This document shows, one piece after another, positions 1 through 64,000 of a DNA stretch of 64,000 bases; position 1 is the first letter of the stretch; each line of letters opens with the position of its first letter. The notes under the pieces are model-generated. The model searched no databases. It saw only the letters and a program-made list of their open reading frames with translations, and was not told the origin of the DNA. This DNA comes from a virus. The stretch lies in IMG/VR virus record IMGVR_UViG_3300045988_101835; one strand, given 5' to 3'. The translations under genes were made by a program, and so were the position numbers.

Positions 1-10
1 GGGTTCGTCT

Positions 11-2314
11 ATGGTCCTTCCTTTTACGGTTCCGGGAAACCGTGTTACGCCGTGGAAGTTGTACTTGGAGCTTCAGTCGGGTTCTTTCCAGAGCAGTTAC
101 GTTAAGTTGGGTTCGGATGTTCTGTCTTCCAGTGTCTGGGTTTTCGCTCAGGCCCAGAGTAGCTCTACGAGTGACGTTGTGAGTCCGGTCTTTCCTTATA
201 CGAGTTATAATGCGTCTTTGTCGTCTCCGCAGGCTAAGTTGTACAAGGTCCGTGCCTTGTGGGATTATACGACGTGCGTTCTGTTCGGTGATAGTAACTG
301 GGCGCAGCCTGTTTTGCCGTCGCAGTATAATTATACGGTTGTTTGGCTTCAGGGGACCTATAATAGGTTCACTGTATCTTCGGGCAGTCGCCTTGAGGTT
401 ACGACGCCGAGTTATACGGGTTCTTTGCCGCTTTTGTCGTCTTCGGACTCCACGGATCTTGGGTTCTATGTTTCGTCGTCACAGGATGGCGAGACGCAGT
501 CGTTATCATATGCCCGCAATTACCTTCTTAGTGAGGTTTTCAAGAATTCGGGTATTGTCACAGAGTCCCAGATTCGTAATTTCGTATTGAGCTTTCCTAG
601 TGTCCAGAGTTGCTGGCTTGATGTTTCTCCGGGAGTTATTTCCATTTATGTTAAGCCCACGCATGAGGGCGATAGTGCCTTTGAGTTCTTGACGGATTAC
701 TTGTATCAGTACGGGGTTCCGGGTCCTAAGTATAGCACTAGTGTCTCCCAGCCGTTGCTGTTCACGGTTGTTCTGCATGATGTTAGTAGTGCTGGTTCGA
801 GCCAGCTTCCACGTGCTATGTCTTTGCTTCGTGAGTTGTACTCGTACGATAATGTCACGTTGTCGACACAGGTTTCGAGTGCTTTGATCCAGCAGGAGCT
901 TACGTTGCAGGGTATCTCGGGTATTACGGCTACGATTCGTGCCATTGAGGAGCTTACGGAGGAGGTTTCGAACTCTTTGGTTCTGCGGTCTTTGCCGTCG
1001 GAGGGTACTATTGTGCTGTACGACGCTTCGGGGCTTGTTTTGGGCTTTGACTCTACGGGCCGCTTTAAGGAGTATGTGATCTTAGATTCCGGCCTTAGTA
1101 ACGCCTTGAACGCTGCCGATGTTTCGATGTCGGGTTTGGGTGATTACGTTTGGCTTGGCGGGGGCAGCGTAAGTTACTTGGTATCGCTGGATGATGGGCG
1201 CCTTCTTCTTTCGGACTCGTCTGTAGCGCTTCCGCCTTTGTCGGCATCTTTTGCTCCTTATGGTAGTGGCTTGTACGCTATGTGGTATGATGGGGTCGAT
1301 AATGGTACGGATGCTAAGCTTGTTCGTTTGTATCAGGATTCGAGTGTTTTCCATTCGGGTAAGTATTCTATCTTCTCTCATCCGTCGTATGTTACTCCGC
1401 TTTCTAACGGTGTCGGGGGTGTTGACTTCGTAGTTCGTCCCGATTCGTCGTTTACGGTTAACGGTGTTCTTGGTGTTAGTGGTTCGGGGCCGTCTTCGGA
1501 TAGCCTTATTTGCTCTGTCACCTCTACTCAGAGTGTTACGGTCGGTGAGTCTACTTATTATCCTAGTGGTCTTGCTCGCTACCGCCGCACGGGCAGCAAT
1601 TATTACTATGACTTGACGTTGTTGTTGTCTGCTACTCCTGCATCTTATGTGAATGCTTCGGCTTTTTATAATGGGGTATGGTATATGCCTTTGACGGATA
1701 TGTCTTCGTCGGAGGCGGGTCTTACGGGCTTTGACATCTATGCTCCAGATGGGTCTTCTATTGGTGACGGTAGTTCCAACTGGTCTAAGAGCCTTAGCTT
1801 GACTATGCTTAATGCAGGTGTTGGGTCTTTGGAGGGTGCTACACCTTTGTCGCTTCGTGTTGTTGATCCGTCTACGATGTATGCGTTGTATACACGTGGT
1901 TCGGGTGACAGTTTGAAGTACTACTTCGGTGTTGTTTACTTCGTCATTTCCGTTTCGGAGTCTTCGGAGTTCCGTTACAGATTGATCTCGGAGGTTGAGT
2001 TCGGTGCTTCGGCTTACCCGTCTTCTATTTTGTCTGCTTCGAGTGGTTTGGTCACGCTTGGCGGCTTAGTTAACGGCAGTCGTCTTTTCTGGTCGGGTTC
2101 TGCTTCGAGCATTACGGCTTCAGGTTATTCGACACTTGGTGCTGGCTTGAGTTCGAGTTTGGTTTTGTCTACGGTAGGTAGTGTTGACTATTCGACGGGT
2201 ACGATCTACGGCTTGGTTGGCGGTGGTCTTGGTGAGTACGTGGAGTACGAGATTGCTTCCACGCTTACGGGCGGTGCTACTTATCCTTTGTTGTCGGACG
2301 TTGTTGTAGATTAG
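11..2314 (+). CDS. hypothetical Ser/Thr/Gly-rich virion (tail-associated?) protein
   Basis: 767-aa ORF with the phage-typical T/G third-position bias. The frame stays open to the window edge, so the start may lie upstream. No catalytic motif recognised. Confidence 0.6.
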   Translation: MVLPFTVPGNRVTPWKLYLELQSGSFQSSYVKLGSDVLSSSVWVFAQAQSSSTSDVVSPVFPYTSYNASLSSPQAKLYKVRALWDYTTCVLFGDSNWAQPVLPSQYNYTVVWLQGTYNRFTVSSGSRLEVTTPSYTGSLPLLSSSDSTDLGFYVSSSQDGETQSLSYARNYLLSEVFKNSGIVTESQIRNFVLSFPSVQSCWLDVSPGVISIYVKPTHEGDSAFEFLTDYLYQYGVPGPKYSTSVSQPLLFTVVLHDVSSAGSSQLPRAMSLLRELYSYDNVTLSTQVSSALIQQELTLQGISGITATIRAIEELTEEVSNSLVLRSLPSEGTIVLYDASGLVLGFDSTGRFKEYVILDSGLSNALNAADVSMSGLGDYVWLGGGSVSYLVSLDDGRLLLSDSSVALPPLSASFAPYGSGLYAMWYDGVDNGTDAKLVRLYQDSSVFHSGKYSIFSHPSYVTPLSNGVGGVDFVVRPDSSFTVNGVLGVSGSGPSSDSLICSVTSTQSVTVGESTYYPSGLARYRRTGSNYYYDLTLLLSATPASYVNASAFYNGVWYMPLTDMSSSEAGLTGFDIYAPDGSSIGDGSSNWSKSLSLTMLNAGVGSLEGATPLSLRVVDPSTMYALYTRGSGDSLKYYFGVVYFVISVSESSEFRYRLISEVEFGASAYPSSILSASSGLVTLGGLVNGSRLFWSGSASSITASGYSTLGAGLSSSLVLSTVGSVDYSTGTIYGLVGGGLGEYVEYEIASTLTGGATYPLLSDVVVD

Positions 2315-2320
2315 AGTGTC

Positions 2321-4282
2321 ATGACTTTAGATGCTGTTCGTGAGGTTTTCCGGAGTTACTTTTTGGAGGAGCTTAGGGTTGATCCGGGTTGGGATGAGTT
2401 CTTGGATCTCATCCTTTCGAACATGGACCTTCGTGCTCTGGACTTCATGCAGTCTAATGGGGTTCCTTATAGTATTGCTTTTAATGATTTTGGGGATCTG
2501 TTTAAGACGTCGGGTCCTTTCGTCGAGGTTCTACATGTTTCCGGTTCATCACGTTCTTCTGAGGGTTATACTTTGTTGGGCTTCAACATGCCGCTTCGGT
2601 ATAAGTTTCTATCGGAGTCGGGCCTGACTACGACAGACCTTCAGTGGTTTGACTTTACGGCTGCTTCTCTGATGTCGCGTCCTCAGTCTGTGAGCTATTA
2701 TACGAGTACAGATTTGGATGCCGCCCCTCAGTGGTTGCTTCGTCCGTCTTGCTATTACTATGTTCCCCAGACGGAGGAGGAGGCTGTGTCGCTGGATACG
2801 CTTCAGGGTCTTTCTGTTCTTGTCGATCCGGTTGTTCCTATTACATGGTCGGAGCGTGTTGACTTGTTTACGTATGCGGATGGTAAGCCTTGCTGCTTCT
2901 TTGTCAAGATATGGGATTATGTCCATGATGAATCCGGGGCTATTTTGCGCGATGCTGTGTCTGGGGAGTACTTCCCTACCATTCCTGCATTACAGCTCGC
3001 CACAGTGCCCGAAACGCTTAATGGTGCTGAGATTTTGAATGCCCGCCGACGGTCGGGTGCTGGGACTTCTCTGTATGGCACTTCTCCGTATGCGTCTGCT
3101 CTGTTTGGTGCTCTGTTTGGCTTGGGTTTGAACTACGCGGAGGTTCCGTTTCGTATTTACTTGGCGAGTGATGACCGTTTAGGTACTCCTACGGCGTCTT
3201 ATTCGTCGTTCGTTGAGTTCTGGCAGGTTCTGGATGCACTTCATGACTTCTTGCCGCGGTCTGTGTTTTTGAATCCGGAGGTTGTGGGTTTGGTTTCGGC
3301 GGAGGATACACGTGTTGATGCTGTTCGTGATTATTGGGGTACGGGTGATAGTATTGTTTCGTCTTTCTCCACTAAGGATCGTCTTCGTCGCATAGCTACT
3401 CGTTATGGTAGTATTCTTGGCTATGACAAGAAGCTTTGGGTTGTAGGGTCTAATGCTCCTTTCTCGGATTTGAACTTCTTGGGTCATGACGGGGGTGACG
3501 CTTCTGCGCCTTATATCAACACGCTGCCTACGGATATGTACTTTACGCAGTATGGTTCGTCGGCGTCGGCTCCGGGTGGGAGCGTTCGTGTTTTCTCGGA
3601 TGTTGCTGCATGGGAGGCATATGTTTACAACACTTCCGATCCTATTTACATTAGTCCGGTTACCATTAGGCTTGATTTGTCGTCATGGTCGGGTAAGCTT
3701 TTGGTTTCGCCTACCGATGGTTCTGGGGTTACGGATTACCTTGTTACTCCGGATTCTCGTCTTGGTGAGCCAGTTTACGGCATCACTAAGAACTATGTTG
3801 ACATGTCGATTCCGGATGGTTTTATCAACCGTTTAGTTCTGTCTTTTGGTGTTTCGGAGGATACTTTCATTGCTAGTCAGTTCGGCGGAGATAGTGCTGC
3901 TGCGTCCGCTTTTCTTTCTAGGCTTCAGTCTTTGCTTGAGGGTGCGGTTCCAGCCGGGGTTTCGGTTCAGGTTCTTTTTGGCACAGATGCCCATCCCGTT
4001 ACTCTCCGCTTTGCTATGGAGGTTGGTACTCCGGATTTCTTTATACGTGTTAGTCCTAGTGTTGTGACGAGTTCCGGCTCGGAGTCTTTCTCGTCTTCGG
4101 TTAGTGTTGAGTCCAATACTGCATGGCATGTGACGTCTCGCGTTGCGCCTTACATTCGTGTTGGTGCGAATGAGTATGAGACTTCGAGTTCTTACACTGT
4201 AGAGCTGGATCCTACGTCGGGGAGTCCTGCTTCGGTTTATGTTGCCACCAATTCGACGGTAGTAGTTAACGGTTCGGTTTAG
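2321..4282 (+). CDS. hypothetical virion protein with C-terminal BACON-like motif
   Basis: 653-aa ORF starting 6 nt after the upstream stop. The C-terminal 'SVESNTAWHVTS...VYVATN' resembles the Bacteroidetes BACON domain pattern (sNt.W.v.s). Confidence 0.6.
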   Translation: MTLDAVREVFRSYFLEELRVDPGWDEFLDLILSNMDLRALDFMQSNGVPYSIAFNDFGDLFKTSGPFVEVLHVSGSSRSSEGYTLLGFNMPLRYKFLSESGLTTTDLQWFDFTAASLMSRPQSVSYYTSTDLDAAPQWLLRPSCYYYVPQTEEEAVSLDTLQGLSVLVDPVVPITWSERVDLFTYADGKPCCFFVKIWDYVHDESGAILRDAVSGEYFPTIPALQLATVPETLNGAEILNARRRSGAGTSLYGTSPYASALFGALFGLGLNYAEVPFRIYLASDDRLGTPTASYSSFVEFWQVLDALHDFLPRSVFLNPEVVGLVSAEDTRVDAVRDYWGTGDSIVSSFSTKDRLRRIATRYGSILGYDKKLWVVGSNAPFSDLNFLGHDGGDASAPYINTLPTDMYFTQYGSSASAPGGSVRVFSDVAAWEAYVYNTSDPIYISPVTIRLDLSSWSGKLLVSPTDGSGVTDYLVTPDSRLGEPVYGITKNYVDMSIPDGFINRLVLSFGVSEDTFIASQFGGDSAAASAFLSRLQSLLEGAVPAGVSVQVLFGTDAHPVTLRFAMEVGTPDFFIRVSPSVVTSSGSESFSSSVSVESNTAWHVTSRVAPYIRVGANEYETSSSYTVELDPTSGSPASVYVATNSTVVVNGSV

Positions 4283-4295
4283 TATTGTAGGTATC

Positions 4296-4880
4296 ATGAT
4301 AGTTTCTAGTTCTTTGCGTGCCGCGGGCACCACGTCGGTTGTTACGGAGGATGTTGTGGGGATCTTGTCGCGTCTTATGCTTTTGCCGTCTTCGGATGAT
4401 ACTCGCAAGTTGTCGGACTATGCGGTTACGAATGTTCTTTACTTCAAGAAGGACATTCTGTCTACTGCTTCGTCTCTGCTTCGTGGTGCTGCGGGTCTAA
4501 CCTTTTCGGATGTCCAGCCGCATGTTCTGTACTGCGACTCTTTAGCATCGGGCTTAGTTGTTTCTCAGCCGGAGCTTATTAACGAGGAGGGTATCGTTGG
4601 TTATCATACTGTTGTTACGTCCACTCTTGCCGCCGATATTCCTGTAGTAGATGATGGTCTTATTTACGGCATGGGTTTGCTTCTTGGTGGCAATACGGAT
4701 AACCATAGTGCTAATTCGCAGCCTGCGAATCCGTCTTTCTATTATGGTGCGGGGACGTATGACGACATGCGTAATTACCTTTTTGTTGTTACATTGTTTT
4801 CGGCGGATTCTCCCATTTCGAAGGAGGCGGATAAGGTTCTGACTCAGTCTTGGGATGTTCATTATATCTGTGAGCTTTAG
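4296..4880 (+). CDS. hypothetical protein
   Basis: 194-aa ORF, tightly packed after the previous gene, with phage codon style. Confidence 0.55.
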   Translation: MIVSSSLRAAGTTSVVTEDVVGILSRLMLLPSSDDTRKLSDYAVTNVLYFKKDILSTASSLLRGAAGLTFSDVQPHVLYCDSLASGLVVSQPELINEEGIVGYHTVVTSTLAADIPVVDDGLIYGMGLLLGGNTDNHSANSQPANPSFYYGAGTYDDMRNYLFVVTLFSADSPISKEADKVLTQSWDVHYICEL

Positions 4881-4946
4881 TGCTGGCTTCTTGGTTGGTA
4901 CGTTTATGGAGGACATGGCTTCGGTCATGTCTTTTCTTTGTGTGTT

Positions 4947-6569
4947 ATGGGTAGGTTTTTTAAAGACGGTTTTCAGTTATTTCCGGAGCAGATTGAATTG
5001 GCTAAGGGTCTTTCTAGCCGTAAGCGTGCTATCCTGATCGACAGTACGGGTAACGGCAAGACGCTTGTATGTTTATATTCCTACAGTTACTTGAAGTCGA
5101 AGGGTTTAGCAGATTGTCTTTTGGTTCTCACGCCTAAGAATGCTTATGACAAGCGGGTCTGGGCGAAGGATGCTGCGGCTCATACTCATTTGACGTCCAT
5201 TTCTTTGGATGACTTCATCAAGAAGGTTTCTGGTGGTGCTGACGTTCTGGAGCTTCTGAATAGCTATGATGTTGTTTACGGCAAGCATACTCATTGCAAG
5301 ACGGATTACGGTGTCCTTCGTCAGATTTATATGTCTTCTTGTAAGTTGGTTACGGTTCTTGATGAGGTCCATGCCTTCAAGAATTCGAAGGCTCAGCTTA
5401 CTTCCACTATGAGTTTGCTTGTTAAGAACTGCTATGCGTTGTGGGGTGTTACTGCCACGGTGCTGAGTAAGAACTGCATGGATACCTACCATTTGGTTAA
5501 CTTCGTCTATCCTCGGTTTTTCACGTCGGTTCGTGGGTTCCAGAGCCAGTTCTGTAAGGTCGAGGAGAAGGTCATTGGTCGCAATCCGGATAAGACTCTA
5601 CGCAAGGCTCGTATCATTACGGATTATAAGGATAGCGCTGCTTTGATGGACTATCTACGTCCGGTTATGATTGTCGGCACGCCACCTGTTCCTTTAGATA
5701 TTCACTTCATTGATTACACGATGTCGGCTTCTGAGCAGGACTTGTACGCTAAGGTTGCTAATGGTTTGATGTTGTCGGGCGAGAGTGATGACGCCACTTG
5801 GATTCAGCAGGTTGTGTCGCGTTCTGAGATTCGTGAGGGTGCCGTCCGGTCGGTCAAGGACTTGGAGCGTCATAGTTCTCGTTTTATCTATCTTCAGGCG
5901 GTCACGGATGGTTGCTTGAATTCGGATGGTACGTTTGGTGTTGGAGGTTCTCGCAAGCTGGATTCTTTACTGACGCTGGTCAGTGATATTGCTTCTCGGA
6001 ACGAGTCGGTTTTGGTTTATTTCGATTTCTATTCGTCATTGGATGCTGCCATGTATCACCTTCAGCGTTCCGGCATTACGGATTCCCGTGGCAGGTCCAT
6101 TGTCGTTGTTGAGTCTTCGTCTCGGAATGTCCTTAAGCCTACACAGGCTACGGAGTCGCAGTGCTTCATGAATAGTTATGTTATTCTGTGTACTCGTGCC
6201 GCTTCGGAGTCTGCCAATTACACTTACATTAATAATGTCGTATTGTTCGACGTTCCGGTCACGCCTATTCCGTTCCTTCAGTTTATTGGCCGCATTACGC
6301 GCAAGACGAGTAAGTTTTTAGGTGATCTTCATTTGTGGATATTCCGCAGTGATGACATTTCGGAGTATAAGCTTCAGCTTGTAGGCTTCAAGGTTTATAT
6401 GCAGGAGAAGATCAGCTTTGAGATTCATAATTTCCCGCGTGAGTATGTTAAGCCGATGTCGGATGCGGAGCACCTTCGAGTTGCAAAGCAGCATCTGCTG
6501 TGGAAGGGTCGCAAGCCGCGTCTTACGCGGTCGTCTCAGATTGTTCCGCAGGGCGGTACTCTCTTTTAG
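4947..6569 (+). CDS. SNF2/DExH-type superfamily-2 helicase
   Basis: Motif I 'DSTGNGKT', motif II 'LDEVHAF', motif III-like 'GVTAT', motif VI 'QFIGRITRK'. The first in-frame ATG at 4947 was chosen over the TTG at 4938. Confidence 0.75.
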   Translation: MGRFFKDGFQLFPEQIELAKGLSSRKRAILIDSTGNGKTLVCLYSYSYLKSKGLADCLLVLTPKNAYDKRVWAKDAAAHTHLTSISLDDFIKKVSGGADVLELLNSYDVVYGKHTHCKTDYGVLRQIYMSSCKLVTVLDEVHAFKNSKAQLTSTMSLLVKNCYALWGVTATVLSKNCMDTYHLVNFVYPRFFTSVRGFQSQFCKVEEKVIGRNPDKTLRKARIITDYKDSAALMDYLRPVMIVGTPPVPLDIHFIDYTMSASEQDLYAKVANGLMLSGESDDATWIQQVVSRSEIREGAVRSVKDLERHSSRFIYLQAVTDGCLNSDGTFGVGGSRKLDSLLTLVSDIASRNESVLVYFDFYSSLDAAMYHLQRSGITDSRGRSIVVVESSSRNVLKPTQATESQCFMNSYVILCTRAASESANYTYINNVVLFDVPVTPIPFLQFIGRITRKTSKFLGDLHLWIFRSDDISEYKLQLVGFKVYMQEKISFEIHNFPREYVKPMSDAEHLRVAKQHLLWKGRKPRLTRSSQIVPQGGTLF

Positions 6570-6603
6570 TTTTTTTTTTCTGGTGTGTTCTAAACTTAAG
6601 ACT

Positions 6604-8103
6604 ATGGAGGATATGTTTGGTGATTTAGGGATTGTTGACGCGCAGGGTTGGCGTGTCTCCGAGTTTTCTGCTGGCGGTGTTAACTCTCAGAAAGCCCGTC
6701 TTGCTTTAGAAGAGCGGTATTGGCCTATCACCGAAATAACCGAGCGATTTAATCGTCAAAGCGTCAGTTATCAATTAAGCAAAAGAGATTGTCTGCATAA
6801 ATGGTTAAAATACAAGGAGGGTTTTTCTGCCGAGTTGGTCAGTGCCCTTTTGCGTGATTTTCGTTTACAAAAGGGCGATCTAGTAGTAGATCCTTTTATG
6901 GGGTCAGGTACGACGGCTTTAGTATCAATGTTCAATGGGTACAATAGTCTTGGTTTTGATATTTTGCCTATGTCAGAAATTGCTATTCGTGCAAAGACTG
7001 CTATTTATGTATATGATGTATTGGAGCTGAAGGAGCTTCTTAAAGAGGTGGTAAACTTGCACGTTCCGGAAGAGTATGCAGGGCGCACTCCTGAAATAGG
7101 AATTACTAAAGACGGTTATCCCAGTGAGACGAGTCGTGATTTGGCCTATTATAAAGAACATTTTCTCAATTCCAGATATTCTGAGACTACGAAAATGCTT
7201 CTTGAGCTTTGTACTTTGAATGCTTTGGAGCGTATAAGCTACTCTGCAAAAGATGGGCAATATCTTAGATGGGATTATCGCTGTCCCAAGATTACTGCTG
7301 CTTCGGAGGCTAGATTAAGACAGGGTAAGAAGCCTTTTGCTGTCAAATTGGATAAAGGGTCCTTGCCGTCCCTCAAAGAAGTATTACTGGAAGAATTAAG
7401 TGGTGTCCTTCGGGATATAGAATACTTAAATAATACTCCTATTGGGTTTGATACGCAATGTAATTTTATTGAGGGAAGTGCGCTTTTTGAATTACCGAAG
7501 CTTGCAGACGGAACAGTTAGCGCAGTAATATCTTCTCCTCCATACTGTAACCGATATGATTACACTCGCACCTACGCTTTGGAGTTAGCCTATTTGGGGT
7601 TATCCGAGGCTGATGTGCGGGCATTACGTCAGGACTTATTGTCGTGTACAGTTGAGAATAAATCTAAAATTGAGCAACTGCGGGATTATTATCATCAAAT
7701 AGGGCAGGAAGATCATTATGACAGGACAATGAAGATCGTCGATGGAAATGCGGCACTTCAAGAAATAAATAACGCTTTGAAGAGCCGTAATGAAAACGGA
7801 GAGATAAACAATAAGGGAGTCCTTAAAATGGTGGATGGGTATTTCACAGAATTGACCTTTCTGTTTTCTGAGTTGTATCGCGTATGTAAGACTGGTGCAT
7901 ACGTCGCTTTCGTTAATGATAACGTAAGGTATGCGGGCGAAGTTATTCCGGTTGATTTTCTCACTACCAATTTGGCCGAGCAAATAGGTTTTACTCCAGT
8001 AAAGATTTACACTTTAAAGCAACAAAAAGGTAATAGTAGTCAGCAGATGAAGAGATATGGACGAGTAGCTTTGCGAAAAAGCATTACTATTTGGCAGAAA
8101 TAG
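6604..8103 (+). CDS. DNA methyltransferase (N6-adenine or N4-cytosine class)
   Basis: AdoMet motif I 'VVDPFMGSGTT' and catalytic motif IV 'SSPPYCNRYDY' about 200 aa later (alpha-like motif order). ATG at 6604 chosen because the upstream part of ORF 6418-8103 overlaps the helicase. Codon usage is A-rich at third positions, unlike the flanking phage genes. Confidence 0.8.
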   Translation: MEDMFGDLGIVDAQGWRVSEFSAGGVNSQKARLALEERYWPITEITERFNRQSVSYQLSKRDCLHKWLKYKEGFSAELVSALLRDFRLQKGDLVVDPFMGSGTTALVSMFNGYNSLGFDILPMSEIAIRAKTAIYVYDVLELKELLKEVVNLHVPEEYAGRTPEIGITKDGYPSETSRDLAYYKEHFLNSRYSETTKMLLELCTLNALERISYSAKDGQYLRWDYRCPKITAASEARLRQGKKPFAVKLDKGSLPSLKEVLLEELSGVLRDIEYLNNTPIGFDTQCNFIEGSALFELPKLADGTVSAVISSPPYCNRYDYTRTYALELAYLGLSEADVRALRQDLLSCTVENKSKIEQLRDYYHQIGQEDHYDRTMKIVDGNAALQEINNALKSRNENGEINNKGVLKMVDGYFTELTFLFSELYRVCKTGAYVAFVNDNVRYAGEVIPVDFLTTNLAEQIGFTPVKIYTLKQQKGNSSQQMKRYGRVALRKSITIWQK

Positions 8104-8139
8104 CATTATATTTTTTGCGGTTACCTGTGTTGTATGCAT

Positions 8140-8216
8140 TTAACGGGCGTGAAGAGGTCGGTTGTGGCTTCGACGAAGCGTCAATATGTGCAAGTTATTA
8201 ATTGTATATACTCACC
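8140..8216 (+). mobile_element. orphan right-end / omega-RNA-like fragment of the TnpB element family (no tnpB ORF)
   Basis: 'acgggcgtgaagaggtcggttgtggcttcgacgaagcgtcaatatgtgcaagttattaattgtatatactcacc' aligns by eye with the last ~80 nt of the three full elements (28690-28765, 38990-39062, 49322-49397), including the conserved hairpin and the terminal ...tcacc. Confidence 0.7.
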
Positions 8217-8233
8217 TTTTAAAATAGTATTTT

Positions 8234-8581
8234 ATGGATATTACGGGCATTTTTTCGGAGAGCTTTTGGTGGCTTGCTCCGGCACTTTCCGCCGCTACGG
8301 TTTTGCTGGCGGGTGTTGCTAATGGTCTTTTCAAGATCACGAATGGTATCTGGCCGCAGGTTGTGGCTTGGGTTATCGGCACGGCTCTGTCGGTTGACGC
8401 CTACTTTGCGGGCTTGATTGAGATGGGTCAGCCGGAGTGGCTTGGTGTTGTGATGCTGTGTGTAGTCGTTGGTTTGTCTTCGAACGGCATCTACGACATT
8501 CCTGCCATTAAGGCATGGGTTGATGCTTGGTTCGCCAAGAAGCCTACGACCTCTACAGCCAAGAAGAAGACGCAGAAGTAG
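8234..8581 (+). CDS. small membrane protein (holin-like?)
   Basis: 115-aa ORF with about three hydrophobic segments and a Lys-rich C-terminal tail. The function is a guess from architecture only. Confidence 0.55.
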   Translation: MDITGIFSESFWWLAPALSAATVLLAGVANGLFKITNGIWPQVVAWVIGTALSVDAYFAGLIEMGQPEWLGVVMLCVVVGLSSNGIYDIPAIKAWVDAWFAKKPTTSTAKKKTQK

Positions 8582-8671
8582 ATAGTTCTGCTCTGTGTGT
8601 AGGAGTTTAGTCCGGATGACTTTAGTTATATGGACTTTTTTTTTCGTTTAACATTGTTTTTTTTTTATAAA

Positions 8672-8703
8672 TTTGGATTTATAATTTTAATTATCTACTT
8701 TTG
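8672..8703 (+). promoter_or_regulatory. Bacteroides-type promoter (-33 TTTG / -7 TAnnTTTG)
   Basis: TTTG at 8672-8675, a 20-nt spacer, then TACTTTTG at 8696-8703. Preceded by a T-run, with an ATG 42 nt downstream. Confidence 0.6.
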
Positions 8704-8744
8704 TGTTGTAGATATAGTTCTACGGATAATTTAATTTCGATTTG

Positions 8745-9431
8745 ATGGTGCGTGATATTACTAATCTTGTATGTCCTAAGCGTATTTTATACTTGTGGGA
8801 TATTCATAATCAGTTGATCGATGATTCGGGCTATGAGTTGATTAGCGATTTTGAGTATTACAAGAAAGCTATTTCCTCCCACTTGGAGCCTTATGCTGAT
8901 ATTCTAGATTACTCATGTTTGCCTATTTCTGAAGTACAAGCTATTTCTGCTGAGTATAAGTTTGTGCGTGAGCTTGTTCAGTTGAATTACCTACTTAGTT
9001 GCAATGATCCTGTTGTTCGTCATGGTTATATGGACTTGCATTTTTCGGGTAGGTCCTCCTATTTGTTTTCGGGTAGGCATGATGCTTCTCAAGTTTTGTT
9101 TGACGTTAAGTTCCACGATGGTCTTCCTTCGATATCTCAGTTGGAGTTGGTGGCTACGTTTTATACTAAGTCTAAGAATCTTTCTAAGCTTGTCTCTAAG
9201 CGATTAGGTATCGATGCTTTTAAGTCTGCGTCAAATCCGTTGGCTAGTTATATGGATCGTTTGAGCAATGGGTTTGCGTTACATATTTATCGTTCTGTAT
9301 CTGATCGTAGTCGTCATTCTATTTCGGATGTCTCTTTTATATGTGATTTTTATAAGGATATTCCTGAGTTGCGTGTGAAGCATTACATTCCTTCAATTAC
9401 GACCGCTTTAGAGGTGTTTGACTGTTTGTAG
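8745..9431 (+). CDS. hypothetical early protein
   Basis: ORF downstream of a host-type promoter. No motif recognised. Confidence 0.6.
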   Translation: MVRDITNLVCPKRILYLWDIHNQLIDDSGYELISDFEYYKKAISSHLEPYADILDYSCLPISEVQAISAEYKFVRELVQLNYLLSCNDPVVRHGYMDLHFSGRSSYLFSGRHDASQVLFDVKFHDGLPSISQLELVATFYTKSKNLSKLVSKRLGIDAFKSASNPLASYMDRLSNGFALHIYRSVSDRSRHSISDVSFICDFYKDIPELRVKHYIPSITTALEVFDCL

Positions 9432-9464
9432 CTGCAAGTACGTTGATGCTTAAAAATTTTAGTT

Positions 9465-9989
9465 ATGCTTATCACGAAGGATAATATTAAGGATTTCTCT
9501 TTGGGGCTTTCGTTGTCTTCCGGGGACGTTGTTCAGTTTGATATTGACTGCTACCTTCTGGAGTATGTTTATACTTCCGATGTTGAAGGCTGTAAGTTGT
9601 CTTTTCGTGGTGACGCTAATGGCATTTTTAATGCTACGCCTAACCCGGATTACGTTGTTACGGAGGGTGGCATGCTGGGTACGGTCTTACGCTTGTTGGG
9701 TTGTCGTGCCAAGGATATTAAAGTGTTTTATCGTTTGATTTACGGTGCAGACTCGGAGTCAGTTTTTCCTTATTTTCCGCTCGGCTGCCTTCGTTCGACC
9801 TTTAAGTCCGCATGTGCTCCGATGTATGTCCTTAACGCAGTCGTGGCGGTGTTTAGGCTTATGGGTTATTCAGTCCATCCGTCTTTCGATTTAGGTCCGG
9901 AGTTTTATGAGTTTATGGTTAAGATTCGTGATTTATCATATAACGGGCGTAGTGCCTTTGTTTTAGGTTCTAGGTTCACGATAGGTTAG
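9465..9989 (+). CDS. hypothetical protein
   Basis: 174-aa ORF with phage codon style. Confidence 0.55.
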   Translation: MLITKDNIKDFSLGLSLSSGDVVQFDIDCYLLEYVYTSDVEGCKLSFRGDANGIFNATPNPDYVVTEGGMLGTVLRLLGCRAKDIKVFYRLIYGADSESVFPYFPLGCLRSTFKSACAPMYVLNAVVAVFRLMGYSVHPSFDLGPEFYEFMVKIRDLSYNGRSAFVLGSRFTIG

Positions 9990-9998
9990 AAGCTTCAT

Positions 9999-10427
9999 TT
10001 GGCGAATGTAGATGTTTTGTGTAGGTATCATGCTCGCCCAGATCTTCTTAAGCTTGCATGCGTTGTATGTTTTGTTGCAAAAGTAGAGCGTGTTTGTTAT
10101 ACGTGCGATTTTGGTACGGGTGATGTGGATGACTGTATACGTTATACCTTTTATGTAGGTAATAAGCCCTTTTCAGTTTCTATGTACTTATTTAAGGAGT
10201 ATCATGATTTTTTAGTTAAAAATAATAGTTATGGAGAAGAGTGTGAAAATGCTTCTGGATTACAAGAATCAGAAGTTGCTGGACTCGTCCGAGGTGTCGG
10301 ATCGGGATGTTTGCGCTGCCGTGTCGAAGACCGACCTGAGCTTGCAGCAGTCTCTTTTGGAGACGTATGTGGAGTACTTAGATGCTCAGGAGCGTCTTCG
10401 CGTGTTAAAGTCGTCCTACCCTCTTGA
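9999..10427 (+). CDS. hypothetical protein; 3' end uncertain
   Basis: TTG-initiated ORF. The first ~230 nt have phage-like T-rich third positions. The last ~200 nt overlap ORF 10231-10581 and have atypical A-rich third positions. Confidence 0.35.
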   Translation: MANVDVLCRYHARPDLLKLACVVCFVAKVERVCYTCDFGTGDVDDCIRYTFYVGNKPFSVSMYLFKEYHDFLVKNNSYGEECENASGLQESEVAGLVRGVGSGCLRCRVEDRPELAAVSFGDVCGVLRCSGASSRVKVVLPS

Positions 10428-10581
10428 TCTTGAGGCTATCGCTACGGCGTCGGGAGACGTTTCGGAGCTGAAGGCGGGTATTGACTTGATCATGTCGCTT
10501 CGCAAGGAGTTCGGCTTCTCGGAGGTTGATCTGGAGTCCTTCGTTCGGTCATCTAAGACGCAGGATCGGGTCGAGGGTTAG
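10231..10581 (+). CDS. hypothetical coiled-coil-like protein
   Basis: 116-aa ORF. In the overlap zone with ORF 9999-10427 this frame carries the phage T/G third-position signature. Confidence 0.55.
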   Translation: MEKSVKMLLDYKNQKLLDSSEVSDRDVCAAVSKTDLSLQQSLLETYVEYLDAQERLRVLKSSYPLDLEAIATASGDVSELKAGIDLIMSLRKEFGFSEVDLESFVRSSKTQDRVEG

Positions 10582-10741
10582 TTTTCGCCATTGCGCTTGT
10601 AGGCTTCAGTCATATGTAACTTGGTAAAATCCGTATGCGATAAAATTAGCCATTCTAAAGTTAAGGGACAGGCTATCGGGTTGCTTGCATACTTACGAGT
10701 GCTTGCGCCGCGTCAACGACCAAGTAGGAGATGCGGTTTTT

Positions 10742-10827
10742 GCTCGGATGGTGAAATAGGTATACACGCCGGATTTAAGCTCCTGTGATCAGCAATGGTC
10801 GTGCGGGTTCGATTCCCGCTCCGAGTA
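10742..10827 (+). tRNA. tRNA-Leu (anticodon TAA)
   Basis: Hand-folded cloverleaf: acceptor GCTCGGA/TCCGAGT (G1:U72), D stem GTG/CAC, anticodon loop TTTAAGC, 17-nt variable arm, T arm GCGGG-TTCGATT-CCCGC, discriminator A. There is one C:U mismatch in the anticodon stem. Confidence 0.8.
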
Positions 10828-10847
10828 CTTTTTTTTTGCAACAAAGA

Positions 10848-10879
10848 TTTGCAACTTTAAATTAACTTTTTTATCTTTG
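10848..10879 (+). promoter_or_regulatory. Bacteroides-type promoter
   Basis: TTTG at 10848-10851, a 20-nt spacer, then TATCTTTG at 10872-10879. It directly follows the tRNA and a T9 run. Confidence 0.6.
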
Positions 10880-10903
10880 CATCAAGTAAATACTTGTGAT
10901 GGT

Positions 10904-11152
10904 ATGCTCAGAATGATTCATAGTTGGGTTAAGGTGCTTCGTGGCCTTCGTATTCGGGTCAGTGCGGGTTCTTTGCTCTTGCTCAGTTCAGCATCCCCTA
11001 TTGCTGTGGGGTCTCGAGTGTGGCATTCGGACTATGGTATCGGTGTGGTGCGTATTGTTGGGACGTGTGAGTATGTTGTTAGTTTCGAAGCTGGTTTTGA
11101 GAGTTCCACGTACAAGATGTATTGCTGCAGGGTTCTCTGTTCTTTGGGTTAA
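10904..11152 (+). CDS. small protein with Tudor/SH3-like 'HxxFGxGxV' segment
   Basis: 82-aa ORF from the first ATG. 'VWHSDYGIGVVRIV...YVVSFEAG' resembles the small beta-barrel found at UvrD/PcrA C-termini and in DUF3553-like proteins. Confidence 0.45.
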   Translation: MLRMIHSWVKVLRGLRIRVSAGSLLLLSSASPIAVGSRVWHSDYGIGVVRIVGTCEYVVSFEAGFESSTYKMYCCRVLCSLG

Positions 11153-11161
11153 TTTACATTT

Positions 11162-11245
11162 GCCGTCTTGTCGGAATTGGTAGACGAGAAGGTCTCAAAA
11201 ACCTTTGTCCTTTAGGACGTCCGGGTTCGATTCCCGGAGACGGTA
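11162..11245 (+). tRNA. tRNA-Leu (anticodon CAA)
   Basis: Acceptor GCCGTCT/AGACGGT (G1:U72), D arm TCG-GAATTGGTAGA-CGA, perfect anticodon stem AAGGT/ACCTT, loop CTCAAAA, long variable arm, T arm CCGGG-TTCGATT-CCCGG, discriminator A. It closely parallels the E. coli tRNA-Leu layout. Confidence 0.85.
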
Positions 11246-11273
11246 CGACTTCCCGACGTGGTTGCCGGGGGTC

Positions 11274-11304
11274 CCCAGCCTTGAAATGGTAGGTGCTGGG
11301 TTTT
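11274..11304 (+). terminator. weak hairpin plus T-run
   Basis: cccagc (11274-11279) pairs with gctggg (11295-11300) and is followed by tttt. Confidence 0.4.
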
Positions 11305-11789
11305 ATATTGTGCACATTCCGGTTTTAGCTTGGTTTATCCGTCCGGGTGTGGGTGCGTTGCTAGAGGAGTCTTTCCTACCGTAGGTTCCGTTTGCATAGC
11401 TGAATATCAGGCGTGGCGGCTTGGAGTAGCACGGCAACAGCTAAGTATGGGTTCTTTTGTTTTCGCTGCAGTTAACGGACATATGGTTAGTCCTTGCTGG
11501 GTTTCTTATAAAGGGATTTCTCAGGGGTAGTGCAGTGTTTAACGAAGTTTGTTTATGGGGCATTATCCGTTCGCCACTATGCTTTGGCTATAAGGATTCA
11601 TACTTTTTATACGTCTATGGTTTGTGTTCCTTGACATAGTGAAGACGGCACCGTCGAGAGTGATACTCTTTCGCTTTTAACCTTTGGAGCTCACTCATCT
11701 TTTTCTTCAGGCAATTCCTTGTGCATGTTCTGGATTTAGCCTGTCACTCTCACTTGTTAGTGGCGTGTGCTGTCTTCACCTTTTTTTTT
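11305..11789 (+). ncRNA. candidate structured non-coding RNA (family unknown)
   Basis: About 480 nt without a convincing ORF. The 3' part is closed by a 13-bp long-range helix, gtgaagacggcac (11639-11651) with gtgctgtcttcac (11767-11779), followed by T9. Confidence 0.35.
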
Positions 11790-11914
11790 CAGTGGGACCT
11801 GCCTGAAAGTAGAGTAGGGTGTATGTGAATCAGGGGTTCGATTCCTTATACCGACTAAGTTCGTCGCTGGTTGGTGCTGGTTTGCAATATAGTGCCTTCG
11901 GGGTCCTTCTTGTT

Positions 11915-12002
11915 GGAGAGTTGGCGGAGTTGGTCTAACGCGCCTGCCTACTAATCAGGTGTCCGGGTTTCCGGGCCGGGAGTTCGAATCTCTCACTCTC
12001 CG
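11915..12002 (+). tRNA. type-II tRNA, Ser-like, anticodon ACT (A34)
   Basis: Perfect acceptor GGAGAGT/ACTCTCC, D stem GCG/CGC, anticodon stem CCTGC/TCAGG (C31:U39 mismatch), loop CTACTAA, 18-nt variable arm with a 5-bp stem, T arm GGGAG-TTCGAAT-CTCTC, discriminator G. Confidence 0.75.
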
Positions 12003-12271
12003 CGCCGAGTTGTTTCCGGTTGTGCTCTGAATTTAACTGGCGTCGTTCCCGAACGTATCGGGGGATGGTTGAGGTGATACCATCAGAAATCACCTGCGGG
12101 CAGACGCGTATTTGTAGGAGTTGACTTGCGTCTATATCAGCAGGCTGCGGTTAAGATGTATGAGTTCACCGCTACGGTTGACTGTATTAAAACTCTATTC
12201 ATCGGTGCTTGTTAAGCGCGCAATGACAGGCATGACGTCCCTATCTGCAGTGGCGTGCGTAGGGCTTTTTA

Positions 12272-12356
12272 GGAAAGTTGGCAGAGTGGTCGATTGCGCT
12301 GGTCTAGAAAACCAGTGATCCTTTAGGATTCGGGAGTTCGAATCTCTCACTTTCCG
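12272..12356 (+). tRNA. type-II tRNA, Ser-like, anticodon AGA (A34)
   Basis: Perfect acceptor GGAAAGT/ACTTTCC, D stem GCA/TGC, perfect anticodon stem CTGGT/ACCAG, loop CTAGAAA, 16-nt variable arm, T arm GGGAG-TTCGAAT-CTCTC, discriminator G. Confidence 0.8.
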
Positions 12357-13044
12357 CCGCCCCTCCGGTTGTTAGACCTAATTGGAAGTCGACTAAGATT
12401 AGGTTGAGGCAACAGTTGTCTCACTTGCGTTTGCTTAAGTGTGGCAATGAGAGGGTCCCATAGAGGGGTATACTCTTAAGATGTCGATGTAGGCTCTTGT
12501 GATGACGTCGGCAATCCTACGTAGATGCTTAGGAGAGGATACCGGATGGATTCGGTTCCGCCTTTCGGAGGTTGCAAACGATGATTGGTATGGGCTGATG
12601 TATTCCGAGGTTCGAGTCCTCCCTCTATACAATTTAAGCTTGGTTCTTTTTTACATGGAGGGTTTCCTGCATTTTCTAGGCTGGCCCGAAGCCTACTTCG
12701 AAGAAACCACCGACGCGCAAGGTGAGGGGCTACGGAGGATAGTAGACGGGGTGAAATTCCGCCGTCGAAGCCGATGGAACCGGATGCAGATACGGATAAG
12801 GCGTGCGTTCCTTTTGCGAGGTTCGGCGTTTCTGCTACGCTCGTATTCGAGTACGGTACCTTCGAGGTACCGTTTCTTGCCATCCCCTTTTTGGCTGGTT
12901 AGGGTGAAGATCAGTCCGGTGCTGGTACGAGAAGTCAGCAGCAGCCCGTGACGGCTATATTGTTGCGGCGCGGTGAAGCTGTCCGATGTGGGAAATTCGG
13001 AGATCAGCGGGATGTCCTATTCTAGATGTGGGTGTCTGACATTA
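12357..13044 (+). ncRNA. candidate large structured non-coding RNA (family unknown)
   Basis: About 690 nt with only mutually overlapping low-complexity ORFs on both strands. Dense local helices include 12467-12480/12528-12543, 12745-12749/12762-12766 and 12853-12861/12865-12873. A tRNA-like T arm sits at 12606-12622. The tract ends at a strong terminator. Confidence 0.4.
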
Positions 13045-13070
13045 GACGGGTGATTCCCGTCTTTTTTTTT
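13045..13070 (+). terminator. rho-independent terminator
   Basis: gacggg-tgatt-cccgtc followed by T9. Confidence 0.75.
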
Positions 13071-13079
13071 ATGCATTTA

Positions 13080-13111
13080 TTTGGAGTTTTAATTTAACTT
13101 TTCTATATTTG
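13080..13111 (+). promoter_or_regulatory. Bacteroides-type promoter
   Basis: TTTG at 13080-13083, a 20-nt spacer, then TATATTTG at 13104-13111. Confidence 0.6.
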
Positions 13112-13140
13112 TGTGGTGCTACTTTAATCGGTGATTTACT

Positions 13141-13575
13141 ATGGTGTACGAGGATATGGTTGACTTGATGCGGACCTTCGATTCCAACGCTGTGGACGTT
13201 CCTCAGCTTGGCATCTTCTGGTTCTTGCCGGAGTCGGGTTCTTTGTTTGAGGTCCATACGGAGGACTTTGACAGTTCTAAGGTGGTCAATGGTCATTTGT
13301 CTTATGGCAAGCTTCACAAGAATTGGTGGACTAAGGCTCGCATGTCTCGGTCGAAGGGTTCCAACCCTATTTACCAGACTGATTATACTATGATTCCTCG
13401 AGGTAGGGTTTCGTTCGACGATGGCAGGTTTGTGGTGTATGTCGGAAGTTGGTATGCCCCTTATGAGTCTCTGCTTCGTGATCTTATTGTGGATGAGTTC
13501 AACATCCCGTATGATTTCGAGTTCTGTGTTAAGGAGCACTGGGATATCGGTCATGGTTTCAATGAATTGCTGTAG
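13141..13575 (+). CDS. hypothetical early protein
   Basis: 144-aa ORF 30 nt downstream of a host-type promoter. Confidence 0.6.
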   Translation: MVYEDMVDLMRTFDSNAVDVPQLGIFWFLPESGSLFEVHTEDFDSSKVVNGHLSYGKLHKNWWTKARMSRSKGSNPIYQTDYTMIPRGRVSFDDGRFVVYVGSWYAPYESLLRDLIVDEFNIPYDFEFCVKEHWDIGHGFNELL

Positions 13576-13578
13576 GTT

Positions 13579-13791
13579 ATGGGAAAGTCAGGTCTTTATA
13601 GTTTAGCGTTGGTGGTTAGTGCACTTTCTGCTGGTCAGGATTTGGGTATGTTTTCTGCCCGCGCCGGGGGTTGCTCGTCTCAGTGTACGGGTGTCGGAAA
13701 TGATACGCATCCGGTTGGTCACTTTAAACCTAAGAAGAAGCCGTTTGGTGCTCGGCGCCAGAGTAAGAAGGAGCGTTCTCGATCAAGGTAG
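13579..13791 (+). CDS. small protein with hydrophobic N-terminus and basic C-terminus
   Basis: 70-aa ORF with a signal-like 'LALVVSALSAG' and a Lys/Arg-rich tail. Confidence 0.45.
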   Translation: MGKSGLYSLALVVSALSAGQDLGMFSARAGGCSSQCTGVGNDTHPVGHFKPKKKPFGARRQSKKERSRSR

Positions 13792-13826
13792 GTAGTACGT
13801 ATAGGGTACAAAAATCTGTTTTTATT

Positions 13827-14138
13827 ATGCGTTTCGTTCCTAGTGCAGTTGATGCATTGAGTTCCTACGTGAGCGGTCTTGATGCCTTGCGCCATCCGCA
13901 GTTTGTTATCGATAAGATCGAGGTGGTTGAGCTTATGTTGCCTGAGCTTGCTGAGTTGCATGCTGTTCGTCCTAGCGAGGCTGAGGGTGCATGGGGGTCT
14001 GCGTGCTATGACTTGAGTACTACCATTGAGTTTCTTGGGAGTCTCAATCCAGACTTTGTGGATGTTGTATCAGGTCCGGAGAGCGTTCGAGTGCTTATTC
14101 GTCTTCATGAGCTGTTGTCTGCTGTGTTTGTAGATTAG
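13827..14138 (+). CDS. hypothetical protein
   Basis: 103-aa ORF with phage codon style. Confidence 0.55.
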   Translation: MRFVPSAVDALSSYVSGLDALRHPQFVIDKIEVVELMLPELAELHAVRPSEAEGAWGSACYDLSTTIEFLGSLNPDFVDVVSGPESVRVLIRLHELLSAVFVD

Positions 14139-14140
14139 TT

Positions 14141-14317
14141 ATGCTTGTTGAGGAGTTGATCTTGAAGTTGCAGGCTCTCCAACAGTCCCATCCGGAGGCG
14201 CCTATTATCTTTGTTTCAGCTAACGGCGCCCATAAGTATTCTTGTTGCGTGACGAGCGTCTCGGAGGCTGGTTTCATTGTGGTTCGTTTGCAGGAAAATA
14301 TCGTTAAGAAAAGGTAG
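14141..14317 (+). CDS. hypothetical small protein (58 aa, below the ORF-track cutoff)
   Basis: Hand translation gives MLVEELILKLQALQQSHPEAPIIFVSANGAHKYSCCVTSVSEAGFIVVRLQENIVKKR. It starts 3 nt after the upstream stop. Confidence 0.5.
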   Translation: MLVEELILKLQALQQSHPEAPIIFVSANGAHKYSCCVTSVSEAGFIVVRLQENIVKKR

Positions 14318-14327
14318 GGTTTTTATT

Positions 14328-15035
14328 ATGGGTTTGGATTTCGGATGTCCGTTTCGTTCTGCTGCGGGTTGCAAGTCTTGTGACTATGTGATCTACCGGA
14401 AGTGTTCTACTTTCCGCCAGCATCATCTTCGTCGCTGTGCGTCCGAGCTTGTCCCTTTTAAGTTCACTACTATTAAGCGTCAGGATGGTTCTGTGTTTAT
14501 GCCGTCGGCGCCTGTTGTCTGGGGTTTCTGTGAGGTCCCGAACGTTGTGAGTGTTGATATGCTGTATCGCAATAGCACTTATGTTTGGTTATCGGATCGG
14601 TTGAAGTCTTTAGCGGTTCGTGCCGCCATTGAGCGTAATACGGCTTTTCCTGTTCAGTACTTCAATCTGGAGCGCGTCATTAGTTCTTGCTTTGCTTACA
14701 ATCGTGGTGAGTTTGACTTTCAGGATTCCATTTACTTTCTTGAGATTTACAGTCGTGGGAGCCGGGATTCGAAGGCTATTAGCATGGTTGATTCGTTCAT
14801 CAACTTGGCGTTGAGTATGCATGGTCGGGTGTTCTTGCTTTCGTCGTGGTGCCCGCCTACTATTGGGTCAGATTGGTTCGAGCTTCCTGCGCCGCGTATG
14901 GTTCGTCCTGCGGCTACGTCTAGTGTAGGGTCTGCGACTTCGACGTCGGCGCCTTTGTCGTCTGTAGGACCTTCGTCGGGTTTGCTGTCTTCTCCTGAGA
15001 CGCGTCAGTTTCGGGATCATGATGAGATTGTGTGA
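14328..15035 (+). CDS. hypothetical Cys-rich replication-module protein
   Basis: ATG at 14328 preferred over the track start at 14277, which overlaps the small ORF upstream. N-terminal Cys cluster 'CPFRSAAGCKSCDYVIYRKC'. The stop overlaps the helicase start. Confidence 0.55.
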   Translation: MGLDFGCPFRSAAGCKSCDYVIYRKCSTFRQHHLRRCASELVPFKFTTIKRQDGSVFMPSAPVVWGFCEVPNVVSVDMLYRNSTYVWLSDRLKSLAVRAAIERNTAFPVQYFNLERVISSCFAYNRGEFDFQDSIYFLEIYSRGSRDSKAISMVDSFINLALSMHGRVFLLSSWCPPTIGSDWFELPAPRMVRPAATSSVGSATSTSAPLSSVGPSSGLLSSPETRQFRDHDEIV

Positions 15036-16411
15036 TGCTAGGTTTTGAGATTTACTTTTACACGTGTGCGGGCAAGAAGTCGCATCCTGATTTTGACGAT
15101 TGGTTTTCTCGCTTTTTACAGATTCCTAATTTATCCAAGAATGACAGGCAGGTTCTAGAGTATACGCTTTCCTGTTCTGCTGCTGGGTGCTATCCGTCTT
15201 GGGCATGGTATGGTAAGTATTACCCTACTCCGGACCATGCCTATAATCTCGGTGAGCTTAGTGTTGCGTATGCGGACATTGTAGATGGCTATAGCCGCCT
15301 TAAGTTGGCTACGGATGTCACGGGTTCCCTTAGTAGCACTTCGACTACTAAGGAGCTTGCGGAGGAGCTTAAGCGTGCGCTTCAGTCTGTTAGTGTTGCT
15401 TCGGATGCGAGTGTCGCTGACTTTAGTTCATGGTCCTACGGCGAGGAGCTTAATACGCCTTACGGTGACGGTCTTTCTCTGGGTGTTCCGGAGGTAGATT
15501 CATTGACCAATGGTTTCCAGCCGGGTACGGTTGCTAGTATTTGTGCTTTCACGGGCGGCGGCAAGACACAGCTTTGTTTGTCTATGCTGTTCAAGAATGC
15601 CAAGGCGGGTCGTAAGATTGTTTATGTGTCTTTGGAGCTTGAGCCTAAGATGGTTTGGCTTATGCTTGAGACTCGGTACATGTATGAGGTTAAGGGCATC
15701 CAGTTGGATTCTCAGGACTTGCTTTTTCATAAGTTGTCGGGCGATAAGTTGAAGGCGGTTCTTGCTGCCGAGGATGACTTCAAGCGGGACTTCGTTCCTA
15801 ACGTTCTTGTTGTAGATACTTCGTTGTTCACGAAGTCGGTTTTCACCAATGTCGATAGCCTTGTTACTTTGTATGGGGTTCTGGATAAGCATTTAGGGGG
15901 TCTTGACTGCATTATTTACGACCATGTCAATCAGTTTGACCTTCTGTTTCAGGATCGTGGTAAGGGCTTAGGAAATTCTATCATTGTCAATCTTCGAGCC
16001 GCTTGTTTAGCTTTCACCAATAGTGCGGGTAGTAAGTGCACTACGGTTTTTGCCGTTCAGGTTAACCGTGCGGGTTTTACCCGTGCGGGTCGTCGTGGCG
16101 GGGCTTATGACCTTACAGCTATCTCGGACTTGAATGAGATCGAGCGCACGAGTGCCTACTGTGTTTTCATGTATACGGGTTTGGACGTTGCGGAGACTCA
16201 GGAGACGAAGATCTGTATGATTAAGCATCGTCTTGGTCGCATCTTGCCGGAACCTGTTACGGCTCAGTTTTTGCCGAAGGTTGTTCTTGTGGGTGATAAT
16301 GTCGAGTTTATCTCTTACGAGGGTGAGTTTGCGCAGTTGGGTTCTATGGACGATTTTGGTTCTTCTAGCGACTCTCTTACGGCGGAGCTTACAGCCGATC
16401 TAGGTCTATAG
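15032..16411 (+). CDS. DnaB-like replicative helicase (RecA-fold)
   Basis: Walker A 'AFTGGGKTQL', Walker B-like 'LDCIIYDHVNQF', 'FAVQVNRAG'. The start is coupled to the upstream gene by an ATGA overlap. Confidence 0.7.
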   Translation: MMLGFEIYFYTCAGKKSHPDFDDWFSRFLQIPNLSKNDRQVLEYTLSCSAAGCYPSWAWYGKYYPTPDHAYNLGELSVAYADIVDGYSRLKLATDVTGSLSSTSTTKELAEELKRALQSVSVASDASVADFSSWSYGEELNTPYGDGLSLGVPEVDSLTNGFQPGTVASICAFTGGGKTQLCLSMLFKNAKAGRKIVYVSLELEPKMVWLMLETRYMYEVKGIQLDSQDLLFHKLSGDKLKAVLAAEDDFKRDFVPNVLVVDTSLFTKSVFTNVDSLVTLYGVLDKHLGGLDCIIYDHVNQFDLLFQDRGKGLGNSIIVNLRAACLAFTNSAGSKCTTVFAVQVNRAGFTRAGRRGGAYDLTAISDLNEIERTSAYCVFMYTGLDVAETQETKICMIKHRLGRILPEPVTAQFLPKVVLVGDNVEFISYEGEFAQLGSMDDFGSSSDSLTAELTADLGL

Positions 16412-16431
16412 CAATTATATATCCCACAAAT
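16411..16431 (+). promoter_or_regulatory. conserved phage motif GCAATTATATATCCyAyAAAT (putative phage-specific promoter)
   Basis: gcaattatatatcccacaaat, 37 nt upstream of the ATG at 16448. One of five near-identical copies in the window. Confidence 0.5.
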
Positions 16432-16447
16432 CAAAATTTTGTAGGAT

Positions 16448-16894
16448 ATGCGATTTCCGATTGAGGTTCATAATAAGTTCCTTCCCTTTCCGGGGTTTAG
16501 TTGGATGACGTGGCTTGTGTTCTGTTTCACGCGCAAGCCGAAGGACGTCCATCTGGAGGGTACTACTCGCCGACACGAGTTGGTTCACGTGGTGCAACAG
16601 GGGGAATTAAGCGTCTTGTTTACCGTCATCCTCCTTCCCATAGCCATCCATTTTAGCTTTGCATGGTGGGCTTGGGTTCTGACGATTCTGGGTATTCTGT
16701 TTGCGGGTTGGATTTGCTATGGTATTAGTAATGCCATAGAGTTCTTTTGTCCTCCGTTTGGCAAGAGCTATTATTACACGTGCTGGGAGACGGAGGCTTA
16801 TAATCACGAGGGCGATCCGGGGTACTTGCGTCGTAGGATTCCGATCTGGGGTTCTTTGAAGCACATTCCGAATCGGCTTGTGCGTCATAAATAG
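16448..16894 (+). CDS. small membrane protein with HExxH motif
   Basis: 'RRHELVHVVQQGE' followed by two or three hydrophobic helices. A metallopeptidase-like assignment is tentative. Confidence 0.5.
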   Translation: MRFPIEVHNKFLPFPGFSWMTWLVFCFTRKPKDVHLEGTTRRHELVHVVQQGELSVLFTVILLPIAIHFSFAWWAWVLTILGILFAGWICYGISNAIEFFCPPFGKSYYYTCWETEAYNHEGDPGYLRRRIPIWGSLKHIPNRLVRHK

Positions 16895-16913
16895 TGTTTA
16901 CTTTTTGGTTCGA

Positions 16914-16958
16914 GCATTATATATCCAACATCTTGTAAGACCACATAGAGTGGTCTTA
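16914..16958 (+). promoter_or_regulatory. variant phage motif followed by a perfect 9-bp hairpin
   Basis: gcattatatatccaac (16914-16929), then taagaccac (16936-16944) pairing with gtggtctta (16950-16958), upstream of the 1220-aa gene. Confidence 0.4.
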
Positions 16959-16992
16959 TGAGGTGTTTTTATTAAAATAAGGTTTCTTTGTT

Positions 16993-19900
16993 ATGGGTGA
17001 TTTTTATACTCATGTTGTAGCGATCGATGATGATTCGATTGGTACGGCTCCGGAGTCCACGGGTGTTCGCCGTGTTGGTGACTCTGTTAGTTCGTTCCTG
17101 CAGGTGGAGTCGGGTGCTTCGCGTCGTGTTACGGACGCGCGTCGTGGTGGTTTCACTGATGGGGAGATTCACAAGGTGGCTTGTAGTCTTTGCAGCATGT
17201 CGCGTGGCAGTCGCCGTGCGTCTTTGGCTAAGATGAGCGCTCCTTTGCGTCGTCGTCTTCTTGCGGAGGGTAAGCGCATTCAGTCTGTTGTTGCGGATTC
17301 GTTTATCGAGTACACGCCGGAGGTTTGCTGGGCCATCAATGACATTATAGAGAATGACTCGTCTGCGGGTTATGACATCTTGAAGTCTAAGTACCGTTCT
17401 TTGCCGCCGGAGGTTAAGACGTTCTATGACGAGTTTTTGAAGAACCGTTACTCTCCTGCTGCTGTTCGTGCTCAGGAGATGTTGGGTCCTTATCGTCTTG
17501 TTCAGGATGACGCTCGTGTGGAGGCATTCCTTGAGGGTGGTTCTACGCAGGAGGGTGCTTTGGATGAGGTTATCGAGGCGGCTTCTGTTTCTGGCGAGGA
17601 GCTGTACGAGACTACTCAGGAGAAACTTGACGAGCTTGGCGAGCGTGCTCAGTCGGCAGCTATGACTTTCATTGAGGAGGTTTCTAATATCTACGAGGAG
17701 GGCATTGCGGATGTTGTTTCGGCCCAGACGTTGGCTTCCGCCGAGGAGGCTACGGAGGATGTCTTGGAGGCACCTATTCCGGAGGAGGATGTTGATGCCC
17801 TTCCTGATCCGAATGTGGATGATACGGATGCCGGAGCTTCTTCGGAGGTTCAGGATTCTGCCGCGTCTCCGGAGTTTGTTGTTCATGGTACTATTGATCC
17901 CGTAGATGATCCCGATTGGGCGTCTAAGAGTAAAGCTACCAATTGGGATATTGTAGACCTTGCTAGTTACACTCAGCGTCAGGAGTTCTTGGGTTCGCTT
18001 GGGAAGAAGGATGCTAAGGGTCGTGATCTTTATGGTCTTCGTTACTATTCTCCCAATGGTCGCAATTCGAGTGTTGCGGAGTTGATCTTCGAGGATTACT
18101 CTCGTTTGCTTGATCGTGCTAAGGCAGCATCATCGTCTAAGCCTGTTGCCGATGACGTCGATGGCTTGGTGTTGGCTTCGGAGCTTTCCGCTCAGCCGCT
18201 GCCTGCTGCTCAGGCGGCTCCAGTTGTTGAGGGTGCTATGTCGCAGGCTGTTCCGTCCGTTCCGGTTAACGTTGGTACTACGGTTCAGGTTTCGTATTTG
18301 GGTAATGTTTATTCGGGTGTCATCACTTCTGTTGGCAATGGTGTTGCCGTCATCGAGGGTCTTCCTTTTGAGTACTTCTCCTTGCGTCAGGCCGAGGGTG
18401 CCTTCACGGGTTCTGATGATGACGTGACTTTCGCCCTTGCGGATGTCGTTCCGGTTCAGATTGTCGAGGAGACGTCTGTTGCACCTTCGTCGAATGATGC
18501 TGACGTTATTATGGCTTCGGAGGATGTTGTTGAGGGCGATGATGCTCCGATAAGTGCGCCGGAGGAGACTCAGGTTACGGAGGATGAGATTATCGAGGAT
18601 TCTGCTTCAGAGGAGTCTTCTAAGCTGATGGGTCGCATTCTTAATGCCTACTTGGACCGGGGTGCTGCTGACGAGTTCGACGTCTATTTGACGGACGATA
18701 AGAGTGGTGGTCCTCGCCTGCATATCGTGTGCGGGGATGATTCGCTTCATGCTTCTATTTTCTATCGTGGTAATCGTGGCTGGAATAAGGTTTATACCTT
18801 CGAGTCGGATGACGCTGCTATTGAGGCTGTCGAAGAGCTGACGGACGATGTTCTTGCGAAGCTTCCCGGCGTCATGGCGGAGCCTGTAGATGCTTCTGCT
18901 CTGCTGTTCGATAGTGTTCGTGACGATGTCGATCCTGCTGTTGTTTCGGAGTTCGAGTCTGTCGTGGGTCCTGAGATTCTCAACGACGTTGCTCCGCTTA
19001 TTCATGTAGTTCATACGACCGAGGATGATGTTGTTCGACGGAGTGTATGGTCTTCGTTGAAGTCCATTGCGGAGGATATTATTCTGGACTTTGGTGACAC
19101 TTTGGGTGGGTTGTCTGTAGGTGATATCTTGTCTATCTTCAATAGTCACAAGTTTTCTACGCCGTGGGGTGCTGTTGTAGACTCTGCTGTTTCGGATGCT
19201 GCCGTTAACTTCACGGTCGATCAAATTATGACGGCTTTGCGCAATGGGGTTGACATTGCTAATGCGGATGATTCTGTATCTATCGTTTTTGATGATGGTG
19301 ATGGTCTTGGTGATGTATTCGTATTCACCACGCCGTCGGGGTCGGTTGTTAAGGATGGCTCCGAGGCTGTTGCTTACTTGTCGGATCATCTTGCTGAGTT
19401 TAAGGACGCTATTTCGAATTCCTATGACGATATTTCAAAGGCTTTGGCTTCTGCGGGGTCCCCTACAGGCGAGGTTCCTGTGGAGGATGCGGAAGGCGAT
19501 GTTTCTCCTGAAGTTGTGGTTGAAGATGCACCGCATGCCGTAGACGAGACTTCCGATCCTGCAGCTATTGACTGGGGTGCTGTGGCTTTGGTTCTGAAGG
19601 ACTGGGGTCTTGCTAATTGCTTCACTTTGGCTCAGACGCCCGATCAGACTCATTTGGTTTCCGCTGCGGAGGCTTTGGCTTCGGCATTGTCTTCGGATAC
19701 CCGTCTGGAGACTCGTCTTGATGCTTCTGTTCCTCGTATTCTTTGCAAGGATCAACGGTTTATTGACATCAAGGCCGATGGTGTCTATGTAGGCACTACG
19801 TTGTTTGTTTACCAGACTGCCGATGATGCTATTGTTACCTTCGCGTCTACCATGTCGAATGCTGCTATTCAGCTTGCTCATAAGATTTACGATGCTACGG

Positions 19901-20655
19901 CTTCGGATGTTGTTGCTGAGGTTGCGAATGAGTTATCGGAGGAAGAGGAGATCGCTCTGCTGCAGGATTCTTTGGAGACGGTTCGTTCGAAGGCTGATTG
20001 GAAGGATCGCCCGTGGGCACAGCATGCATCTTTCCTCCAGAAGTACCCGCGTCTTCGTATGGTGATTGATGACGAGAGTATCTTGTCGGACGCCGCTAAG
20101 CAGGAGGTTCTGCGGTCTATCGAGAACGAGATTTCGGAGGCTTTGAAGTCTAAGAACATTTTGATTGAGGATTCTGCGTCTCTGGCGATTGATCCGGATA
20201 AGGTGAAGGATAGTGCTCCTAACACTTTGGACATTCCTCATACGGCTTCGACTTATCATCGTGTTCGCAATACCCGGAAGGTTCTGGATTCGGTTCTTTC
20301 TGTTGCTTCTGAGATCATGGGCGAGCGCATTAGTGCCGCTAACTACAAGAGTCTCTGCAAGTCTTCGAGTAAGGCCGCTAAGGCGAAGGTTCAGCGTGTT
20401 GTGGATACCGCCGTTGTTATGAACGAGTTGGACTTGATTTGTCCTGACTTATACAAGCGCAAGTTAACGGATTCCTATTGGGTTTGCGACAATGCATCGC
20501 GTGTTTCGGATTCGTTCAAGCTGAATGCTTCGTTTGCTGCGGGTCACGGTTGCTTGGTGTCTAATGCTCCGTTGGATGCGGACGTTGTTGCGGACCGGGA
20601 GGTTTCGAGCTTCAAGCTCAAGAATGGCTCTGAGCTTCACGTGGTTTTAGTTTAA
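16993..20655 (+). CDS. large acidic hypothetical protein (1220 aa)
   Basis: Long uninterrupted ORF, rich in Asp/Glu/Ser/Ala. No motif recognised. Confidence 0.65.
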   Translation: MGDFYTHVVAIDDDSIGTAPESTGVRRVGDSVSSFLQVESGASRRVTDARRGGFTDGEIHKVACSLCSMSRGSRRASLAKMSAPLRRRLLAEGKRIQSVVADSFIEYTPEVCWAINDIIENDSSAGYDILKSKYRSLPPEVKTFYDEFLKNRYSPAAVRAQEMLGPYRLVQDDARVEAFLEGGSTQEGALDEVIEAASVSGEELYETTQEKLDELGERAQSAAMTFIEEVSNIYEEGIADVVSAQTLASAEEATEDVLEAPIPEEDVDALPDPNVDDTDAGASSEVQDSAASPEFVVHGTIDPVDDPDWASKSKATNWDIVDLASYTQRQEFLGSLGKKDAKGRDLYGLRYYSPNGRNSSVAELIFEDYSRLLDRAKAASSSKPVADDVDGLVLASELSAQPLPAAQAAPVVEGAMSQAVPSVPVNVGTTVQVSYLGNVYSGVITSVGNGVAVIEGLPFEYFSLRQAEGAFTGSDDDVTFALADVVPVQIVEETSVAPSSNDADVIMASEDVVEGDDAPISAPEETQVTEDEIIEDSASEESSKLMGRILNAYLDRGAADEFDVYLTDDKSGGPRLHIVCGDDSLHASIFYRGNRGWNKVYTFESDDAAIEAVEELTDDVLAKLPGVMAEPVDASALLFDSVRDDVDPAVVSEFESVVGPEILNDVAPLIHVVHTTEDDVVRRSVWSSLKSIAEDIILDFGDTLGGLSVGDILSIFNSHKFSTPWGAVVDSAVSDAAVNFTVDQIMTALRNGVDIANADDSVSIVFDDGDGLGDVFVFTTPSGSVVKDGSEAVAYLSDHLAEFKDAISNSYDDISKALASAGSPTGEVPVEDAEGDVSPEVVVEDAPHAVDETSDPAAIDWGAVALVLKDWGLANCFTLAQTPDQTHLVSAAEALASALSSDTRLETRLDASVPRILCKDQRFIDIKADGVYVGTTLFVYQTADDAIVTFASTMSNAAIQLAHKIYDATASDVVAEVANELSEEEEIALLQDSLETVRSKADWKDRPWAQHASFLQKYPRLRMVIDDESILSDAAKQEVLRSIENEISEALKSKNILIEDSASLAIDPDKVKDSAPNTLDIPHTASTYHRVRNTRKVLDSVLSVASEIMGERISAANYKSLCKSSSKAAKAKVQRVVDTAVVMNELDLICPDLYKRKLTDSYWVCDNASRVSDSFKLNASFAAGHGCLVSNAPLDADVVADREVSSFKLKNGSELHVVLV

Positions 20656-20677
20656 CGAAGTTTACATACGTTGAGAA

Positions 20678-20710
20678 GGTTGCTAGGGATGTTCCTAGCA
20701 ACCTTTTTTT
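20678..20710 (+). terminator. rho-independent terminator
   Basis: Perfect 10-bp stem ggttgctagg/cctagcaacc with a 6-nt loop, followed by T7. Confidence 0.8.
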
Positions 20711-20721
20711 ATGTGCACCGC

Positions 20722-21234
20722 ATGGAAGTTAAGAGTGATTTTGCTTATAAGTCTCCTTTGGGGGGCGTTAGTCTTCAAGTGACGTTTGCGGTTCCGGATG
20801 AGGTTGATGACTTAGACTTCATACCTCGGGTTGCGGATAGTGTTTCCGTTTTATGCGACCGGACTTTCACCGTTGGTGACTTTGTTGTTCGAGGCATGGT
20901 TGCGAAGTACCCTTCGGAGTCGCTTCCGGAGTTAGCTTCTACGCTGTACACGGTTTGGGTTTATGTTTATTGCCAGCCGGAGGATTTCTTTTCGGCCGTA
21001 GGTACCGACTCTGCTCAGGACATTATGATCCAGCGTTGGAATTCGGATTCTATTCATGGGTTCGTTTCTAAGCGTTTGGTTTCGCTTGGGTCGTTTCCGT
21101 CTTCGTCGTTGCTGTCTACGGAGATCCAGAAGTCACTGGGTATTGCTATGTGTACGTGGTGGCACGTGTGCCTTCAGGACATTTACTGGCGACATATGGA
21201 GTCGCTTAAGGTTCCCGCTCTGGTTGTAGATTAG
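20722..21234 (+). CDS. hypothetical protein
   Basis: ATG at 20722 chosen because the track start at 20671 runs through the terminator hairpin. Confidence 0.55.
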   Translation: MEVKSDFAYKSPLGGVSLQVTFAVPDEVDDLDFIPRVADSVSVLCDRTFTVGDFVVRGMVAKYPSESLPELASTLYTVWVYVYCQPEDFFSAVGTDSAQDIMIQRWNSDSIHGFVSKRLVSLGSFPSSSLLSTEIQKSLGIAMCTWWHVCLQDIYWRHMESLKVPALVVD

Positions 21235-21248
21235 TCACCTGCTTCCCT

Positions 21249-21644
21249 ATGGGCCGCTTCAATCCTAAGTTAGCACAGTGGGTAAATTCCAACTTATCGT
21301 TCCGTGATGAGTATAAGGCTATTTTCGGCAAGGAGTTGGATTACGGTACTTGCTACTGTCCTTTTCATGCTAACACGGATACGAAGGCAGCTAAGCTATA
21401 TGGTAATTGGTTGAAGTGCTATGGTGAATGCCAGCGGTCTTATAGTGTTTATGACTTGCTTTGTAAGTTCAATCCTGATCGCCTCCGTGAGTTGCGTTAC
21501 TCGGGTGTTTTGCCGGAGCAGGGTGTTGTCTTTCGCAATGACGTTAAGCCAGTAGTTTTTTCCTACGCTTCGGCGTCGGATATACCTTCGGATTTGGTTC
21601 CGGGGTCTTTTGAGTTTTATACTTTCATTTCGGATTTTCAATGA
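21249..21644 (+). CDS. primase-type CHC2 zinc-finger protein
   Basis: 'CYCPFHANTDTKAAKLYGNWLKCYGEC' matches the DnaG-type CPFH...CxxC zinc-binding pattern. No TOPRIM domain was seen in this ORF. Confidence 0.6.
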   Translation: MGRFNPKLAQWVNSNLSFRDEYKAIFGKELDYGTCYCPFHANTDTKAAKLYGNWLKCYGECQRSYSVYDLLCKFNPDRLRELRYSGVLPEQGVVFRNDVKPVVFSYASASDIPSDLVPGSFEFYTFISDFQ

Positions 21645-21817
21645 GTGCTTTGCAGAAGAAGACGTTGGTGTACGTCGATGGTCATACGGAGGATGTCATT
21701 ATACTTTTCACTTTGGAGATGTGCTACGTTGTTCTGGCTTCTAACCGCCGGGTTGTTTTGGTTTCCCGTGGTGTTGTCAAGAACGTTGTTCCTTACGTTA
21801 AGCGCCAGAAGGAATAG
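21641..21817 (+). CDS. hypothetical small protein (58 aa, below the ORF-track cutoff)
   Basis: ATGA overlap with the upstream stop. Hand translation gives MSALQKKTLVYVDGHTEDVIILFTLEMCYVVLASNRRVVLVSRGVVKNVVPYVKRQKE. Confidence 0.5.
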   Translation: MSALQKKTLVYVDGHTEDVIILFTLEMCYVVLASNRRVVLVSRGVVKNVVPYVKRQKE

Positions 21818-21823
21818 ATCTCT

Positions 21824-23815
21824 ATGTTGTGGGGCACTTTTAATGGGTACAAGGTTGGCTTGGTTCAGAGTCTGTCGGATTTGGATTACATCCGGGCAGA
21901 TTTGCATGCCAATATAGTGGCTGGTTTGGATTCGGAGACGACGAGCTTATCTTTTGTTCACGGTCGAGTGGTAGGGGTATGTATCGCTACGGGTAAGACT
22001 TACAGCAAGGATGACTACTGTGGTTATTACATTCCGATTCGTCATGTGGGCTATCACGCCAATCTTCCGGTTGACCTTGTTATTGCTTTCGTGCAGTATG
22101 TCGTCGATAATTATATGACGATGTGGTGGAACCGGAGTTTCGACTTTTCTATGTTGGAGCTTGACGGGTTCAAGGCACCTTTTGTTGGTAAGACTCATGA
22201 CGTCCAGTTCATGGCGCATGAGATTTTCAATGAGCGTTATCCTAAGCTGAAGGTCTTTGCTAAGCGTCTTTTTGGGTTTAAGACTATCGACTTCGAGGAT
22301 AATAATGCGGTTAATGGTAACTTCGGCTCACTCGACCCGGAGGTCTCTTTCATCTATGCTGCTGCCGACCCTCTCATCACGACACTGTGTGGTCTCCGTA
22401 TTTGGAGTGACTATCCTCATATTCGTCAAATTTACCCGCTGGATAACGAGTCCGGTGAGGCTGTTCGTCGCTTGGCTAAGGCGGATATCCTTCTTGATTA
22501 TGATTTCTTGGATCAGGAGGTCATTCGCACTTCTGCCCGCATGGAGGATGTCCGGCAGCGTATCTATCAGCTTGTGGGCTACGTTTTCAACATCAGTAGT
22601 GAGGATGACAAGGCGGATGCCTTGAGCCGCTTTGTCACGTTGACGGTCCGTACTAAGAGTGGCAAGTTCAAGACGGATAAGAATGTCTTGGCGACGATAG
22701 ATCATCCGTTAGCTAAGCTTATGCTGGAGTATAATGCCTTGAGCACTTACTTGAAGTCTTTCGTTTCCAAGATGGTTTCGTGGCGTCATCGTCAGATTCC
22801 GGTTCATATTAATTATAACCTTGTCGTGGCGTTGACGGGTCGTATGAGTAGCTCCGGGTCGGAGGGTAATGACTTCTACGTTCCTTTTAATGGCCAGAAC
22901 TGTGTTCGTGGTTCTAATACTACAGTTTTCACTCGTTCCGGGTCCAAGTTGATTTCGGAGGTTGTTGTTGGTGACGAGGTTTGGGATGGCGATGCTTTTC
23001 GGCGCGTGTCTGCGGTTTTGGATCAGGGTGTGCGTGAGATTTACCGTTTGACTTTGGAGGATGGTCGTTTCTTGGACGCGACATCAGATCACCCGGTTCT
23101 CACGGCTTCGGGGTTCCACGAGGTTTCTACGTTACTCGGGGTCGATGTTTTGGTGAGTGAGAACCCTCATGTTTTCCTGACTGGTGTAGATTGTGGTCCC
23201 GCTAGGTACTTATGTAGGGTTGTGTCGATCCACCCTATTGGCTATGATCGTGTTTATGACATTACGGTCGATGTATCAGAGCGTTTTGTGGCCAACGGTA
23301 TTATAGTTCATAATTGCCCGAAGGTTTCTTTGAAGATGTATTTGCATACAGATCCTCTTATAGGCTACTGTTTGAAGCATGAGGCGGAGGGTGCTGTGTG
23401 TGATGAGTCGGGCAAGCCTATTAAGTATAAGACGAAGGGAGGACTTCGTGATGCCTTCTTGGCCAACCCGCCGGGGGAGGATGACTGGGTAATGGTTGGC
23501 AACGATTATTGTATTCATCCGGATACATTAGTATCGACACCTTCGGGAGATGTTCGAATAGGTGATATGGTTGGTTGTGAGTTCGAGGTTTCTACGCCTT
23601 ATGGTCCTTGCGTTGCTTCTAATGTTCACCATACTGGTCGTCGCAAGCAGTATCGTATAGAGTTGTCGGACGGTGCGGTTCTGGTTTGCTCTCCAGATCA
23701 TCGTTTGTGGGTGTGTCGTGATGACGTAGATATGTGGGTTAAGGCTTCTGAGCTTTTGAGTAGTGATTATATTTACACTCAGTCTGATGTTACTTATCCG
23801 GAGATTGTGAGCTAG
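21824..23815 (+). CDS. family-A DNA polymerase, N-terminal part (3'-5' exonuclease through motif A) with one complete and one half intein
   Basis: Exo I 'GLDSETTSL'. 'TGRMSSS...NGQN' corresponds to Pol I TGRLSS..NLQN. 'GNDY' is the start of motif A (DYSQIELR). The ORF ends inside an intein N-domain. Confidence 0.85.
   Translation: MLWGTFNGYKVGLVQSLSDLDYIRADLHANIVAGLDSETTSLSFVHGRVVGVCIATGKTYSKDDYCGYYIPIRHVGYHANLPVDLVIAFVQYVVDNYMTMWWNRSFDFSMLELDGFKAPFVGKTHDVQFMAHEIFNERYPKLKVFAKRLFGFKTIDFEDNNAVNGNFGSLDPEVSFIYAAADPLITTLCGLRIWSDYPHIRQIYPLDNESGEAVRRLAKADILLDYDFLDQEVIRTSARMEDVRQRIYQLVGYVFNISSEDDKADALSRFVTLTVRTKSGKFKTDKNVLATIDHPLAKLMLEYNALSTYLKSFVSKMVSWRHRQIPVHINYNLVVALTGRMSSSGSEGNDFYVPFNGQNCVRGSNTTVFTRSGSKLISEVVVGDEVWDGDAFRRVSAVLDQGVREIYRLTLEDGRFLDATSDHPVLTASGFHEVSTLLGVDVLVSENPHVFLTGVDCGPARYLCRVVSIHPIGYDRVYDITVDVSERFVANGIIVHNCPKVSLKMYLHTDPLIGYCLKHEAEGAVCDESGKPIKYKTKGGLRDAFLANPPGEDDWVMVGNDYCIHPDTLVSTPSGDVRIGDMVGCEFEVSTPYGPCVASNVHHTGRRKQYRIELSDGAVLVCSPDHRLWVCRDDVDMWVKASELLSSDYIYTQSDVTYPEIVS
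22901..23314 (+). other. mini-intein 1 (138 aa) inserted after the Pol I ...QN motif
   Basis: Cys1 'CVRGSNTTVF', block B 'LDATSDHPVLT', blocks F/G 'VYDITVDVSERFVANGIIVHN', followed by +1 Cys. No endonuclease domain. Confidence 0.8.
23510..23812 (+). other. split-intein N-fragment (101 aa) at PolA motif A
   Basis: 'DY|CIHPDTLVSTPSGDVRIGDM' (block A) and 'LVCSPDHRLWV' (block B). The ORF stops with TAG at 23813. Confidence 0.7.
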
Positions 23816-23818
23816 TGT

Positions 23819-23935
23819 ATGGGACGCGCTTCTAATATAAAATCCATTTCGGTATTACAGGATGAAGTTGACATGATTGACTTCTCTGTTGCGGGTGCTC
23901 ATTGCTACTATGCCAATGGTATGTTGGTCCATAAC
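23819..23935 (+). other. split-intein C-fragment (39 aa)
   Basis: 'MGRASNIKSISVLQDEVDMIDFSVAGAHCYYANGMLVHN', followed by +1 Cys. Blocks F/G are present. Confidence 0.7.
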
Positions 23936-26743
23936 TGCTCTGAGGAAATCGCCCTTGTAGCTAACATGTCCCGTGAGGAGGGTTTCTTGTATCCGCTGCG
24001 TCATGATCTCGATGTCCATATGTACGTTGCGGAGACGCGCTTCCATGTTTCGGACCCTGAGTTTCGTGATAAGTCTAAAGCTGTCTCGTTCGGTAAGATT
24101 TACGGTGGTGGTCCTACGATGATCGCTAACCGACTTGGTATTTCGAAGCAGGAGGCCAATAAGATCATCTATGACTACGATACGGGTATGCCTGTTTTTG
24201 CTAGGTGGCAGAAGGCTTTGCAGAAGCAGGCAAAACGTACGGGTTTTGCTAAGACGTTCTTTGGGCGCACTATTTACTTGGCTCGGTGGTTTAATTCTCC
24301 GGATAACGGATTGCGCGCTTATGCTGACCGAGTTGCTCTCAACAGTCCAATTCAGGGTCCCACGCCCCCTAACACTCTGATTTTGACCACTTTAGGCTAT
24401 GTTCCTATTAAGCATTTATATACCTTAGATGTTGCAGGGCAGCTTGCTCCATATGGTGTTAAGTGTTGGAATGGTGTTCGATGGTGCGATTTTCATGTTG
24501 TTGATGCGGGGTTAGGTGATATCCTTCGTTTTAAGTTCAAGCGTGGCAACTATGTTGACGTTGACGTTCGCCATCAGTTTAAGGTTTGGACTTCGGATGG
24601 GTGTGTTTTTGAGGATGCTACTAAGTTGTCGGTTGGGGATCGTGTTGCGGGGTCTTTGTGCCGTCGCCTTGAGTTCCCGGCACTGACGTTCTGTTGTTCT
24701 TCACAGTCGCGGTTGAAGGGTCTGCTTATCTCTCATTCTCCCCGTACCCTTTCCTACGAGGATAGCGTGACTTTGATGTGGTGGGTCGGTTATGCTTTAG
24801 GTGATGGTAACTTTAGTACGCCTAATGCTATTCGGTTTACATTAGGGGCTACGGAGACTTTCCGGTATGACGATGCTTCGGCTTTCTTTCCGTCTATTGG
24901 TTGTACGGTTGGTAAGTTGAATCATTGTACGGCAGATATGCCGGGGCGTAAGGGTGAGTGTTACACGTTCGTTGTGTATGGTGTCGATGTTATGCGGTGC
25001 TTGCGGCGCTTGGGTCTTGATTTTCGTTGGCGTCATCACACTAAGCGCATTCCGTGGCGACTGTGTTGTTCGTCTATTGCCCAGCGCAAGGCTTTGGTTG
25101 ATGGATTGTTTGCTTCAGATGGCTGTAAGACAGAGGAACAGTTCATGTGGCATATGTGCCAGTCGGACATTCTTCGTGACTTGCAGCGGTTGCTTCGGAC
25201 TTTAGGGTTTGATAGTACTTTGTATGCTGCGCCAGATGGTAAGTCCTATCGCTTGGTTGTGTGTGCGACTCAGGATTTCGCTCGGTTTATGGGTTATCCT
25301 TTGAAGGAGCAAGCGGGTCGTATTGGTCCGGGTCGCTGGAATGATCGTCGGATGGTTCCGTCGGTTTTGTGCCAGCGGTTTGTCTCTTGGCAGCAATCGC
25401 ACGGAGGTCCGTCGCCTGATCTGCCCTCTAAGCGTCGCCAGTCGGATATGGCATTAATGAGTCGCCTTCGTCATGGTGGTTCTGTTTCGTTTTCGACTTT
25501 CGAGAGCTTGGCTTCGGATTATGGCTATACGGAGTATCAGACGTGGGATGACTATCTGGAGGCTCAGGAGATCGTTGATATTGTTTCTTTGCCGCCGGAG
25601 AACTGCTATTGCCTTTCGTTGGATGATGAAAGCCATTGCTACGACACGGATGGTCTTATTTCTCATAATTGTTTACCTCGGTCCTTGTATTCGCCGTCGC
25701 AGGATGGTAAGGTTTATTCTCCGTGGCAGTCGTTCGTCGGCCACCGTATGACTTTCCAGACTCGGTCGGACGGCGCACGTGTTGGCGTTCCTACGTTCCG
25801 GGGTGAGCACGACCTTCATGTTGCTTTGTTCGATACGGGTGACTTCTGTGTTTGCAATCTGGGTCATAAGTTCGTTAAGTATGGTACGGATCGCGTCTTG
25901 CTTGGTTTGGATGAGATAGGTACTGCGCCTGTTGCTTTGATTCCGCCTATGCGCAAGAGTAAGTGGGGCTGGTTGAAGGGCTTGTTTAGTAGCCATAAGT
26001 GGACTTTGGAGTCGCTTCTTGCGCATGGTAAGATGGGCCGTGACATCCGCACGGACGATTGGGCTGTCTGCTGGTGTATGCTGAAGGCATTTATGACGCG
26101 AAAACGGGTCCATACGCGGTCGATGTTATCCGCAATGATCCTACGGTCCATCTGCGATCTTTTCGGCTGGAATTTGGTCTACGATTTGCGCCATTCGGTT
26201 GTTGATGATTATGCTTTCAAGTTACGGTGGGGTCGTCGGCGTAAGGGTCACGCTATTTTCGCCACGGAACTTGGAATTCGGGATAACGTTATTTCTCCGT
26301 CCATGTCTTCGGGCCTTCAGACTTACCCGTTGTGTGGCTTCATTCATAAGAACACGGGTGGTGACTTGATTCGCCGTGACTTGGTTAAGTTCGAGCGTTT
26401 GAATGATCTGCTCCCGGAGTGGCGTGAGAACGTCCGCTTCGTGGTTACGGTTCACGATGAGGTCCAGTTCCGTGTTCGCCGTAAGTATTTGTTCAAGGCT
26501 ATTCCTATCATCCAGAAGGTCATGAACTTCTGGCCTAAGAATTTTGAGACTCCGGTTGTTGTTGAGCCGGGTGTTGGTTTCCGCTGGGGCGGTGAGCTTG
26601 ATATTGACGCTGTTCTGGATGACGGTCGTATTGTTCCTAAAGGTTACATGCCGCCGCCGGAGTACTTCGAGGGCCACGAGGTCTATTGGCTTCGTTCGTG
26701 GAAGGAGGAAGAGGAGAAGAAGCGTGGTTTGTCTAAGAAGTGA
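23819..26743 (+). CDS. family-A DNA polymerase, C-terminal part (motifs A-rest, B, C) with intein insertions
   Basis: After 'VHN' the sequence 'CSEEIALVANMS' completes motif A. Motif B is 'KSKAVSFGKIYGG', 'NSPIQG' ... 'TGGDLIRR' corresponds to Pol I PMQGTAADIIK, and motif C is 'VTVHDEVQF'. Confidence 0.85.
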   Translation: MGRASNIKSISVLQDEVDMIDFSVAGAHCYYANGMLVHNCSEEIALVANMSREEGFLYPLRHDLDVHMYVAETRFHVSDPEFRDKSKAVSFGKIYGGGPTMIANRLGISKQEANKIIYDYDTGMPVFARWQKALQKQAKRTGFAKTFFGRTIYLARWFNSPDNGLRAYADRVALNSPIQGPTPPNTLILTTLGYVPIKHLYTLDVAGQLAPYGVKCWNGVRWCDFHVVDAGLGDILRFKFKRGNYVDVDVRHQFKVWTSDGCVFEDATKLSVGDRVAGSLCRRLEFPALTFCCSSQSRLKGLLISHSPRTLSYEDSVTLMWWVGYALGDGNFSTPNAIRFTLGATETFRYDDASAFFPSIGCTVGKLNHCTADMPGRKGECYTFVVYGVDVMRCLRRLGLDFRWRHHTKRIPWRLCCSSIAQRKALVDGLFASDGCKTEEQFMWHMCQSDILRDLQRLLRTLGFDSTLYAAPDGKSYRLVVCATQDFARFMGYPLKEQAGRIGPGRWNDRRMVPSVLCQRFVSWQQSHGGPSPDLPSKRRQSDMALMSRLRHGGSVSFSTFESLASDYGYTEYQTWDDYLEAQEIVDIVSLPPENCYCLSLDDESHCYDTDGLISHNCLPRSLYSPSQDGKVYSPWQSFVGHRMTFQTRSDGARVGVPTFRGEHDLHVALFDTGDFCVCNLGHKFVKYGTDRVLLGLDEIGTAPVALIPPMRKSKWGWLKGLFSSHKWTLESLLAHGKMGRDIRTDDWAVCWCMLKAFMTRKRVHTRSMLSAMILRSICDLFGWNLVYDLRHSVVDDYAFKLRWGRRRKGHAIFATELGIRDNVISPSMSSGLQTYPLCGFIHKNTGGDLIRRDLVKFERLNDLLPEWRENVRFVVTVHDEVQFRVRRKYLFKAIPIIQKVMNFWPKNFETPVVVEPGVGFRWGGELDIDAVLDDGRIVPKGYMPPPEYFEGHEVYWLRSWKEEEEKKRGLSKK
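24359..25669 (+). other. intein 3 (437 aa) with LAGLIDADG homing-endonuclease domain; no N-terminal nucleophile (Pro1)
   Basis: Begins right after 'PIQG' with a block-A-like 'PTPPNTLILTTLGYVPIKHL'. Block B is 'VDVRHQFKVW'. LAGLIDADG motifs are 'WWVGYALGDGNF' and 'ALVDGLFASDGC'. Blocks F/G are 'NCYCLSLDDESHCYDTDGLISHN', followed by Cys. Confidence 0.6.
25670..26353 (+). other. intein-like insertion 4 (228 aa), directly abutting intein 3
   Basis: Cys1 'CLPRSLYSPSQDGKVYS' (block-A spacing), 'CNLGHKFVKY' (block-B-like), ending '...LCGFIHKN' before the +1 Thr of 'TGGDLIRR'. The penultimate residue is Lys, not His. Confidence 0.45.
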
Positions 26744-26755
26744 GTACGTTGATTT

Positions 26756-26980
26756 ATGGAGTGCTGTTACAGTCCCGGCGACTTGGTTTCCGGCAGTTGG
26801 GTTGCCGTGGGGACGTTTAAGTCTTGCGGTGCAGTTTGTGGGAGTTACATTTGCCTTCTTTCGGATATGTCGGAGGTTCGTCTCTATTGGGATGGCTCCG
26901 GCTTTTTGAAGGACTTGGGTTCCTTTTACGTGGCGGCGCTGGAGGAGGATTTTGTAGTTTCGGTTTTATGCACGATGTAG
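26756..26980 (+). CDS. hypothetical small Cys-rich protein
   Basis: 74-aa ORF; the other frames in this region look like shadows. Confidence 0.45.
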   Translation: MECCYSPGDLVSGSWVAVGTFKSCGAVCGSYICLLSDMSEVRLYWDGSGFLKDLGSFYVAALEEDFVVSVLCTM

Positions 26981-27053
26981 GTATGCATGAGTTTGTAGCA
27001 GATTGGGAGTTGGTTATTATTCCTGTTGAGGAATGTTTTAATAGTGAGGTGGT

Positions 27054-27365
27054 ATGGGCTTTTTAAGTGTGCTGGCATGGTGCTTGGGTAGTTACTATGC
27101 CCTTTCGTACTTTGTTTTCGTTCTTATTCTTTGGAATCTGAATGACATGTATAAGTCGGAGAATGGTATTCCGTGGGGTTATGCTAAGATAGTTGCCATT
27201 CCGTTTATAGGGTTCTGGCTCTTTGTTATGGTTGTCATAGGGGACATTGCTCGCCATCGTGACAATGAGCTTCTGAAGGCTCAGAATGCTAAGGATCGAA
27301 ATGGTTCTATGCACACCGGGTCGGACACTCGTTTCCATCGTGGTGGAGGCGATACGGAGGATTAA
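27054..27365 (+). CDS. small membrane protein
   Basis: 103 aa with three hydrophobic segments and a polar tail. Confidence 0.55.
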   Translation: MGFLSVLAWCLGSYYALSYFVFVLILWNLNDMYKSENGIPWGYAKIVAIPFIGFWLFVMVVIGDIARHRDNELLKAQNAKDRNGSMHTGSDTRFHRGGGDTED

Positions 27366-27381
27366 CTGGTGTTGTGTGGCC

Positions 27382-27412
27382 GGCGTCGCATTAAAGTGCA
27401 AAATTGTATATA
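27382..27412 (+). repeat. degenerate right-end-like fragment of the TnpB element family
   Basis: 'ggcgtc...gtgcaaaattgtatata' shares gcgtc, gtgcaa and aattgtatata with the element 3' ends ('gcgtcaatatgtgcaagttattaattgtatata'), with a 6-nt gap. Confidence 0.35.
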
Positions 27413-27473
27413 GCTGTATGCTAAAGATGGGAATCTTTGGCTGTTGGGATAAAAAATAGGCGTTCTGTCTGTT

Positions 27474-27502
27474 CCTCCGCGAATTCTTTGCGGAGGTTTT
27501 TT
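27474..27502 (+). terminator. rho-independent terminator
   Basis: cctccgc-gaattcttt-gcggagg followed by T6. Confidence 0.7.
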
Positions 27503-27535
27503 GTTGAGGTAATCATATACAATTTTATTCTGCCG

Positions 27536-27567
27536 TTTGTAATAGACGTAAAATAATTATAACTTGC
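27536..27567 (+). promoter_or_regulatory. Bacteroides-type promoter inside the element left end
   Basis: TTTG at 27536-27539, a 20-nt spacer, then TAACTTGC at 27560-27567, 4 nt before the tnpB ATG. The same geometry occurs at 37833-37864 and 48168-48199. Confidence 0.4.
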
Positions 27568-27571
27568 AGCC

Positions 27572-28750
27572 ATGAAGAAGACATTCAAATATCGCATCTA
27601 CCCGAACAAAGCCCAGCAGGCTTTGTTACAGGCGACGTTTGGATGCTGCCGCTTCGTTTACAACAAAACGCTTGATATTAGGAAGACGGCTTACGAGACC
27701 GACAAGATGAAGCTTAGTAAGTTCGATTGCATCAATCGGATGACTGCGTTGAAGGATGAGTATACGTGGTTGCGTGCCGTTCCTGCGGTTTGCTTGGTTC
27801 AGGCTGTTGACAACATGGATACAGCCTACCAAAACTTCTTCAAATCTGGTAAAGGTTATCCGAAGTTTAAGTCGAAGCATCGTAGCCGTAAGTCCTGTAA
27901 GTTTATGGTGCCTAAGTGTGTTGTATTGCAAGATATTAGTCGTTTAAAGCTTTCTAAGTTAGGGTTAGTCAAGTACAAGAAAGACCGGGAGTTCGTTGGC
28001 GCTTTGCGTCACATTGTGGTTACACAAGAAAACGATGGTAAGTACTACGCGTCGTGCTTGGTGGAGACGGGCGTTGAAGCACCTAAGCCAAAGCCCGTTG
28101 ATGATAGCACAACGGTCGGCATTGACTTGGGGCTGAAAGACTTTATCGTCACGTCCGACGGGCGCAAGATACCTAACCCGCGCTTTTATGCTACTATTGA
28201 CCGACGCATAGCTAGGTTACAGAAGCATGAAGCACGAAAGACGAAAGGCTCGAAGCGTCGTGCCCGCATTCGCTTAAAGATTAACAAACTTTATATCAAG
28301 AAGCAAAACTTAATTAAGAATTATATTTACCATGCCGTCAAGACGTTACTGCGTGAGAGTCAAACGATAGTAATGGAGAATCTTAATGTTGGCGGCATGG
28401 TTAAGAATCATAGTTTAGCTAAATCCATACAGAACATTTGCTGGGGTGAACTTCGCAGAGTGTTAGAGTATAAGTCTCAATGGCTTGGTCATAACCTTAT
28501 TTTCATAGATCGTTGGGCACCGAGTACGAAGACTTGTAGTTGTTGCGGCTTTAAGAATGATATATTAACACTTTCAGATCGTTCGTGGACATGTCCGGGT
28601 TGTGGTACGCATCACGACAGAGATGTTAACGCTGCCCTCAACATTAAGCGTATGGGTTTAGAAAAGTTATTGCCTACGGTGAGTGGGTTCGACGGACGTG
28701 GAGAGATCGGTTACGATCTCGACGAAGCGTCAATATGTGCAAGTTATTAA
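27572..28750 (+). CDS. tnpB: TnpB (OrfB) RNA-guided nuclease family protein
   Basis: N-terminal 'YRIYPNKAQQALLQATFGCCRFVYN', RuvC-I 'GIDLGLKDF', RuvC-II 'VMENLN', zinc finger 'CSCCG...CPGCG', RuvC-III 'HHDRDVNAALNI'. Confidence 0.9.
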   Translation: MKKTFKYRIYPNKAQQALLQATFGCCRFVYNKTLDIRKTAYETDKMKLSKFDCINRMTALKDEYTWLRAVPAVCLVQAVDNMDTAYQNFFKSGKGYPKFKSKHRSRKSCKFMVPKCVVLQDISRLKLSKLGLVKYKKDREFVGALRHIVVTQENDGKYYASCLVETGVEAPKPKPVDDSTTVGIDLGLKDFIVTSDGRKIPNPRFYATIDRRIARLQKHEARKTKGSKRRARIRLKINKLYIKKQNLIKNYIYHAVKTLLRESQTIVMENLNVGGMVKNHSLAKSIQNICWGELRRVLEYKSQWLGHNLIFIDRWAPSTKTCSCCGFKNDILTLSDRSWTCPGCGTHHDRDVNAALNIKRMGLEKLLPTVSGFDGRGEIGYDLDEASICASY

Positions 28751-28765
28751 TTGTATATAATCACC
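28636..28765 (+). ncRNA. putative omega-RNA (reRNA) scaffold overlapping the tnpB 3' end
   Basis: By analogy with characterised TnpB systems. The conserved hairpin gagatcg-gtta-cgatctc (28703-28720) shows compensatory changes in the other copies. The 5' boundary is a guess. Confidence 0.4.
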
Positions 28766-28781
28766 CTTTGTTTGTAGAATA

Positions 28782-28813
28782 TTTGGATTATTAATTTAAC
28801 TTTACTATCTTTG
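28782..28813 (+). promoter_or_regulatory. Bacteroides-type promoter
   Basis: TTTG at 28782-28785, a 20-nt spacer, then TATCTTTG at 28806-28813. Confidence 0.6.
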
Positions 28814-28856
28814 TGGTGTGGTAATAGTGCCGCGCATAACTAATTTGGATTGTATC

Positions 28857-29192
28857 ATGCCTAAGCGTAAGATTTCCGTCGGCTCTTATGTCTATTTGCC
28901 GCTTCCGGGTATTCAGAGTTGTTCTTTAGGAGTTTGTGCTCGTGTCGTCTTGTTGTACTCCACTCCTTGTGAGGAGTGCGTTGCCGTTGGGGATCGTTAT
29001 TATGATCCTGTTTCGGGTGAGTCGGGCGACCTGTCTTCTCATTCGCATATTGTAGTTCGTCCTGCGAGTTACTTGACGGGATATGGCCTTGAGGATTGCC
29101 AGCAAGTTGTTGCGATCTTTTCGCGGAGCATGATAAGCCCTACGAAGCCGTCTCCGTCTATTGTTCGTTTAGCACGTTATGCAGGAGTCTAG
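28857..29192 (+). CDS. hypothetical early protein
   Basis: First ATG downstream of the promoter. The track start at 28818 falls at or before the expected transcription start. Confidence 0.5.
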   Translation: MPKRKISVGSYVYLPLPGIQSCSLGVCARVVLLYSTPCEECVAVGDRYYDPVSGESGDLSSHSHIVVRPASYLTGYGLEDCQQVVAIFSRSMISPTKPSPSIVRLARYAGV

Positions 29193-29195
29193 GCT

Positions 29196-29630
29196 ATGGA
29201 GTCGAGAGCTACTTTTCTAGATTTTCACAATCTGGTCCGAGCTTATTATGGTCCGTATGTGGATTCGAAGCCGCTGTTGCGTTCGGATGCTGCGTCGGGT
29301 GCTCATTGCTTCGACTTCTTAGCGTGTAGCTTTCTGCCGCATTCTCTGGAGCGTGTTTTGGTTCGTGTGACGGCTATCACTAGACCGTGGGGTTATTCTG
29401 AGGTTTTGTCCGCCTGCTTAGACGCTTATGATATCAATTCTCTACGTGTTTCCTTAGAGTGCGGGAACTATCGTTGTGAGTGGATCTATTCGGATTTAGT
29501 GTCTGGTTCGGTATTAGAGCGTCTGTTCGATGTCTGTGCTATGCTTCCTACGCTTAAGTCTGCTTATGATGTTGTCACGCTGCATCGTCGTCTTAGTTTG
29601 GTTCTGCGGTCTTGGGGTTATACGAAGTAG
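29196..29630 (+). CDS. hypothetical protein
   Basis: 144-aa ORF, tightly packed. Confidence 0.55.
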   Translation: MESRATFLDFHNLVRAYYGPYVDSKPLLRSDAASGAHCFDFLACSFLPHSLERVLVRVTAITRPWGYSEVLSACLDAYDINSLRVSLECGNYRCEWIYSDLVSGSVLERLFDVCAMLPTLKSAYDVVTLHRRLSLVLRSWGYTK

Positions 29631-29638
29631 TCTTTGCT

Positions 29639-30184
29639 ATGGATTCCTATCGCCGCATACCGTTGTCTAAGCCTTTTGAGGGTGCCCGGAGGATTTCTCC
29701 GGAGCTTTACATGTCGGGAGTTGCTTCGGCCTTTCTGGGTTATCAACTTGGTCGCACTAAGAGCGTAGATGACTTTTACCGTATCTTGGAGGATCACTTA
29801 ATTTCGGTCCGCAATGTTTGGCGGTCGCCGGATTATGATGCTAGCCGTGTAGTGTGCTGCTTTGTGAAGTTGGAGTCGCAGGCTATTTCCGTCAACCATC
29901 GTGAGATTATGCGCGTTCTTAGTTCTGCTTTGGGTCTTGAGTACCGGGAGGTCCGTGGTACTACGTCTCGTAATGCTCGCATCTTTGATGTTATGGGTCC
30001 GGACTATTCGGTTTTGGCTTTCTTGCCGCTCTTTAGCTACACGTTGATTTCGTATGATCGTATAACACGTAGGGTCATTAAGAACATGCGTGGGGATCGT
30101 TTTGCGAAGTTTGCATGGCGTGCGGATTTCACTTCGGAGTTTCTCCGCCGCATTCAGGAGATAGTGTTGAATGTTTTAAAGTGA
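29639..30184 (+). CDS. hypothetical protein
   Basis: First ATG after the upstream stop. Confidence 0.55.
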   Translation: MDSYRRIPLSKPFEGARRISPELYMSGVASAFLGYQLGRTKSVDDFYRILEDHLISVRNVWRSPDYDASRVVCCFVKLESQAISVNHREIMRVLSSALGLEYREVRGTTSRNARIFDVMGPDYSVLAFLPLFSYTLISYDRITRRVIKNMRGDRFAKFAWRADFTSEFLRRIQEIVLNVLK

Positions 30185-30196
30185 GTTTTGGGTAAT

Positions 30197-30604
30197 ATGG
30201 ATTCTGCTTTTTTCAGGTCTAATGTCAACTTCTGTGCTGAGTCGCATTTGGATACTGTTAATTATTCACAGGAGTATGCTGATAATAATTTTCGTCTTTT
30301 CGGCAATAAGCTTTCTCTTATTGAGGGTAAGCTTGATGCATGGCGCGCTTGTGGTTTCCGCGATGCACTTGGGGCTTTCAAGGTTCTTCGTATGATTAGA
30401 GCTTTGTGCGGGGACGGGCGCCTTACGAAGCTTGGCTGTAGTGGCGCTTTGCTTACATACGGAGATTATACTATGAGCCTTAATAGGTATGTGTTTTTGC
30501 TTTGCCATAACGACAAGGTTCTTTTTCGGTGGTTTACTTTGGACTATGACTGGATTTACCTGTTGCCGTCATTGTTGGGTTTAGATATTGAGAGTCATGA
30601 ATAA
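30197..30604 (+). CDS. hypothetical protein
   Basis: First ATG in ORF 30188-30604. Confidence 0.5.
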   Translation: MDSAFFRSNVNFCAESHLDTVNYSQEYADNNFRLFGNKLSLIEGKLDAWRACGFRDALGAFKVLRMIRALCGDGRLTKLGCSGALLTYGDYTMSLNRYVFLLCHNDKVLFRWFTLDYDWIYLLPSLLGLDIESHE

Positions 30605-31064
30605 GGAACTGTTGTGTGTATCGGCCATTAGGTTTGCCTGTGGTCCTCGGGGTTCACGCCTTATGGATAGCAGCTTTGCTGCGCAGGTTGTTGACTTGAG
30701 TCTTCGAAGGTTCGGGGCGTCCTTGCGCCCGCTTCGTGAGTTCTGCTTCTACGCTTCGCCTGCTAATATTCCTTTGGCTGCTTACGATCTTAGAGATATT
30801 GCTTATCTGATTTCGGCGTTTCTTTTAGATTATGATATCAAGCCACTGCATAAGGTTTCGTCATTAGATGATACTGCAGATTGGAGTGTTCAGCATGGTG
30901 ACTTGGTGGTTCGTATTTCTACGGATCAGATTCGGTTTTTTGATTTGTCATCTTCGGAGTCTTTCATTCTGGGTGTAGACACAGGCGCTTGGTTGATCTG
31001 GATTCATTTAATTCCTTATATCTTTGGATTAATGGATGGCGCATACGTAGATGATATTGTCTAA
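30597..31064 (+). CDS. hypothetical protein
   Basis: The ATG overlaps the upstream stop region. Confidence 0.5.
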   Translation: MNKELLCVSAIRFACGPRGSRLMDSSFAAQVVDLSLRRFGASLRPLREFCFYASPANIPLAAYDLRDIAYLISAFLLDYDIKPLHKVSSLDDTADWSVQHGDLVVRISTDQIRFFDLSSSESFILGVDTGAWLIWIHLIPYIFGLMDGAYVDDIV

Positions 31065-31083
31065 CTGTTTATGATGATATTCT

Positions 31084-31404
31084 ATGGCTTATCGAGGATA
31101 TAAGTTTGTGCGTACTGAGGGTTCTGGGGCTGAGTTGGTTCCGGTTAAGTATTCCACGGCGATTACGCAGTTGGTTCCGGGTGATCGCTATTTGCTTCAC
31201 GCTCCGGTTCGTGTTTTGAATGCGGGTCAGTGGGTTACGGGTCAGTATGTTGATACGACTTTAGCAGGTATGGCGCGTTTTACGGCGTTGTGTGGCTCGG
31301 CCGATACCATTGCTCGCTTGGTTCCGGATGACGATGGTCTTTTCCCTTATCCGGAGGCGGATTTGCTTAGTAGCAAGACGTTCGTTCCGACATATGGTCT
31401 TTAG
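31084..31404 (+). CDS. hypothetical protein
   Basis: 106-aa ORF followed by a terminator. Confidence 0.55.
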   Translation: MAYRGYKFVRTEGSGAELVPVKYSTAITQLVPGDRYLLHAPVRVLNAGQWVTGQYVDTTLAGMARFTALCGSADTIARLVPDDDGLFPYPEADLLSSKTFVPTYGL

Positions 31405-31414
31405 TGCAGCTTAG

Positions 31415-31444
31415 GACGGAGGTTTATCCTCCGTCTTTTTTTTC
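31415..31444 (+). terminator. rho-independent terminator
   Basis: gacggagg-tttat-cctccgtc followed by T8. Confidence 0.8.
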
Positions 31445-31453
31445 TATTGGTCT

Positions 31454-31491
31454 GGTTTTCCTTCGTGGGTTTTCCTTCGTGGGTTTCCTCC
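31454..31491 (+). repeat. 14-nt direct tandem repeat (2.7 copies) in a pyrimidine-rich spacer
   Basis: ggttttccttcgtg occurs twice (31454-31467 and 31468-31481), followed by a partial ggtttcctcc. Confidence 0.7.
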
Positions 31492-31544
31492 TTTTTCTTT
31501 TCGTCTTTTGCCTGCATCTTCTGGAGGTGTTTGTCCTAGTTTTC

Positions 31545-31570
31545 CGGCCCGGTTTTTCCGGGCCGTTTTT
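31545..31570 (+). terminator. rho-independent terminator
   Basis: cggcccgg-ttttt-ccgggccg followed by T5. Confidence 0.75.
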
Positions 31571-31576
31571 GTTGTT

Positions 31577-31597
31577 GCAATTATATATCCGATAAAT
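31577..31597 (+). promoter_or_regulatory. conserved phage motif (putative phage-specific promoter)
   Basis: gcaattatatatccgataaat, 35 nt upstream of the GTG at 31612. Confidence 0.5.
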
Positions 31598-31611
31598 AAA
31601 AATAGTTCGTT

Positions 31612-32820
31612 GTGTACAGGTCGCAGTTGCTAACATATCTTAGTGCTCTTTTTAGTAGCGGCAATCCGTCGGCGTCTGATTTTCAGAAGTTGATTCAGGG
31701 TTTGGGTAGCGAGTCGGATAGGCCTCATATTGTGTGTGTATCGTCTGCGTCTAACATTCCTGATGATCAGCTTCTGACTTCGACCTATGACATGCCTACA
31801 ACTACTTCTGGTTCGGGTTGTGGTTCTACGGGTGTTTCACCTGCGCCGTCGGGTTGTGGTTGTCCTCCTGCGCCGACGCCGCCTACCCCGCCGCTTCCTA
31901 CGACTCGCAAGGAGAAGGTTATCAATGTTCTGTGCGATTGGTTCCGTGAGGGTTGGCTTCTGGATTGTATTGGCATTTGTACGGGTACTGATGCTGCTCG
32001 CGCCTACTATTGGGTTGTTAGCATGGACTCGGATGCAGGCACCTACGAGATACTGTCTGTCCAGTTTAATAACCCGGGTTTTGGCAAGGGCGGCTTTGCT
32101 TCGGAGAACGCTATCCGCCTTCTGCGCCTTGTTTACAATCGCTCTACGCAGACGGTTGTTTCTACGGATGCCCGTCTGGTTATTACGGAGCTTACGAATG
32201 CCGTCATGTCGGAGGACGTCCGTGAGATTAAGATTGTTTACTCGACGCCGCCTATGCAGGAGGATGGTGTTCTGTATGTCCAGATGTCGCTTCCTAAGCT
32301 TGATAAGCCTGATGTCTCGGTTTCTGCTGTTACTCAGACGTCGTGCGTCCTTAGCTGGCCTAGCATTGCAGGCGCTGCAGGTTATAGGTTTGCGATTGAG
32401 GGCACGGACATTTCGGCCATTGTGTCTTCGCCTTACATGGTCACGAATTTGAAGCCTAGCCGTTCTTATGTTTTCACGGTCACGGCTCTTGGTGATGGTG
32501 TTAAGTCGAGTGACTCGGAGGCATCGAGTGTCAACGTCTTGACTCCTGCAGCAAGCATTCTGTCTGCTCCGGTTCCTGTAGTGTCTAATTTGAGTTCTAC
32601 TTCTGCCGTTGTTTCGTGGTCTGCTGCCCGTGGTGGCGATAGTTACACATACAGGCTTAATAACGGTCCTTTGGTTTCGGAGGTTATGCCTCCTGTTACT
32701 TTGGATGGTTTGACTCCGGGTTTCCGTTACACGTTTGCTGTTAAGGCTATTTCCACGTCGCCTGCAGTTCTGGACTCGGATTGGGGTTCTACTGATTTTG
32801 TCACGGAGAGTGGCGATTGA
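31612..32820 (+). CDS. virion protein with two fibronectin type III-like repeats
   Basis: GTG start; there is no in-frame ATG nearby. The repeats are 'PDVSVSAVTQTSCVLSWPSIAGAAGYRF...' and 'PVPVVSNLSSTSAVVSWSAARGGDSYTYRL...'. A Pro/Gly/Cys-rich linker lies upstream. Confidence 0.65.
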   Translation: MYRSQLLTYLSALFSSGNPSASDFQKLIQGLGSESDRPHIVCVSSASNIPDDQLLTSTYDMPTTTSGSGCGSTGVSPAPSGCGCPPAPTPPTPPLPTTRKEKVINVLCDWFREGWLLDCIGICTGTDAARAYYWVVSMDSDAGTYEILSVQFNNPGFGKGGFASENAIRLLRLVYNRSTQTVVSTDARLVITELTNAVMSEDVREIKIVYSTPPMQEDGVLYVQMSLPKLDKPDVSVSAVTQTSCVLSWPSIAGAAGYRFAIEGTDISAIVSSPYMVTNLKPSRSYVFTVTALGDGVKSSDSEASSVNVLTPAASILSAPVPVVSNLSSTSAVVSWSAARGGDSYTYRLNNGPLVSEVMPPVTLDGLTPGFRYTFAVKAISTSPAVLDSDWGSTDFVTESGD

Positions 32821-32847
32821 TTGTTGATTGGTTTTTGTTGCTGGGTC

Positions 32848-33078
32848 ATGACGCCTTCTGTTGTTCGTTCGGATAATAATGTGTGGGTTTTGCTCACGGC
32901 GTTGAGTGTTGTTTTCAACGCGGAGGAAGCATTGCGCTGTTGGCTTAACGGTCAGATTGTCTGGGAGCGGAAGGGTCCTTATCTGGAGGTTTCTCCGGAT
33001 GTTGTATGGTTTGCGTCGGCTGCGGGGAGTTCCGGCAGTTTTAAGATTACTAGCAATACGGACTGGGTAATTATTTAG
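32848..33078 (+). CDS. small BACON-like domain protein
   Basis: C-terminal 'GSSGSFKITSNTDWVII'. The start is uncertain (TTG at 32821 or ATG at 32848). Confidence 0.45.
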   Translation: MTPSVVRSDNNVWVLLTALSVVFNAEEALRCWLNGQIVWERKGPYLEVSPDVVWFASAAGSSGSFKITSNTDWVII

Positions 33079-33100
33079 TATTCCTTTTTTTTTTTGCATT

Positions 33101-33748
33101 ATGGCAATACCTTCTTGGCTAACGCTATCACAGCTTTCGGGTAATGGTGACGAGAACATTAACGTCACGGGTACTGAGCATACTGGTCGTGTTGTTCGTA
33201 CCTACACCTTGACGGTTACCGCTACGGGTCCTGCGGCTTGTAAGGTGACTACGAATCAGACTCCTACTGCTGAGTTCTGTACTTTTGATTCTAACACCGC
33301 TTCTATTGGTAAGGAGGGCGGTGTTCTTACCATTACGGGTAAGTCTAACTCTTCTAAGCTTACGTTTGCGGTTACGGAGGGCGGTTCTTTGGAGCTTACG
33401 CTTCCGAGCAACTACAAGGCTTCTGGTCTTGACACGGCTAACGGTGTTGTTATTGCGGGTGACCCCGGTGCTGCTGCTGCTTTTAGTTTCTCGATTGAGT
33501 TTACGGTTGATCTGAATACTACTATCGAGTCTAAGACGGCTACGGTTACGGTTACGGATGCGGGCGGTACTTCTGCGGGTGCGGGTCAGTACCATTCTTG
33601 CGTTGTCACTCAGAATGCAGGTGATGCTTACCTGTATGTCAACGATGAGGGCACTACGACGGCTACGATTACCATTCCCGCTGCGGGCGGTTCTGGTAAT
33701 CAGACGCAGTTCTCCGTAATTTCTAATACGGACTGGGTCATATCGTAG
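33101..33748 (+). CDS. BACON-like repeat protein
   Basis: 'LSGNGDENINVTGTEHTGRVVRTYTLTVTA' and C-terminal 'NQTQFSVISNTDWVIS'. Confidence 0.6.
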   Translation: MAIPSWLTLSQLSGNGDENINVTGTEHTGRVVRTYTLTVTATGPAACKVTTNQTPTAEFCTFDSNTASIGKEGGVLTITGKSNSSKLTFAVTEGGSLELTLPSNYKASGLDTANGVVIAGDPGAAAAFSFSIEFTVDLNTTIESKTATVTVTDAGGTSAGAGQYHSCVVTQNAGDAYLYVNDEGTTTATITIPAAGGSGNQTQFSVISNTDWVIS

Positions 33749-33774
33749 TGATTTTCAGACACTTACGCTATCGG

Positions 33775-33805
33775 GTCGGGATTGGTTTTCCAGTCCCGAC
33801 TTTTT
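33775..33805 (+). terminator. rho-independent terminator
   Basis: gtcggga ... tcccgac followed by T5. Confidence 0.65.
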
Positions 33806-33823
33806 ATTTTACTTTTTTTTTTC

Positions 33824-33854
33824 TTTCATTTATAGATTAATCTTTTTATATTTG
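33824..33854 (+). promoter_or_regulatory. Bacteroides-type promoter (imperfect -33)
   Basis: TATATTTG at 33847-33854, with only a 3/4 match (TTTC) at the -33 position. Confidence 0.45.
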
Positions 33855-33875
33855 TGCAAATAAATTCCGTTGGTT

Positions 33876-34097
33876 ATGGTGACTCATAAAGCTCAAAAGA
33901 TTCGTGCAGGTCATTACTTGTACCGTGGTTTCCATGTGTATTCCGTCGGCTATTATGAGCCGGAGGGTTGTGTGTGCTGGGAAGCAGTTGATCATGATGG
34001 GTGTGGCTTCGCTCATTCACACTCTTTACGCGATACGAAGGCTATGATTGATGCCGAGCTTAATTCCCCTCGGTTTTCCCCTTCCCTTCAGCGTTAG
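33876..34097 (+). CDS. hypothetical small protein
   Basis: 73-aa ORF from the first ATG. It sits between a host-type promoter and a phage-motif promoter. Confidence 0.5.
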   Translation: MVTHKAQKIRAGHYLYRGFHVYSVGYYEPEGCVCWEAVDHDGCGFAHSHSLRDTKAMIDAELNSPRFSPSLQR

Positions 34098-34120
34098 ACG
34101 TTGCCTCCGGCGGCATTGAT

Positions 34121-34141
34121 GCAATTATATATCCTATAAAT
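34121..34141 (+). promoter_or_regulatory. conserved phage motif (putative phage-specific promoter)
   Basis: gcaattatatatcctataaat, 29 nt upstream of the ATG at 34150. Confidence 0.5.
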
Positions 34142-34149
34142 TGCATTCG

Positions 34150-35988
34150 ATGTCTTCGGTTAGGGTTGTAAGTATTCCGTCTGACGGTGGTATTTCGTTA
34201 GCTGCATCTCATAGTTACACCGCTGATTTTCCGTGGGAGGATGACAGCGGTCAGTATGTTCGTATGGGTGCAGACTCTAATACGGGTCCTGTTTCTACTG
34301 CTGATTTCTGGTCGGACGAGAATCTTTCGGGTAAGCGTCGGTCTATGCTTATCGACCTCTGTGCTGGCGGTTCGTCTTCCGTTTATCGGACACGTGTTAA
34401 GGTCACTCAGGATTCCGCTTACCTTAGTGCGGACGTTGCTTCCTACACGCTTCCTGCAGAGGCGGGGTCTTCTGTTGATCTTTCGTTCACCTCTACGGTT
34501 TCGTCCCTAGGTATCATTACGATTGAGAGTTCGGATACGTCTTTGTATACTGTTTCTAACCGTCGTCAGGGTGGTCGTGTTGTGACGGTTACGGTTACGG
34601 CGGTTAAGTCGTGGTCTTCGACTACGACTACGGGTAATGCTGCTGTTATTACGGCGAGTGTTCATGGTGTTGGGGGTAAGGTTACGCTTTCTGCTGTGAC
34701 GTACGTTCGTCAGGCTCCGAGTACGTTCCGGGGGTATGTGGGTGTTTCGTCTTCGGTCAATTCCTATACGTCTTCTAGCTTCAGCTTTGATCAGCAGAGC
34801 ACATCGAGTCCTGTTGAGGTTCCGGTTTCTATTTCGGAGGGTAGCACGTGTAGCTATGTTTTTAATTCTGTCTCTATTGTCGAGCAGTGGGGCGACGGTG
34901 AGAAGCTTGTTCCTATTTCTAGCTTTGCTTCTCGTATTACCCTTTCGGCTTATGGTCCTTTTACGGACTTCCAGTCGCCTACGACGTCTGTATCTTTGGT
35001 TGGTGATGATATCCATACTACATGGAACTCTTTGGACTTGACTTCCAATGCAGCTCCGTCGGTTTCGGGCTACGTTGTTGTAGCCGTTTCTTTGGATGAC
35101 AAGTTGCTTGGCACACTTCGGTCCTTTGAGTTTACGCGAAGTGCTAATCGTCCTGTTTCTACCTATGGGGCTTTAGCTTACCGTCTTCGTTACTCGCAGG
35201 CGGGGGTTATCGCTTCGGAGTTATCCGCGGAGGCTACTACCACTAGCAATGATGGTGGCAATCCTCAGTATTTCGAGTTCTACCGTCCTGAGACGGTAAC
35301 CTATACTTCGGGTACGGTTTTGACCCGCGACGCTCTTGTTGCTATGGACCCGTCTAAGGGTGGCGCTGTGTCTTTGAGTTCCGACATGCTGAAGGATGGT
35401 TATACTACGTTCCGCTCTGCAGGTGCTTCTGTTCCTTATTCGCAGTGGGACGTATGGAATCCGGATCGGACACCGTTCATAGGCCCTCGTTATTACGAGT
35501 CAGGTCTTACGGCGATTGCTCCGGGGGGTGCTGCTATTTCGGGTTCCGCTCGTAACTTGACACGTGCTGCGGGGTTGTTTTCGAGTACGGTTCCTTACTC
35601 GGTTTACTTTGTTTTTGGTCGCTGGCCGTCGGATGTTCCTACGTCTACACAGTTGGACGTTTATTATAAGTTAACCTCCTCGGATGACTCTGCGACTACG
35701 GATTACGTTTATCTTCAGTCCATTTTTTTGGGCGTCCAGCCGGGTTCGGATAATTACTGGGTTTCTATTCCGGGAGGTCCTACGTCGTTGTTGATTCAGG
35801 CGTTGTCTTCTACGCAGCTTGGCTCTCGCCCTGTGCAGTATGGGGACGCTATAGGCTTCAACTTGCGTCTGTTTGGTCAGGATCATGGTTTCTTTTCGGG
35901 TACGGGCAGTAACTATCCGTGGAAGTTAATCCAGCACGATGGGGTTGGTTCTAGCTTGTCTAATCCGTTCTATATGATTTATGAGTAG
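34150..35988 (+). CDS. virion protein, paralog A
   Basis: The N-terminal 'IPSDGGISLAASHSYTADFPWEDDSGQYV' parallels the next gene. Ser/Thr-rich. Confidence 0.65.
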   Translation: MSSVRVVSIPSDGGISLAASHSYTADFPWEDDSGQYVRMGADSNTGPVSTADFWSDENLSGKRRSMLIDLCAGGSSSVYRTRVKVTQDSAYLSADVASYTLPAEAGSSVDLSFTSTVSSLGIITIESSDTSLYTVSNRRQGGRVVTVTVTAVKSWSSTTTTGNAAVITASVHGVGGKVTLSAVTYVRQAPSTFRGYVGVSSSVNSYTSSSFSFDQQSTSSPVEVPVSISEGSTCSYVFNSVSIVEQWGDGEKLVPISSFASRITLSAYGPFTDFQSPTTSVSLVGDDIHTTWNSLDLTSNAAPSVSGYVVVAVSLDDKLLGTLRSFEFTRSANRPVSTYGALAYRLRYSQAGVIASELSAEATTTSNDGGNPQYFEFYRPETVTYTSGTVLTRDALVAMDPSKGGAVSLSSDMLKDGYTTFRSAGASVPYSQWDVWNPDRTPFIGPRYYESGLTAIAPGGAAISGSARNLTRAAGLFSSTVPYSVYFVFGRWPSDVPTSTQLDVYYKLTSSDDSATTDYVYLQSIFLGVQPGSDNYWVSIPGGPTSLLIQALSSTQLGSRPVQYGDAIGFNLRLFGQDHGFFSGTGSNYPWKLIQHDGVGSSLSNPFYMIYE

Positions 35989-37801
35989 GCAAAAAATAAA
36001 AGGCTTGACTCCGGTTGTTCCGGGTTCTGCTTCAGTTTCGATGCTGGATGTTCCGTCGGAGGGCGGTTCTTTTCCGGTGTCGGGGTTGTCTTCGGATTCG
36101 GATGTTGTGACTTATGCTGCGGGTTCCTATCCGTGGGAGGATGGTAGTGGTCAGAGTGTTACTGTTACTCCGTCTTCGGGTGTTGGGAGTATTAGTGACG
36201 TTGTGATTTCTGTTCCTGAGAATTTCACGTCGCGTTCCCGCCGGATGGAGTTGGACTTTACTTTGGATATGGACCCTACGAAGCAGGTTACGGTTTACTT
36301 GTCTCAGTCTTACGCTTCGTTTTACGCGGAGTCTGCGGAGGTTATTGCTCCTACGGCTGCTGGGTCTCCGTTCCGTGTTTACTTTGTGACGTCTGCGTCT
36401 TCTATTGCTGCTGGGGGTTCTGTTTCGGGTGGGTCTAAGGATGAGAGTCTTTATACTTACTATAACTCTGGTATTGATCCGGATAATCCCAAGCGCATGT
36501 GGGTTGAGTTCCTTACTGTGCAGTCATGGAATTCGAGTACTCCGGGTAATACGGCTACTTTGTACGCTAGGTTTGGCTTACTGCAGGCCACGGTTTCGGT
36601 TTCCCAGCAGGCAGACTCTGTAGTGTCCTATACGGGCTTGGGTTGCACTACGATCTCTGTTACGTCTGAGTCTGGGAATGTTGAGGTTCTGGATGCTCCT
36701 TATACGGGTGTTGGTGCTATTAATATTCCTATTACTGCTGCCGAGACTATCACGCAGACTTTCGATGACGCTTACTTGATAGCTTTGTATTCGTCGGGTC
36801 GTGAGGATCATGTCCCCTTGTCGTCGCTTAGTGCTTCGCGCTTACGTGTTGAGTTCGCGGGGTCTTCGGAGTGGTCTTCTTATCTTGAGGACAGCAGTGC
36901 TTCTGTTGTCAATAGTAAGTTGACCTATTCTTTCTCTACTACTTATGCGGGTTCGGAGCTTCGTCCGTCTACGAGTGGCTCTGTTTCAATTCGTGTCTAC
37001 TATAACGATCAGGCCGTCGGTACTTTGTCGAGTCGTGTCTTTGAGTTGCCTGCTAATGAGAAGTCGGAGTTGGTTTACACGTCTATTGCCGCCGATCCAT
37101 TGTCTTTGTATTATCTTGACGCGCCAGTTTACGCAGGTATCGTTGCCACATACAGGGAGGAGTATACCTCTGGTGCCGCTAATAGTGGTCGTACACGGTT
37201 TACGTCGCCCTCGGATATTACGGTTACGCAGCAGCCTTATGCGTCTGGGTTCTACACTTTGGGGTCTAATGCCTCCGGGTATTATGTTTCCTTTGCCACC
37301 CCCAATGATTTAGGAGGAGCTATTTACTATCGGGATTCGGGACTTGCAGGTTTGGACATGAAGTTTATTCCTACGGGAGGTACGACTACTTGTGCTGTGG
37401 CTTATGTGGGTCGCGGCTTTGCGGATTCGGGGACTTTGTACTTCAAGGTTAATAAGTCGGAGTGGACTTCGTCGAGTTCGCTTCCTGTAGGTCAGTTGTA
37501 TTTAGACTGGACTGTGCCGTCGGGTCCTTCTTTAAATTCGGACTGCGGGGTGACGACATCGGCTTCGGGTCCAGATTCGTCTTACTTTTACTTTTCCATT
37601 CCGTGCGGCAGTTACTCTAAGATGGCTAATAGTCTTTCTTTTGGTTGGGATGAAGGTGTTGTTTACAACTGGGGTCAGAGCGGTGTTTTCCGTCTTGAGA
37701 TTAGCGGGGCTAACGCTGCTGCTTTCAAGAGCTTTAGCTTTAATGCCGCTTATGGTACCTACGGCACTCCGGAGGATGCTTGTTTGATGACACGAGTTTA
37801 G
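35981..37801 (+). CDS. virion protein, paralog B
   Basis: 'VPSEGGSFPVSGLSSDSDVVTYAAGSYPWEDGSGQSV' parallels the previous gene. Overlaps the upstream gene by 8 nt. Confidence 0.65.
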   Translation: MSRQKIKGLTPVVPGSASVSMLDVPSEGGSFPVSGLSSDSDVVTYAAGSYPWEDGSGQSVTVTPSSGVGSISDVVISVPENFTSRSRRMELDFTLDMDPTKQVTVYLSQSYASFYAESAEVIAPTAAGSPFRVYFVTSASSIAAGGSVSGGSKDESLYTYYNSGIDPDNPKRMWVEFLTVQSWNSSTPGNTATLYARFGLLQATVSVSQQADSVVSYTGLGCTTISVTSESGNVEVLDAPYTGVGAINIPITAAETITQTFDDAYLIALYSSGREDHVPLSSLSASRLRVEFAGSSEWSSYLEDSSASVVNSKLTYSFSTTYAGSELRPSTSGSVSIRVYYNDQAVGTLSSRVFELPANEKSELVYTSIAADPLSLYYLDAPVYAGIVATYREEYTSGAANSGRTRFTSPSDITVTQQPYASGFYTLGSNASGYYVSFATPNDLGGAIYYRDSGLAGLDMKFIPTGGTTTCAVAYVGRGFADSGTLYFKVNKSEWTSSSSLPVGQLYLDWTVPSGPSLNSDCGVTTSASGPDSSYFYFSIPCGSYSKMANSLSFGWDEGVVYNWGQSGVFRLEISGANAAAFKSFSFNAAYGTYGTPEDACLMTRV

Positions 37802-37806
37802 TTTTA

Positions 37807-39062
37807 GGTAATTATTTACTTTTTCATTTTCATTTGCAATAAATGTAAAATAATTGTAACTTGCAGTCGTGAAGAAGGCATTTAAATATCGCATTTATCC
37901 GAACAAGGCCCAGCAGGCTTTGTTGCAGGCGACGTTTGGGTGCTGTCGCTTCGTGTATAATAAAACGCTAGACATCAGGAAGACGACGTATGAGAGGGAT
38001 AAGACGCAGCTTAGCAAGTTTGACTTAACCAAGAAGATACCGCTGCTTAAAGAAGAGTTTCCGTGGTTGCGCGACGTTCCGGCGGTATGCTTGCCGCAAG
38101 CAGTCGGCGATATGGATGATGCCTATCAGAAGTTCTTTAAGTCCGGTAATGGTTATCCTAAGTTTAAGACGAAGCATCGCAGCCGTAAGTCTTGTCGTTT
38201 TCCGGGCCAGAGTTGTGCGGTATTGCAAGACATTAGTCGTTTAAAGTTTCATAAGTTAGGCTTAGTCAAGTATAAGAAGGATCGTGAGTTCGTCGGTACT
38301 TTACGTCACATTGTGGTTACACAGGAAAGTGACGGTAAGTACTACGCTTCGTGTGTAGTAGAGACGGGTGTCGAAGCACCTAAGCCACAATCCGCAGAAG
38401 CTAGTACGACGGTCGGTATTGACTTAGGACTCAAAGACTTTATCGTTACGTCGGACGGACGCAAGATAGCTAACCCGCGGTTCTACGCTACTATTGACCG
38501 TCGTATAGCTCGGTTGCAGAAGCACGAAGTTAGAAAGACGAAAGGGTCTAAGCGTCGTGCACGCATCCGATTGAAAATTAACAAACTTTATGTTAAGAAA
38601 CGCAACTTAATCAAAAATTATATTTACCATGTTGCCAAGACGTTACTGCGTGAAAGCCAAACGTTAGTAATGGAAAATCTCAATATTGTCGGCATGGTTA
38701 AGAATCATAGTTTAGCTAAATCCATCCAGAATATTTGTTGGGGTGAACTGCGTAGAGTGTTGGAGTACAAGTCTCAATGGCTTGGCCACAATCTCATCCT
38801 CATAGATCGTTGGGCACCGAGTACGAAGACTTGTAGTTGTTGCGGTTTCCACAATTCTATGTTGACGCTTTCAGATCGTTCGTGGGTTTGTCCGGGTTGC
38901 GGTACGCATCACGACAGAGACGTCAATGCTGCGATTAATATTAAGCGTATGGGTTTAGAGTCATTATTGCCTGCGGTGGGCGGGTTTGACGGACGTGGAG
39001 AGGTTGGTTACAACTTCGACGAGGCGTCAATATGTACAGTGTAGAAATTGTATGCATTCACC
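37807..39062 (+). mobile_element. TnpB-only insertion element, copy 2
   Basis: Left end ggtaattatttac... and right end ...aattgtatgcattcacc. Its ends are more decayed than those of copies 1 and 3. Confidence 0.75.
37869..39044 (+). CDS. tnpB: TnpB family protein (GTG start)
   Basis: Full set of motifs as in copy 1: GIDLGLKDF, VMENLN, CSCCG...CPGCG, HHDRDVNAAINI. The start codon is GTG where the other copies have ATG. Confidence 0.85.
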   Translation: MKKAFKYRIYPNKAQQALLQATFGCCRFVYNKTLDIRKTTYERDKTQLSKFDLTKKIPLLKEEFPWLRDVPAVCLPQAVGDMDDAYQKFFKSGNGYPKFKTKHRSRKSCRFPGQSCAVLQDISRLKFHKLGLVKYKKDREFVGTLRHIVVTQESDGKYYASCVVETGVEAPKPQSAEASTTVGIDLGLKDFIVTSDGRKIANPRFYATIDRRIARLQKHEVRKTKGSKRRARIRLKINKLYVKKRNLIKNYIYHVAKTLLRESQTLVMENLNIVGMVKNHSLAKSIQNICWGELRRVLEYKSQWLGHNLILIDRWAPSTKTCSCCGFHNSMLTLSDRSWVCPGCGTHHDRDVNAAINIKRMGLESLLPAVGGFDGRGEVGYNFDEASICTV

Positions 39063-39387
39063 TTGGTTTAGCGCCATTGAGGCCGAGATTGAGCTTTATG
39101 TTGAGGTTGTGGACTTGTCTGAGTCGTTGTCGGAAGTTCGCTGGAGACCTTACGATAGTAAGACGCCGAACGTGACGCAGAGCCGCCGTTATCCTCGGTC
39201 TATTGCTCATTCTATGTATCGTCGTCTTCGTCGTGAGTACATGGCTCATGTTTACTACGACTTTTTGAAAGGTTACTCTAAGACACACTTAGATTCGCAG
39301 TCTAAGTTTTCGCGTTGGTATGTTTCTCATCGCAAGTGGTTCTCGCCACGTTGGGTTCTTGCTAAGTTTTTGCATATTTATATTTGA
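39052..39387 (+). CDS. hypothetical protein whose only upstream in-frame ATG lies inside the element right end
   Basis: The ORF 38986-39387 frame reads through the right end. The ATG at 39052-39054 is part of 'attgtATGcattcacc'. Confidence 0.4.
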   Translation: MHSPWFSAIEAEIELYVEVVDLSESLSEVRWRPYDSKTPNVTQSRRYPRSIAHSMYRRLRREYMAHVYYDFLKGYSKTHLDSQSKFSRWYVSHRKWFSPRWVLAKFLHIYI

Positions 39388-39881
39388 TGGTCATGGAGTT
39401 GGGTACCATTCGGTCTTCGTCGCGTCAGTCTGTGCTGCGAGAGTTGAAGACTTTCTTTAAGATTCAGGAGCTTGTATGCTCTCATGTTTATAATCGGTTT
39501 GGTGAGAATGCATGGCAGTTCTTGGATACCGATTTGCTTCGTTTTCTGCTGTGGGTTCGTCTGCTTACGGATAAGCCTATCACGGTAAATAACTATCATT
39601 CTGGGGGTAGTTATTCTCAGCGTGGTCTTCGTTGTAACAAGTGTGACCTTGTTGCCACTAAGACGTACGCCTATGTTTCTGCTCATATTCTCGGCAAGGC
39701 GGTTGACATGACGGTTGAGGATATGGATGTGGAGGAGGTTAGATCGCTCATCAAGGAGAATAAGAGTTCGCTTCCGTGCCAGCTTCGCCTTGAGGAGGGT
39801 GTTTCGTGGGTTCATGGCGACGTTCGGTCTTCTATGGGCTACGATAGTGATGACTATTGCATTATCACGTTCACGGATTAG
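39387..39881 (+). CDS. peptidase M15-type (zinc D-Ala-D-Ala carboxypeptidase fold) endolysin
   Basis: 'SAHILGKAVDM' (H..G.A.D) and 'WVHGDVR' (H.D) match the M15 metal-ligand pattern. Confidence 0.65.
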   Translation: MVMELGTIRSSSRQSVLRELKTFFKIQELVCSHVYNRFGENAWQFLDTDLLRFLLWVRLLTDKPITVNNYHSGGSYSQRGLRCNKCDLVATKTYAYVSAHILGKAVDMTVEDMDVEEVRSLIKENKSSLPCQLRLEEGVSWVHGDVRSSMGYDSDDYCIITFTD

Positions 39882-39940
39882 TGTACGTATACATAATGTG
39901 CCTTTGGTAACAACGAGGCGCTGTTTCATATTTTTGGGCG

Positions 39941-39978
39941 ACGGCGGGGAGCGTTGAGGCGCGCTTCCTGCCGTTTTT
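39941..39978 (+). terminator. rho-independent terminator
   Basis: 13-bp stem (39941-39953 with 39962-39974, two G:U pairs) with an 8-nt loop, followed by tttt. Confidence 0.65.
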
Positions 39979-39991
39979 AATTTTGTCGGTT

Positions 39992-40570
39992 ATGGGTAAG
40001 ACTTTCTGGCAGGTTGTAGCTATTCTGCTTCTTTTGGGTTTGATCTTCGGCGGTGGATACTACTTGGGTTACAAGTCTGTCTCGGTCACGGAGCGTGTTG
40101 TTGAGAAGTTGGTTCCGGGGGATACTATTAGGGATAGCATTAGATTTCCGGTTCCGGTGTATGTTGACCGTTGGCATCCGGGCAAGGTCGATACGGTTTA
40201 TTTTCCGGCTCCTACGTCTCCTATAGATTCTGCTTCTGTTGTGGAGGACTATTTTGCTACACGGGATTACCTTTTGGATTTCAGTTCGGATTCTTGTGGT
40301 ACTTTCAAGGTTTCCTGTAAGGTTACACGGAATCAGCTTGTGGATGCTTCGTCTATGATTGTTCCCATGTACCGTTATGTTGAGAACGTTCGTGAGGTCC
40401 GTACGACTCGTTTCTTTCAGCCGTGGGCTATGGTTGGTACAGACTTCCGATTTGGCACGCAGCAGCTTATGTTAGGTGGTGACTTTCGTGAGAAGTATAA
40501 GGTCGGAGTTAGTGGCATACGTATAGGTGATAATTATGGTTGGACCCTGAATGTTGGCTTCAACTTTTAG
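39992..40570 (+). CDS. N-terminally membrane-anchored protein (spanin-like?)
   Basis: A single N-terminal TM 'FWQVVAILLLLGLIFGGGYYLG' just downstream of the endolysin. The function is inferred from position only. Confidence 0.5.
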   Translation: MGKTFWQVVAILLLLGLIFGGGYYLGYKSVSVTERVVEKLVPGDTIRDSIRFPVPVYVDRWHPGKVDTVYFPAPTSPIDSASVVEDYFATRDYLLDFSSDSCGTFKVSCKVTRNQLVDASSMIVPMYRYVENVREVRTTRFFQPWAMVGTDFRFGTQQLMLGGDFREKYKVGVSGIRIGDNYGWTLNVGFNF

Positions 40571-40579
40571 CTGTGTTGT

Positions 40580-40807
40580 ATGGGTAGTGCGTTAGTTAAT
40601 CCGCCACGTGTTGTTGAGCCGTCGGGGTCGGATTATTGCCGTTCAGATAGATATACGTTTTTCATGACCGCGGAGGAGCTTAGCTTGTACATTGCAGAGA
40701 CGGCCCTCCGTTGTGCGGCTTATCAGGAGCAGTCTTTGCACCGAGGTTATCATCGTGGTCGTCGCGGCAAGGCTTTAAGTTCAAGTTCTAATGAGGATGA
40801 TAGATAG
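40580..40807 (+). CDS. hypothetical small protein
   Basis: 75-aa ORF. Confidence 0.45.
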   Translation: MGSALVNPPRVVEPSGSDYCRSDRYTFFMTAEELSLYIAETALRCAAYQEQSLHRGYHRGRRGKALSSSSNEDDR

Positions 40808-40823
40808 TTAATGGTGATTATAC

Positions 40824-41693
40824 ATGGAAGATTTTAACTGTGACATTTATAGGCGCTGGGATATTGACACGCCGCGTGAGGAGGTTGTTCGTAGCATGGT
40901 TGACGTTATCATGTGGGCGGACGAGAATGGTAATGGTTCCGAGGAAGGTTCTCCCATTTCGGGTCTTCATATGGACGACTTTGCCTTCGCGGGTAACAAT
41001 TCGATGTGGGCGCGTCGCTTCGATGCTACTCCGGATGGGTCTTTCTGGCGAGTTCTTGTTGCTGCCAACCGTGGTCGTTTCTTGATCGAGGTTCGCCAGA
41101 GTGATTCTGCGGTTACAGCGTGGCTTGCTACGCTTCGTTCTTGGCTTTGTGGGGGTGATTATAAATCCCGCTTCGCTTATTTAGAGAAACACTACGCTGG
41201 TGCGCTTCAGCGGGCTTTGAGCGCTGCAGAGTCTACTGCGAAGGATGTTGGTCTTCGTAAGGGCTTTGCTGAGGCTGCGGTTCCGGTTGTTGCTCAATAT
41301 TTGGAGTGCGCTTCTATGGTTAATGTCTTCGGCTTGCTTCCTACGCAGCGGCGTCCGGTCTTCACGGAGAAGTATAGCTTCCCTGCGGAGGTTAGTTTTC
41401 TGCAGATGCTAGCTCCTTTGATGTATGGCAAGGATGAGCTTGCTTTCGCTGATGGTAGCTTCCCGGAGGAGGTTTACTATATCCATCGATTCCTTCGTAT
41501 GGCTTACGAGCAGATCCTGCGTCGTCTTAGTAAGTTCTACTATGATGATATTCATCAGTACCGTAAGTTTAAGAACGACTATTGCCTTGAGCTGGGTACG
41601 ATGTTCTATGCTGCTCTGAAGCCTTGTCTGCAGGCGGGTCAGGGTAAGTGGTCCAATTCGTTGACGCCTGTTTTGTTCGACTTCTATGCTTAA
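40824..41693 (+). CDS. hypothetical protein
   Basis: 289-aa ORF. Confidence 0.6.
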   Translation: MEDFNCDIYRRWDIDTPREEVVRSMVDVIMWADENGNGSEEGSPISGLHMDDFAFAGNNSMWARRFDATPDGSFWRVLVAANRGRFLIEVRQSDSAVTAWLATLRSWLCGGDYKSRFAYLEKHYAGALQRALSAAESTAKDVGLRKGFAEAAVPVVAQYLECASMVNVFGLLPTQRRPVFTEKYSFPAEVSFLQMLAPLMYGKDELAFADGSFPEEVYYIHRFLRMAYEQILRRLSKFYYDDIHQYRKFKNDYCLELGTMFYAALKPCLQAGQGKWSNSLTPVLFDFYA

Positions 41694-42825
41694 AAGCACG
41701 GGTTTGGGCCATGATGGTCTGGTGGTTGATCCGCTGAGCGGTCCTACTGCTATCTTTGCCACATTGGAGCCGGATCAGGTTGATTTCAGTGATACGAAGT
41801 TTAAGTCTGTCTTCGAGTGGGGTAAGTCTTCGGGGTTCTTGGAGTCGGCGCCGCATGAGTGTACGGTGCGTGACGGCATGCTTTTCTTTCCTGCTGCCAA
41901 CACTGTCGGTTATTCTGTTTCGCTTCCGGATGGAGATACGGTCTGGCTTCTCATGTATGTTGCTAAGGACTTCTGCTGCGTCTTTGATAGTCTTCAGGAT
42001 TCGTCTGATAGCCCGGCGGCTTTTCAGGAGGGGTTGGCTGCTAAGTTACTGGCTATGAACCTTTTCGGCTCGTCTGCTTCTGCTCCACGTAAGGTAGAGT
42101 TCTTTGATAATACTACTTGGACGGAGTTGAGGGATTCTATCGTCTCTAGTGATTTGTCCTGCGATTATGATCGCTTTGCTCGCTACGTTGCTATGTGGTT
42201 CCATCACGAGCTGCTTCGCGGTCTTTTCGACTCGGAGGTTCATACTTCCATAGGCGTTGTCGATCATGCTTGGGAGCGTGAGATTCTTTCCGTTCTGTGT
42301 AGTACTTTAAATGGTGCTGTTTTCAAGTCGGTTCCTAATAATCCCTATGCTTATGAGATGACGTTGCCGTGGGACGGTGAGCGTGTACTTCGTCGTGTTG
42401 CTAGTCTGCTTAGTAGTTTCATCATGGCTTTCATGAGCGTTGTCGAGACGGGTGTTGTTGCAGTCACACAGGATGCTTCTGGCTTTGCCGCTTCCCGTGT
42501 TCCTATGTTCAGTGCTTTGCTGAAGGTCATGCTCTGCTCTTTTCTTTCGGAGCTTTATTGGAGTCTTAGTTCCTTCGGGTTCCTTACGCGCCGTGTTTTG
42601 GTCATGGAGGAGGGTGATATTAATGCTGTGCTAGGGTTTCCTACGTCTTCCTGCATGGAGGTCCAGTCGGGTGCTTGGGGTTGCTCGGGTAGCATTACCG
42701 ACTTCGGTTTTTCGGATATAGCACAGCTTATGTCTCATCTGGAGTCTACTGTTGGGTCTCTTTCTCCTGCGCCGTCTCCAGATTCTATTGTCATCCCGAT
42801 TAAGGGTTCCGGCAAGGTGTCGTAG
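41686..42825 (+). CDS. hypothetical protein
   Basis: 379-aa ORF that overlaps the upstream stop. Confidence 0.6.
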   Translation: MLKSTGLGHDGLVVDPLSGPTAIFATLEPDQVDFSDTKFKSVFEWGKSSGFLESAPHECTVRDGMLFFPAANTVGYSVSLPDGDTVWLLMYVAKDFCCVFDSLQDSSDSPAAFQEGLAAKLLAMNLFGSSASAPRKVEFFDNTTWTELRDSIVSSDLSCDYDRFARYVAMWFHHELLRGLFDSEVHTSIGVVDHAWEREILSVLCSTLNGAVFKSVPNNPYAYEMTLPWDGERVLRRVASLLSSFIMAFMSVVETGVVAVTQDASGFAASRVPMFSALLKVMLCSFLSELYWSLSSFGFLTRRVLVMEEGDINAVLGFPTSSCMEVQSGAWGCSGSITDFGFSDIAQLMSHLESTVGSLSPAPSPDSIVIPIKGSGKVS

Positions 42826-42883
42826 TTGCAGTACGTTTATTCAGTGTGTTTTTCCGGCATGATTTTAAATTAATAAGAAGAGG

Positions 42884-42913
42884 GCGTCCGGCTTTGCCGG
42901 GCGTTTTTTTTTT
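42884..42913 (+). terminator. rho-independent terminator
   Basis: GC-rich stem gcgtccggc/gccgggcgt around a ttt loop, followed by about T10. Confidence 0.7.
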
Positions 42914-42930
42914 AATTTATTGACATTTTA

Positions 42931-42962
42931 CTTGCGAGTTTGAATATGATTTTGTAGTTTTG
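42931..42962 (+). promoter_or_regulatory. Bacteroides-type promoter (imperfect -33)
   Basis: CTTG at 42931-42934, a 20-nt spacer, then TAGTTTTG at 42955-42962. Confidence 0.5.
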
Positions 42963-43007
42963 TGACGTTGGTGCTTGAGCGCCAGCAGAAGGAAAAACAC
43001 ACTTAAA

Positions 43008-43829
43008 ATGGATACTAATTTTGTTCGCACGTTTCTTCGTGGTTCTACGGAGGTTGAGCTTATCGGCTCGGGATTATCATCAACAGACATCTGGGTTCAT
43101 TGTTTAGGTCGTCGCGGTGTCGGCAGTTACGACATTACGCTAGAGGACCTTCGTGCGCGCCTTTTCGATCTTGTCCGCGAGAGTGTTCGTATGGACCTGC
43201 ATCGTTTCTGGCCTACGTTCGATGGTGACTGGATGGACTTGGTCCATATGTTCTACTACGGTTATATGACGCCTAAGTGTCGATATAAGGGTAAGAAGTA
43301 CTACTTCGACGGTGACTATATGAAGGCACTTCAGGAGGGCATTCCTTACCTGACGCTTATTGATCGCTATGCCAATAGCACTCATGTAAGCTTTGAGACT
43401 TACGTCCGGGGTTGCGTTAAGAATCGTCTTCTTGACGGCATCCGTGGGGGTGTTAAGGGCTACGACGCTGCGGGCCGCAAAGTATCCGTTGATGAGTCTC
43501 TGGAGGCGTGTGGTGATAGCACGCTTGTTAAGTTCGGGCTGCTGTGCTCGCAGGACGGTTTCCTTGATGATTCCTCGGCGGAGATATGGCATGATCCGCG
43601 CGCTGCTGCTCGGTGTCACGAACAAATGGCCGTTATCCGGGAGCAGGATGCCGCTACGGCGCGTCGGATGCTTGTTTCGTATATTAAGATGCGTTCGTCT
43701 TTAGAGGCCGACATTCGGGCGTTTTTTGACTTTACGTTCGAGGTTCCGGATAGCACGGAGGATTCTCCGGAGTTTCAGGCTTTCGTAGTTTCTAACAGGC
43801 TTGGTCGTTACTTCTCATCAAGTTGCTGA
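43008..43829 (+). CDS. hypothetical early protein
   Basis: First ATG in ORF 42975-43829. No secure motif. Confidence 0.55.
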   Translation: MDTNFVRTFLRGSTEVELIGSGLSSTDIWVHCLGRRGVGSYDITLEDLRARLFDLVRESVRMDLHRFWPTFDGDWMDLVHMFYYGYMTPKCRYKGKKYYFDGDYMKALQEGIPYLTLIDRYANSTHVSFETYVRGCVKNRLLDGIRGGVKGYDAAGRKVSVDESLEACGDSTLVKFGLLCSQDGFLDDSSAEIWHDPRAAARCHEQMAVIREQDAATARRMLVSYIKMRSSLEADIRAFFDFTFEVPDSTEDSPEFQAFVVSNRLGRYFSSSC

Positions 43830-43846
43830 TTTTATATTTTGTGCTT

Positions 43847-43957
43847 ATGAAAAAGCAGGATGATTATCGCAAGTGGTTCGCCTACGGCGGCCAGTTGTTT
43901 CTGGAGATTGTTGTATGCTTTGTGCTGGTGTATGGTCTTCTCCTTCTCTTAAGCTAA
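43847..43957 (+). CDS. possible 36-aa single-pass membrane peptide
   Basis: Hand translation gives MKKQDDYRKWFAYGGQLFLEIVVCFVLVYGLLLLLS. Below the track cutoff. Confidence 0.3.
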   Translation: MKKQDDYRKWFAYGGQLFLEIVVCFVLVYGLLLLLS

Positions 43958-44124
43958 CTTAACACTTTCGGGAGTTGTGATTCGTTGGGTTCCACTACTG
44001 CGTGCCTTGTTGTGACACGTAGGGTCTTTTCTTGTCGGCTTTATCATAGTCGTATGGTTCATTATTGTCATGGGCGCAGTTGTCGTATTTATTTTGCGCG
44101 ATGTTGGAATTTGTCCCCCTTAGA

Positions 44125-44156
44125 TTTGGATTATTAAATTAACTTTTCTATCTTTG
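44125..44156 (+). promoter_or_regulatory. Bacteroides-type promoter
   Basis: TTTG at 44125-44128, a 20-nt spacer, then TATCTTTG at 44149-44156. Confidence 0.6.
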
Positions 44157-44201
44157 TAGTGTAGAAATAGTTCTACAGATAATTTAATATGGATTTGAGC
44201 T

Positions 44202-44579
44202 ATGCGCGTTTTCGAAACATTAACCAAGCTTATTTTATACGCAGTAGGTTTTGCTATTGAGCTTGCAAGTTTTCTTGTGTTCTTGTATGCTTCCATTTTC
44301 ACGGTTTTCTGCGTAACTCGTCCCGGTACTTACTTCAAGGAGCCGTTTCTTTCTATGCCTTATGCTATCTGGGGTGCTATTGGCGGGGCTGTTGTCTACT
44401 TGGTTTTCGTCTTCCTGAATAAGAGCTTCTACGTAAGTTTCATTAAGCAGGTTTCGACTTCTAGTCTTATGATGTTCTTCACCTGTCTTATTCTTCGTTG
44501 GAAGTATGTTATCTTCTGGTGGGTTATGTATACCTTCTTCGTTTACATTGTCTTTGGAGTTGATCCCTATGGCGTATGA
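44202..44579 (+). CDS. multi-pass membrane protein
   Basis: 125 aa with four hydrophobic segments. Confidence 0.55.
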   Translation: MRVFETLTKLILYAVGFAIELASFLVFLYASIFTVFCVTRPGTYFKEPFLSMPYAIWGAIGGAVVYLVFVFLNKSFYVSFIKQVSTSSLMMFFTCLILRWKYVIFWWVMYTFFVYIVFGVDPYGV

Positions 44580-44827
44580 GAATGAGACATCATATGGCTA
44601 TGCACCTTGCGGGGTGCTTGGAGCACTTTCGGCGGCGCCGCATGACGGGTCTTTTTACGGATGATACGGGCCGTCCTTTGTCGGATTCGGAGGCCCGCGA
44701 GTATATTCGTCAGTGTATGCTGAATGGCTGGAATTACGTTCCTTTGTGTCCGTCGTCGGAGTGTCCGGATTTCGATTATATCACGGGTGAGTGTCCGGGT
44801 CATCCATTACCAGATGAGGAGGAGTAG
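44576..44827 (+). CDS. hypothetical small protein
   Basis: ATGA-coupled to the upstream gene. Cys/His-rich. Confidence 0.5.
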   Translation: MRMRHHMAMHLAGCLEHFRRRRMTGLFTDDTGRPLSDSEAREYIRQCMLNGWNYVPLCPSSECPDFDYITGECPGHPLPDEEE

Positions 44828-44829
44828 TT

Positions 44830-45186
44830 ATGGCTTGGTTTCGGTCTATGTTCGAGATGCTTTTCAGTACTTCTGTAGGGTATTCACTTGATCTTCTTGA
44901 CTCGGAGGACTGGTGTATCAACCCTCGGAATATGAATACACCGCGTGCGTCGCTTCCGGCAGAAGGAGCATTGGTGGTGGCTACGTATAGTGTTGTGCGC
45001 GATAACGTTGTAGGTCGTAGGAGCTATTCGCTTATGACCCGCCGAGGTGATCGCTGGTACTCGGATGCCTTTCGTGGTCGCTACTTCGTCCCGGAGTTCA
45101 TGTATGCTTCTTGCTGTGCTGATAGTAGATGCGCAGGCTTTGTTTCATCGTGGGAGTCAATACCGCGTTATATTGATAATGCTTAG
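44830..45186 (+). CDS. hypothetical protein
   Basis: 118-aa ORF. Confidence 0.5.
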   Translation: MAWFRSMFEMLFSTSVGYSLDLLDSEDWCINPRNMNTPRASLPAEGALVVATYSVVRDNVVGRRSYSLMTRRGDRWYSDAFRGRYFVPEFMYASCCADSRCAGFVSSWESIPRYIDNA

Positions 45187-45197
45187 TTTTTGATTAT

Positions 45198-46154
45198 ATG
45201 GGTTTTATTGGGGATGCTATTCAGCAGATTGATAGTGAAGATTTGACTGTAGGTGCTTCGTGGGTTTGCAGATTTTACAATTACCGAAGTAGCGGGACTG
45301 CGTCGGAGCTGGAGCCTTCGTTGTTGTCGTGTTTCAAGGATGAGTCGGATGCGCTTAGGGTTTTCAATAAGGAGATGACTGCGAATGCGAAGGCCATCAA
45401 GGAGGAGGGAGGTTTATTCTTTTTTCGTGGTGCTGATCCGATGCATCCGGCGGTTAATTCATTATCGGGTCAGGCATTATCGTCTTGTCAGGCTATGGGG
45501 GTTCCGGTTAACTTCTGTACGACATATTGGGAGTGGGCTAAGGATTACCCGGGTTACGCTGCCATGCTTGGCATCGACAAGGGCTTAGTGGCATTTGGCG
45601 CTGATATTGGTCGTCCTTTTTATTCGGGCAAGGTATCCTCTCTTGAGGTTGTGACGGAGGGTCTTGCTTCGCTTCATAAGTACAGGTTCAAGACTTGGGC
45701 GTTGTTTACTCCATGCGTTTCCGTGAATTCTGATGATCCGTATGCTTCGGATTACGATGTAGCTAAGTCGGAGGAGGTATTCAAGAGCATTGTTCCTTTT
45801 ATTGACTTTGTTCGGATTTGGCTTACTCCGGTTGCGGTCTTGACGGATGCTGAGTTGCATGGTGTTTCTCAGATTCTCAATAAGATTACTTCTCTGGCCA
45901 AGAAGTATAAGGTCCATGTGATCTTGGATTCTACGGTTCGAGATGTCGTAGGTTTCCCGGATGCTTCCTCACCTTCGGCTCCTAAGTGGTCCAAGTACAA
46001 GTATTTGAATACGGGTCAGTGGCCACGGTTCGAGGTTTCATTTGACGATACCCGCGAGGCGGGCAATATCGAGGCTGCGGTTAAGGAGGCTATGGATGCC
46101 ACGAGCGAGGCCGCTATGCGCCAGCATGAGCGTCGGTCTAAAAAGAATAAGTAA
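45198..46154 (+). CDS. hypothetical protein
   Basis: 318-aa ORF. Confidence 0.6.
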   Translation: MGFIGDAIQQIDSEDLTVGASWVCRFYNYRSSGTASELEPSLLSCFKDESDALRVFNKEMTANAKAIKEEGGLFFFRGADPMHPAVNSLSGQALSSCQAMGVPVNFCTTYWEWAKDYPGYAAMLGIDKGLVAFGADIGRPFYSGKVSSLEVVTEGLASLHKYRFKTWALFTPCVSVNSDDPYASDYDVAKSEEVFKSIVPFIDFVRIWLTPVAVLTDAELHGVSQILNKITSLAKKYKVHVILDSTVRDVVGFPDASSPSAPKWSKYKYLNTGQWPRFEVSFDDTREAGNIEAAVKEAMDATSEAAMRQHERRSKKNK

Positions 46155-46156
46155 CG

Positions 46157-46393
46157 ATGATGCAGAAAATCTGTTTGTTTCTGGCCGTGGTGCTGGGTTT
46201 TACGTTGTTTCTCGGCGGCTTGGGATTAACTGCTGCTCTTATATCGTACTGCACAGAACTTAGCTCTGTTGAGTTCTTAACGGTTGTGGGTCTTGTTGTG
46301 CTCTTTGGAGCGTGCGCAGCTATTGTCTTAGGAGGTCTTTCCATGCTGTTCTCAGCAGTTGCCATTCTTTCATTAAATGGTCGTGAGCGATGA
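46157..46393 (+). CDS. small two-pass membrane protein
   Basis: 78 aa, strongly hydrophobic. Confidence 0.5.
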   Translation: MMQKICLFLAVVLGFTLFLGGLGLTAALISYCTELSSVEFLTVVGLVVLFGACAAIVLGGLSMLFSAVAILSLNGRER

Positions 46394-46689
46394 TTTTGGA
46401 TTGTTACCATACGTCTCTCTTGCCGTTCCCGGCTCACTTATCGATTACACGCACGCAGGTTGCGTCGGATGATCCTCATAGCGACGTTTATTACTTCGTA
46501 AATCCGCATTCTGGGGGTTGCGCAATTAAGTCATCTAATGGCGATGTTATTTCCATTAATGCTACTCATTTAGTGCTTCACAGGTCTACAGGTGAGTGGG
46601 AGCTGTGGTATAAATTAATTTCGTCTAATTCTCGTAGAGGTGCTCCTATGCGTCAGCTTCTGGGGTGTCGGGTCGAGGAAGTCAAGTAG
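46390..46689 (+). CDS. hypothetical protein
   Basis: ATGA-coupled 99-aa ORF. Confidence 0.5.
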   Translation: MILDCYHTSLLPFPAHLSITRTQVASDDPHSDVYYFVNPHSGGCAIKSSNGDVISINATHLVLHRSTGEWELWYKLISSNSRRGAPMRQLLGCRVEEVK

Positions 46690-46699
46690 GATATGCGCG

Positions 46700-46734
46700 C
46701 ATATGTAAAGAAAAGTCGATTTTCTTTACATATG
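46700..46734. promoter_or_regulatory. perfect 15-bp inverted repeat (hairpin or operator)
   Basis: catatgtaaagaaaa (46700-46714) pairs with ttttctttacatatg (46720-46734) around a 5-nt loop. No T-run follows. Confidence 0.6.
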
Positions 46735-46772
46735 TCAAGTGATATAGAAAAATAATTGCAAAATCTTTTCAT

Positions 46773-48119
46773 ATGGTAAAAGCAGATTATGTAAGTTTGT
46801 GGTCCGTAAAGCAGGAGTTCTACCAGCCTCGGCTGCTCAGTAGTCTTTTGACGCCTACGGGTCGAGGCGGTTCGGTTGTGATCCGGGATTACGTTCGGGC
46901 TTTGAAGTGGCTTACGGCTTTGGAGTCTGCGATGCATTCTCTGGGTCATCCTATTACGAAGGGTACTTGCTCTCAGGTAGGCTCACTGCAGGACTTGTGC
47001 TCTATGCTCCATCCGTCGGATAAGTTCCGGCTTGGTATGGACATGTGCCTTTGTGGTACCTTGAGTAGCCTTCCGGATGATCGCCAGACGGAGATTCTGG
47101 AGTCTTCGTCGTGGCTTGCTACGGAGAAGATACGAGGTGTCCGGGCTTTGCTCTTGAGTTACGCGGCACCGGGGCGTGGTTCACGGTTCAGTCTTTACTC
47201 TCGGTTCTTGTCGGACGACTGTGGTCTTATAGATTGGGGTCCTAAGCTTTGGCAGCAGCACAACTTCGGTCAGGGGGTTACGGCGGTGGATGTTGAGATT
47301 TGCTATCCTCACTCTATGGATGACTTCAAGACTTTGTTCGAGGGTGCTGAGAATTTGGCTTCTACTTCTACGGGTGTTGTGGAGTACGTTCTTAGTCTTC
47401 CGGAGAATCAGGCTTTGGGTATCCAGTCTCAGTTTTACGCTAAGTACCAGCGTCATATGTTCTCGCTTATGGTTATTTGTCCTATTTTCTACGAGAAGGT
47501 CAACTACCTCAAGCAGCCCTTGCGTGCGGGGTGGGATGTGTATACGCAGGTCGTTTCTCATCTTCGTTCCGCGGGCTTAAATGCCTTCGAGGTTAACCGC
47601 TGCTTTGGTGGCAAGTTCGAGAAGGTCTCGTTCTTGGACTCTATTCTTAACCGAGGCGGCGAGGGTGTTGTGCTTCATAACGGAGATGCCTTCTACGACA
47701 TTACAGGGTCCCGTGATTCTAATGTCATGGTTAAGATTAAGAACCGTGTCGGCGGCCCTGCTAAGCGGATTATGGACGATACGTTCGACGCTTTCATTAC
47801 GGGCGGTTCGGGCGCCGCGTCTTCTATTCTCCGCCTTGAGCTTAGCATCATCTGTGAGAATGAGGACGGCTACCAGCATCGTCAGGTTCTGGGCTTCCTG
47901 CCTATTAGTGGTGATCTTTCACTGCAGGCTACGATTCTGGATAGTGGTGTTCCACGATTGAATCCTGACTTTATGGATAAGGTCGTTGAGGTTCAGGCCC
48001 GTGCTTTGGATAACAACTTCCATTTGATTGATCCTACTTTGATTCGTCTTCGTCACGACAAGGCCGCTTCGGACTGTGTCTATACGGCTACATATTTACG
48101 GTCCTTGCCGCGGGGTTAA
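46773..48119 (+). CDS. ATP-dependent ligase-like nucleotidyltransferase (DNA or RNA ligase)
   Basis: Motif I-like 'TEKIRGVR', motif III-like 'AVDVEICY', motif IV 'GGEGVVLH', motif V 'VMVKIKN'. Motif I has Arg where KxDG ligases have Asp. Confidence 0.5.
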   Translation: MVKADYVSLWSVKQEFYQPRLLSSLLTPTGRGGSVVIRDYVRALKWLTALESAMHSLGHPITKGTCSQVGSLQDLCSMLHPSDKFRLGMDMCLCGTLSSLPDDRQTEILESSSWLATEKIRGVRALLLSYAAPGRGSRFSLYSRFLSDDCGLIDWGPKLWQQHNFGQGVTAVDVEICYPHSMDDFKTLFEGAENLASTSTGVVEYVLSLPENQALGIQSQFYAKYQRHMFSLMVICPIFYEKVNYLKQPLRAGWDVYTQVVSHLRSAGLNAFEVNRCFGGKFEKVSFLDSILNRGGEGVVLHNGDAFYDITGSRDSNVMVKIKNRVGGPAKRIMDDTFDAFITGGSGAASSILRLELSIICENEDGYQHRQVLGFLPISGDLSLQATILDSGVPRLNPDFMDKVVEVQARALDNNFHLIDPTLIRLRHDKAASDCVYTATYLRSLPRG

Positions 48120-48122
48120 GGG

Positions 48123-48139
48123 GCAGTTATATATCCCAA
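48123..48139 (+). promoter_or_regulatory. variant of the conserved phage motif, abutting the element left end
   Basis: gcagttatatatcccaa, immediately followed by the copy-3 left end at 48140. Confidence 0.4.
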
Positions 48140-49397
48140 GGTGATTATATGCAACTTTATATCATCGTTTGCAGTAAATGTAAAATAATTGTAATTTTCA
48201 GACATGAAGAAAGCATTCAAATATCGCATCTACCCGAACAAGGCTCAGCGGGCTTTGTTTCAGGCGACGTTTGGATGTTGCCGTTTCGTTTACAACAAAA
48301 CGCTTGATATCAGAAAGACAGCTTATGCGATGGATAAGACGCAGCTTAGCGAGTTTGATCTCATCAAGAAAATAAAGCCGCTTAAAGAAGAGTTCCCGTG
48401 GCTGCGTGACGTTCCAGCGGTTTGCTTACCTCAAGCAGTTGGTGATATGAATGATGCTTTCCGTGATTTCTTTAAGTCGGGTAAGGGTTACCCTAAGTTC
48501 AAGACGAAGCATCGTAGTCGGAAGTCTTGTCGTTTTCCCGGCCAGAGTTGTGCAGTGTTGCAAGACATTAGTCGCTTAAAGCTTCCCAAGCTTGGTTTAG
48601 TTAAGTACAAGAAAGATCGTGAGTTCATTGGCACTTTACGGCATATAGTGATTACGCAAGAAAGTAATGGCAAGTATTATGCTTCGTGCTTGGTTGATAC
48701 GGGCGTCGAAGCACCGAATCCGAAGCCAGTAGAAGCTAGTACGACGGTCGGCATTGACTTGGGGCTTAAAGACTTTATCGTCACGTCGGATGGGTGTAAG
48801 ATGCCCAATCCACGTTTTTATGTTACTATCGACCACTCCATCGCCCGCTTGCAGAAGCACGAAGCGCGGAAGATGAAAGGATCGAAGCGTCGTGCGCGCA
48901 TTCGGTTAAAGATTAACAAACTTTACAGTAAGAAACGGAATTTAATCAAGAATTATATTTATCATGTCGTCAAGACATTACTGCGCGAAAGCCAAACGCT
49001 AGTAATGGAGAACCTTAACATTGTTGGCATGGTAAAGAATCATAGTTTAGCTAAATCCATCCAGAATGTTTGCTGGGGTGAGCTTCGCAGAGTACTGGAG
49101 TACAAGTCGCAGTGGTTGGGTCACAACTTAATCTTCATAGATAGGTGGGCGCCTAGTACGAAGACTTGCAGCCATTGCGGGTTCCATAATTCTACGTTAA
49201 CGCTTTCAGATCGTTCATGGACATGTCCGGGGTGTGGTACACATCACGACCGGGACATCAACGCCGCGATTAACATTAAACGTATGGGTTTAGAGACATT
49301 ACTGCCCGCGGTGAGCGGGTTCGACGGGCGTGGAGAGGTCGGTTACGGTCTCGACGAAGCGTCAATATGTGCAAGTTATTAACTGCATGTAATCACC
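48140..49397 (+). mobile_element. TnpB-only insertion element, copy 3
   Basis: Ends ggtgattatatgcaact and aactgcatgtaatcacc are 14/17 inverted repeats. The element is flanked on both sides by tcccaa (48134-48139 and 49398-49403). Confidence 0.8.
48204..49382 (+). CDS. tnpB: TnpB family protein
   Basis: GIDLGLKDF, VMENLN, CSHCG...CPGCG, HHDRDINAAINI. Confidence 0.9.
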   Translation: MKKAFKYRIYPNKAQRALFQATFGCCRFVYNKTLDIRKTAYAMDKTQLSEFDLIKKIKPLKEEFPWLRDVPAVCLPQAVGDMNDAFRDFFKSGKGYPKFKTKHRSRKSCRFPGQSCAVLQDISRLKLPKLGLVKYKKDREFIGTLRHIVITQESNGKYYASCLVDTGVEAPNPKPVEASTTVGIDLGLKDFIVTSDGCKMPNPRFYVTIDHSIARLQKHEARKMKGSKRRARIRLKINKLYSKKRNLIKNYIYHVVKTLLRESQTLVMENLNIVGMVKNHSLAKSIQNVCWGELRRVLEYKSQWLGHNLIFIDRWAPSTKTCSHCGFHNSTLTLSDRSWTCPGCGTHHDRDINAAINIKRMGLETLLPAVSGFDGRGEVGYGLDEASICASY

Positions 49398-49852
49398 TCC
49401 CAATGGCCAATTGAGATGGTCTGTTGTTGACGGTTTTTTTTTTCTTTTCTTCTTGAGGACTTACGCTGTGACGGTGCGAGTCCTCTTTCTTTTACGTATA
49501 TGCCAGCAAGGCTTTCTGCGGTTTTCCGCAGTTGGTCTGGTTAGTTTTCCATCATTTCGTGTGGGGTTCTTCTGCTGAGATAGCATGAGTCTCCATTTTG
49601 CAGATTGCTTTGTAGAATTTTTTCATGTCCTCCGTAGCTTTGTGTGTTCTTGCTGCGGAGGTTTTCGTTGTACGTATATGTATTTGCGTTACATTTTGTA
49701 AGTGTTTAGTGTGACGCATGTCATCGTATGGTTATGTACCTTTCGTCGTGAGATGCGAGTACATATGACGCAGGTCCTGTTTTTCCATTTTGTATAGCAC
49801 CTTCACTTTCCTTCACGTGACCTGCGTTCCTTCTTCAATTCGTTTGGAGTTT

Positions 49853-49883
49853 CCGCCGAGGCTAGAGTGACCTCGGCGGTTTT
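49853..49883 (+). terminator. rho-independent terminator
   Basis: Perfect 9-bp stem ccgccgagg/cctcggcgg, followed by tttt. Confidence 0.75.
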
Positions 49884-49885
49884 GT

Positions 49886-49906
49886 GCAATTATATATCCT
49901 ATAAAT
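49886..49906 (+). promoter_or_regulatory. conserved phage motif (putative phage-specific promoter)
   Basis: gcaattatatatcctataaat, 37 nt upstream of the ATG at 49923. Confidence 0.5.
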
Positions 49907-49922
49907 ATTTATCAGGGTTACT

Positions 49923-52900
49923 ATGGCAAAGAAATCGCTCAAGACGGCTCGTCTTGCTTTGGAGACGTCGCCTACGCCGAAGGCTTCTGGGGATGTTCCT
50001 ACGCAGACGGTTACGCCGTTGAATGATCTTCCTATTCTCATATCGTCTACGGGTCAGAATGTCAATCTGGACACGTCTTTTGTTGTAGGTTACGCTCATG
50101 ATTCTACGGGATCGCCTTATGCTGTTCGCATGACGCTTCGCCAGCTTATGGCCTACGTCGGTGGGTCTGGTGGTTCGGACGGTAGCGGTGGAGGTAGTGG
50201 TGAGCCGGGTGCTACGGGTGACTACACATCCTTTGCCTTCAAGAAGAGTGATGATCAACCTGCCACGCCACAGAGTTCGAGTCCGCTTCCTGCGGGTTGG
50301 TCTGTGCTTCCGGATAGTGACGGTAAGTGGTGGATTTCGAGTTCTAAGGTTTCGGGTTCCACGAATACGACGTATGGTGGCTGGGGTCTTCCTCAGCCTA
50401 TTACCGCGGAGGATGGTGCTCCGGGGTCTATGGGTCCGGCGGGTCCTTTCATTGAGACACGCTACGCTGCTAATAATAGCTATACGGAGGCTCCTGCGTT
50501 AGCCAATCCTGCACTTCGTGATCCGGAGGGGTGGGTTGTCGGCAGTCAGTTTGATGCTGGTGACTTGAAGGCCGTATGGACTATCAATGCTAAGATTTCG
50601 TCGGAGACGGATGCCTTGATGACTAATTGGTCTACGCCTTTCTGCCTTACGGGCGGTGTTCCGGATTATCAGATCAACCGTTTTAAGAAGAGCGACACGG
50701 CGCCGTCGGCTCCTACGTCTCAGTCTCAGAATCCGTCGGGTTGGTTGGAGGCTCCTGATTCTACGGGTAAGTGGTGGATGACGGTTGGCTTGGTTAATGG
50801 CGCTGACGGTCTTGTTAAGGGCTGGTCTACGCCTATTCAGGCTACGGGTGAGGATGGTGTTGCTTCGGATTATTACAACTTCAAATATGCTGTCAATCAG
50901 GACCCGAATAATGCTCCTGCTGTAAATTCGACGAGTACCGATCCGGGTGAGGCTTGGGGCGACATTGTTCCTACTACGAATAAGGGTTGGTATTTGTGGA
51001 TGATTATTGGAAAATTCCACGAGGGTAAGTTGGAAGGTAACTGGTCTACTCCTGTTCGTTTGACGGGTCAGGATGGCACTAATGGTACTAACGGTACTGA
51101 TGGTACGGATGGTCATACGATTACTTCTCGTTATCAGATTACGAGTAGTCCGGATGACACGCCTAGTGTTAACCGCACGAATGCCAATCCGGGTTCTTTG
51201 TGGGCTGTTTCTGTAGATACTCCTGAGCTTGGTGAGGCCGTCTGGATGATTACTGCAGAGTTTACGGGTTCCGGGTCGCTTGTCGGCGAGTGGCAGGGTC
51301 CGTTCTGTATGACGGGTACGAAGGGTGAGCCGGGCACCTCTCCTACGCCGCCTAATTATACTTTCACGGTTTATGCTAAGAGTTCCTCGCAGCCGAGTGC
51401 TCCTGTGTCTCTTGATCCGGATGATTACAGTCCTTCGACTACTCCGTGGATGACGATTCCGGATTCGTCGGATGGCACTTGGTGGCAGTGTCTTGGTGTT
51501 GTTCTGGGGTCCACGGGTAAGGTTGATGAGTGGGGTTCTGTTTTGCCTTTGAATGGTAAGGACGGTACTGCTCAGAATGGCCGAGAGTCACGTCTTATCT
51601 TCAAGAAGACGAATAGCTGGTCGGAGGCTCCTGCTTTGGATACGAGTGCTGTGAATCCTCCGGGTTGGACTACGGATCAGTCTTCGTTGATGCCGCTTGG
51701 GGATGATGAGTACCTCTGGATGTCTTCGGGTATCATTGAGTCTACGGGTACTTCTATGTACCAGCCGTGGAGTACTCCTTGCTGCATCACTGTTCCGGGT
51801 CCTCAGGGTCAGCAGGGTCCTATTGGTGAGACGGGTAATCCGGGCGCTATGGGTCCGTCAGGGGTTCCGGGGGTTAGTATTGAGATTCGTTATAGTTTAG
51901 GGTCAGCTACTGCTTCCCTTGCTGCCGCTCCGGTTGGTAATGTTCGCAATCCGGAGGGCTGGTCTCTCACGCCGCCTACGCCGTCTTCGGGTGATGAGAC
52001 GAACATTTACATTTGGTTTGTTCAGGCTCGGTTGACGGATTACGTTCCGGGCGAGTCGGATGGTACGGTTATGGATGGTTGGTCCACTCCTGCACGTCTT
52101 TCGGGAGTTAATGGTGTTGATGGTATTGGCACGCCGGGCCGTGCGGGTCAGATTGTTTATCCTGCGGGTTTGTATTCTCCGGATGTTGTTTATACCTGCA
52201 CGGATAAGATAGCGCCTTATGTGTACGACACCTCGTCTAGTCCGGCTGCTTACTATGTTTTAAACACTATAGGTAACTGGCAGGGTTCTATTCAGCCTGC
52301 GGGATCTAACACTCCGTCTACGAGTGAGGACTGGGTTCTTATTGAGGCGTTTGATGCTATCATTACGAAGCTTGGTATCATTGCTAATGCTTTGATTGGG
52401 TCTGCTGTTTTTAACGGCGACTACATGTTTAGCATGCAGGGCATTAATGCAAAAGGCGCGTCTACCACTAATTACGAGAAGTTCAATGCGGGCAATCCGG
52501 ATGAGGTCTTCCGGGTTTACTGCTATGGTGGTTTATCCACTCTGTCTAAGCCTACGAGTACCGATCCTAGTTCTTTCCCGTCGGGGTCGGGTTCTAGTTG
52601 GCAGCGCTATCCGACTTCCACTAACGGTTGGTATGTTTGTAGCGGTATTATCGACGGCGATACGGGTCAGATTTCCGAGTGGGGTGACGTTCAGGTTTAC
52701 TCTAATTCTCAAGTGGGTTATACGACTATTTGGGCTTACGGTGATTCTTATTTGTCAGCTCCGCCGCTGGATAAGTACTCTGCCAATCCTGCAGGGTGGA
52801 CTTCGGATTTCAGTTCGCTTTCCGGCAGTGGTTACTTGTGGTTCGCCACGGGTTACAGTAAAGTGGGAGTAGTTGATGACGAGACTAGTAATGTTACTCC

Positions 52901-53966
52901 GTGGCAGTATCCGCAGTGCGGTAATGCACCTATTGCTACGGGTCCGGCATTTACTCCTAACATCATGTTTAACTTCGCTACGGGTGAGGGGCACCTTGCT
53001 GCAGGTAAGATCAAGTTTGCTTCGGATGGTAGTGTTATACTTAATAACCTTCTCATTAAGAATTCAATAATGCAGGACTTCACTTCGTATGATATTAGTG
53101 ATGGTGCTGAGTTTTCGATTACTGCCTTGCATTCTGCCATTGAAGGTTATCCGTCGTCTCCGTCGTTAGGTTACATTAATGGTACTTTTAATTTTTATGG
53201 TCTAGGGCTATCGGCTAAGGAGACTTATTCTGGTTCTATTCGTAATGATTCCACAGCGACGGTTCGTCTGTCTTACTCTTATTTTGGTTCTGGTTCGGGT
53301 ACTAATGTTCAGATAATTAATGGTATTTTCTTGCCGTGTTCCTCGTCTTCGAATGTGTCTTCGAGTAATTCGTCGATAGCTCATTTCATTGATAAGGTTC
53401 AGTTGCAACCGGGGGCTTCTATGAAGTTCAATCTTGCTGTAGGTAACTTGGATTATCCGGTTTCAGGTCAGATGTCAGCTCGGATGTATATTACGAATGC
53501 TAGTGATTTTGAGTACTCTTATACTTCCAATTCGGCTTCGGGTCGTCCGCCTAGAATAGGCGGTGCGAATTTCCGAGGCGCTGACTTCTCTGTAGCTTCG
53601 TCATTGGTAGGCATATTACGTTATGAGTATGATGGTAATGGGGATCGTCTTTCCACTATTATTGTAAATAAACTTCGTTCGGGGTTGCAGTATAATGTCG
53701 TTTCGGAGAGTAAGTTTTCTATTACGTTTTCGCTTTCCGGTACAGATTGTCCTACAGGTCAGAGTTTAGCGGTTCTAGCTCAGTCCTCTCGTTCGAAGAG
53801 CGGTTCTTTTATGTATCCTGTATATGCCTGTGTTGATTATGATAGGACTGCTTCCCCTATTCAGTTTACTGTTTCAACTATAGCAGGTGCTTCAGGGTCT
53901 TCTTTGGATTATGGCGGTGCTGTTTTAGTGTTTATCTATGATATGGGCGATACTTCATCCTTGTAG
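49923..53966 (+). CDS. tail-fibre-like protein with collagen-like Gly-X-Y segments (1347 aa)
   Basis: 'GQDGTNGTNGTDGTDG' (about 51066-51113) and 'GPQGQQGPIGETGNPGAMGPSGVPG' (about 51795-51872). A recurring 'GW...P...GKWW' module occurs in the N-terminal third. Confidence 0.7.
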   Translation: MAKKSLKTARLALETSPTPKASGDVPTQTVTPLNDLPILISSTGQNVNLDTSFVVGYAHDSTGSPYAVRMTLRQLMAYVGGSGGSDGSGGGSGEPGATGDYTSFAFKKSDDQPATPQSSSPLPAGWSVLPDSDGKWWISSSKVSGSTNTTYGGWGLPQPITAEDGAPGSMGPAGPFIETRYAANNSYTEAPALANPALRDPEGWVVGSQFDAGDLKAVWTINAKISSETDALMTNWSTPFCLTGGVPDYQINRFKKSDTAPSAPTSQSQNPSGWLEAPDSTGKWWMTVGLVNGADGLVKGWSTPIQATGEDGVASDYYNFKYAVNQDPNNAPAVNSTSTDPGEAWGDIVPTTNKGWYLWMIIGKFHEGKLEGNWSTPVRLTGQDGTNGTNGTDGTDGHTITSRYQITSSPDDTPSVNRTNANPGSLWAVSVDTPELGEAVWMITAEFTGSGSLVGEWQGPFCMTGTKGEPGTSPTPPNYTFTVYAKSSSQPSAPVSLDPDDYSPSTTPWMTIPDSSDGTWWQCLGVVLGSTGKVDEWGSVLPLNGKDGTAQNGRESRLIFKKTNSWSEAPALDTSAVNPPGWTTDQSSLMPLGDDEYLWMSSGIIESTGTSMYQPWSTPCCITVPGPQGQQGPIGETGNPGAMGPSGVPGVSIEIRYSLGSATASLAAAPVGNVRNPEGWSLTPPTPSSGDETNIYIWFVQARLTDYVPGESDGTVMDGWSTPARLSGVNGVDGIGTPGRAGQIVYPAGLYSPDVVYTCTDKIAPYVYDTSSSPAAYYVLNTIGNWQGSIQPAGSNTPSTSEDWVLIEAFDAIITKLGIIANALIGSAVFNGDYMFSMQGINAKGASTTNYEKFNAGNPDEVFRVYCYGGLSTLSKPTSTDPSSFPSGSGSSWQRYPTSTNGWYVCSGIIDGDTGQISEWGDVQVYSNSQVGYTTIWAYGDSYLSAPPLDKYSANPAGWTSDFSSLSGSGYLWFATGYSKVGVVDDETSNVTPWQYPQCGNAPIATGPAFTPNIMFNFATGEGHLAAGKIKFASDGSVILNNLLIKNSIMQDFTSYDISDGAEFSITALHSAIEGYPSSPSLGYINGTFNFYGLGLSAKETYSGSIRNDSTATVRLSYSYFGSGSGTNVQIINGIFLPCSSSSNVSSSNSSIAHFIDKVQLQPGASMKFNLAVGNLDYPVSGQMSARMYITNASDFEYSYTSNSASGRPPRIGGANFRGADFSVASSLVGILRYEYDGNGDRLSTIIVNKLRSGLQYNVVSESKFSITFSLSGTDCPTGQSLAVLAQSSRSKSGSFMYPVYACVDYDRTASPIQFTVSTIAGASGSSLDYGGAVLVFIYDMGDTSSL

Positions 53967-53990
53967 TTAGATTGTGTATCATTTTGTTTT

Positions 53991-54025
53991 CGTGGCTGCT
54001 GTTCTGGCAGCCACGTTTTTTTTTT
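53991..54025 (+). terminator. rho-independent terminator
   Basis: cgtggctgc/gcagccacg stem followed by T10. Confidence 0.8.
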
Positions 54026-54286
54026 GCAATTATTAAGGTTGTTCCTGAGACCGTGGGGGTCTTTACAGGATTCCGGACGCGTGAGGGCTTGCATCCTATT
54101 TTCGATGGCGATGTGATTTTTGATAGGGTTAACAATGTGTATAACGTAGAGTGTCGTGTTGGAGGTGTTTATGTAGTTTCTGGTGGAATTTCTATGTTAC
54201 TATCGTCCTGTGCGGATGCTAACGCTACCGTTGACTTAACGTTGGTTGAGACACACTTTTTGTGATGCTTAGTACGTTTACGAGGC

Positions 54287-54520
54287 ATGCGTTCAGGTGT
54301 TGTTCTACATCGTCGGGTCCGGGGCTTTTCTGAGTCTAAGCTCATCTCTGCTGCGTGCGGTTCAGGTGTTTATGCTCATGTTCGGTCGGAGTCGGTTCCA
54401 CATGGCAAGAGCTTTGTGCGATTCATCTGGTTCAAGCATTTACTTTCGGATCGTTATTGGTGGGTTCGTTGCACCCGTAATGGGTGGGTGTCTGAAGGCT
54501 ATACTGAGGAGTTAACTTAA
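54287..54520 (+). CDS. hypothetical small protein; frame ambiguous
   Basis: Two overlapping open frames (54287-54520 and 54297-54515) both have acceptable third-position bias, and I cannot choose between them by eye. Confidence 0.3.
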   Translation: MRSGVVLHRRVRGFSESKLISAACGSGVYAHVRSESVPHGKSFVRFIWFKHLLSDRYWWVRCTRNGWVSEGYTEELT

Positions 54521-54534
54521 CTTTTTTCTTAATA

Positions 54535-55317
54535 ATGAGTAATTCTATTTGCGTTTCATACGCTGATTTAATCAGCATTAGTCCGGCTACGGATATTTCG
54601 AATGTTGCTTTTGAGTCTGTAGCTTTGTCGCCTGCGCAGGTTCATGATTACGCTGCTAGTTGTTATGCTACTAGTAAGCGTAACGGCTTCTGGGCGGAGG
54701 ACTGGCCTATCACTCGCAATACGGCTATGATGACTTGCGAGATGGCGGAGGTTCTGGAGGTCTTTCGTAAGAGTTCGGATCGTGTTAAGGCTGGTGTTGA
54801 TGTTCCTAGAGACACCCTCATTGCCCTCATGGAGGAGAGTGGTCTTTTCCTTCGTCATGGCGAGCCTGCGGATGAGCTTTCGGATGATGCTGCGGATCAG
54901 TGGTATAAGGATGCTTACGCTAAGATTGTGAAGGGCTATCCTCAGGAGGAGATTACAGATGTTGCTATTTATCTTCTGGATGCTATTGGTCACAATAATT
55001 GGGGTGTGCTATTCGATTGTGCCGAGGATGGTATTAATCATTTTCTCGCGCAGTCTAGTATTGAGAGATGTAATCCATTCTTTAATTCGGTTTCGTCGGA
55101 GTATATGTTCCGCAATGCGCATCCTACGGAGATTGCATGCGAGTTCTATGCTATTTTGTTTGCATTTAAGGGTCCTGTGGAATACCACGCGGGCTTTCTG
55201 CTGCGTTTCTTGGAGAAGTGGATGTTCAGTATGGGTTGGGACTTCCAGTGGCACCTGCGGGCTAAAATGCTCTATAACAATTTGCGCTCCCCTATGCATG
55301 GCGGGAAGAAGTTCTAG
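54535..55317 (+). CDS. MazG-like nucleotide pyrophosphohydrolase domain protein
   Basis: 'MTCEMAEVLEVFRK' (ExxE) and 'EEITDVAIYLLDAIG' (E..D) resemble the all-alpha NTP-PPase metal-binding helices. Confidence 0.45.
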   Translation: MSNSICVSYADLISISPATDISNVAFESVALSPAQVHDYAASCYATSKRNGFWAEDWPITRNTAMMTCEMAEVLEVFRKSSDRVKAGVDVPRDTLIALMEESGLFLRHGEPADELSDDAADQWYKDAYAKIVKGYPQEEITDVAIYLLDAIGHNNWGVLFDCAEDGINHFLAQSSIERCNPFFNSVSSEYMFRNAHPTEIACEFYAILFAFKGPVEYHAGFLLRFLEKWMFSMGWDFQWHLRAKMLYNNLRSPMHGGKKF

Positions 55318-55350
55318 GAGACGTAGGGCATTTCCATCTTTTAGTTTCAA

Positions 55351-55375
55351 GCTCCGGTGTTAGCCGGGGCTTTTT
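55351..55375 (+). terminator. rho-independent terminator
   Basis: gctccgg/ccggggc stem (one G:U pair) followed by T5. Confidence 0.6.
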
Positions 55376-55396
55376 GTTTGGGTTCTAGGGGCAATC

Positions 55397-55417
55397 GCAA
55401 TTATATATCCCATAAAT
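55397..55417 (+). promoter_or_regulatory. conserved phage motif (putative phage-specific promoter)
   Basis: gcaattatatatcccataaat, 34 nt upstream of the ATG at 55431. Confidence 0.5.
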
Positions 55418-55430
55418 GTTTTAGAGGCGT

Positions 55431-55865
55431 ATGTGGGGATTTTTGAAGTCGGTTTTTTGTAGCGCGTGGGGTTTCTGCGTGGCGTACTTTGCTCCTACAT
55501 GGCATGTTCTTACGATCCTGTCTATTTTGGTTGTTGCGGACTGGGTTACGGGTATTTTCGCATCTCGTAAGGCGAATATTGATATTACGAGTCGTCGTCT
55601 CACGCACTCTGTTGTTAAGTGGTTATGTTACATTACGGCCATTTTGCTGACGTTCATGGCGGAGCAGGCGTTGACTTTGGAGTTTAATTTTTATTTGTTC
55701 ACGGCGGGTTACATTTACGGTTGTGAGATTCTGAGTATCTTTGAGAACCTTGCGGTCATTTCGGATTCGGATGTTTACCTTCGTATTTTGGCGGTCATTC
55801 GTGGTAAGAGCAAAGACATGGCGGGCGTCAAGGATGCTCTTAATGAAGAGATGAAGGGGAAGTAG
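55431..55865 (+). CDS. holin (Phage_holin_4_1-like)
   Basis: 'ILVVADWVTGIFASRKA...S..L..SVVKW' and 'YIYGCEILSIFENLAVIS' match the toxin-secretion/phage-lysis holin family pattern (D..TG...A ... E.iSi.EN). Three TM segments. Confidence 0.7.
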   Translation: MWGFLKSVFCSAWGFCVAYFAPTWHVLTILSILVVADWVTGIFASRKANIDITSRRLTHSVVKWLCYITAILLTFMAEQALTLEFNFYLFTAGYIYGCEILSIFENLAVISDSDVYLRILAVIRGKSKDMAGVKDALNEEMKGK

Positions 55866-55866
55866 G

Positions 55867-56247
55867 ATGTTCGATGTTTTTCATAGCAGCGTTGGTTTTT
55901 TCTATCGTCAGGAGGAGATAGACTTGTCGTTTACGCTCATGAAGTGTGACGACGCGGTCTATGTTAAGGATTACGATATTGAGGTTTGTGTTTACACGTC
56001 TCAGCTCAGCAACCGCCTTTGGGTTGTGGACTATAGCGCGGGGTTCGTTCCGGAGTCGGAGCGTCACATTTCGGAGTCGGGTGCTTCTATTGTTCGGCGT
56101 CGTGAGAATTGGTATTTGATCTTGACGCCGGAGTTTCTTCACTTTTTGGAGCCGGGGGTCCTGACCTTCGGTATCCGGTATGTAGGTAGTTCATTTGATA
56201 CGGCTTCGGTCATTAAGACGCAGGAGCTTCGTGACATTCGTTTTTAA
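55867..56247 (+). CDS. hypothetical protein
   Basis: 126-aa ORF. Confidence 0.55.
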   Translation: MFDVFHSSVGFFYRQEEIDLSFTLMKCDDAVYVKDYDIEVCVYTSQLSNRLWVVDYSAGFVPESERHISESGASIVRRRENWYLILTPEFLHFLEPGVLTFGIRYVGSSFDTASVIKTQELRDIRF

Positions 56248-56771
56248 TGTTTGAGATTATGGCGAATCCGATTTCCAAGTTTCAGTATGCCGATCCGAAT
56301 GATCTCATGAATCCGTACGCTTACGGTGTTCGTGAGGCCTATTGTGGTTACTATACTGTCTGCTATGCTTTGCCGTCGCGTCCGTCGTTTGCTCCGGTTC
56401 CGGCGGATAGCATTACTTTGTCTTCGGCGGGTGTTTCTCTCAGTGTCATGGACCGTCGCAAGTGTATTGATATTGTCTCCTATCCTGCTGTTGACGTTTC
56501 GTTTTCGCAGGATGTTACTTCTCTGGGTGTGAATGACTACGGCGCTCAGGAGTGGCGTTGGTATTTTGATCCGGATCATCCTGATTCGTTCATTTGCTTT
56601 CAGTTGGTTGTTCATGGTGATCCGTCGGATGTTGATATGGTCAATCAGTGTTTTGTCATTGACGTATGCCCGGCGTCGCCTTACATTCCTGCAGGTGCTA
56701 TGACGTGCACTTTCAGCACGGGTCAGGTTTTGTCGTCGGTTGATGTTTCTATAGAGGCAACATGGGTATAG
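56247..56771 (+). CDS. hypothetical protein
   Basis: 174-aa ORF whose start abuts the upstream stop. Confidence 0.55.
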   Translation: MFEIMANPISKFQYADPNDLMNPYAYGVREAYCGYYTVCYALPSRPSFAPVPADSITLSSAGVSLSVMDRRKCIDIVSYPAVDVSFSQDVTSLGVNDYGAQEWRWYFDPDHPDSFICFQLVVHGDPSDVDMVNQCFVIDVCPASPYIPAGAMTCTFSTGQVLSSVDVSIEATWV

Positions 56772-56774
56772 AGT

Positions 56775-59700
56775 ATGGCTTCAGTAAGTGGTGATTTTAA
56801 AGAGGGAGGCCAGTGGACAGCCACGGCTTCGTCGTTTTCGGGTAATCAGACGGTTTCGTTGTCTGCCGATGTTAATCCGTTGTCTAAGGTTCGGACGGCG
56901 GATTTGACTATTTCGGCGGCGGGTGTTTCTAAGTCTTGTACGGTTAGTCTTACGCAGGAGGCTTCGGTGTTCGAGGCCGAGCTTACGGTGGTAGCCATTC
57001 CGGCTTTTGCTGCAGGAGGTAGTTCTTATACTGCTACTTCTACTAGTGGTCATATTACTATTAAGCGTAATGGTGTAGTTATTGACGACAGAAACGTAAT
57101 GCCTGCGTTTAGGTTTAAGTCGGGTTCTGAGGTGTCGTGGGTTACGCTTTCCGGTGGGAGTGGCAGTTGGGTTTATACTATTACGGCGGAGAATCGTGCT
57201 TTGGTCGCGGGTGGTGCTCGGAGTGCTGCTATTGAGGCTCAGTACTCTCTTGACGTTGGTGGTGTCCAGACTTTGTTGGTTTGTGATGTTCCTATTAGTC
57301 AAGCTGCCAACTTCGTAGAGACGGTTTCGGTTTCCGATGCTTCGTTTGCTTACAGCACCATTGCGGCTAAGGGTGCGACTGTCACTCCGACTACGGATTC
57401 GACTATCGTGGTTACGATGTCTTCGGGTTCTGTTTTGTCGTCTGCATCCGCTATTGCTGGATATACATATGCTCTCACGCCGTCGTTCTCTATGACTAAC
57501 GGTAGTGGCTTCACTTTGAATAGCACTACTACGGGATCGCTTACGGCAGCTTCTATGGGTACGACGCTTGGTTCTCGCCAGTCACCGACTATTACTTATT
57601 CTCTTTCGTTGACTTACACTCCTTCTTCGGAGTTGTCGGCTTTAGGTGCTAAGACCGTTTCGGGTTCTGATTCGAGTACGGGTACGGCCACGCAGGGTGT
57701 TAACGAGGTTACGAGCAGTACGCTTGCAGTTACAGCATTTAATTATCAGGGTACGGTTGCGGCTTCAGGCGGGACGTCGGTTGCTCCTAACATCAGGGTA
57801 CAGAAGAATCGTGTTTACACTTCTGGTGCTACGGATTCTGTTCCTGTCACGACCTATACTAAGACTTTCAGTATTGTTAACGATTACGATTCGGGCGCTA
57901 CGATTGATACCTCTACGGGTCTGGTTACGTTCCCGTCCCGTGGTACGACGGTGGGTCTATTACTGAATATACAAGTTGGTCTTGTTGTTTCGGCAGATGG
58001 GCTGTCTGTATATTCGCATGCGGGTTGTACTCAGGCTATGAATAAGATCGAGTCGTTCGTTGTCATGGACATTTCGTTTGACTGGCCGCAGTTCTCACCT
58101 GCGGGTGAGTCTCATTTGCCTACGCATGTTGGCGAGTGGTGTCAGGCGACTTATTCGAGTGGTGTTACGGGCGAGCGTGCTAAGCCGCCCGTGGGTTATA
58201 CTATTGCTTCTAATACTGCGGTTTACTCTTTGGCCGAGTCATCTTCGGTCTTTACGATTGTAGATGCTTCTACGGGTGAGGTTTCGGCAGCGAATATGGG
58301 AACTACTCTTGGCTCCCGCACGTCGCCGTATATTTGGAAGGATATAACGATTGTTTTAGCTGCGGGTTCTTGGGCTAATGGGACTGTTGAGAATATCAGT
58401 GGTACGGGTCGTGCACGTAATGTTGCCAATCAGGGTGTCAATGAGATTACTTATAGTGATCTTACCATTAAGACTTTTTCGTATTTTGATACGTCTACGG
58501 TTTTGGCATCGGGAGGCACGTCGGTTCCGCGTTTGTTTGCTACGGAGACTCAGACCTATACTTCGGGTTCTGTTGTTTCAGATGTTCCAGTCACGGGTGG
58601 TTCCTTCGCGTTGACTACTTCGGGTCATGGTGCTTCTGTCGATTCAAGTACGGGCGTTGTTACGTATGCTTCGCGCGGATCTGTAGCAGGAGATGCTTGG
58701 TCTGATAGTGTCACTTGGACTTTGACGTCGCATGGTCTTACTGCTACGAAGTCAGCTTCTGTTTCGCAGGAGGCTAACGTTGCTGTTTATGGCCCCCCCG
58801 TTGTATCTCTTTCTTACTCTGACGTTCCGGCCAAGGGTGGCAGCGTTGCTCCCACGAAGTCTTTCCGTCAGACTGTGACTTATACTTCCGGTAGTACGGG
58901 TACTCCGGTTACGTCGGGCGGTTCTTGGAGTTATAGTGGCACCAATGTCAACACCTCTACAGGTGCGGTATCTGCTAGCGCATTAGGAGTTACTGTTAAG
59001 GCTCGTACGAAGATTACGGATGCTACCGCTACGGTGACGGTGAACGGCAAGTCGGGTTCTGCTAGTGCTGCTGTTTACCAGCAGGAGAACTACGTTTTGT
59101 CGATTGCGATTAAGGGTCAGAACTGGGTTACGCCTGTCAGTCCTACGTTGTCTTTCCCGGCTGAAGGCGCTACGAATTCTTATACATGTTACGGGACCTT
59201 TACTTCCGGCACGGTTAGAGTTCAGAACTTCGCTTTGGATGACTGGGATCTTTCGAACTCGGCATTTACTAAGGTTTTAAATACTAACGTGCTGCTTACC
59301 GTGACTGCTCCGTCTCGCGGGACTACGGTAGGTGCTGCTCGGACTTCGACTTTGACGGTAACGCTGAATAATAGCAACACGAATAATAAGACGCTGACGG
59401 ATTCTGTTACTCTCACGCAGGAGGCTAATGCTATTGTTTCGTATGGCACTCCGGTTGTGTCGGTGTCTTACGCAGATATTCCTGCGGGTGGTGGTAGTGT
59501 TACGCCGTCGAAGTCCTTCACGCAGGCAACAACTTATACTTCAGGTTCTACGGGTTCTATCAGTTCTGGAGGTTCGTGGTCTTATAGTGGTACTGGCGTC
59601 AATACTTCCACGGGTGCTGTATCGGGGACTTCGTTAGGCACCACTGAGGTTTCCCGCACGAAGAAGACGGATGCCACGGCCACCGTCACTATTAACGGCA

Positions 59701-61139
59701 AGTCTGGCAGTGCCACGGTTGCTGTTTATCAGGAAGCGAATACGATTGTCACTGCGGGTCCTGTTACGATTACGGATGCCGAGGTTGACGATATTCCGGC
59801 TAGTGGTGGCACCGTTTCGGAGTTCTCGTCGTATGACTGGACTCAGGATGTGACTTATACGTCTGGTGCCACTGGCACTTCTAATTACCATACTACTAGT
59901 TACTCTGCTCCTGTCACTGCTTCGTCGCTTGGCACTACAGTCAAGTCTCGCGCGAAGGTTGGTACTTTGACTTTAGAAGTTGTTGGTGAGAAGAATGAGT
60001 CTGCTACTCTTACTTTGGATGTGTATCAGGAGGCTAACACGGCCGCTTATGCTAGTCCGTCCATTACGGCTTCTTATGATGATGACATTCCTGCAGGTGG
60101 TGGTACGGTTTCGCTCTCCAAGTCTTTCACTCAGAATGTGACTTACACTTCTGGTTCTACTAGTACGGTATCTTCTGGTGGGTCATGGTCTTATTCTCAG
60201 ACTTCGGGTTCTGGTCTTAACACGAGTACGGGTGCAGTTACTGCTGCTAGCTTGGGCACTACGGCTAAGGCTCGCTCTCAGGTTGCAAGTGTTCGCGTTC
60301 AGTTGACTGCTAATAGTAAGACTGAGGCGGTAATGGCTTCTGCTTATCAGGAGGCAAATAGCAGAACATGGGGTACTCCTACGATTACGACTTTCGAGTA
60401 TCGAGGCACTCCTGCGGTCAATACGCTTTCGGCGGGTGCCGACAACCGCACCCCGACTTTGTTAGCTACTCAGACTGGTACGTGGACTTCGGGTGAAACC
60501 GAAACGGCATCGCTTATAAGTTCTAAGACGTTCACGGGTGGTGATGTTAATACCTCTACGGGTAACTATACGGTTACAAGCTTGGGCAACGTGGTTACGG
60601 CTCGTCAGCTGGAGGCTACCATTACGGTTAATATAACCATGAACGGTAAGACAGCGTCGGATTCGTTGTCCCTCTATCGTGAGGCCAATGAGGTTACGTA
60701 CTCCGATCCTGTTGTTACACATACGTCGCCCATCAGTGTTGACGCTTCTGCTGGGCAGTATCAGTTAAAGCCCCACTTCACGCAGCGTGCTTACTATACT
60801 TCGGGTTCTGAGACGCCTATTTTGTCCGGGTCCTTCACCTACGCGGTCAAGACTGCTCTTACGGGCTTTACTCTCGCTCCCCCTAGTGGTATTGTATCTT
60901 ATACTGCAAACCCGTCCGTTTCTCCGCGTAATGGTTTCGTTGTGACGATTACGGGTTCCGGCAACGGCAAGTCGGGTACTACGGATGTGACCTTCAATCA
61001 GGCGGGTGCTAATCCTACGATTTGGGTATCTTTGAATGGCACGTCGTATGGCAGCAGTGTTACGGTGAACTTAGAGGGCAAGAGTGCTTCCGAGGTTAGT
61101 GTCTATGTCAAGACGAATGATACGTTCGACGTTTCTTAA
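56775..61139 (+). CDS. giant repeat-domain virion/adhesin-like protein (1454 aa)
   Basis: Recurrent modules of about 100-110 aa are joined by a 'QEAN' linker (codons at 58766, 59418, 59730, 60027, 60348, 60678). Each has '...IPAGGGTVS...TYTSGSTG...SGGSWSYS...NTSTGAV...LGTT...R'. The N-terminus is BACON-like. Confidence 0.7.
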   Translation: MASVSGDFKEGGQWTATASSFSGNQTVSLSADVNPLSKVRTADLTISAAGVSKSCTVSLTQEASVFEAELTVVAIPAFAAGGSSYTATSTSGHITIKRNGVVIDDRNVMPAFRFKSGSEVSWVTLSGGSGSWVYTITAENRALVAGGARSAAIEAQYSLDVGGVQTLLVCDVPISQAANFVETVSVSDASFAYSTIAAKGATVTPTTDSTIVVTMSSGSVLSSASAIAGYTYALTPSFSMTNGSGFTLNSTTTGSLTAASMGTTLGSRQSPTITYSLSLTYTPSSELSALGAKTVSGSDSSTGTATQGVNEVTSSTLAVTAFNYQGTVAASGGTSVAPNIRVQKNRVYTSGATDSVPVTTYTKTFSIVNDYDSGATIDTSTGLVTFPSRGTTVGLLLNIQVGLVVSADGLSVYSHAGCTQAMNKIESFVVMDISFDWPQFSPAGESHLPTHVGEWCQATYSSGVTGERAKPPVGYTIASNTAVYSLAESSSVFTIVDASTGEVSAANMGTTLGSRTSPYIWKDITIVLAAGSWANGTVENISGTGRARNVANQGVNEITYSDLTIKTFSYFDTSTVLASGGTSVPRLFATETQTYTSGSVVSDVPVTGGSFALTTSGHGASVDSSTGVVTYASRGSVAGDAWSDSVTWTLTSHGLTATKSASVSQEANVAVYGPPVVSLSYSDVPAKGGSVAPTKSFRQTVTYTSGSTGTPVTSGGSWSYSGTNVNTSTGAVSASALGVTVKARTKITDATATVTVNGKSGSASAAVYQQENYVLSIAIKGQNWVTPVSPTLSFPAEGATNSYTCYGTFTSGTVRVQNFALDDWDLSNSAFTKVLNTNVLLTVTAPSRGTTVGAARTSTLTVTLNNSNTNNKTLTDSVTLTQEANAIVSYGTPVVSVSYADIPAGGGSVTPSKSFTQATTYTSGSTGSISSGGSWSYSGTGVNTSTGAVSGTSLGTTEVSRTKKTDATATVTINGKSGSATVAVYQEANTIVTAGPVTITDAEVDDIPASGGTVSEFSSYDWTQDVTYTSGATGTSNYHTTSYSAPVTASSLGTTVKSRAKVGTLTLEVVGEKNESATLTLDVYQEANTAAYASPSITASYDDDIPAGGGTVSLSKSFTQNVTYTSGSTSTVSSGGSWSYSQTSGSGLNTSTGAVTAASLGTTAKARSQVASVRVQLTANSKTEAVMASAYQEANSRTWGTPTITTFEYRGTPAVNTLSAGADNRTPTLLATQTGTWTSGETETASLISSKTFTGGDVNTSTGNYTVTSLGNVVTARQLEATITVNITMNGKTASDSLSLYREANEVTYSDPVVTHTSPISVDASAGQYQLKPHFTQRAYYTSGSETPILSGSFTYAVKTALTGFTLAPPSGIVSYTANPSVSPRNGFVVTITGSGNGKSGTTDVTFNQAGANPTIWVSLNGTSYGSSVTVNLEGKSASEVSVYVKTNDTFDVS

Positions 61140-61145
61140 TTTCTC

Positions 61146-61174
61146 AGCATGGGTGAATCTCACCCATGCTTTTT
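61146..61174 (+). terminator. rho-independent terminator
   Basis: Perfect 11-bp stem agcatgggtga/tcacccatgct followed by T5. Confidence 0.8.
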
Positions 61175-61198
61175 AAAAATCTTAAAAACATTTATTTC

Positions 61199-62386
61199 AT
61201 GGCAACTGTTTCTAAGAAGATTCTTTGGGGATCGAGTTCCACTGACTACATTACGGTCACGATGGATGATGCGGTTCAGGATCAGATTATAAAGGTTGAC
61301 TCGACGGATAATCCGTCGTCTTCGGCGCGGTCGAAGTCGGTCATACTTTCTACGTCCAGCGATTCGTCGGTCACGGCGTCGTTGAACGTCATGCAGGCTG
61401 CGGGGGCTTTGCCTGTGGGTATGGCTTTGGAAATTCGTCCTGTGGATTCTGCGAATAGCTTAAAGGGACGCAATGTTTACATTAAGCTTTACAATCAAAC
61501 TAGAGGTAAAACTTATAAAACGCCTGTGCTTTATCCTTTAGATTCTTCTACTGGTCAGTACATCTTAGTAAATGCCACTTCGATATTTGAGTCAGTTTCT
61601 GTAGTTGACGGGGATGTCATCTATGTTGAGCTTTATAGTGTTGGAAATGTTTTGTTAGGTTCTTCTAAGAGCAAACCTACTACTGTGGATATATCTATCT
61701 CTAATCAGGTATGCCAGTATGCTCAAATGTTCGATATTTATCGTTTGGATTTGACGAACACTTTGGATATGGCGGTTAGTCTCTATGATCAGTTTGGTTA
61801 CCAGAGTGCCACGACTATTGAGGCTGGTGAGATGAACATGTTCAATTTGGTTTACTCAGATGCTATTGAGTATATTGCGCTTGATCCAGTTCTGGAGGAT
61901 GTAGGTCGCCCGGTTCAGTTTGTTGTTGGTCCTAATGTTACTGATACTGTTGTCTCCGCGTATGTTCTTGATGAGGGTTATCAGGAGTGGCATATTCTGC
62001 AGACGGATATTGTAAATGCTCTCGCCGAGACGGGGGCGCAGGCGTGTGAGCTTCGCTACCTATCCTATCCTAACCGAATCGTAAATTTCACGGTTCAAGG
62101 GTTCTATTCGGTTAATGGTAGTGCATCGTCACTTGTTCCTTCTGATTGTACTGTTACGATTAATTACATGAACGTTGACGGCAAGTCTATTACAGTAAGA
62201 GGTACTACGAATTCGCAGGGTTTTGCTGCATTCCGCCGTGCTGACGTGGCTAAGGTTAGCCAGCAGGTTGTTGCTACGGTTACGCCTCCATTATTGGAGG
62301 CTGAAAAAGGCACTACGACTTTAAGTATTGATGCTACTGTTACTACTGTACACTTTGTGGTTATGTGTGAGTACGTAGTGTCGTAG
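61199..62386 (+). CDS. hypothetical virion protein
   Basis: ATG at 61199 chosen because the track start at 61166 lies in the terminator. From about 61440 onward the codon usage looks more A-rich than the phage norm. Confidence 0.6.
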   Translation: MATVSKKILWGSSSTDYITVTMDDAVQDQIIKVDSTDNPSSSARSKSVILSTSSDSSVTASLNVMQAAGALPVGMALEIRPVDSANSLKGRNVYIKLYNQTRGKTYKTPVLYPLDSSTGQYILVNATSIFESVSVVDGDVIYVELYSVGNVLLGSSKSKPTTVDISISNQVCQYAQMFDIYRLDLTNTLDMAVSLYDQFGYQSATTIEAGEMNMFNLVYSDAIEYIALDPVLEDVGRPVQFVVGPNVTDTVVSAYVLDEGYQEWHILQTDIVNALAETGAQACELRYLSYPNRIVNFTVQGFYSVNGSASSLVPSDCTVTINYMNVDGKSITVRGTTNSQGFAAFRRADVAKVSQQVVATVTPPLLEAEKGTTTLSIDATVTTVHFVVMCEYVVS

Positions 62387-62398
62387 TTTTATAAGGAT

Positions 62399-62447
62399 CC
62401 GCATTTGAAAACCCCTAAATCTTTAGTTTAGGGGATGAAAAATGCGG
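62399..62447. repeat. nested imperfect palindrome (IS200/IS605-type subterminal hairpin)
   Basis: Outer arms ccgcattt (62399-62406) and aaatgcgg (62440-62447); inner arms cccctaaa (62412-62419) and tttagggg (62427-62434). Confidence 0.7.
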
Positions 62448-62457
62448 GGTAGCGTAG

Positions 62458-62865
62458 CTACCCTTGGTTTTCAATGTACTTTCTGATAGTCTCCTGACTT
62501 ACGTTTCCGACTGACGACACAAAATAACCATCCGTCCAAAATGTGTTTTCCCTGTAAAATAGATGCCTGAGATAATTTTCATGCCTTTTCCAGATAGCCT
62601 TTGTTGACATTTGCTTGAGTCTCCTTACAATTTGTAGCGGAGATAGTTTCGGTTCGCTGCAAATCATCATGTGAATATGGTCTTTGTCTGTTTCCATGAC
62701 CTCAATATCAAAGTCTGACAAGTCTGATATGTTCTGCATGATTTGCTTCATGTCATATTCTACCGCTCCGACAAGCAGTTTCTTCCTGTATTTGCATACA
62801 AGTATCACATGGTACTTGATGAGGAACTTCGAGTGATTCTTTGAAATGTATTCTTTTTGTATCAT
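62458..62865 (-). CDS. tnpA: IS200-type Y1 (HUH) transposase TnpA
   Basis: 135 aa. 'YHVILVCKYRKKLL', HUH motif 'DHIHMMI', and the catalytic-Tyr region 'FWTDGYFVSSVG'. Confidence 0.9.
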   Translation of the reverse strand: MIQKEYISKNHSKFLIKYHVILVCKYRKKLLVGAVEYDMKQIMQNISDLSDFDIEVMETDKDHIHMMICSEPKLSPLQIVRRLKQMSTKAIWKRHENYLRHLFYRENTFWTDGYFVSSVGNVSQETIRKYIENQG

Positions 62866-62895
62866 TGTTTCGTTTTAAATCGTTGCATTTGCCGT

Positions 62896-64000
62896 ATGTT
62901 ACGTGCCTACCAGTATAGAATCTGCCCGACTGATGAGCAAAAGGTCTTGTTCGCAAAGACTTTTGGCTGTTGTCGTTTTGTCTATAATTGGGCATTGAAT
63001 CTGAAAATCACGGCATATAAGGACCGTAATGAAACACTCGGCAACGTGTACCTTACCAACCTGATGAAAAGCGAGCTGAAAGCGGAGCATGAATGGTTGT
63101 CGGAAGTTAACTCCCAATCCTTGCAGAGTGTGCTACGTAATCTCGACACTGCTTACACCAACTTTTTCCGTAACACCAAGGCTGTAGGATTCCCAAAATT
63201 CAAGTCACGCAAGGACCGGCAGAGTTTCCTTTGCCCCCAGCATTGCCGTGTGGATTTTGAGAAAGGAACAATCACAATTCCCAAGGCAAAAGATATTCCT
63301 GCCGTGCTGCACCGCAAATTTAAGGGAACGGTAAAGACCGTTGCTGTCAGCATGACACCTTCAGGCAAGTACTTCGCATCAGTATTGGTCGACACCCCTG
63401 TTCAAGAACTTCCGGCAACACCCATACAGGATGATACGGCTTTGGGAATTGACTTGGGTATCAAGTCGCTTGCCGTATGTTCTGACGGGCGCACGTTTGA
63501 CAACCCGAAGAACTTGCAGAGAAGCCTTGATCGTTTGAAGCTGTTTCAAAAGCGGTTGAGTCGCAAACAGAAAGGCTCGGCAAACCGTAACAAGGCTCGC
63601 GTCAGGGTAGCCCGGTTGCAGGAACACATAGCCAACAGCCGAAAAGACAGCCTTCACAAAATCACCCATGCGCTTACGCACGACAGCCAAGTGCGCACCA
63701 TCTGCATGGAGGATTTGAACGTGAAGGGGATGCAGCGCAATCACCATTTGGCACAAGCCGTGGGGGATGCCTCTTTCGGTATGTTCCTGACGCTGCTTGA
63801 ATACAAATGCAGTTGGTATGGCGTGAACCTCGTCAAGATAGACCGATTTGCCCCAAGTTCAAAGACCTGTGGCAAATGCGGCTACGTGTATAAAGGATTG
63901 AGGCTAAGTGAGAGAAGCTGGACATGCCCGGAGTGTGGTACACACCACGACCGGGACTTCAATGCCGCTTGCAACATAAAAGAATTTGGCTTGAAAGCCC
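62896..64000 (+). CDS. tnpB: TnpB family protein, second lineage, 3'-truncated by the window edge
   Basis: Absent from the ORF track because it has no stop in the window. Hand translation gives MLRAYQYRICPTDEQKVLFAKTFGCCRFVYNWALN..., then GIDLGIKSL, CMEDLNVKGM, CGKCG...CPECGTHHDRDFNAACNI. Confidence 0.85.
   Translation, partial: MLRAYQYRICPTDEQKVLFAKTFGCCRFVYNWALNLKITAYKDRNETLGNVYLTNLMKSELKAEHEWLSEVNSQSLQSVLRNLDTAYTNFFRNTKAVGFPKFKSRKDRQSFLCPQHCRVDFEKGTITIPKAKDIPAVLHRKFKGTVKTVAVSMTPSGKYFASVLVDTPVQELPATPIQDDTALGIDLGIKSLAVCSDGRTFDNPKNLQRSLDRLKLFQKRLSRKQKGSANRNKARVRVARLQEHIANSRKDSLHKITHALTHDSQVRTICMEDLNVKGMQRNHHLAQAVGDASFGMFLTLLEYKCSWYGVNLVKIDRFAPSSKTCGKCGYVYKGLRLSERSWTCPECGTHHDRDFNAACNIKEFGLKA

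Follow-up and report, generated by a model that had tools for sequence, protein, structure and literature searches.

In the window, by which we mean the whole 64,000-nt stretch of virus DNA analysed here, the gene of a family A DNA polymerase (PolA) is broken inside motif A by a stop codon and an immediate restart, and the residues around the break resemble the two halves of an intein. This raises the question whether the polymerase is made as two chains that a split intein would join, or whether a contiguous intein lies behind a stop codon that is read through, erroneous, or newly mutated. We consider it highly probable (roughly 0.85) that the locus encodes a genuine, evolutionarily maintained, naturally split class 1 intein in a family A DNA polymerase of an uncultivated gut phage. 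Sequence matches, the predicted structure, and comparison with relatives all support this reading of motif A as the site of a natural split intein.

The polA locus is broken at motif A

The features of the locus are as follows (a slash marks a splice site).
21824..23815 (+): PolA N-terminal gene from the ORF list, 663 aa, stop TAG; 3'-5' exonuclease domain, polymerase domain up to the motif A Asp-Tyr, a cis mini-intein, and the terminal IntN
23498..23509 (+): first half of motif A (G-N-D-Y), the last N-extein sequence; aligns to "sadY" of Klenow DYSQIELR
23504-23506 (+): catalytic Asp codon of motif A, inside the PolA N-terminal gene
23510..23812 (+): IntN, the N-half of the split intein, 101 aa; starts with Cys1, block A CIHPDT, block B CSPDHRLWV
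23813..23815 (+): TAG stop of the IntN polypeptide; TAG or TAA in the same alignment column of relatives
23816..23818 (+): TGT, the 3-nt spacer, in frame with TAG and ATG
23819..23935 (+): IntC, the C-half of the split intein, 39 aa; own ATG, blocks F and G, His-Asn end
23936..23971 (+): +1 Cys (23936-23938) and the remaining motif A (CSEEIALVANMS), the first C-extein residues; aligns to SQIELRIMAHLS of Klenow
23819..26743 (+): PolA C-terminal gene, 974 aa; IntC, then fingers and palm with motifs B and C, and two further tandem inteins

The ORF at 21824-23815 ends with ...VMVGNDY/CIHPDTLV...TYPEIVS followed by TAG, and it matched the Pfam families DNA_pol_A, DNA_pol_A_exo1, and Intein_splicing. 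The ORF at 23819-26743 starts with MGRASNIK...ANGMLVHN/CSEEIALVANMS and matched DNA_pol_A (116 bits) and LAGLIDADG_3. The break point in PolA is between the Tyr and the Cys of motif A (DY/CSEE). The earlier note, made from the sequence alone, had described halves of 101 and 39 aa on adjacent ORFs, and both were found (IntN at 23510-23812, IntC at 23819-23935), as was the TAG-TGT-ATG in one frame at 23813-23821. The ORF list and the Klenow alignment also agreed with its placing of the catalytic Asp on one ORF and of motifs B and C on the other, and excision in silico restored motif A relative to Klenow, which bore out its reading that the second ORF completes this motif.

The fused halves resemble a class 1 intein in sequence and predicted fold

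When IntN and IntC were fused in silico, they scored 47.4 bits (E 2.4e-12) against Pfam Intein_splicing (PF14890), for which the curated cut-off is 35.8 bits, and the top PDB sequence match was the gp41-1 intein, end to end, with an E value of 2e-8. The AlphaFold model of the fused halves, built with a 32-sequence alignment from which fused halves of the relatives' loci were left out, predicted a HINT fold with a pLDDT of 93.6 and a pTM of 0.87; prediction from the single sequence gave a pLDDT of 36, and the model with the alignment was the one used. Its confidence dipped only at residues 91-110, which is the split loop. The top 50 Foldseek matches were inteins and related HINT domains (TM about 0.65-0.84), with gp41-1, NrdJ-1, Npu DnaE, and Aes123 PolB1 among them. 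Both the Pfam match and the modelled fold are those of a HINT domain, and the resemblance goes beyond chance.

The residues expected of a class 1 intein were all found. The block A nucleophile is Cys1 in CIHPDT, directly after the Asp-Tyr, and it was invariant in 7 loci and in 32/32 aligned inteins. Block B (CSPDHRLWV) contains S-P-D-H, in agreement with the Thr/Ser-x-x-His pattern, and its His was invariant in the same 7 loci and 32 inteins. The C-terminal end ...MLVHN/C has the His-Asn pair followed by Cys as the +1 Cys/Ser/Thr residue; H-N-C was invariant in the 7 loci and the Asn in the 32 inteins.

Removal of all inteins in silico gave a 694-aa PolA that aligned to the Klenow fragment at the junction without a gap ("vgndy-cseeialvanms" against "vsadysqielrimahls"), and the expected ligated junction peptide is ...VMVGNDY-CSEEIALVANMSR. 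An intein-free allele at the motif A site was found in L001, L002, L051, L052, and L093. The precise absence was measured for L001, a relative with 99% identity to the window: exactly these 426 nt are missing, and the sequence there is VGNDY/ASEEIALVANMS. The +1 residue is Ala in the intein-free allele and Cys in the window.

The split is shared by relatives and both halves are conserved

The same TAG-TGT-ATG, within an identical 33-nt junction, was found in four independent assemblies from other studies (L047-L050), and a separately called N-half (P0002) had the same last residue as the window IntN. Several public assemblies had the N-half and the C-half called as separate genes, and in the first protein search a homologous IntC opened nine public gene calls. 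A further protein search gave about 1050 metagenomic proteins with E <= 0.001. Relatives at about 50-60% identity carry the break in the same loop, and among them two end with TAA, three restart in another frame, and the spacers are 9-74 nt. The junctions of individual relatives were as follows.
L004: TAG +9 nt, same frame
L038: TAG +27 nt, second in-frame TAG
L039: TAA +71 nt, frame +2
L040: TAA +74 nt, frame +2
L043: TAG +44 nt, frame +2
L003: TAG +615 nt, further in-frame stops (a second TAG, then TGA)
L044: N-half stop TAA
L054: TAA, 736-nt gap

The halves are therefore on separate ORFs both in the window, with TAG at 23813 and ATG at 23819, and in the relatives, with spacers of 9-736 nt, and IntC has kept its own ATG in every relative. 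The break is also at the canonical site: the 101/39 division aligns with the split-site loop of gp41-1, as the earlier note had supposed, this loop is the sole one of low confidence in the model, and the endonuclease genes of relatives are located there. Given the identical junctions and the relatives with TAA or a changed frame, the arrangement cannot be based on read-through, a sequencing error, or a recent nonsense mutation, and the sequence comparison indicates that the split is real and old.

Both halves appear to have been kept functional. Besides the invariant splicing residues (Cys1, block B His, His-Asn end, and +1 Cys in all 7 loci), the dN/dS of IntN was 0.18 and 0.11, which indicates that IntN is under purifying selection since the split. 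The dN/dS of IntC was 0.55 (window/L003 pair) and 0.25, values that come from very few substitutions in 37-39 codons.

Megablast of the polA locus against GenBank phages gave no match, and the best protein-level matches were gut "Bacteriophage sp." contigs with only about 34% identity, which meant that the locus had no annotated relative. Elsewhere in the window, PHROG scans of ten large proteins identified a helicase, a methyltransferase, a tail fibre, and a transposase.

Stop codon usage and alternative explanations

The TAG might be read through or recoded, giving one precursor with a 142-aa mini-intein that would splice in cis. Stop and restart indeed share the frame in the window, L004, and L047-L050, distant PolAs carry contiguous mini-inteins with a similar loop length at the site, and a shared frame across TAG also occurs in several other long ORF pairs of the window (8 long pairs are in frame across a stop, 6/8 across TAG). 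We nevertheless regard this as very unlikely. TAG is the commonest stop in this phage (32/53 gene calls), ORFs of 1220, 1347, and 1454 aa run without any TAG, and no suppressor was among the 4 tRNAs found in the 64 kb, out of a genome of approximately 83-87 kb; reassignment of TAG to sense was rejected on these and the following grounds. Relatives with the same split use TAA, shift the frame, or carry extra stops in the spacer, the IntC of every relative retains its ATG, and about a third of tightly packed genes are expected to be in frame with a neighbour anyway. TAG-N(1-9)-ATG junctions are the norm in this phage, and in-frame TAG-NNN-ATG was also found at two other gene boundaries (that at 29192/29196 was covered only by the near-identical L001). 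Because TAG is so common a stop, such boundaries recur, relatives change frame or use TAA, and no suppressor tRNA was found among the 4, the in-frame layout is, as far as sequence can tell, incidental gene packing and not a signature of read-through. Low-level read-through could still be a minor route to a 142-aa contiguous intein, which would probably splice in cis because the loops of contiguous relatives are similar in length. No clear Shine-Dalgarno sequence was found before the IntC ATG, and the same was true of nearly all genes of this phage.

It is extremely unlikely that the TAG arose by an error of sequencing or assembly, or that a contiguous mini-intein acquired it very recently by nonsense mutation. 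One base change in the TAG would fuse both ORFs in frame, but the 33-nt junction is identical in the four independent assemblies, P0002 ends at the same residue, the split is common to relatives at about 50-60% identity, and IntN appears to have been under purifying selection since the split. The earlier note had held read-through or a very recent nonsense mutation to be an equally simple explanation, which the junctions of L047-L050 and the stops of the relatives do not support, and the four assemblies likewise answer the objection of an assembly or sequencing error that it had raised. A different possibility is that the halves no longer splice, so that PolA would be a decaying pseudogene or the intein halves would act only as a non-covalent dimerisation module. 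Divergent relatives all have the same residues at the positions that serve only splicing (Cys1, block B His, His-Asn, and +1 Cys), the active site would have about 140 additional residues between the Asp-Tyr and the remainder of motif A, and the extein dN/dS of 0.03-0.2 means that the gene is not decaying. These points make loss of splicing very unlikely, even though, according to background cited in PMC2677866, some phage polymerases and reductases exist as fragments that assemble without splicing.

Other inteins in polA

The polA of the window contains four inteins in all, and the three apart from the split intein are listed here.
22901..23314 (+): intein 1, contiguous mini-intein, 138 aa, at FNGQN/CPK (PNLQN/IP-like motif); Pfam Intein_splicing 45.4 bits
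24359..25669 (+): intein 3, 437 aa, with a LAGLIDADG endonuclease domain, after NSPIQG; Pfam LAGLIDADG_3
25670..26353 (+): intein 4, divergent HINT-like insert, 228 aa, CLPRS...FIHKN/TGGD

Intein 1 is missing from near-identical relatives, with precise absence in L001, L004, and P0002. Intein 3, which is missing in P0001, L004, and P0013, has Pro as its first residue and ends with SHN, and the first Cys of intein 4 is in its +1 position. Intein 4 was found in every clade member seen that covers the site. A Pfam search of intein 4 gave no match; its N-terminal 74 residues aligned to an intein profile (hhalign probability 77%, E 2e-5), and its removal restored NSPIQG-TGGDLIRR, which matches NAPMQGTAADIIKR of Klenow.

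Proposed mechanism of PolA assembly

With a naturally split intein as the preferred reading, PolA would be made as two polypeptides from adjacent genes, which are probably translationally coupled. In PolA-N, the 101-aa IntN would follow the exonuclease domain and the part of the polymerase that ends with the motif A Asp-Tyr; PolA-C would begin with the 39-aa IntC, followed by the remainder of motif A and by motifs B and C. From this layout, the active site is predicted to require joining of the two chains after translation. By analogy with the established split-intein pathway, IntN and IntC would associate into one HINT domain, a thioester would form between Cys1 and the preceding Tyr, and the N-extein would be transferred to the +1 Cys. 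The terminal Asn would then cyclise and release the intein, and an S-to-N shift would leave a normal Tyr-Cys peptide bond in a continuous motif A (D-Y-C-S-E-E). The 694-aa enzyme would also require cis splicing of the three further inteins.

Endonuclease genes and origin of the split

The earlier note had suggested comparing homologous polymerases, and both contiguous and split forms were found, together with the intein-free allele. It had also asked about a homing endonuclease at the site: none is present at the split site of the window, where the halves are only 3 nt apart, and relatives have a LAGLIDADG gene or its remnants exactly there. L044/L045 have an intact 276-aa endonuclease gene between the halves (PHROG 4645, E 2e-25), and in L054 the gene is broken in two, with two LAGLIDADG motifs. 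L003 retains a 110-aa C-terminal endonuclease remnant, identified through PHROGs and pairwise comparison with the intact L044 gene (39% identity to the L044 protein, E 9e-23); this remnant had no PDB sequence match and no tblastn match in phages. The relatives' endonuclease was recognised by its LAGLIDADG motifs and PHROG 4645, with a weak match to Pfam LAGLIDADG_3, and a hairpin is located at its start. A DNA alignment of the window with both ends of the L003 insert showed that "TGTATGGG" at the window spacer matches L003 around the IntC start, and its L003 counterpart falls within the 3' end of the endonuclease ORF. For the L003 insert and the window junction, Rfam gave no support for a group I or II intron, and this reading was rejected.

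The likely origin suggested by these sequences is invasion by an endonuclease gene followed by its loss. A contiguous mini-intein would have been invaded by a free-standing LAGLIDADG homing-endonuclease gene, which would have supplied the stop and the new start; its later loss would have left TAG-TGT-ATG, and the in-frame layout would be a by-product of tight gene packing. Contiguous homologues of the split intein were found at the same DY/C site in the metagenomic PolAs P0013, P0019, P0017, and P0033, with loops similar in length to that of the window. Three PolA clades were seen, with inteins only about 35-38% identical to that of the window. Two clades have both forms (contiguous P0013 vs P0109/L044, and contiguous P0017 vs P0060/P0124/L046), and the window clade has split forms only, plus the intein-free allele. 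Whether one intein family at this PolA site has switched repeatedly among contiguous, endonuclease-fractured, and endonuclease-less split states is a tentative idea that we consider rather doubtful. Splitting may be reversible in nature, because the TAG-TGT-ATG of the window is a single substitution from a re-fused 142-aa contiguous mini-intein. The endonuclease-less split intein may also spread laterally; the intein dS of L038 vs L039 was 0.09-0.42, and that of the flanking exteins was 1.7-2.7.

Comparison with known systems

The closest solved relative by sequence is gp41-1 (E 2e-8; PDB 6qaz, 6riz), which comes from cyanophage-like ocean metagenomes. The structural likeness is a TM of 0.75-0.85, with a Foldseek identity of only about 27-29%. 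Both inteins are class 1 with Cys1 and a His-Asn end, are broken in the same loop, and are phage-borne in a replication protein, which is a DnaB-like helicase for gp41-1 and PolA for the window. The gp41-1 intein has 88+37 aa and Ser at +1; the window intein differs in having 101+39 aa and Cys at +1. Widely used protein-ligation tools are built on natural split inteins, of which there are few, and this Cys1/Cys+1 relative of the fast gp41-1, with its many natural variants, is a candidate for a new orthogonal pair.

Splitting of a replicative polymerase catalytic subunit by an intein is shared with cyanobacterial DnaE, Nanoarchaeum equitans PolB, and Aeromonas phage Aes123 PolB1, but these polymerases belong to family C or B and that of the window to family A. 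The DnaE and Neq PolB halves are at distant loci, whereas those of the window are 3 nt apart, and the Aes123 PolB1 intein is cysteine-less, unlike the Cys/Cys intein described here. DNA polymerase I is listed among intein hosts by Novikova et al. (2016; PMC4760082). The contiguous DNA polymerase I inteins have the same host family and splice in cis within single polypeptides, whereas the window intein is broken by a stop and restart. No split intein in PolA or another family A polymerase was found in the literature searched, an absence that is not proof of novelty. The locus stands out because, in a gene with four inteins, trans-splicing is predicted to be needed to complete the catalytic motif A of a family A replicative polymerase.

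In the fractured-gene model of Dassa et al. (2009; PMC2677866), a free-standing endonuclease gene lies between split-intein halves, and at one locus, gp41-7, the endonuclease gene has been lost. As in those fractured genes, the halves described here are on adjacent ORFs of a phage replication gene, and in the relatives an endonuclease gene separates the halves and overlaps the start of the downstream one, with a hairpin at the endonuclease start. Such a gene is found in L044/L045, L054, and L003 and is absent from the window, whose endonuclease-less state corresponds to step III of the model. The relatives' endonuclease is of the LAGLIDADG type (PHROG 4645), whereas that of Dassa et al. belongs to a Vsr-like family, and the host genes named in the accessible part of the article do not include a family A polymerase. 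Unlike the cases given there, contiguous, fractured, decayed, endonuclease-less, and intein-free states all occur at one site. The states in the relatives are exactly those that the model predicts. The window locus overturns nothing known; it is a new instance of a kind of system that is rare but already described. Its relatives form an unusually complete natural series, from intein-free through contiguous, intact LAGLIDADG fracture, and decaying endonuclease to spacers down to 3 nt. This series supports the gene-breaking model of 2009, here for an endonuclease of another family.

An intein split across two PolA genes

The two ORFs, the intein halves IntN and IntC at the DY/C site of motif A, and the in-frame TAG-TGT-ATG between them were all present in the sequence and the ORF list as the earlier note had described them (insertion sites are marked by a slash throughout).

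Features of the split polA locus
21824-23815, + strand: PolA N-half ORF, 663 aa; exonuclease domain and N-terminal polymerase part to ...WVMVGNDY, then IntN
23510-23812, + strand: IntN, 101 aa, CIHPDTLV...TYPEIVS
23813-23815, + strand: TAG stop after IntN
23816-23818, + strand: TGT spacer, 3 nt between the TAG and the ATG of IntC
23819-26743, + strand: PolA C-half ORF, 974 aa, same frame as the N-half ORF
23819-23935, + strand: IntC, 39 aa, MGRASNIK...ANGMLVHN, then CSEEIALVANMS
23936-23938, + strand: +1 Cys

When IntN and IntC were fused in silico, they scored 47.4 bits against Pfam Intein_splicing (curated cut-off 35.8), and the top match among all PDB sequences was the naturally split gp41-1 intein (6qaz, E 2.3e-8), aligned from residue 6 to the terminal Asn. 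By this alignment, gp41-1 is split in the same loop as the window intein. AlphaFold gave a pLDDT of 36 from the single sequence, and a pLDDT of 93.6 with a pTM of 0.87 from a 32-sequence alignment, its members drawn from 1.8 billion representatives scanned with HMMER; confidence of the latter model dropped only at residues 91-110, which is the split loop. The best 50 Foldseek matches in the PDB were inteins and related HINT domains (TM about 0.65-0.84), including gp41-1, NrdJ-1, Npu DnaE and the phage Aes123 PolB1 split intein. Removal of the split intein and three other inserts left a 694-aa protein, which aligned to the Klenow fragment without a gap across the site ('vgndy/cseeialvanms' against 'vsadysqielrimahls'). 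Two viral contigs with exteins 99% identical (L001 and L002) encode a single contiguous 1359-aa PolA reading VGNDY/ASEEIALVANMS, and exactly these 426 nt are missing from L001.

The alleles were also compared around the insertion site (window 23504-23509 and 23936-23956 against L001 5976-6035). The +1 codon is Cys (TGC) in the intein-bearing allele and Ala (GCG) in the intein-free one, and 5-6 differences, mostly synonymous, fall within 20 nt 3' of the site, against about 1 per 20 nt elsewhere; this cluster looks like co-conversion or target-site divergence.

The TAG as a gene boundary

The junction CCGGAGATTGTGAGC TAG TGT ATG GGACGCGCT was identical in four more metagenome assemblies from different studies, one of them labelled human gut, so the TAG is not an error of the window's assembly and that explanation was ruled out. 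The earlier note had also taken the in-frame layout as a possible sign of read-through. TAG terminates 32 of the 53 gene calls in the window (a count based on crude calls) and is absent from the interior of the 1220-, 1347- and 1454-aa ORFs; a stop followed by ATG within 1-9 nt is the usual gene junction, and in-frame TAG-NNN-ATG occurs at two other boundaries (29192/29196 and 56771/56775). No suppressor tRNA was found among the four tRNAs (Leu, Ser) in the part of the genome searched, and no Rfam intron model matched at the locus or in the insert of L003, a related locus, so the in-frame layout is ordinary gene packing. Trace read-through giving a cis-splicing precursor is possible but not needed.

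Relatives also bear on the age of the break, which the earlier note had thought might be a very recent nonsense mutation. Among public gene calls, two N-halves (P0002 and P0009) terminate in IntN and nine C-halves open with IntC. Where the intein of a relative is 49-56% identical, the end of IntN falls on the same alignment column and IntC opens with an ATG of its own, with varying junctions.

Junctions between IntN and IntC in related loci
L004: TAG, 9-nt spacer
L038: TAG, 27 nt, second TAG in frame
L043: TAG, 44 nt, frame +2
L039: TAA, 71 nt, frame +2
L040: TAA, 74 nt, frame +2
L003 (exteins 96% identical): TAG, 615 nt, second TAG and TGA in frame

Most of these junctions cannot be bridged by read-through, so the split predates the divergence of the window's clade. 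The alignment of relatives shows no variation at Cys1, at the block B His, at the terminal His-Asn or at the +1 Cys. The dN/dS was 0.18 and 0.11 for IntN, and 0.55 and 0.25 for IntC, where very few substitutions lie behind the values.

Origin of the split

The earlier note had raised two comparisons with related phages, and both were informative: a homing endonuclease does occupy the site in relatives, and the homologous polymerases include contiguous and split forms. L044 and L045, from a more distant clade, have an intact 276-aa gene of the PHROG 4645 family there (E 2.3e-25), which follows a TAA-ended IntN ORF and overlaps the IntC ORF start by 29 nt. An ORF of 110 aa in the 615-nt insert of L003 carries the motif LLGLLDSDGW. 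Its match to PHROG 4645 'endonuclease' (E 1.5e-7) is confined to the last third of the profile (positions 200-302 of 308), and the ORF is 39% identical to the C-terminal 100 residues of the L044 endonuclease (E 9e-23). In L054, IntN ends with TAA and is followed by 736 nt with two ORFs, each carrying one LAGLIDADG motif and together overlapping both intein halves. L046 has a 59-aa ORF between its halves. P0013, P0019, P0017 and P0033 carry homologous contiguous mini-inteins at the same DY/C site. The window's 'TGTATGGG' at the IntC start matches L003 sequence inside the 3' end of the endonuclease ORF.

In the gene-breaking model as outlined by Dassa et al. 2009 (PMC2677866), an endonuclease gene invades an intein, brings a stop and a new start, and may be lost later. 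The states seen among relatives are those that the model, so outlined, predicts, and the window, whose spacer is the shortest of those seen, represents the stage at which the endonuclease has been lost. For the window's own lineage we infer gain and then loss of the endonuclease; alternatively, the endonuclease gene could have invaded L003 a second time.

Stable hairpins are found in L003 (5440-5525) and L044 (3150-3230), both with z = -3.1, where the endonuclease ORF starts or immediately upstream of that point; the one in L044 sequesters both the stop codon of IntN and the ATG of the endonuclease. They resemble the translational-control hairpins of fractured genes.

Other inteins in PolA

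Other inteins in the window's PolA
22901-23314, + strand: intein 1, 138-aa cis mini-intein, FNGQN/CPK
24359-25669, + strand: intein 3, LAGLIDADG domain, begins with Pro (PTPPNTLILTT)
25670-26353, + strand: intein 4, 228 aa, CLPRS...FIHKN/T

Inteins 3 and 4 stand in tandem at NSPIQG/.../TGGD with zero extein residues between them, so that intein 3 has the first Cys of intein 4 as its +1 nucleophile. Intein 3 has a Cys at the block F position usually held by Asp, has Ser in place of Thr ahead of His-Asn and lacks an obvious Trp, a signature that is partly class-3-like. The first residue of intein 4 is always Cys in sequences that also have intein 3 (window, P0109), and either Ser (e.g. P0001, 97% identical) or Cys in those that lack it. 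Intein 4 was found in all clade members seen that cover the site, ends in Lys-Asn and not His-Asn, had no Pfam match, and aligned to an intein profile over its first 74 residues only (hhalign probability 77%). A HINT element that has diverged or degenerated, with an additional domain in its middle, is a possible reading. Inteins 1, 2 (the split one) and 3 are present or absent independently among the window, L001, L003, P0001 and P0002 (exteins 96-99% identical), and L004 and P0039 have a further intein in the exonuclease domain, which brings the intein sites in PolA of this phage group to five or more.

Phage genome and host

The window is a T-rich phage genome coding on one strand: every long ORF is on the + strand, and the strand is rich in T and G (AT skew about -0.3, GC skew about +0.15).

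Other features of the window
10742-12358: tRNA cluster, Leu(TAA), Leu(CAA), Ser(ACT), Ser(AGA)
16993-20655, + strand: very acidic 1220-aa protein, upstream of polA with two small ORFs between
27572-28750 and 48204-49382, + strand: TnpB / IS605 OrfB-like genes, 392 aa each

All four tRNAs read T/A-rich codons, consistent with the skewed composition. The acidic protein had no family match and is conserved in L001 and L039. The two TnpB-like genes share 83% identity and resemble each other upstream as well (taaaataatt), and polA is followed by one of them about 830 nt further on; such a gene also lies within about 1.3 kb downstream of polA in L003 (9227-10417) and L044 (8074-9207), and about 2.3 kb upstream in L038 (1-49). 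Close relatives come from human gut metagenomes. An intein-free polA, 99% identical, is on a contig (L093, CANQWS010000032.1) binned with an uncultured Muribaculaceae MAG, which weakly hints at a Bacteroidales host.

Proposed splicing

Because the two PolA genes are 3 nt apart, their translation may plausibly be coupled by termination-reinitiation; among the starts examined in the window, a Shine-Dalgarno pattern was absent at every gene of this phage. The halves would then presumably follow the established class-1 split-intein pathway: IntN would associate with IntC, Cys1 would undergo an N-S acyl shift, trans-thioesterification would move the N-extein onto the +1 Cys, the terminal Asn would cyclise, and an S-N shift would finish the peptide bond, giving a predicted Tyr-Cys bond within motif A.

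Comparison with known systems

Contiguous inteins are known in DNA polymerase I (PMC4760082), and no split intein in a family A polymerase turned up in our literature search. Split inteins are known both from phage replication genes (gp41, NrdJ, IMPDH, DnaE-like and TerL) and from family C and family B polymerases (cyanobacterial DnaE, N. equitans PolB and Aes123 PolB1). The endonucleases of Dassa et al. 2009 are of a Vsr-like family, whereas those of the PolA relatives are LAGLIDADG-type. What the PolA site adds is a full set of evolutionary stages at a single insertion point, contiguous and split forms side by side in two other PolA clades, and signs of recent lateral exchange of an endonuclease-less intein. 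Between L038 and L039, intein dS is 0.42 (IntN) and 0.09 (IntC) against 2.7 and 1.7 for the flanking polA exteins, which suggests, at the level of sequence, that a split intein without an endonuclease gene was recently exchanged between these lineages.

Follow-up and report, generated by a model that had tools for sequence, protein, structure and literature searches.

How might an intein splice when its first residue is a proline and the residue that follows its last one is the catalytic cysteine of a second intein? This question is raised by a DNA polymerase gene in a 64,000-nucleotide stretch of viral DNA (IMG/VR record IMGVR_UViG_3300045988_101835; hereafter the window), in which an earlier reading of the letters alone (the sequence-only reading) had proposed a pair of directly abutting inteins. 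Inteins are usually regarded as independent units with host sequence between them. Our analysis suggests that the QG-T site of the polymerase (hyphens in motifs mark junctions) probably does hold two genuine inteins back to back, namely an old class-1 intein, unit 2, preceded by a younger mobile intein, unit 1, with class-3-type chemistry.

The insertion and its natural alleles

The host gene, which is from a gut phage, encodes a family A DNA polymerase (Pfam DNA_pol_A, NCBIfam PRK05755) at 21824-26743 on the plus strand. It is divided into two ORFs, 21824-23815 and 23819-26743, the products of which would presumably be joined by a split intein; undivided alleles of 1359 and 1497 aa also exist. 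The inteins in this polymerase number four, each with its own presence/absence pattern. Within the second ORF (974 aa), positions 24359-26353 of the plus strand encode 665 residues without a stop, running from PTPPN to GFIHKN between NSPIQG and TGGDLIRR, precisely as had been claimed. The insertion is real, and the motif that it interrupts is conserved: as also anticipated, this motif is contiguous elsewhere, N[SA]PIQG[ST]AAD[IL]IK being uninterrupted in 40 bacterial Pol I matches. A compositional break was looked for at the boundaries of both units and found at neither. A crAss-like origin, considered given reports of intein-rich crAss-like phages, was not supported by PHROG scans of ten large ORFs, which returned helicase, tail-fibre and transposase families only.

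The sequence-only reading had divided the insert into two units at 25669/25670, and this division is now fixed by natural alleles, independently of motif reading alone. Relatives that are 95-98% identical lack exactly 24359-25669 (unit 1, 437 codons) and retain 25670-26353 (unit 2). Polymerases P0028 and P0029 (both 95-98% identical), P0034, P0035 and P0076 all read NSPIQG-[S/C]LP...KN-TGGD, with unit 1 absent; at the level of DNA, the junction CAGGGG-AGTTTG of the empty allele corresponds to CAGGGT, unit 1 and TGTTTA in the window. The boundaries of unit 1 recur in a second, independent allele pair (P0076 and P0031), so that its presence or absence is precise at one site in both pairs, with differences of 437 and 443 codons. 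It had been conceded that unit 1 might begin elsewhere with a Cys, Ser or Thr. The empty-site alleles instead fix the junctions as G-P...N-C, and no frame-shifted boundary with such a start is compatible with them. Position 2 of unit 1, which is Thr in the window, varies among 12 homologues.

Anatomy and conservation of the two units

Unit 2 (25670-26353, plus strand) is a 228-aa Hint-fold element, recognized from AF2 modeling, Foldseek searches of PDB and BFVD, and alignment. As proposed, it starts with the Cys that doubles as the +1 residue of unit 1 and ends HKN before Thr; block-B His66 lies between, residues ~95-175 form a helical insert, and no endonuclease motifs were found within it. 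The reservation that unit 2 might not be a Hint fold did not hold, the AF2 model being of high confidence (pLDDT 94.8, pTM 0.92). In the PDB, 49 of the 50 listed Foldseek neighbors (all but the last) are inteins, HINT domains or intein homing endonucleases, with target-normalized TM values of 0.6-0.69 against the Npu and Ssp mini-inteins, and the matches in BFVD are intein-bearing viral proteins. Among 31 sequences, position 1 is Cys in 27 and Ser in the remaining 4, while His66 (within [CVS]xxxHKF), Lys227 and Asn228 are invariant and +1 is always Thr, down to 23% identity.

Unit 2 could be identified only by an exhaustive HMMER search and by structure prediction. Neither it nor its 31 homologues have a match in Pfam or NCBIfam; its profile reached only DnaE inteins among PDB sequences (E 1.2-1.8), and phmmer, an indexed protein search and tblastn of GenBank phages gave nothing useful. 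The exhaustive search recovered 30 clusters, each with unit 2, from 1.8 billion representatives, and no polymerase allele free of it was found in the clade among 35 close relatives and all polymerase matches of that search. Two free-standing unit-2-like proteins, P0089 and P0096, lack the terminal Asn. Removal of unit 2 restores the conserved host motif, PIQG plus TGGD resembling PIQG[ST]AAD of bacterial Pol I, in which the position of Thr+1 (26354-26356, plus strand; the first C-extein residue) is likewise Ser or Thr. Since unit 2 splits the motif PIQG-T(G/A)(G/A)D, this motif must be rejoined. Most likely, unit 2 is a class-1 intein that is fixed in the clade and lacks a homing endonuclease.

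Unit 1 (24359-25669, plus strand) is an intein of 437 aa that includes a LAGLIDADG homing endonuclease, as indicated by Pfam, AF2, Foldseek, alignment and the empty-site alleles. In agreement with the sequence-only reading, it opens with Pro (codon CCC, 24359-24361, plus strand) at the position of the class-1 N-terminal nucleophile, closes with ...NCYCLSLDDESHCYDTDGLISHN and has Cys418 (25610-25612, plus strand), the proposed branch nucleophile, at block F position 4. Block B is represented by His72 at position 10 (24572-24574, plus strand), followed two residues on by Phe74 at position 12. The two LAGLIDADG motifs that had been noted are indeed there, each with its Asp (LGDGNF and FASDGC). 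The endonuclease domain spans approximately 24770-25360 on the plus strand, limits taken from the Pfam match (LAGLIDADG_3, PF14528, E 9e-10, residues 243-310), the helix-strand pattern of the model and structural matches to I-DmoI that align ~200 columns. Foldseek neighbors of the AF2 model (pLDDT 87.2) include the TliVMA intein (E 2e-20), PI-PfuI (1e-13) and PI-SceI (1e-11), and unit 1 has a complete intein fold, with Hint interrupted by the two-motif LAGLIDADG domain.

Relatives of unit 1 were gathered by a search for related loci, as a protein search with the unit 1 alignment yielded one fragment only. More than 30 distinct unit-1-bearing sequences are intact ORFs, on contigs of up to 139 kb. 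In 12 homologues, down to 24% identity, His72, Cys418, Ser435, His436 and Asn437 are invariant; position 1 is Pro in 11 and Asp in one, and a nucleophile in none.

The two units meet at a single shared codon (TGT, 25670-25672, plus strand), which the translation and the junction DNA place as residue +1 of unit 1 and residue 1 of unit 2, with zero residues between the units in all 12 unit-1-bearing lineages. The shared residue is Cys in every allele that bears unit 1 (8 lineages; 12/12 homologues). In unit-1-free alleles it is Cys or Ser, the closest of these (P0028, P0029, P0034 and P0076) having AGT or AGC for Ser; P0084, the unit-1-free relative of P0085, retains Cys. Fixation of Cys could stem from co-conversion or hitch-hiking rather than from chemical need.

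Unit 1 between class 1 and class 3

The description of unit 1 as "class-3-like" proves apt: it combines Pro1, as in the DnaB intein of mycobacteriophage Bethlehem (MP-Be), with the defining block-F Cys nucleophile, while Phe and Ser stand in for the Trp and Thr of the WCT triplet and the +1 residue is Cys. Like the class 3 inteins (prototype MP-Be DnaB, Msm DnaB-1, Mch DnaB1, Dra Snf2 and Bvi IcmO), unit 1 lacks an N-terminal nucleophile. The prototype also starts with Pro1, and its block-F Cys and block-B His are absolutely required (PMC2807308); these residues, at F4 and B10, are invariant in unit 1 too, and both share an H-N end and a phage source. The resemblance is incomplete, as only the Cys of the WCT triplet is present. 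Where class 3 conserves Trp at B12 and has Thr at G5, unit 1 has Phe74 at B12 in the window, Leu in distant members and Trp only in P0031, together with an invariant Ser435 at G5, a conservative replacement. The corresponding W(B12)F mutant of the prototype (W67F) retains partial splicing (PMC2807308). The +1 residue, typically Ser or Thr in class 3 inteins (PMC2807308), is Cys in all 12 unit 1 homologues, for which Bvi IcmO is the single known precedent (PMC5222942), and only in unit 1 is it the first residue of another intein. Furthermore, the reported class 3 hosts are helicase-type proteins (DnaB, RecG, Snf2), phage terminase large subunits, Cas4 exonucleases and IcmO, whereas that of unit 1 is DNA polymerase I.

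Searched against the PDB, the unit 1 profile matches class-1 HEN inteins at E 1e-9 to 1e-5, as against 1.1 and 2.2 for the class 3 DnaB inteins 6bs8 and 6rix; affinity to solved class 3 inteins is thus undetectable in sequence (E about 1-2). A match to a helicase of Pectobacterium phage phiTE was rejected as a class 3 link, because it is a class-1 intein of the ordinary kind, with Cys1 and with Asp at F4, and has mainly the endonuclease domain in common. From its signatures, unit 1 would appear to work like a class 3 intein, whereas by sequence its nearest relatives are class-1 inteins, and such signatures alone are no proof of a splicing mechanism.

Class-1 LAGLIDADG inteins with the same architecture as unit 1 occupy the Pol I QG-T insertion point in L002 (LR745208.1), L007 (IMGVR_UViG_3300010391_001345) and L011 (IMGVR_UViG_3300028840_006257), polymerases without unit 2. 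Homology to unit 1 (BLASTP 3e-33 for L007, 3e-15 for L002) extends from end to end through blocks A, B, F and G and the endonuclease. The three start with Cys and are followed directly by the extein Thr, in contrast to unit 1, with its Pro1 and subsequent Cys; similarly, the class-1 relatives have Asp or Thr at F4, where unit 1 has Cys418. A neighbor-joining tree (no bootstrap) places the Pro1/Cys-F4 forms in one clade, sister to L007. The occurrence of Cys1/Asp-F4 and Pro1/Cys-F4 members at one site of one protein offers a natural series with which to reconstruct the transition between class 1 and class 3.

Class 3 inteins can, by a structural argument, hardly evolve from class 1 (PMC7664689). 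A tentative proposal, about which we ourselves are rather doubtful, is that unit 1 represents an independent natural switch of a class-1 lineage to block-F-Cys chemistry, made only after settling before another intein, and that the pair constitutes a coupled relay from Cys418 through the shared Cys to Thr+1. If true, this would provide an extant intermediate in the contested origin of class 3, the first intein with the catalytic Cys of another intein as its +1 nucleophile, and proof that an occupied homing site need not be emptied before it is invaded again.

A splicing pathway and its alternatives

We infer the splicing chemistry of the pair, the unit-1-first order and the endonuclease activity, and envisage the following history. 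Unit 2 would be an old, endonuclease-less class-1 intein, fixed in the polymerase clade, in which Cys1 or Ser1 forms a thioester or ester, the N-extein passes to Thr+1 and Asn228 cyclizes. The younger partner, unit 1, would be a mobile LAGLIDADG intein that homed into the junction between N-extein and unit 2, and its target would therefore be half polymerase DNA and half intein DNA. Unit 1 most likely splices by class-3-type chemistry: Cys418 of block F, activated by His72, would attack the bond between Gly and Pro1 and so form a branched thioester, the N-extein would move to Cys1 of unit 2, and cyclization of Asn437 would free unit 1. Unit 2, now in a normal context, could then splice. Ordered or interdependent splicing of the abutting units, as the sequence-only reading had proposed, is a reasonable expectation. 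As one catalytic residue is common to both inteins, their reactions must be coordinated, so that order and coupling are testable with a few point mutants.

The shared Cys also invites a more intimate arrangement, in which the two units form one machine that passes the N-extein acyl group from Cys418 to Cys1 of unit 2 and on to Thr+1, without an N-S shift by unit 2; unit 1 may then depart attached to unit 2, giving a 665-aa product, or be removed later by Asn437. Going by the schemes for classes 1 and 3 (PMC2807308, PMC5222942), the branched intermediate that unit 1 forms on this Cys would be chemically identical to the acyl-thioester of the first step of unit 2, and direct handover to Thr+1 is therefore possible. 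The absence of a spacer residue in all 12 lineages, and of Ser at the shared position wherever unit 1 is present, are in keeping with such a scheme. We nonetheless consider it unlikely, because the invariance of His436 and Asn437 down to 24% identity speaks for unit 1 resolving its C-terminal junction unaided, and because unit 2 in unit-1-free alleles would appear to splice alone, needing no partner. This apparent competence of unit 2 could equally permit it to splice first, as a class-1 intein that takes N-extein plus unit 1 as its N-extein, leaving unit 1 to face Thr+1 and splice second. Ser or Thr at +1 is typical of class 3 (PMC2807308), and the class-1 inteins related to unit 1 in this position of the polymerase all use Thr+1. 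That order is, however, quite improbable, as it would place a thioester on the Asn437 carbonyl, beside the cyclizing side chain, with a risk of dead-end cleavage, and would leave the invariable Cys next to unit 1 unexplained.

A different chemistry would apply if unit 1 were a class-2 intein of the KlbA type, in which the +1 Cys (Cys1 of unit 2) directly attacks the bond between Gly and Pro1 and the role of Cys418 is purely structural. Like KlbA inteins, unit 1 lacks an N-terminal nucleophile and is always followed by Cys (PMC2807308), and the incomplete WCT triplet would fit. We judge this very improbable, since class 2 is defined by absence of the triplet including its block-F Cys, which unit 1 not only has but keeps invariant where class-1 relatives have Asp or Thr. 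It is also highly unlikely that splicing has been lost from one or both units, unit 2 having been domesticated as a Hint-derived polymerase domain or unit 1 being a dead, gene-inactivating insertion. The failure to find a unit-2-free allele in the clade or an intein HMM match for unit 2, its penultimate Lys where His is usual, and the Asn-less P0089 and P0096 all point in this direction. Against it, unit 2 retains Cys or Ser at position 1, His66, Asn228 and Thr+1 down to 23% identity; the insert interrupts a conserved Pol I active-site motif; and the more than 30 distinct unit-1-bearing genes are intact, with conserved catalytic residues.

Known systems and the mobility of unit 1

Unit 2 resembles HEN-less mini-inteins (Npu and Ssp DnaE, Ssp DnaB and the Mtu RecA splicing domains) in its Hint fold, Cys1, block-B His, terminal Asn followed by a nucleophile, and location in a conserved motif of a replication protein. 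It differs from them in an additional helical domain of ~80 aa, an invariant Lys where His is the usual penultimate residue, the lack of an intein HMM match, and fixation in the host clade, where no empty allele was found. Several inteins with separate presence/absence patterns in one replication gene, as here, are known from haloarchaeal MCM (MCM-a to MCM-d) and Msm DnaB (i1 and i2). In those cases extein residues lie in between, whereas units 1 and 2 have none and one residue serves both. Literature phrase searches for inteins without intervening extein found no description of such a pair. Unit 2, which is HEN-less, uses Thr+1 and tolerates Ser1, and unit 1, with Cys+1 and no N-terminal nucleophile, are candidate orthogonal parts for sequential protein ligation.

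Unit 1 would further be a homing endonuclease intein with an extein-intein junction as its target. A degenerate resident intein would therefore give the site no protection, which bears on the homing-cycle model. In both allele pairs, substitutions crowd within 12 nt of the unit 1 insertion site, with 4 in 24 nt in the first pair (P = 0.06) and 6 in 24 nt in the second, against a background of 2.5% (P = 2e-5). Homing driven by the endonuclease, or resistance at the target site, would be expected to leave such a cluster. In allele P0024, neither LAGLIDADG Asp remains while the splicing parts are unchanged, a pattern that by its sequence looks like typical endonuclease decay.

Alleles that divide the polymerase insert

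The insert of 665 residues (PTPPN...GFIHKN) lies between NSPIQG and TGGDLIRR and is encoded free of stops by 24359-26353 on the forward strand, inside an ORF of 974 aa (23819-26743, +). Both Pfam and NCBIfam assign its flanks to family A DNA polymerase; in Pfam the match falls in two stretches, the stronger of which ends immediately ahead of the insert. The equivalent bacterial Pol I motif, N[SA]PIQG[ST]AAD[IL]IK, runs uninterrupted in 40 sequences from our homology search; hence the insertion and its place in a conserved motif are real, as the sequence-only reading had claimed. The phage is an uncultured member of the Caudoviricetes, roughly 130 kb in size and encountered in many metagenomes, and DNA near-identical to the 8-kb stretch 21000-29000 was not found among GenBank phage records.

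Searching with the complete ORF gave 35 close relatives, most of which carry the full insert. Exactly the first 437 residues are missing from P0028 and P0029 (95-98% identical) and from P0034 and P0035 (about 50%), which read NSPIQG/(S or C)LP...KN/TGGD. At the DNA level, the empty site of L003, a 127-kb contig from a sister phage, is CAGGGG/AGTTTGCCTAGG, and the occupied site of the window is CAGGGT/(1311 nt)/TGTTTACCTCGG. A second, independent allele pair comprises P0076, which lacks unit 1 and has an AGC Ser codon, and P0031, which has unit 1 and a TGT Cys codon. The proposed boundary between unit 1 (24359-25669, +, 437 aa) and unit 2 (25670-26353, +, 228 aa) is thus an observed natural polymorphism, since there are alleles that lack unit 1 precisely. 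Shifting it so that unit 1 would begin with Cys, Ser or Thr never fits the empty alleles, and the start without a nucleophile therefore stands.

Unit 2, a predicted Hint fold and probable intein without an endonuclease

Unit 2 had no match in Pfam, NCBIfam, PDB sequences or GenBank phages, nor any in a word-indexed protein search, and intein HMMs do not detect it. Exhaustive HMMER searching of 1.84 billion representatives yielded only 30 clusters; in most of these the protein is a family A polymerase, 531-1651 aa long and in some cases split or truncated, and the unit occupies the same position in it. The exceptions are P0101, a repeat protein with a marginal match, and three proteins of ~235 aa, one of which (P0093) is a truncated polymerase. 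Across an alignment of 31 sequences, with identity down to 23%, H66, K227 and N228 do not vary, position 1 is Cys in 27 and Ser in the remaining 4, and the residue that follows the unit is always Thr. The invariant Lys occupies the penultimate position, where most inteins carry His.

AlphaFold2 modelling from this alignment gave a pLDDT of 94.8 and a pTM of 0.92. Inteins, HINT domains or intein homing endonucleases fill ranks 1-49 of the 50 Foldseek PDB neighbours listed, with target-normalised TM scores of up to 0.67-0.69 against Npu DnaE and Npu DnaB. The BFVD neighbours are viral proteins bearing inteins, the best being a 1250-aa protein (TMq 0.74) equal in length to the polymerase P0098. 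The predicted structure of unit 2 is accordingly a Hint fold, as had been proposed, with an additional helical domain of ~80 aa (residues ~95-175). The unit interrupts a conserved helix motif of the polymerase, retains all residues needed for class-1 splicing and has no endonuclease motifs; an empty allele free of unit 2 was not found in this polymerase clade. It is best read as a working intein that lacks a homing endonuclease and has become fixed in this clade. Free-standing unit-2-like proteins without polymerase flanks or the terminal Lys-Asn also occur (P0089, 237 aa; P0096, 236 aa), and these could represent copies of the Hint domain that have decayed or been domesticated.

Unit 1 and its relation to class 3 and class 1 inteins

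Unit 1 matches Pfam LAGLIDADG_3 (E 9e-10), and in the window it retains both LAGLIDADG Asp residues. Its AlphaFold2 model (pLDDT 87.2), built from 12 homologues with identity down to 24%, matches the endonuclease-containing inteins TliVMA (2e-20), PI-PfuI (1e-13) and PI-SceI (1e-11), and the endonuclease part also matches I-DmoI. Invariant in these homologues are His72 (block position B10), Cys418 (F4), Ser420, His426 and the terminal Ser435-His436-Asn437. Eleven of the 12 have Pro at position 1 and the other has Asp, so that a nucleophile never stands there; the residue after the unit is in every case Cys, which is also residue 1 of unit 2. The Pro start, the block F Cys and the double use of the Cys that opens unit 2 were all part of the sequence-only reading and are borne out here.

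Class 3 inteins are defined by the lack of an N-terminal nucleophile together with a Trp(B12)-Cys(F4)-Thr(G5) triplet, and their +1 residue is usually Ser or Thr (PMC2807308). Their prototype, the MP-Be DnaB intein, begins with Pro1; it depends on both Cys F4 and His B10, and its W(B12)F mutant stays partly active (PMC2807308). The first and most critical of these features are shared by unit 1: its position 1 is nucleophile-free and occupied by Pro, and it has both Cys F4 and His B10. The differences lie at B12, where the window has Phe, P0031 Trp and distant members Leu, at G5, which is Ser, and at +1, which is Cys. Furthermore, its profile matches class-1 endonuclease-containing inteins at E 1e-9 to 1e-5 but the solved class 3 DnaB inteins at only 1.1-2.2. 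Given these differences and profile scores, the earlier label of class-3-like holds for the probable mode of working, since unit 1 most likely works as a class 3 intein does; it does not extend to descent, and on its sequence affinities we do not assign the unit to the class 3 lineage.

A LAGLIDADG intein homologous to unit 1 sits exactly at QG/T in three phage Pol I genes free of unit 2, namely those of L002 (LR745208.1; CLHPES...MYDIEVFDDDHAFVCDGVITHN/TSAD), L007 (an IMG/VR contig; CLPVHT...TYTLAVHNSLHRFDSEGVVSKN/TAAD) and L011 (another IMG/VR contig). BLASTP aligns unit 1 with the L007 intein across residues 35-437, blocks B, F and G included (E 3e-33), and with the L002 intein from block A on (E 3e-15). 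The L007 intein is 27% identical to unit 1 of the window, similar to the 24-33% of distant Pro1 members. In a neighbour-joining tree of small sample and without support values, the Pro1/Cys-F4 forms group together in a single clade to which L007 is sister, and L002 and L011 branch outside it. Thus a single intein family at a single site has two forms: Cys1 combined with Asp or Thr at F4 where unit 2 is absent, and Pro1 combined with Cys at F4 where unit 2 adjoins. This pattern bears on the structural argument that class 3 inteins are unlikely to have come from class 1 by gradual change (PMC7664689).

Phrase searches on tandem, adjacent and nested inteins in a body of 8 million papers revealed no natural pair without extein residues between its members, the nearest published topic being the neighbouring inteins of haloarchaeal MCM. 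In the papers that we consulted, the hosts given for class 3 inteins are helicase-type proteins (DnaB, RecG, Snf2), phage terminases, Cas4 exonucleases and IcmO; Pol I is not among them. Inteins, LAGLIDADG homing and block-F-Cys chemistry are already known; the abutting arrangement and its evolutionary setting are new.

Splicing order, homing and neighbouring elements

The most economical path that we infer begins with unit 1. Cys418 would attack the Gly-Pro1 bond, the acyl group would pass to the shared Cys and cyclisation of Asn437 would free unit 1, after which unit 2 would splice normally to Thr+1. A relay, in which unit 2 directly uses the thioester that unit 1 has placed on the shared Cys, seems rather unlikely. 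Splicing of unit 2 before unit 1, which would then use the invariant Thr as its +1 residue, is improbable, and a class 2 route, with direct attack by the +1 Cys in place of Cys418, very improbable indeed.

The shared Cys itself is what would be expected if unit 1 chemically required Cys at +1, as it is present in all eight unit-1-bearing lineages and is replaced by Ser in the nearest unit-1-free alleles of two lineages. Alternatively, it could reflect hitch-hiking or target-site effects; P0084, a unit-1-free relative of the unit-1-bearing P0085, retains Cys. More distant unit-1-free polymerases mostly retain it as well, and the Ser alleles may be endonuclease-resistant. The Ser codons of the nearest unit-1-free alleles (L003, at 5110-5112, and L014) are AGT/AGC as against TGT in unit-1-bearing alleles (25670-25672 in the window), and are accompanied by clustered synonymous changes.

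Alleles with 94-98% DNA identity differ in whether they carry unit 1, and in both allele pairs substitutions are concentrated at the insertion site. The first pair differs at 4 of 24 nt, namely -1, +1, +6 and +10 (background 6.4%, P = 0.06), and the second at 6 of 24 nt, namely -7, -1, +1, +3, +4 and +9 (background 2.5%, P = 2e-5). Such clustering would be expected if the endonuclease drove co-conversion, or if empty sites were selected for resistance to cleavage. In this clade, the site at which unit 1 homes must have polymerase DNA as its left part and DNA of unit 2 as its right part. In P0024, unit 1 differs little from that of the window in its splicing parts, but its endonuclease region is strongly diverged and has lost both LAGLIDADG Asp residues (GAG and ASG against GDG and SDG); judged by sequence, this endonuclease looks to be undergoing decay or replacement.

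The same polymerase gene holds two further inteins. One is a mini-intein of 138 aa (22901-23314, +; NGQN/CVRGS...IVHN/CPKV) that matches Pfam Intein_splicing and TIGR01445/TIGR01443 and is sporadic, being present in 1497-aa and 1060-aa alleles and absent from 1359-aa alleles (NGQN/CPKV). The other is naturally split (23510-23812 and 23819-23935, +) and cuts the gene into two ORFs, with an N part of 101 aa (GNDY/CIHPDTLV...) running up to a TAG stop at 23813-23815 and a C part of 39 aa (...LVHN/CSEE) from an ATG at 23819. Alleles free of it read GNDY/ASEE, with Ala rather than Cys at +1, and a contiguous form is present in P0083 and P0088.

A strongly acidic ORF of 1220 aa (16993-20655, +) lies about 1.2 kb upstream of the polymerase, separated from it by two short ORFs; it belongs to no recorded family and is conserved in L003. 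Of the ten large ORFs scanned, five gave no match in PHROG. Three TnpB-like genes (27572-28750, 37869-39044 and 48204-49382, all +) are spaced about 10.3 kb apart, and the two that were scanned match transposase phrog_506 (E 1e-122). The products of these two share 83% identity, and over their first 300 nt the three copies are 75-83% identical. Since the otherwise collinear L003 lacks the first copy, that copy is a recent insertion.

Follow-up and report, generated by a model that had tools for sequence, protein, structure and literature searches.

TnpB elements in the phage genome

Three full-length elements, each carrying a single tnpB gene, lie on the plus strand of the window, which is the whole 64,000-nucleotide stretch of viral DNA analysed here (IMG/VR record IMGVR_UViG_3300045988_101835). 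Copy c1 spans 27508–28765 (1,258 bp; left inverted repeat 27508–27524, right inverted repeat 28749–28765), c2 spans 37807–39062 (1,256 bp) and c3 spans 48140–49397 (1,258 bp). The corresponding tnpB coding sequences occupy 27572–28750 (392 residues), 37869–39044 (391 residues, GTG start) and 48204–49382 (392 residues). The source of these copies is a gut phage. An earlier note on this DNA had placed the three copies correctly, but its count was incomplete; it missed a solo right end (8121–8216), an additional member of the family, located some 9 kb upstream of where the window starts, and the tnpB of a separate IS605. The latter is a canonical, divergent and complete IS605 (62395–64000, plus strand) with tnpA and tnpB that runs past the window end. 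It features a Y1 tnpA on the minus strand (62458–62865) and a tnpB from 62896 onward on the plus strand, 40–42% identical to those of c1–c3; its left end contains a hairpin, the insertion point follows ..TTTTATAA and four related phages lack the element.

The TnpB proteins of c1–c3 are 83.1–87.9% identical in pairwise comparison and nucleotide identity is 80.6–82.1%, in agreement with the by-eye estimate of at least four-fifths. The Pfam domains HTH_OrfB_IS605, OrfB_IS605 and Cas12f1-like_TNB were identified in all three (E 1e-18 to 1e-24) and exceed the Pfam cut-offs, as they also do in a tnpB labelled c5. Residues 2–364 align with the ISDra2 TnpB structures (PDB 8BF8 and 8EXA; E = 8e-62). 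As the earlier note had read from the letters, the RuvC triad, composed of D185 (GIDLG), E269 (MENLN) and D351 (HDRD), and the two CxxC motifs of the zinc finger (positions 322 and 341) are conserved in every copy.

Pairwise Nei–Gojobori estimates gave dS of 0.88–1.18, dN of 0.07–0.10 and dN/dS of 0.06–0.10, so the ratio is not near 1 and the tnpB genes are under strong purifying selection, as had been proposed. Because the copies are about 19% different and their flanks are unique, duplication during assembly is ruled out. Paralogues are 75–86% identical, and no pair of copies from different sites, in one genome or in two, is more than 89.4% identical; this supports the earlier suggestion that there has been no recent within-genome copy-paste. 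The third codon positions, previously described as A-rich, are so relative to the phage but not in absolute terms: A accounts for 16.5–16.8% in the tnpB genes versus 3.6–6.7% in 11 phage genes (11.3% in one of them), and T for 32–33% versus 39–49%. The codon usage of tnpB is partly ameliorated toward that of the phage.

Terminal inverted repeats and target-site duplications

Elements of this family are bounded by terminal inverted repeats of about 23 bp (GGTGATTATATACAATTTTACAC; range 17–26 bp). At 26984–26991 the window contains an empty target site, TGCATGAG, that is filled in a 94% identical phage (IMGVR_UViG_3300023490_000005) by a family element with TGCATGAG on both sides. Comparison of these empty and filled alleles, together with 12 different 8-bp duplications elsewhere, all perfect and variable in sequence (chance probability 1.5e-5 each), shows that insertion of family elements generates an 8-bp target-site duplication, as is characteristic of DDE transposases. 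The duplications carry T at position 1 in 9/12 cases and A at position 8 in 8/12.

The same ends flank genuine IS1595/ISNwi1 transposase genes on a Mollicutes-like contig and on Bacteroidota chromosomes. One such element (L248), with the duplication AGAAATAA, encodes a DDE_Tnp_IS1595 protein (E = 1.5e-46); an 81% identical relative carries the NCBI name “IS1595 family transposase ISNwi1”. Two further elements, L365 and L367, lie on Bacteroidota chromosomes and encode DDE_Tnp_IS1595 between related inverted repeats, L365 with the duplication TTAAATAA. A 330-bp miniature element has the same ends, and its right end matches L248 at 25/26 positions and L365 at 21/26. At least five TnpB lineages carry these ends, some of them only about 22% identical to c1–c3.

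Members of the ISNwi1 group of IS1595 (ISfinder) have ends of the form “ggnnatTAT” and 8-bp repeats, and some harbour passenger genes. Our analysis indicates that c1–c3 share the ends and the 8-bp duplication of this group: the inverted repeat starts GGTGATTAT, and L248, L365 and L367 have almost identical ends. In contrast to these transposase-encoding elements, the sole cargo here is TnpB and its RNA. We identified no IS1595-type transposase in c1–c3 or among the 61 window ORFs, and none able to move the elements in 2.7 Mb of loci, mostly phage contigs. Lacking this gene, the elements are non-autonomous IS1595 derivatives rather than autonomous members, and the transposase would therefore be supplied from elsewhere.

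Putative guide RNA

A putative structured RNA region covers the 3′ end of c1 (approximately 28591–28765, plus strand). In its consensus fold 97% of cells are paired, and 13 cells show double changes compared with 5.7 ± 2.1 in shuffled alignments (0/500); the covariation, limited to six pairs in a region that is also coding, provides moderate support for the predicted RNA. A candidate pseudoknot would pair GGUGA with the terminal UCACC. The left flanks of the empty sites (AGGTA, GGGT, TATA and CTTAC) share no consistent target-adjacent motif. Rfam identifies only tRNAs in the window, and classification as an IStron, which combines a group I intron with tnpB, was rejected.

Insertion contexts

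Consistent with the reported placement after gene ends or terminators, c1 begins 11 nt past an intrinsic terminator (27474–27496) and c2 begins 5 nt past a stop codon. The flanks of c1 carry a degenerate target duplication (TTTGTTGA / CTTTGTTTG). The sequence TCCCAA is found on both sides of c3 (48134–48139 and 49398–49403), and a phage promoter-like motif (48125–48136) is localised immediately to its left.

Both inverted repeats of c2 are mutated (left GGTAATTATTTAC.., right ..GTATGCATTCACC). The phage gene 3′ of this copy (39052–39387, plus strand) starts MHSPWFSAIEAE.. here versus MNTYWFSAIEAE.. in the empty allele; its native start has been lost and an ATG at 39052, within the mutated right end, substitutes for it. 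Accordingly, c2 is an exception to the statement that the copies disrupt no recognisable phage gene, and what had been described as decay of the c2 ends is not neutral. The observation that the copies are co-oriented with phage transcription is true in the window but does not extend to its relatives, in which family copies of opposite orientation are present (L009/L014, L013 and L087).

The solo right end (8121–8216, plus strand; 96 nt) comprises the final stretch of the 3′ RNA region and the inverted repeat AATTGTATATACTCACC, without tnpB or a left end, and lies between a DNA methylase gene (6604–8103) and a gene starting at 8234. In sequence, the right inverted repeat is similar to AATTATATATCC, a promoter-like motif of the phage that relatives carry at the position occupied here by the solo right end.

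Distribution among related phages

Family elements are present or absent among phages that are approximately 94% identical. The search for empty sites called for in the earlier note was productive: the c1 site is empty in one related phage (L001) and the c2 site in two (L001 and L002), both of which lack c1 and c2, further relatives carry elements at other sites and the window itself is empty at 26984–26991. Orthologues of c2 are 99.6–99.8% identical between phages with backbones about 8% different. In one approximately 92% identical backbone, c2 together with some 150 nt to its right is 99.6% identical, and the identical tract stops near the element. This pattern fits recombinational, homing-like spread; because the backbones are mosaic, with further 99–100% tracts nearby, the c2 tract is not specific proof of homing. 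The c3 orthologue in L006/L011 is 98% identical, and for this copy the tract of identity and the element do not match in position. The elements that occupy the c1 site in two phages share only 85.8% identity, which is better explained by independent insertion, or by replacement, than by simple homing. The homing drive suggested earlier thus receives circumstantial support from presence or absence among close relatives and from the c2 tract. TnpB proteins with identity of 80% or more were confined to contigs of related phages and, of 185,579 species genomes, to a single MAG, in which an 88-kb and a 31-kb contig align with this phage. Perfect duplications in several relatives indicate fairly recent transposition.

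Discussion

We consider it probable that c1–c3 are non-autonomous TnpB elements in an IS1595 shell that were inserted in trans and then underwent RNA-guided homing between phages. The family, so far known only from phage or phage-like contigs, would consist of an IS1595-family (ISNwi1-group) shell with inverted repeats of about 23 bp enclosing one ISDra2-like TnpB gene and a structured omegaRNA running from the 3′ end of this gene, which it overlaps, to the right inverted repeat. Rare new insertions would be made by an ISNwi1-like transposase, most likely that of a Bacteroidota host. After insertion, the element RNA would read into the duplicated target and the right flank, and each copy would therefore have a site-specific guide. 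TnpB would then cleave the genomes of co-infecting phages without the element, into which the element would be copied by recombination. Such homing would bind each lineage to its own site, keep the nuclease selected despite decayed ends as in c2, and account for near-identical orthologues in diverged backbones. It is not obvious how TnpB would benefit a DDE element, given that excision by a DDE enzyme produces a double-strand break on its own (PMC13565253).

An alternative is that the copies are no longer mobile and that the phage has recruited TnpB, for instance to cleave the DNA of rival phages or of the host or for gene regulation, and the ends as promoters or start codons. Strong purifying selection, old paralogues (dS about 1) without young copies and partly ameliorated codon usage are in accordance with recruitment, as are the intact TnpB of c2 between decayed ends, one of which starts the next gene, and the similarity of the right inverted repeat to a promoter-like motif, which relatives have where the solo right end lies. 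We nevertheless regard recruitment as unlikely, given that phages can do without the copies (L001/L002 lack c1 and c2, and other sites are filled elsewhere), that perfect duplications mark fairly recent transposition, that the guide region corresponds to the local flank rather than to a sequence in common with a competitor, and that some family copies run against phage transcription.

It is very unlikely that the elements persist passively, with selection acting on a host-cycling pool and the phage copies being dead-end hitch-hikers spread by ordinary recombination without homing. The dN/dS of 0.06–0.10 was obtained between residents of the same phage lineage, so selection is needed while the elements are in phages; the partly ameliorated codon usage points to long residence, and apart from the phage-aligning MAG the 185,579 species genomes yielded no copy of 80% or higher identity outside the phage group. 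Passive persistence would, however, be compatible with the highly mosaic backbone, the lack of a common motif to the left of empty sites and the occupation of the c1 site by two different variants. Finally, it is scarcely credible that these are ordinary TnpB-only IS200/IS605 (IS1341-type) elements moved single-stranded by a Y1 TnpA such as that at 62458–62865, a membership implicit in the earlier note and consistent with the close ISDra2-type homology, the Y1 transposase gene in the same genome and the abundance of TnpB-only IS200/IS605 derivatives (PMC13565253): the type has neither terminal inverted repeats nor duplications (PMC13565253), whereas we observed repeats of 17–26 bp and variable 8-bp duplications, exact at the empty/filled pair, in place of subterminal hairpins at either end and duplication-free insertion 3′ of a fixed 4–5-nt motif, the same repeats border IS1595 transposase genes, and the IS605 in the window differs in its hairpin, insertion site and TnpB.

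The reading that we favour, of homing IS1595-shell elements, has several precedents. TnpB branches associated with DDE transposases have been described (Altae-Tran et al, 2023; PMC10691335), and ISL2, IS630 and IS1031 are named as DDE hosts of TnpB in a review (PMC13565253). As in those cases, a prokaryotic TnpB resides inside an inverted-terminal-repeat transposon with its 3′ end near the transposon end, and solo TnpBs occur between the ends of transposase-bearing relatives. The present family differs in its IS1595/ISNwi1-type shell, named in neither source, in its confinement to one phage group, in that no element among the loci examined pairs this TnpB with a transposase, and in its protein, which appears to be a typical ISDra2-like TnpB and not a derived branch. 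Fanzor1-only non-autonomous transposons with terminal inverted repeats and target-site duplications are present in eukaryotic viruses, including Spodoptera frugiperda ascovirus 1a (PMC10711439). These likewise combine a lone RNA-guided nuclease gene with inverted repeats and short duplications, occur as multiple copies in a viral genome with the transposase unknown or absent, and have the inverted repeat predicted within the guide-RNA scaffold; here, the nuclease is a prokaryotic TnpB of about 392 residues rather than a Fanzor, the host is a bacteriophage and the transposon family is IS1595.

Similarity to the “restorative homing” TnpB–omegaRNA systems of ISDra2/IS200-IS605 extends over whole-length protein homology, the intact RuvC and zinc finger and the putative structured RNA overlapping the gene 3′ end. 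Those elements have hairpin ends and scarless excision in contrast to the inverted repeats and duplications observed here, where the target-adjacent motif cannot equal the target motif of the transposase. Free-standing homing endonucleases of T4-like phages (Seg/Mob) are also intergenic between conserved genes, vary in presence among close relatives and, as for c2, lie at the centre of near-identity tracts; recognition in the present family would instead be RNA-guided and re-set with each new insertion site.

TnpB is the ancestor of Cas12, and knowledge of its biology comes almost exclusively from IS200/IS605 and IS607 elements, in which scarless excision explains how a guide-RNA nuclease helps the transposon. 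Here, TnpB is kept by selection in a cut-and-paste-type shell, in a virus and with the transposase absent, which would separate rare insertion by a borrowed enzyme from everyday persistence via TnpB or the phage. “TnpB-only” elements should thus not automatically be taken as IS605 derivatives. More tentatively, and with less than even confidence, we propose that one IS1595/ISNwi1 shell in gut phages repeatedly captured unrelated TnpB–guide-RNA modules, with the right inverted repeat built into the scaffold, and that the copies then spread as site-specific RNA-guided homing elements among co-infecting phages. If true, this would represent a phage counterpart, and possibly an origin model, of the Fanzor arrangement in cut-and-paste transposons of eukaryotes and viruses. 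Merlin elements are reputed eukaryotic relatives of IS1595.

The family may offer a tractable prokaryotic system for the function of Fanzor-like arrangements, and its natural sets of filled and empty alleles suit the study of RNA-guided phage–phage homing. It is also a source of compact ISDra2-like nucleases with putative natural guides; alignment of the family TnpB with the AI-designed TnpB-like nuclease 9YYG spans the full length.

Three tnpB copies under purifying selection

Repeat finding and ORF listing recovered three repeats of 1256–1258 bp, c1 (27508–28765), c2 (37807–39062) and c3 (48140–49397), each encoding a TnpB of 391–392 aa in which three TnpB Pfam domains are present. The c1–c3 protein could be aligned with ISDra2 TnpB structures from end to end (E = 8e-62). 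The earlier note had described the copies as roughly four-fifths or more identical by eye, with catalytic residues kept and the nuclease under purifying selection. Computed identities were 83–88% for protein and 81–82% for nucleotides, c1–c3 all retain the D-E-D triad and both CxxC pairs, and Nei-Gojobori estimates gave a dS of 0.88–1.18 with dN/dS of 0.06–0.10; selection on the nuclease is real. Assembly duplication was ruled out by the ~19% difference between copies and their unique flanks, and an IStron or group I intron by the Rfam matches in the window, which are tRNAs only.

Inverted ends and 8-bp target duplications

Aligned ends of 14 close copies revealed inverted termini: the left terminus carries GGTGATTATATACAATT, and the right one carries the reverse complement. 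The decisive case for target duplication is an empty site in the window at 26984–26991, GGTA-TGCATGAG-TTTGTAG; at the matching site of IMGVR_UViG_3300023490_000005 an element is present with TGCATGAG on each side. Scanning IMG/VR and metagenomes for a 17-mer element end returned many end pairs 1258–1349 bp apart and some ~330 bp apart. These pairs, together with two IS1595 loci described below (L248 and L365), provided 12 distinct perfect 8-bp duplications, with a preference for T at position 1 (9/12) and for A at position 8 (8/12). Inverted repeats and target duplications are both lacking in IS200/IS605 and IS607 elements (PMC13565253); the c1–c3 family has both.

IS1595-type ends around diverse cargoes

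The same ends bound L248, a metagenome locus of 2466 bp (32% GC, TGA read as Trp) with the duplication AGAAATAA, which encodes a full DDE_Tnp_IS1595 domain (E = 1.5e-46). A relative 81% identical to L248 is labelled ‘IS1595 family transposase ISNwi1’ at NCBI. Our lead for the family assignment was the ISNwi1 group of ISfinder, with ends listed as ‘ggnnatTAT’ and 8-bp repeats; the evidence for the assignment comes from the ends, duplications and transposase genes compared here. Two homologues were identified in Bacteroidota chromosomal contexts. L365 adjoins a Por_Secre_tail gene; its ends are GGCAATGATATATAATTTTACAC, and its duplication is TTAAATAA. L367, the third IS1595 example, lies within a SusE/amylase locus. 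Its 21-bp ends are perfect, and an intact duplication was not found around them. Tabulation of the ends showed that GGTGATTATATACAATTTTACAC is common to all TnpB-bearing classes, a miniature element and L248.

Five kinds of TnpB are enclosed by these ends: the c1–c3 type, one of 399 aa (59% identical), one of 373–404 aa, one of 418 aa (about 22% identical) and one of 431 aa. That the ends hold constant across such divergent cargoes points to a constraint from outside, a transposase common to them all. The miniature elements, which are 327–330 bp long and bear the same inverted repeats (L191 at 3043–3372, L222, L181 and L282), reside in 150-kb gut phage contigs, and those of L191 and L222 have the perfect flanking 8-bp duplication TATACATA. 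The similarity of their 3′ part to right ends in the 431-aa TnpB class makes them possible solo guide-RNA elements. The TnpB of the Bacteroides ‘plasmid’ pBFO17_1 was rejected as a family member: it lacks these inverted repeats, and the copy is of ordinary IS605 type.

The sole gene in the c1–c3 elements is tnpB. A Pfam sweep of the 61 window ORFs did not find a DDE transposase, and tblastn (codes 11 and 4) and a motif scan across the 2.7 Mb of loci fetched, which covered about two-thirds of the related phage genomes, found an IS1595 transposase only in L248. On the best reading, c1–c3 are non-autonomous IS1595-type transposons with a TnpB-RNA cargo. Insertion would be a rare event that depends on a transposase acting in trans; from then on recombination, probably promoted by TnpB, would maintain the element at its site and spread it there. 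Comparison of left flanks and empty sites gave no consensus for a target-adjacent motif.

Links of prokaryotic TnpB to DDE transposases and inverted repeats are already known, among them solo TnpBs whose ends match (PMC10691335, PMC13565253); neither paper names IS1595. Our search of the literature library for TnpB together with IS1595 or ISNwi1 gave no relevant paper, and no comparable phage-restricted TnpB family was found in that library. The c1–c3 family differs from these known associations in its IS1595-type shell of terminal inverted repeats and in its restriction, so far, to one phage group.

Distribution among related phages

Empty sites were sought in relatives, and those of c1 and c2 proved to be vacant and without footprints in L001 and L002, two related loci in which c3 is present; in L001 the empty alleles lie around 3000 for c1 and at 11821–11860 for c2. 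Other relatives, for their part, have family insertions where the window has none. Paralogues are 75–86% identical, with one exceptional pair at 89%, and c3 orthologues share 98% identity. The c1 site is occupied in two phages, by elements only 85.8% identical. Orthologues of c2 are 99.6–99.8% identical in three phages; this near-identical tract comprises the element and ~150 nt on its right, and the surrounding backbone is about 92% identical. The c2 tract fits recent recombinational spread, but mosaicism is a general feature of the phage backbone.

Outside this phage group, TnpBs with 80% identity or more turned up in just one ‘Muribaculaceae’ MAG, two contigs of which (88 kb and 31 kb) align with the window phage. 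The 88-kb contig of this rabbit-gut MAG looks like a mis-binned phage genome. At 3900–4000 of a contig from this MAG (L084, CANQWS010000032.1), the c2 orthologue has a truncated left end, which is joined to sequence that other phages carry inverted beyond window position 62394. The junction reflects a genuine rearrangement or else chimeric assembly at a repeated element.

The right ends in the window, at 8216 (a solo right end), 28765, 39062 and 49397, are spaced by 20549, 10297 and 10335 nt, and three random sites would be as evenly spaced as c1–c3 (~10.3 kb) with P = 0.0018. This spacing is not kept in relatives; c1 and c2 are absent from L001 and L002, and both a copy upstream of the window and the IS605 element near its end are off the pattern. 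Since it is not kept, the regular spacing is probably a coincidence, though not fully explained.

The c2 right end and a promoter-like motif

The earlier note had seen decay at the ends of c2 and no disruption of any recognisable phage gene. The right inverted repeat of c2 does contain three substitutions (TATAAT to TGCATT), but these create an in-frame ATG at 39052 for the downstream gene (39052–39387). The c2 allele lacks the gene's first codons, and the new ATG replaces the deleted native start codon, so that the protein starts MHSPWF.. instead of the MNTYWF.. of the empty allele.

A promoter-like motif, AATTATATATCC, resembles the right inverted repeat of the element. It occurs on the plus strand at 16413, 16915, 31579, 34123, 48125, 49888 and 55399; 14 matches were counted against 5.0 ± 2.2 expected, and the exact matches are all on the coding strand. 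By the ORF table, several exact matches are 7–35 nt upstream of an ORF start, and most of the plus-strand copies are ~7–65 nt upstream of one. Several element insertions in the phage group are in or beside the motif, which is probably a phage promoter.

A predicted structured 3′ RNA

In 17 distinct copies the final 175 nt, a region that is also coding, share a common predicted fold with 97% of cells paired and 13 double-change cells, compared with 5.7 ± 2.1 in shuffles (0/500). Every slid alignment used as a control collapses. One predicted helix pairs the inner right inverted repeat with upstream sequence, and a GGUGA loop is complementary to the terminal UCACC. The changes seen in UCACC are C-to-U opposite G only; the last base of the loop also varies, and an A-to-C change in the related locus L007 breaks that pair. 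Transposon-end nucleotides form part of the RNA scaffold in Fanzor1 and IS607 (PMC10711439), and in the predicted RNA of this family the element-end nucleotides would likewise join the scaffold. Owing to the coding overlap, support for a structured 3′ RNA is moderate.

Other mobile elements and phage setting

All three copies named in the earlier note are real, but it missed a fourth tnpB, a solo right end and an upstream copy. The fourth tnpB starts at 62896, runs past the window end and is 40–42% identical to c1–c3. It belongs to a complete, canonical IS605 (62395–64000 and beyond) with the left-end hairpin CCCCTAAATCTTTAGTTTAGGGG and, on the minus strand and opposite to tnpB, a 135-aa Y1 tnpA (62458–62865; Pfam Y1_Tnp, E = 4.6e-36). 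This IS605 is inserted after TTTTATAA, and four related phages lack it. With C3 at 31% and T3 at 22%, its codon usage is unlike that of the phage and suggests a recent arrival.

The solo right end of the c1–c3 family (96 nt, 8121–8216) directly follows an N6/N4 DNA methylase gene of atypical composition (6604–8103) and sits where, in the relative L312, the promoter-like motif precedes the gene that starts at 8234. The further copy lies ~9.2 kb upstream of the window, and L341, a human-gut contig 100% identical to the window's first 302 nt, starts with its right end.

The window is a phage genome segment coded on one strand, with positive GC skew and strongly negative AT skew along its whole length. 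Three IMG/VR contigs of 72–88 kb are ~94% identical to it; megablast of 24 kb of the window against GenBank phages gave no match, and a PHROGs search with 10 flanking proteins gave mostly no hits. Its 1347-aa tail-fibre-like protein is 30–40% identical to its matches in crAss-like and Bacteroides phages, and BACON domains, DnaB-like and SNF2 helicases, a holin and a DNA methylase are also encoded. The family A DNA polymerase is split between an ORF with an intein splicing domain (21824–23815) and one with a LAGLIDADG domain (23819–26743), so a replication gene has also been invaded by selfish elements.

The strand and codon bias of the phage is unusually extreme across the window (e.g., 11–2314, 16993–20655 and 49923–53966). 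A occupies 3.6–6.7% of third codon positions in 10 of the 11 phage genes measured and 11.3% in the other, and T occupies 39–49%. A cluster of four tRNA genes (10742–12358) comprises Leu-TAA, Leu-CAA, Ser-ACT and Ser-AGA, two of which have A at the wobble position. Wobble A is rare in bacteria; these tRNAs would read T-ending codons, in line with the phage codon bias. In the relative L008, a TnpB element of the family sits just upstream of the Ser-ACT tRNA gene.
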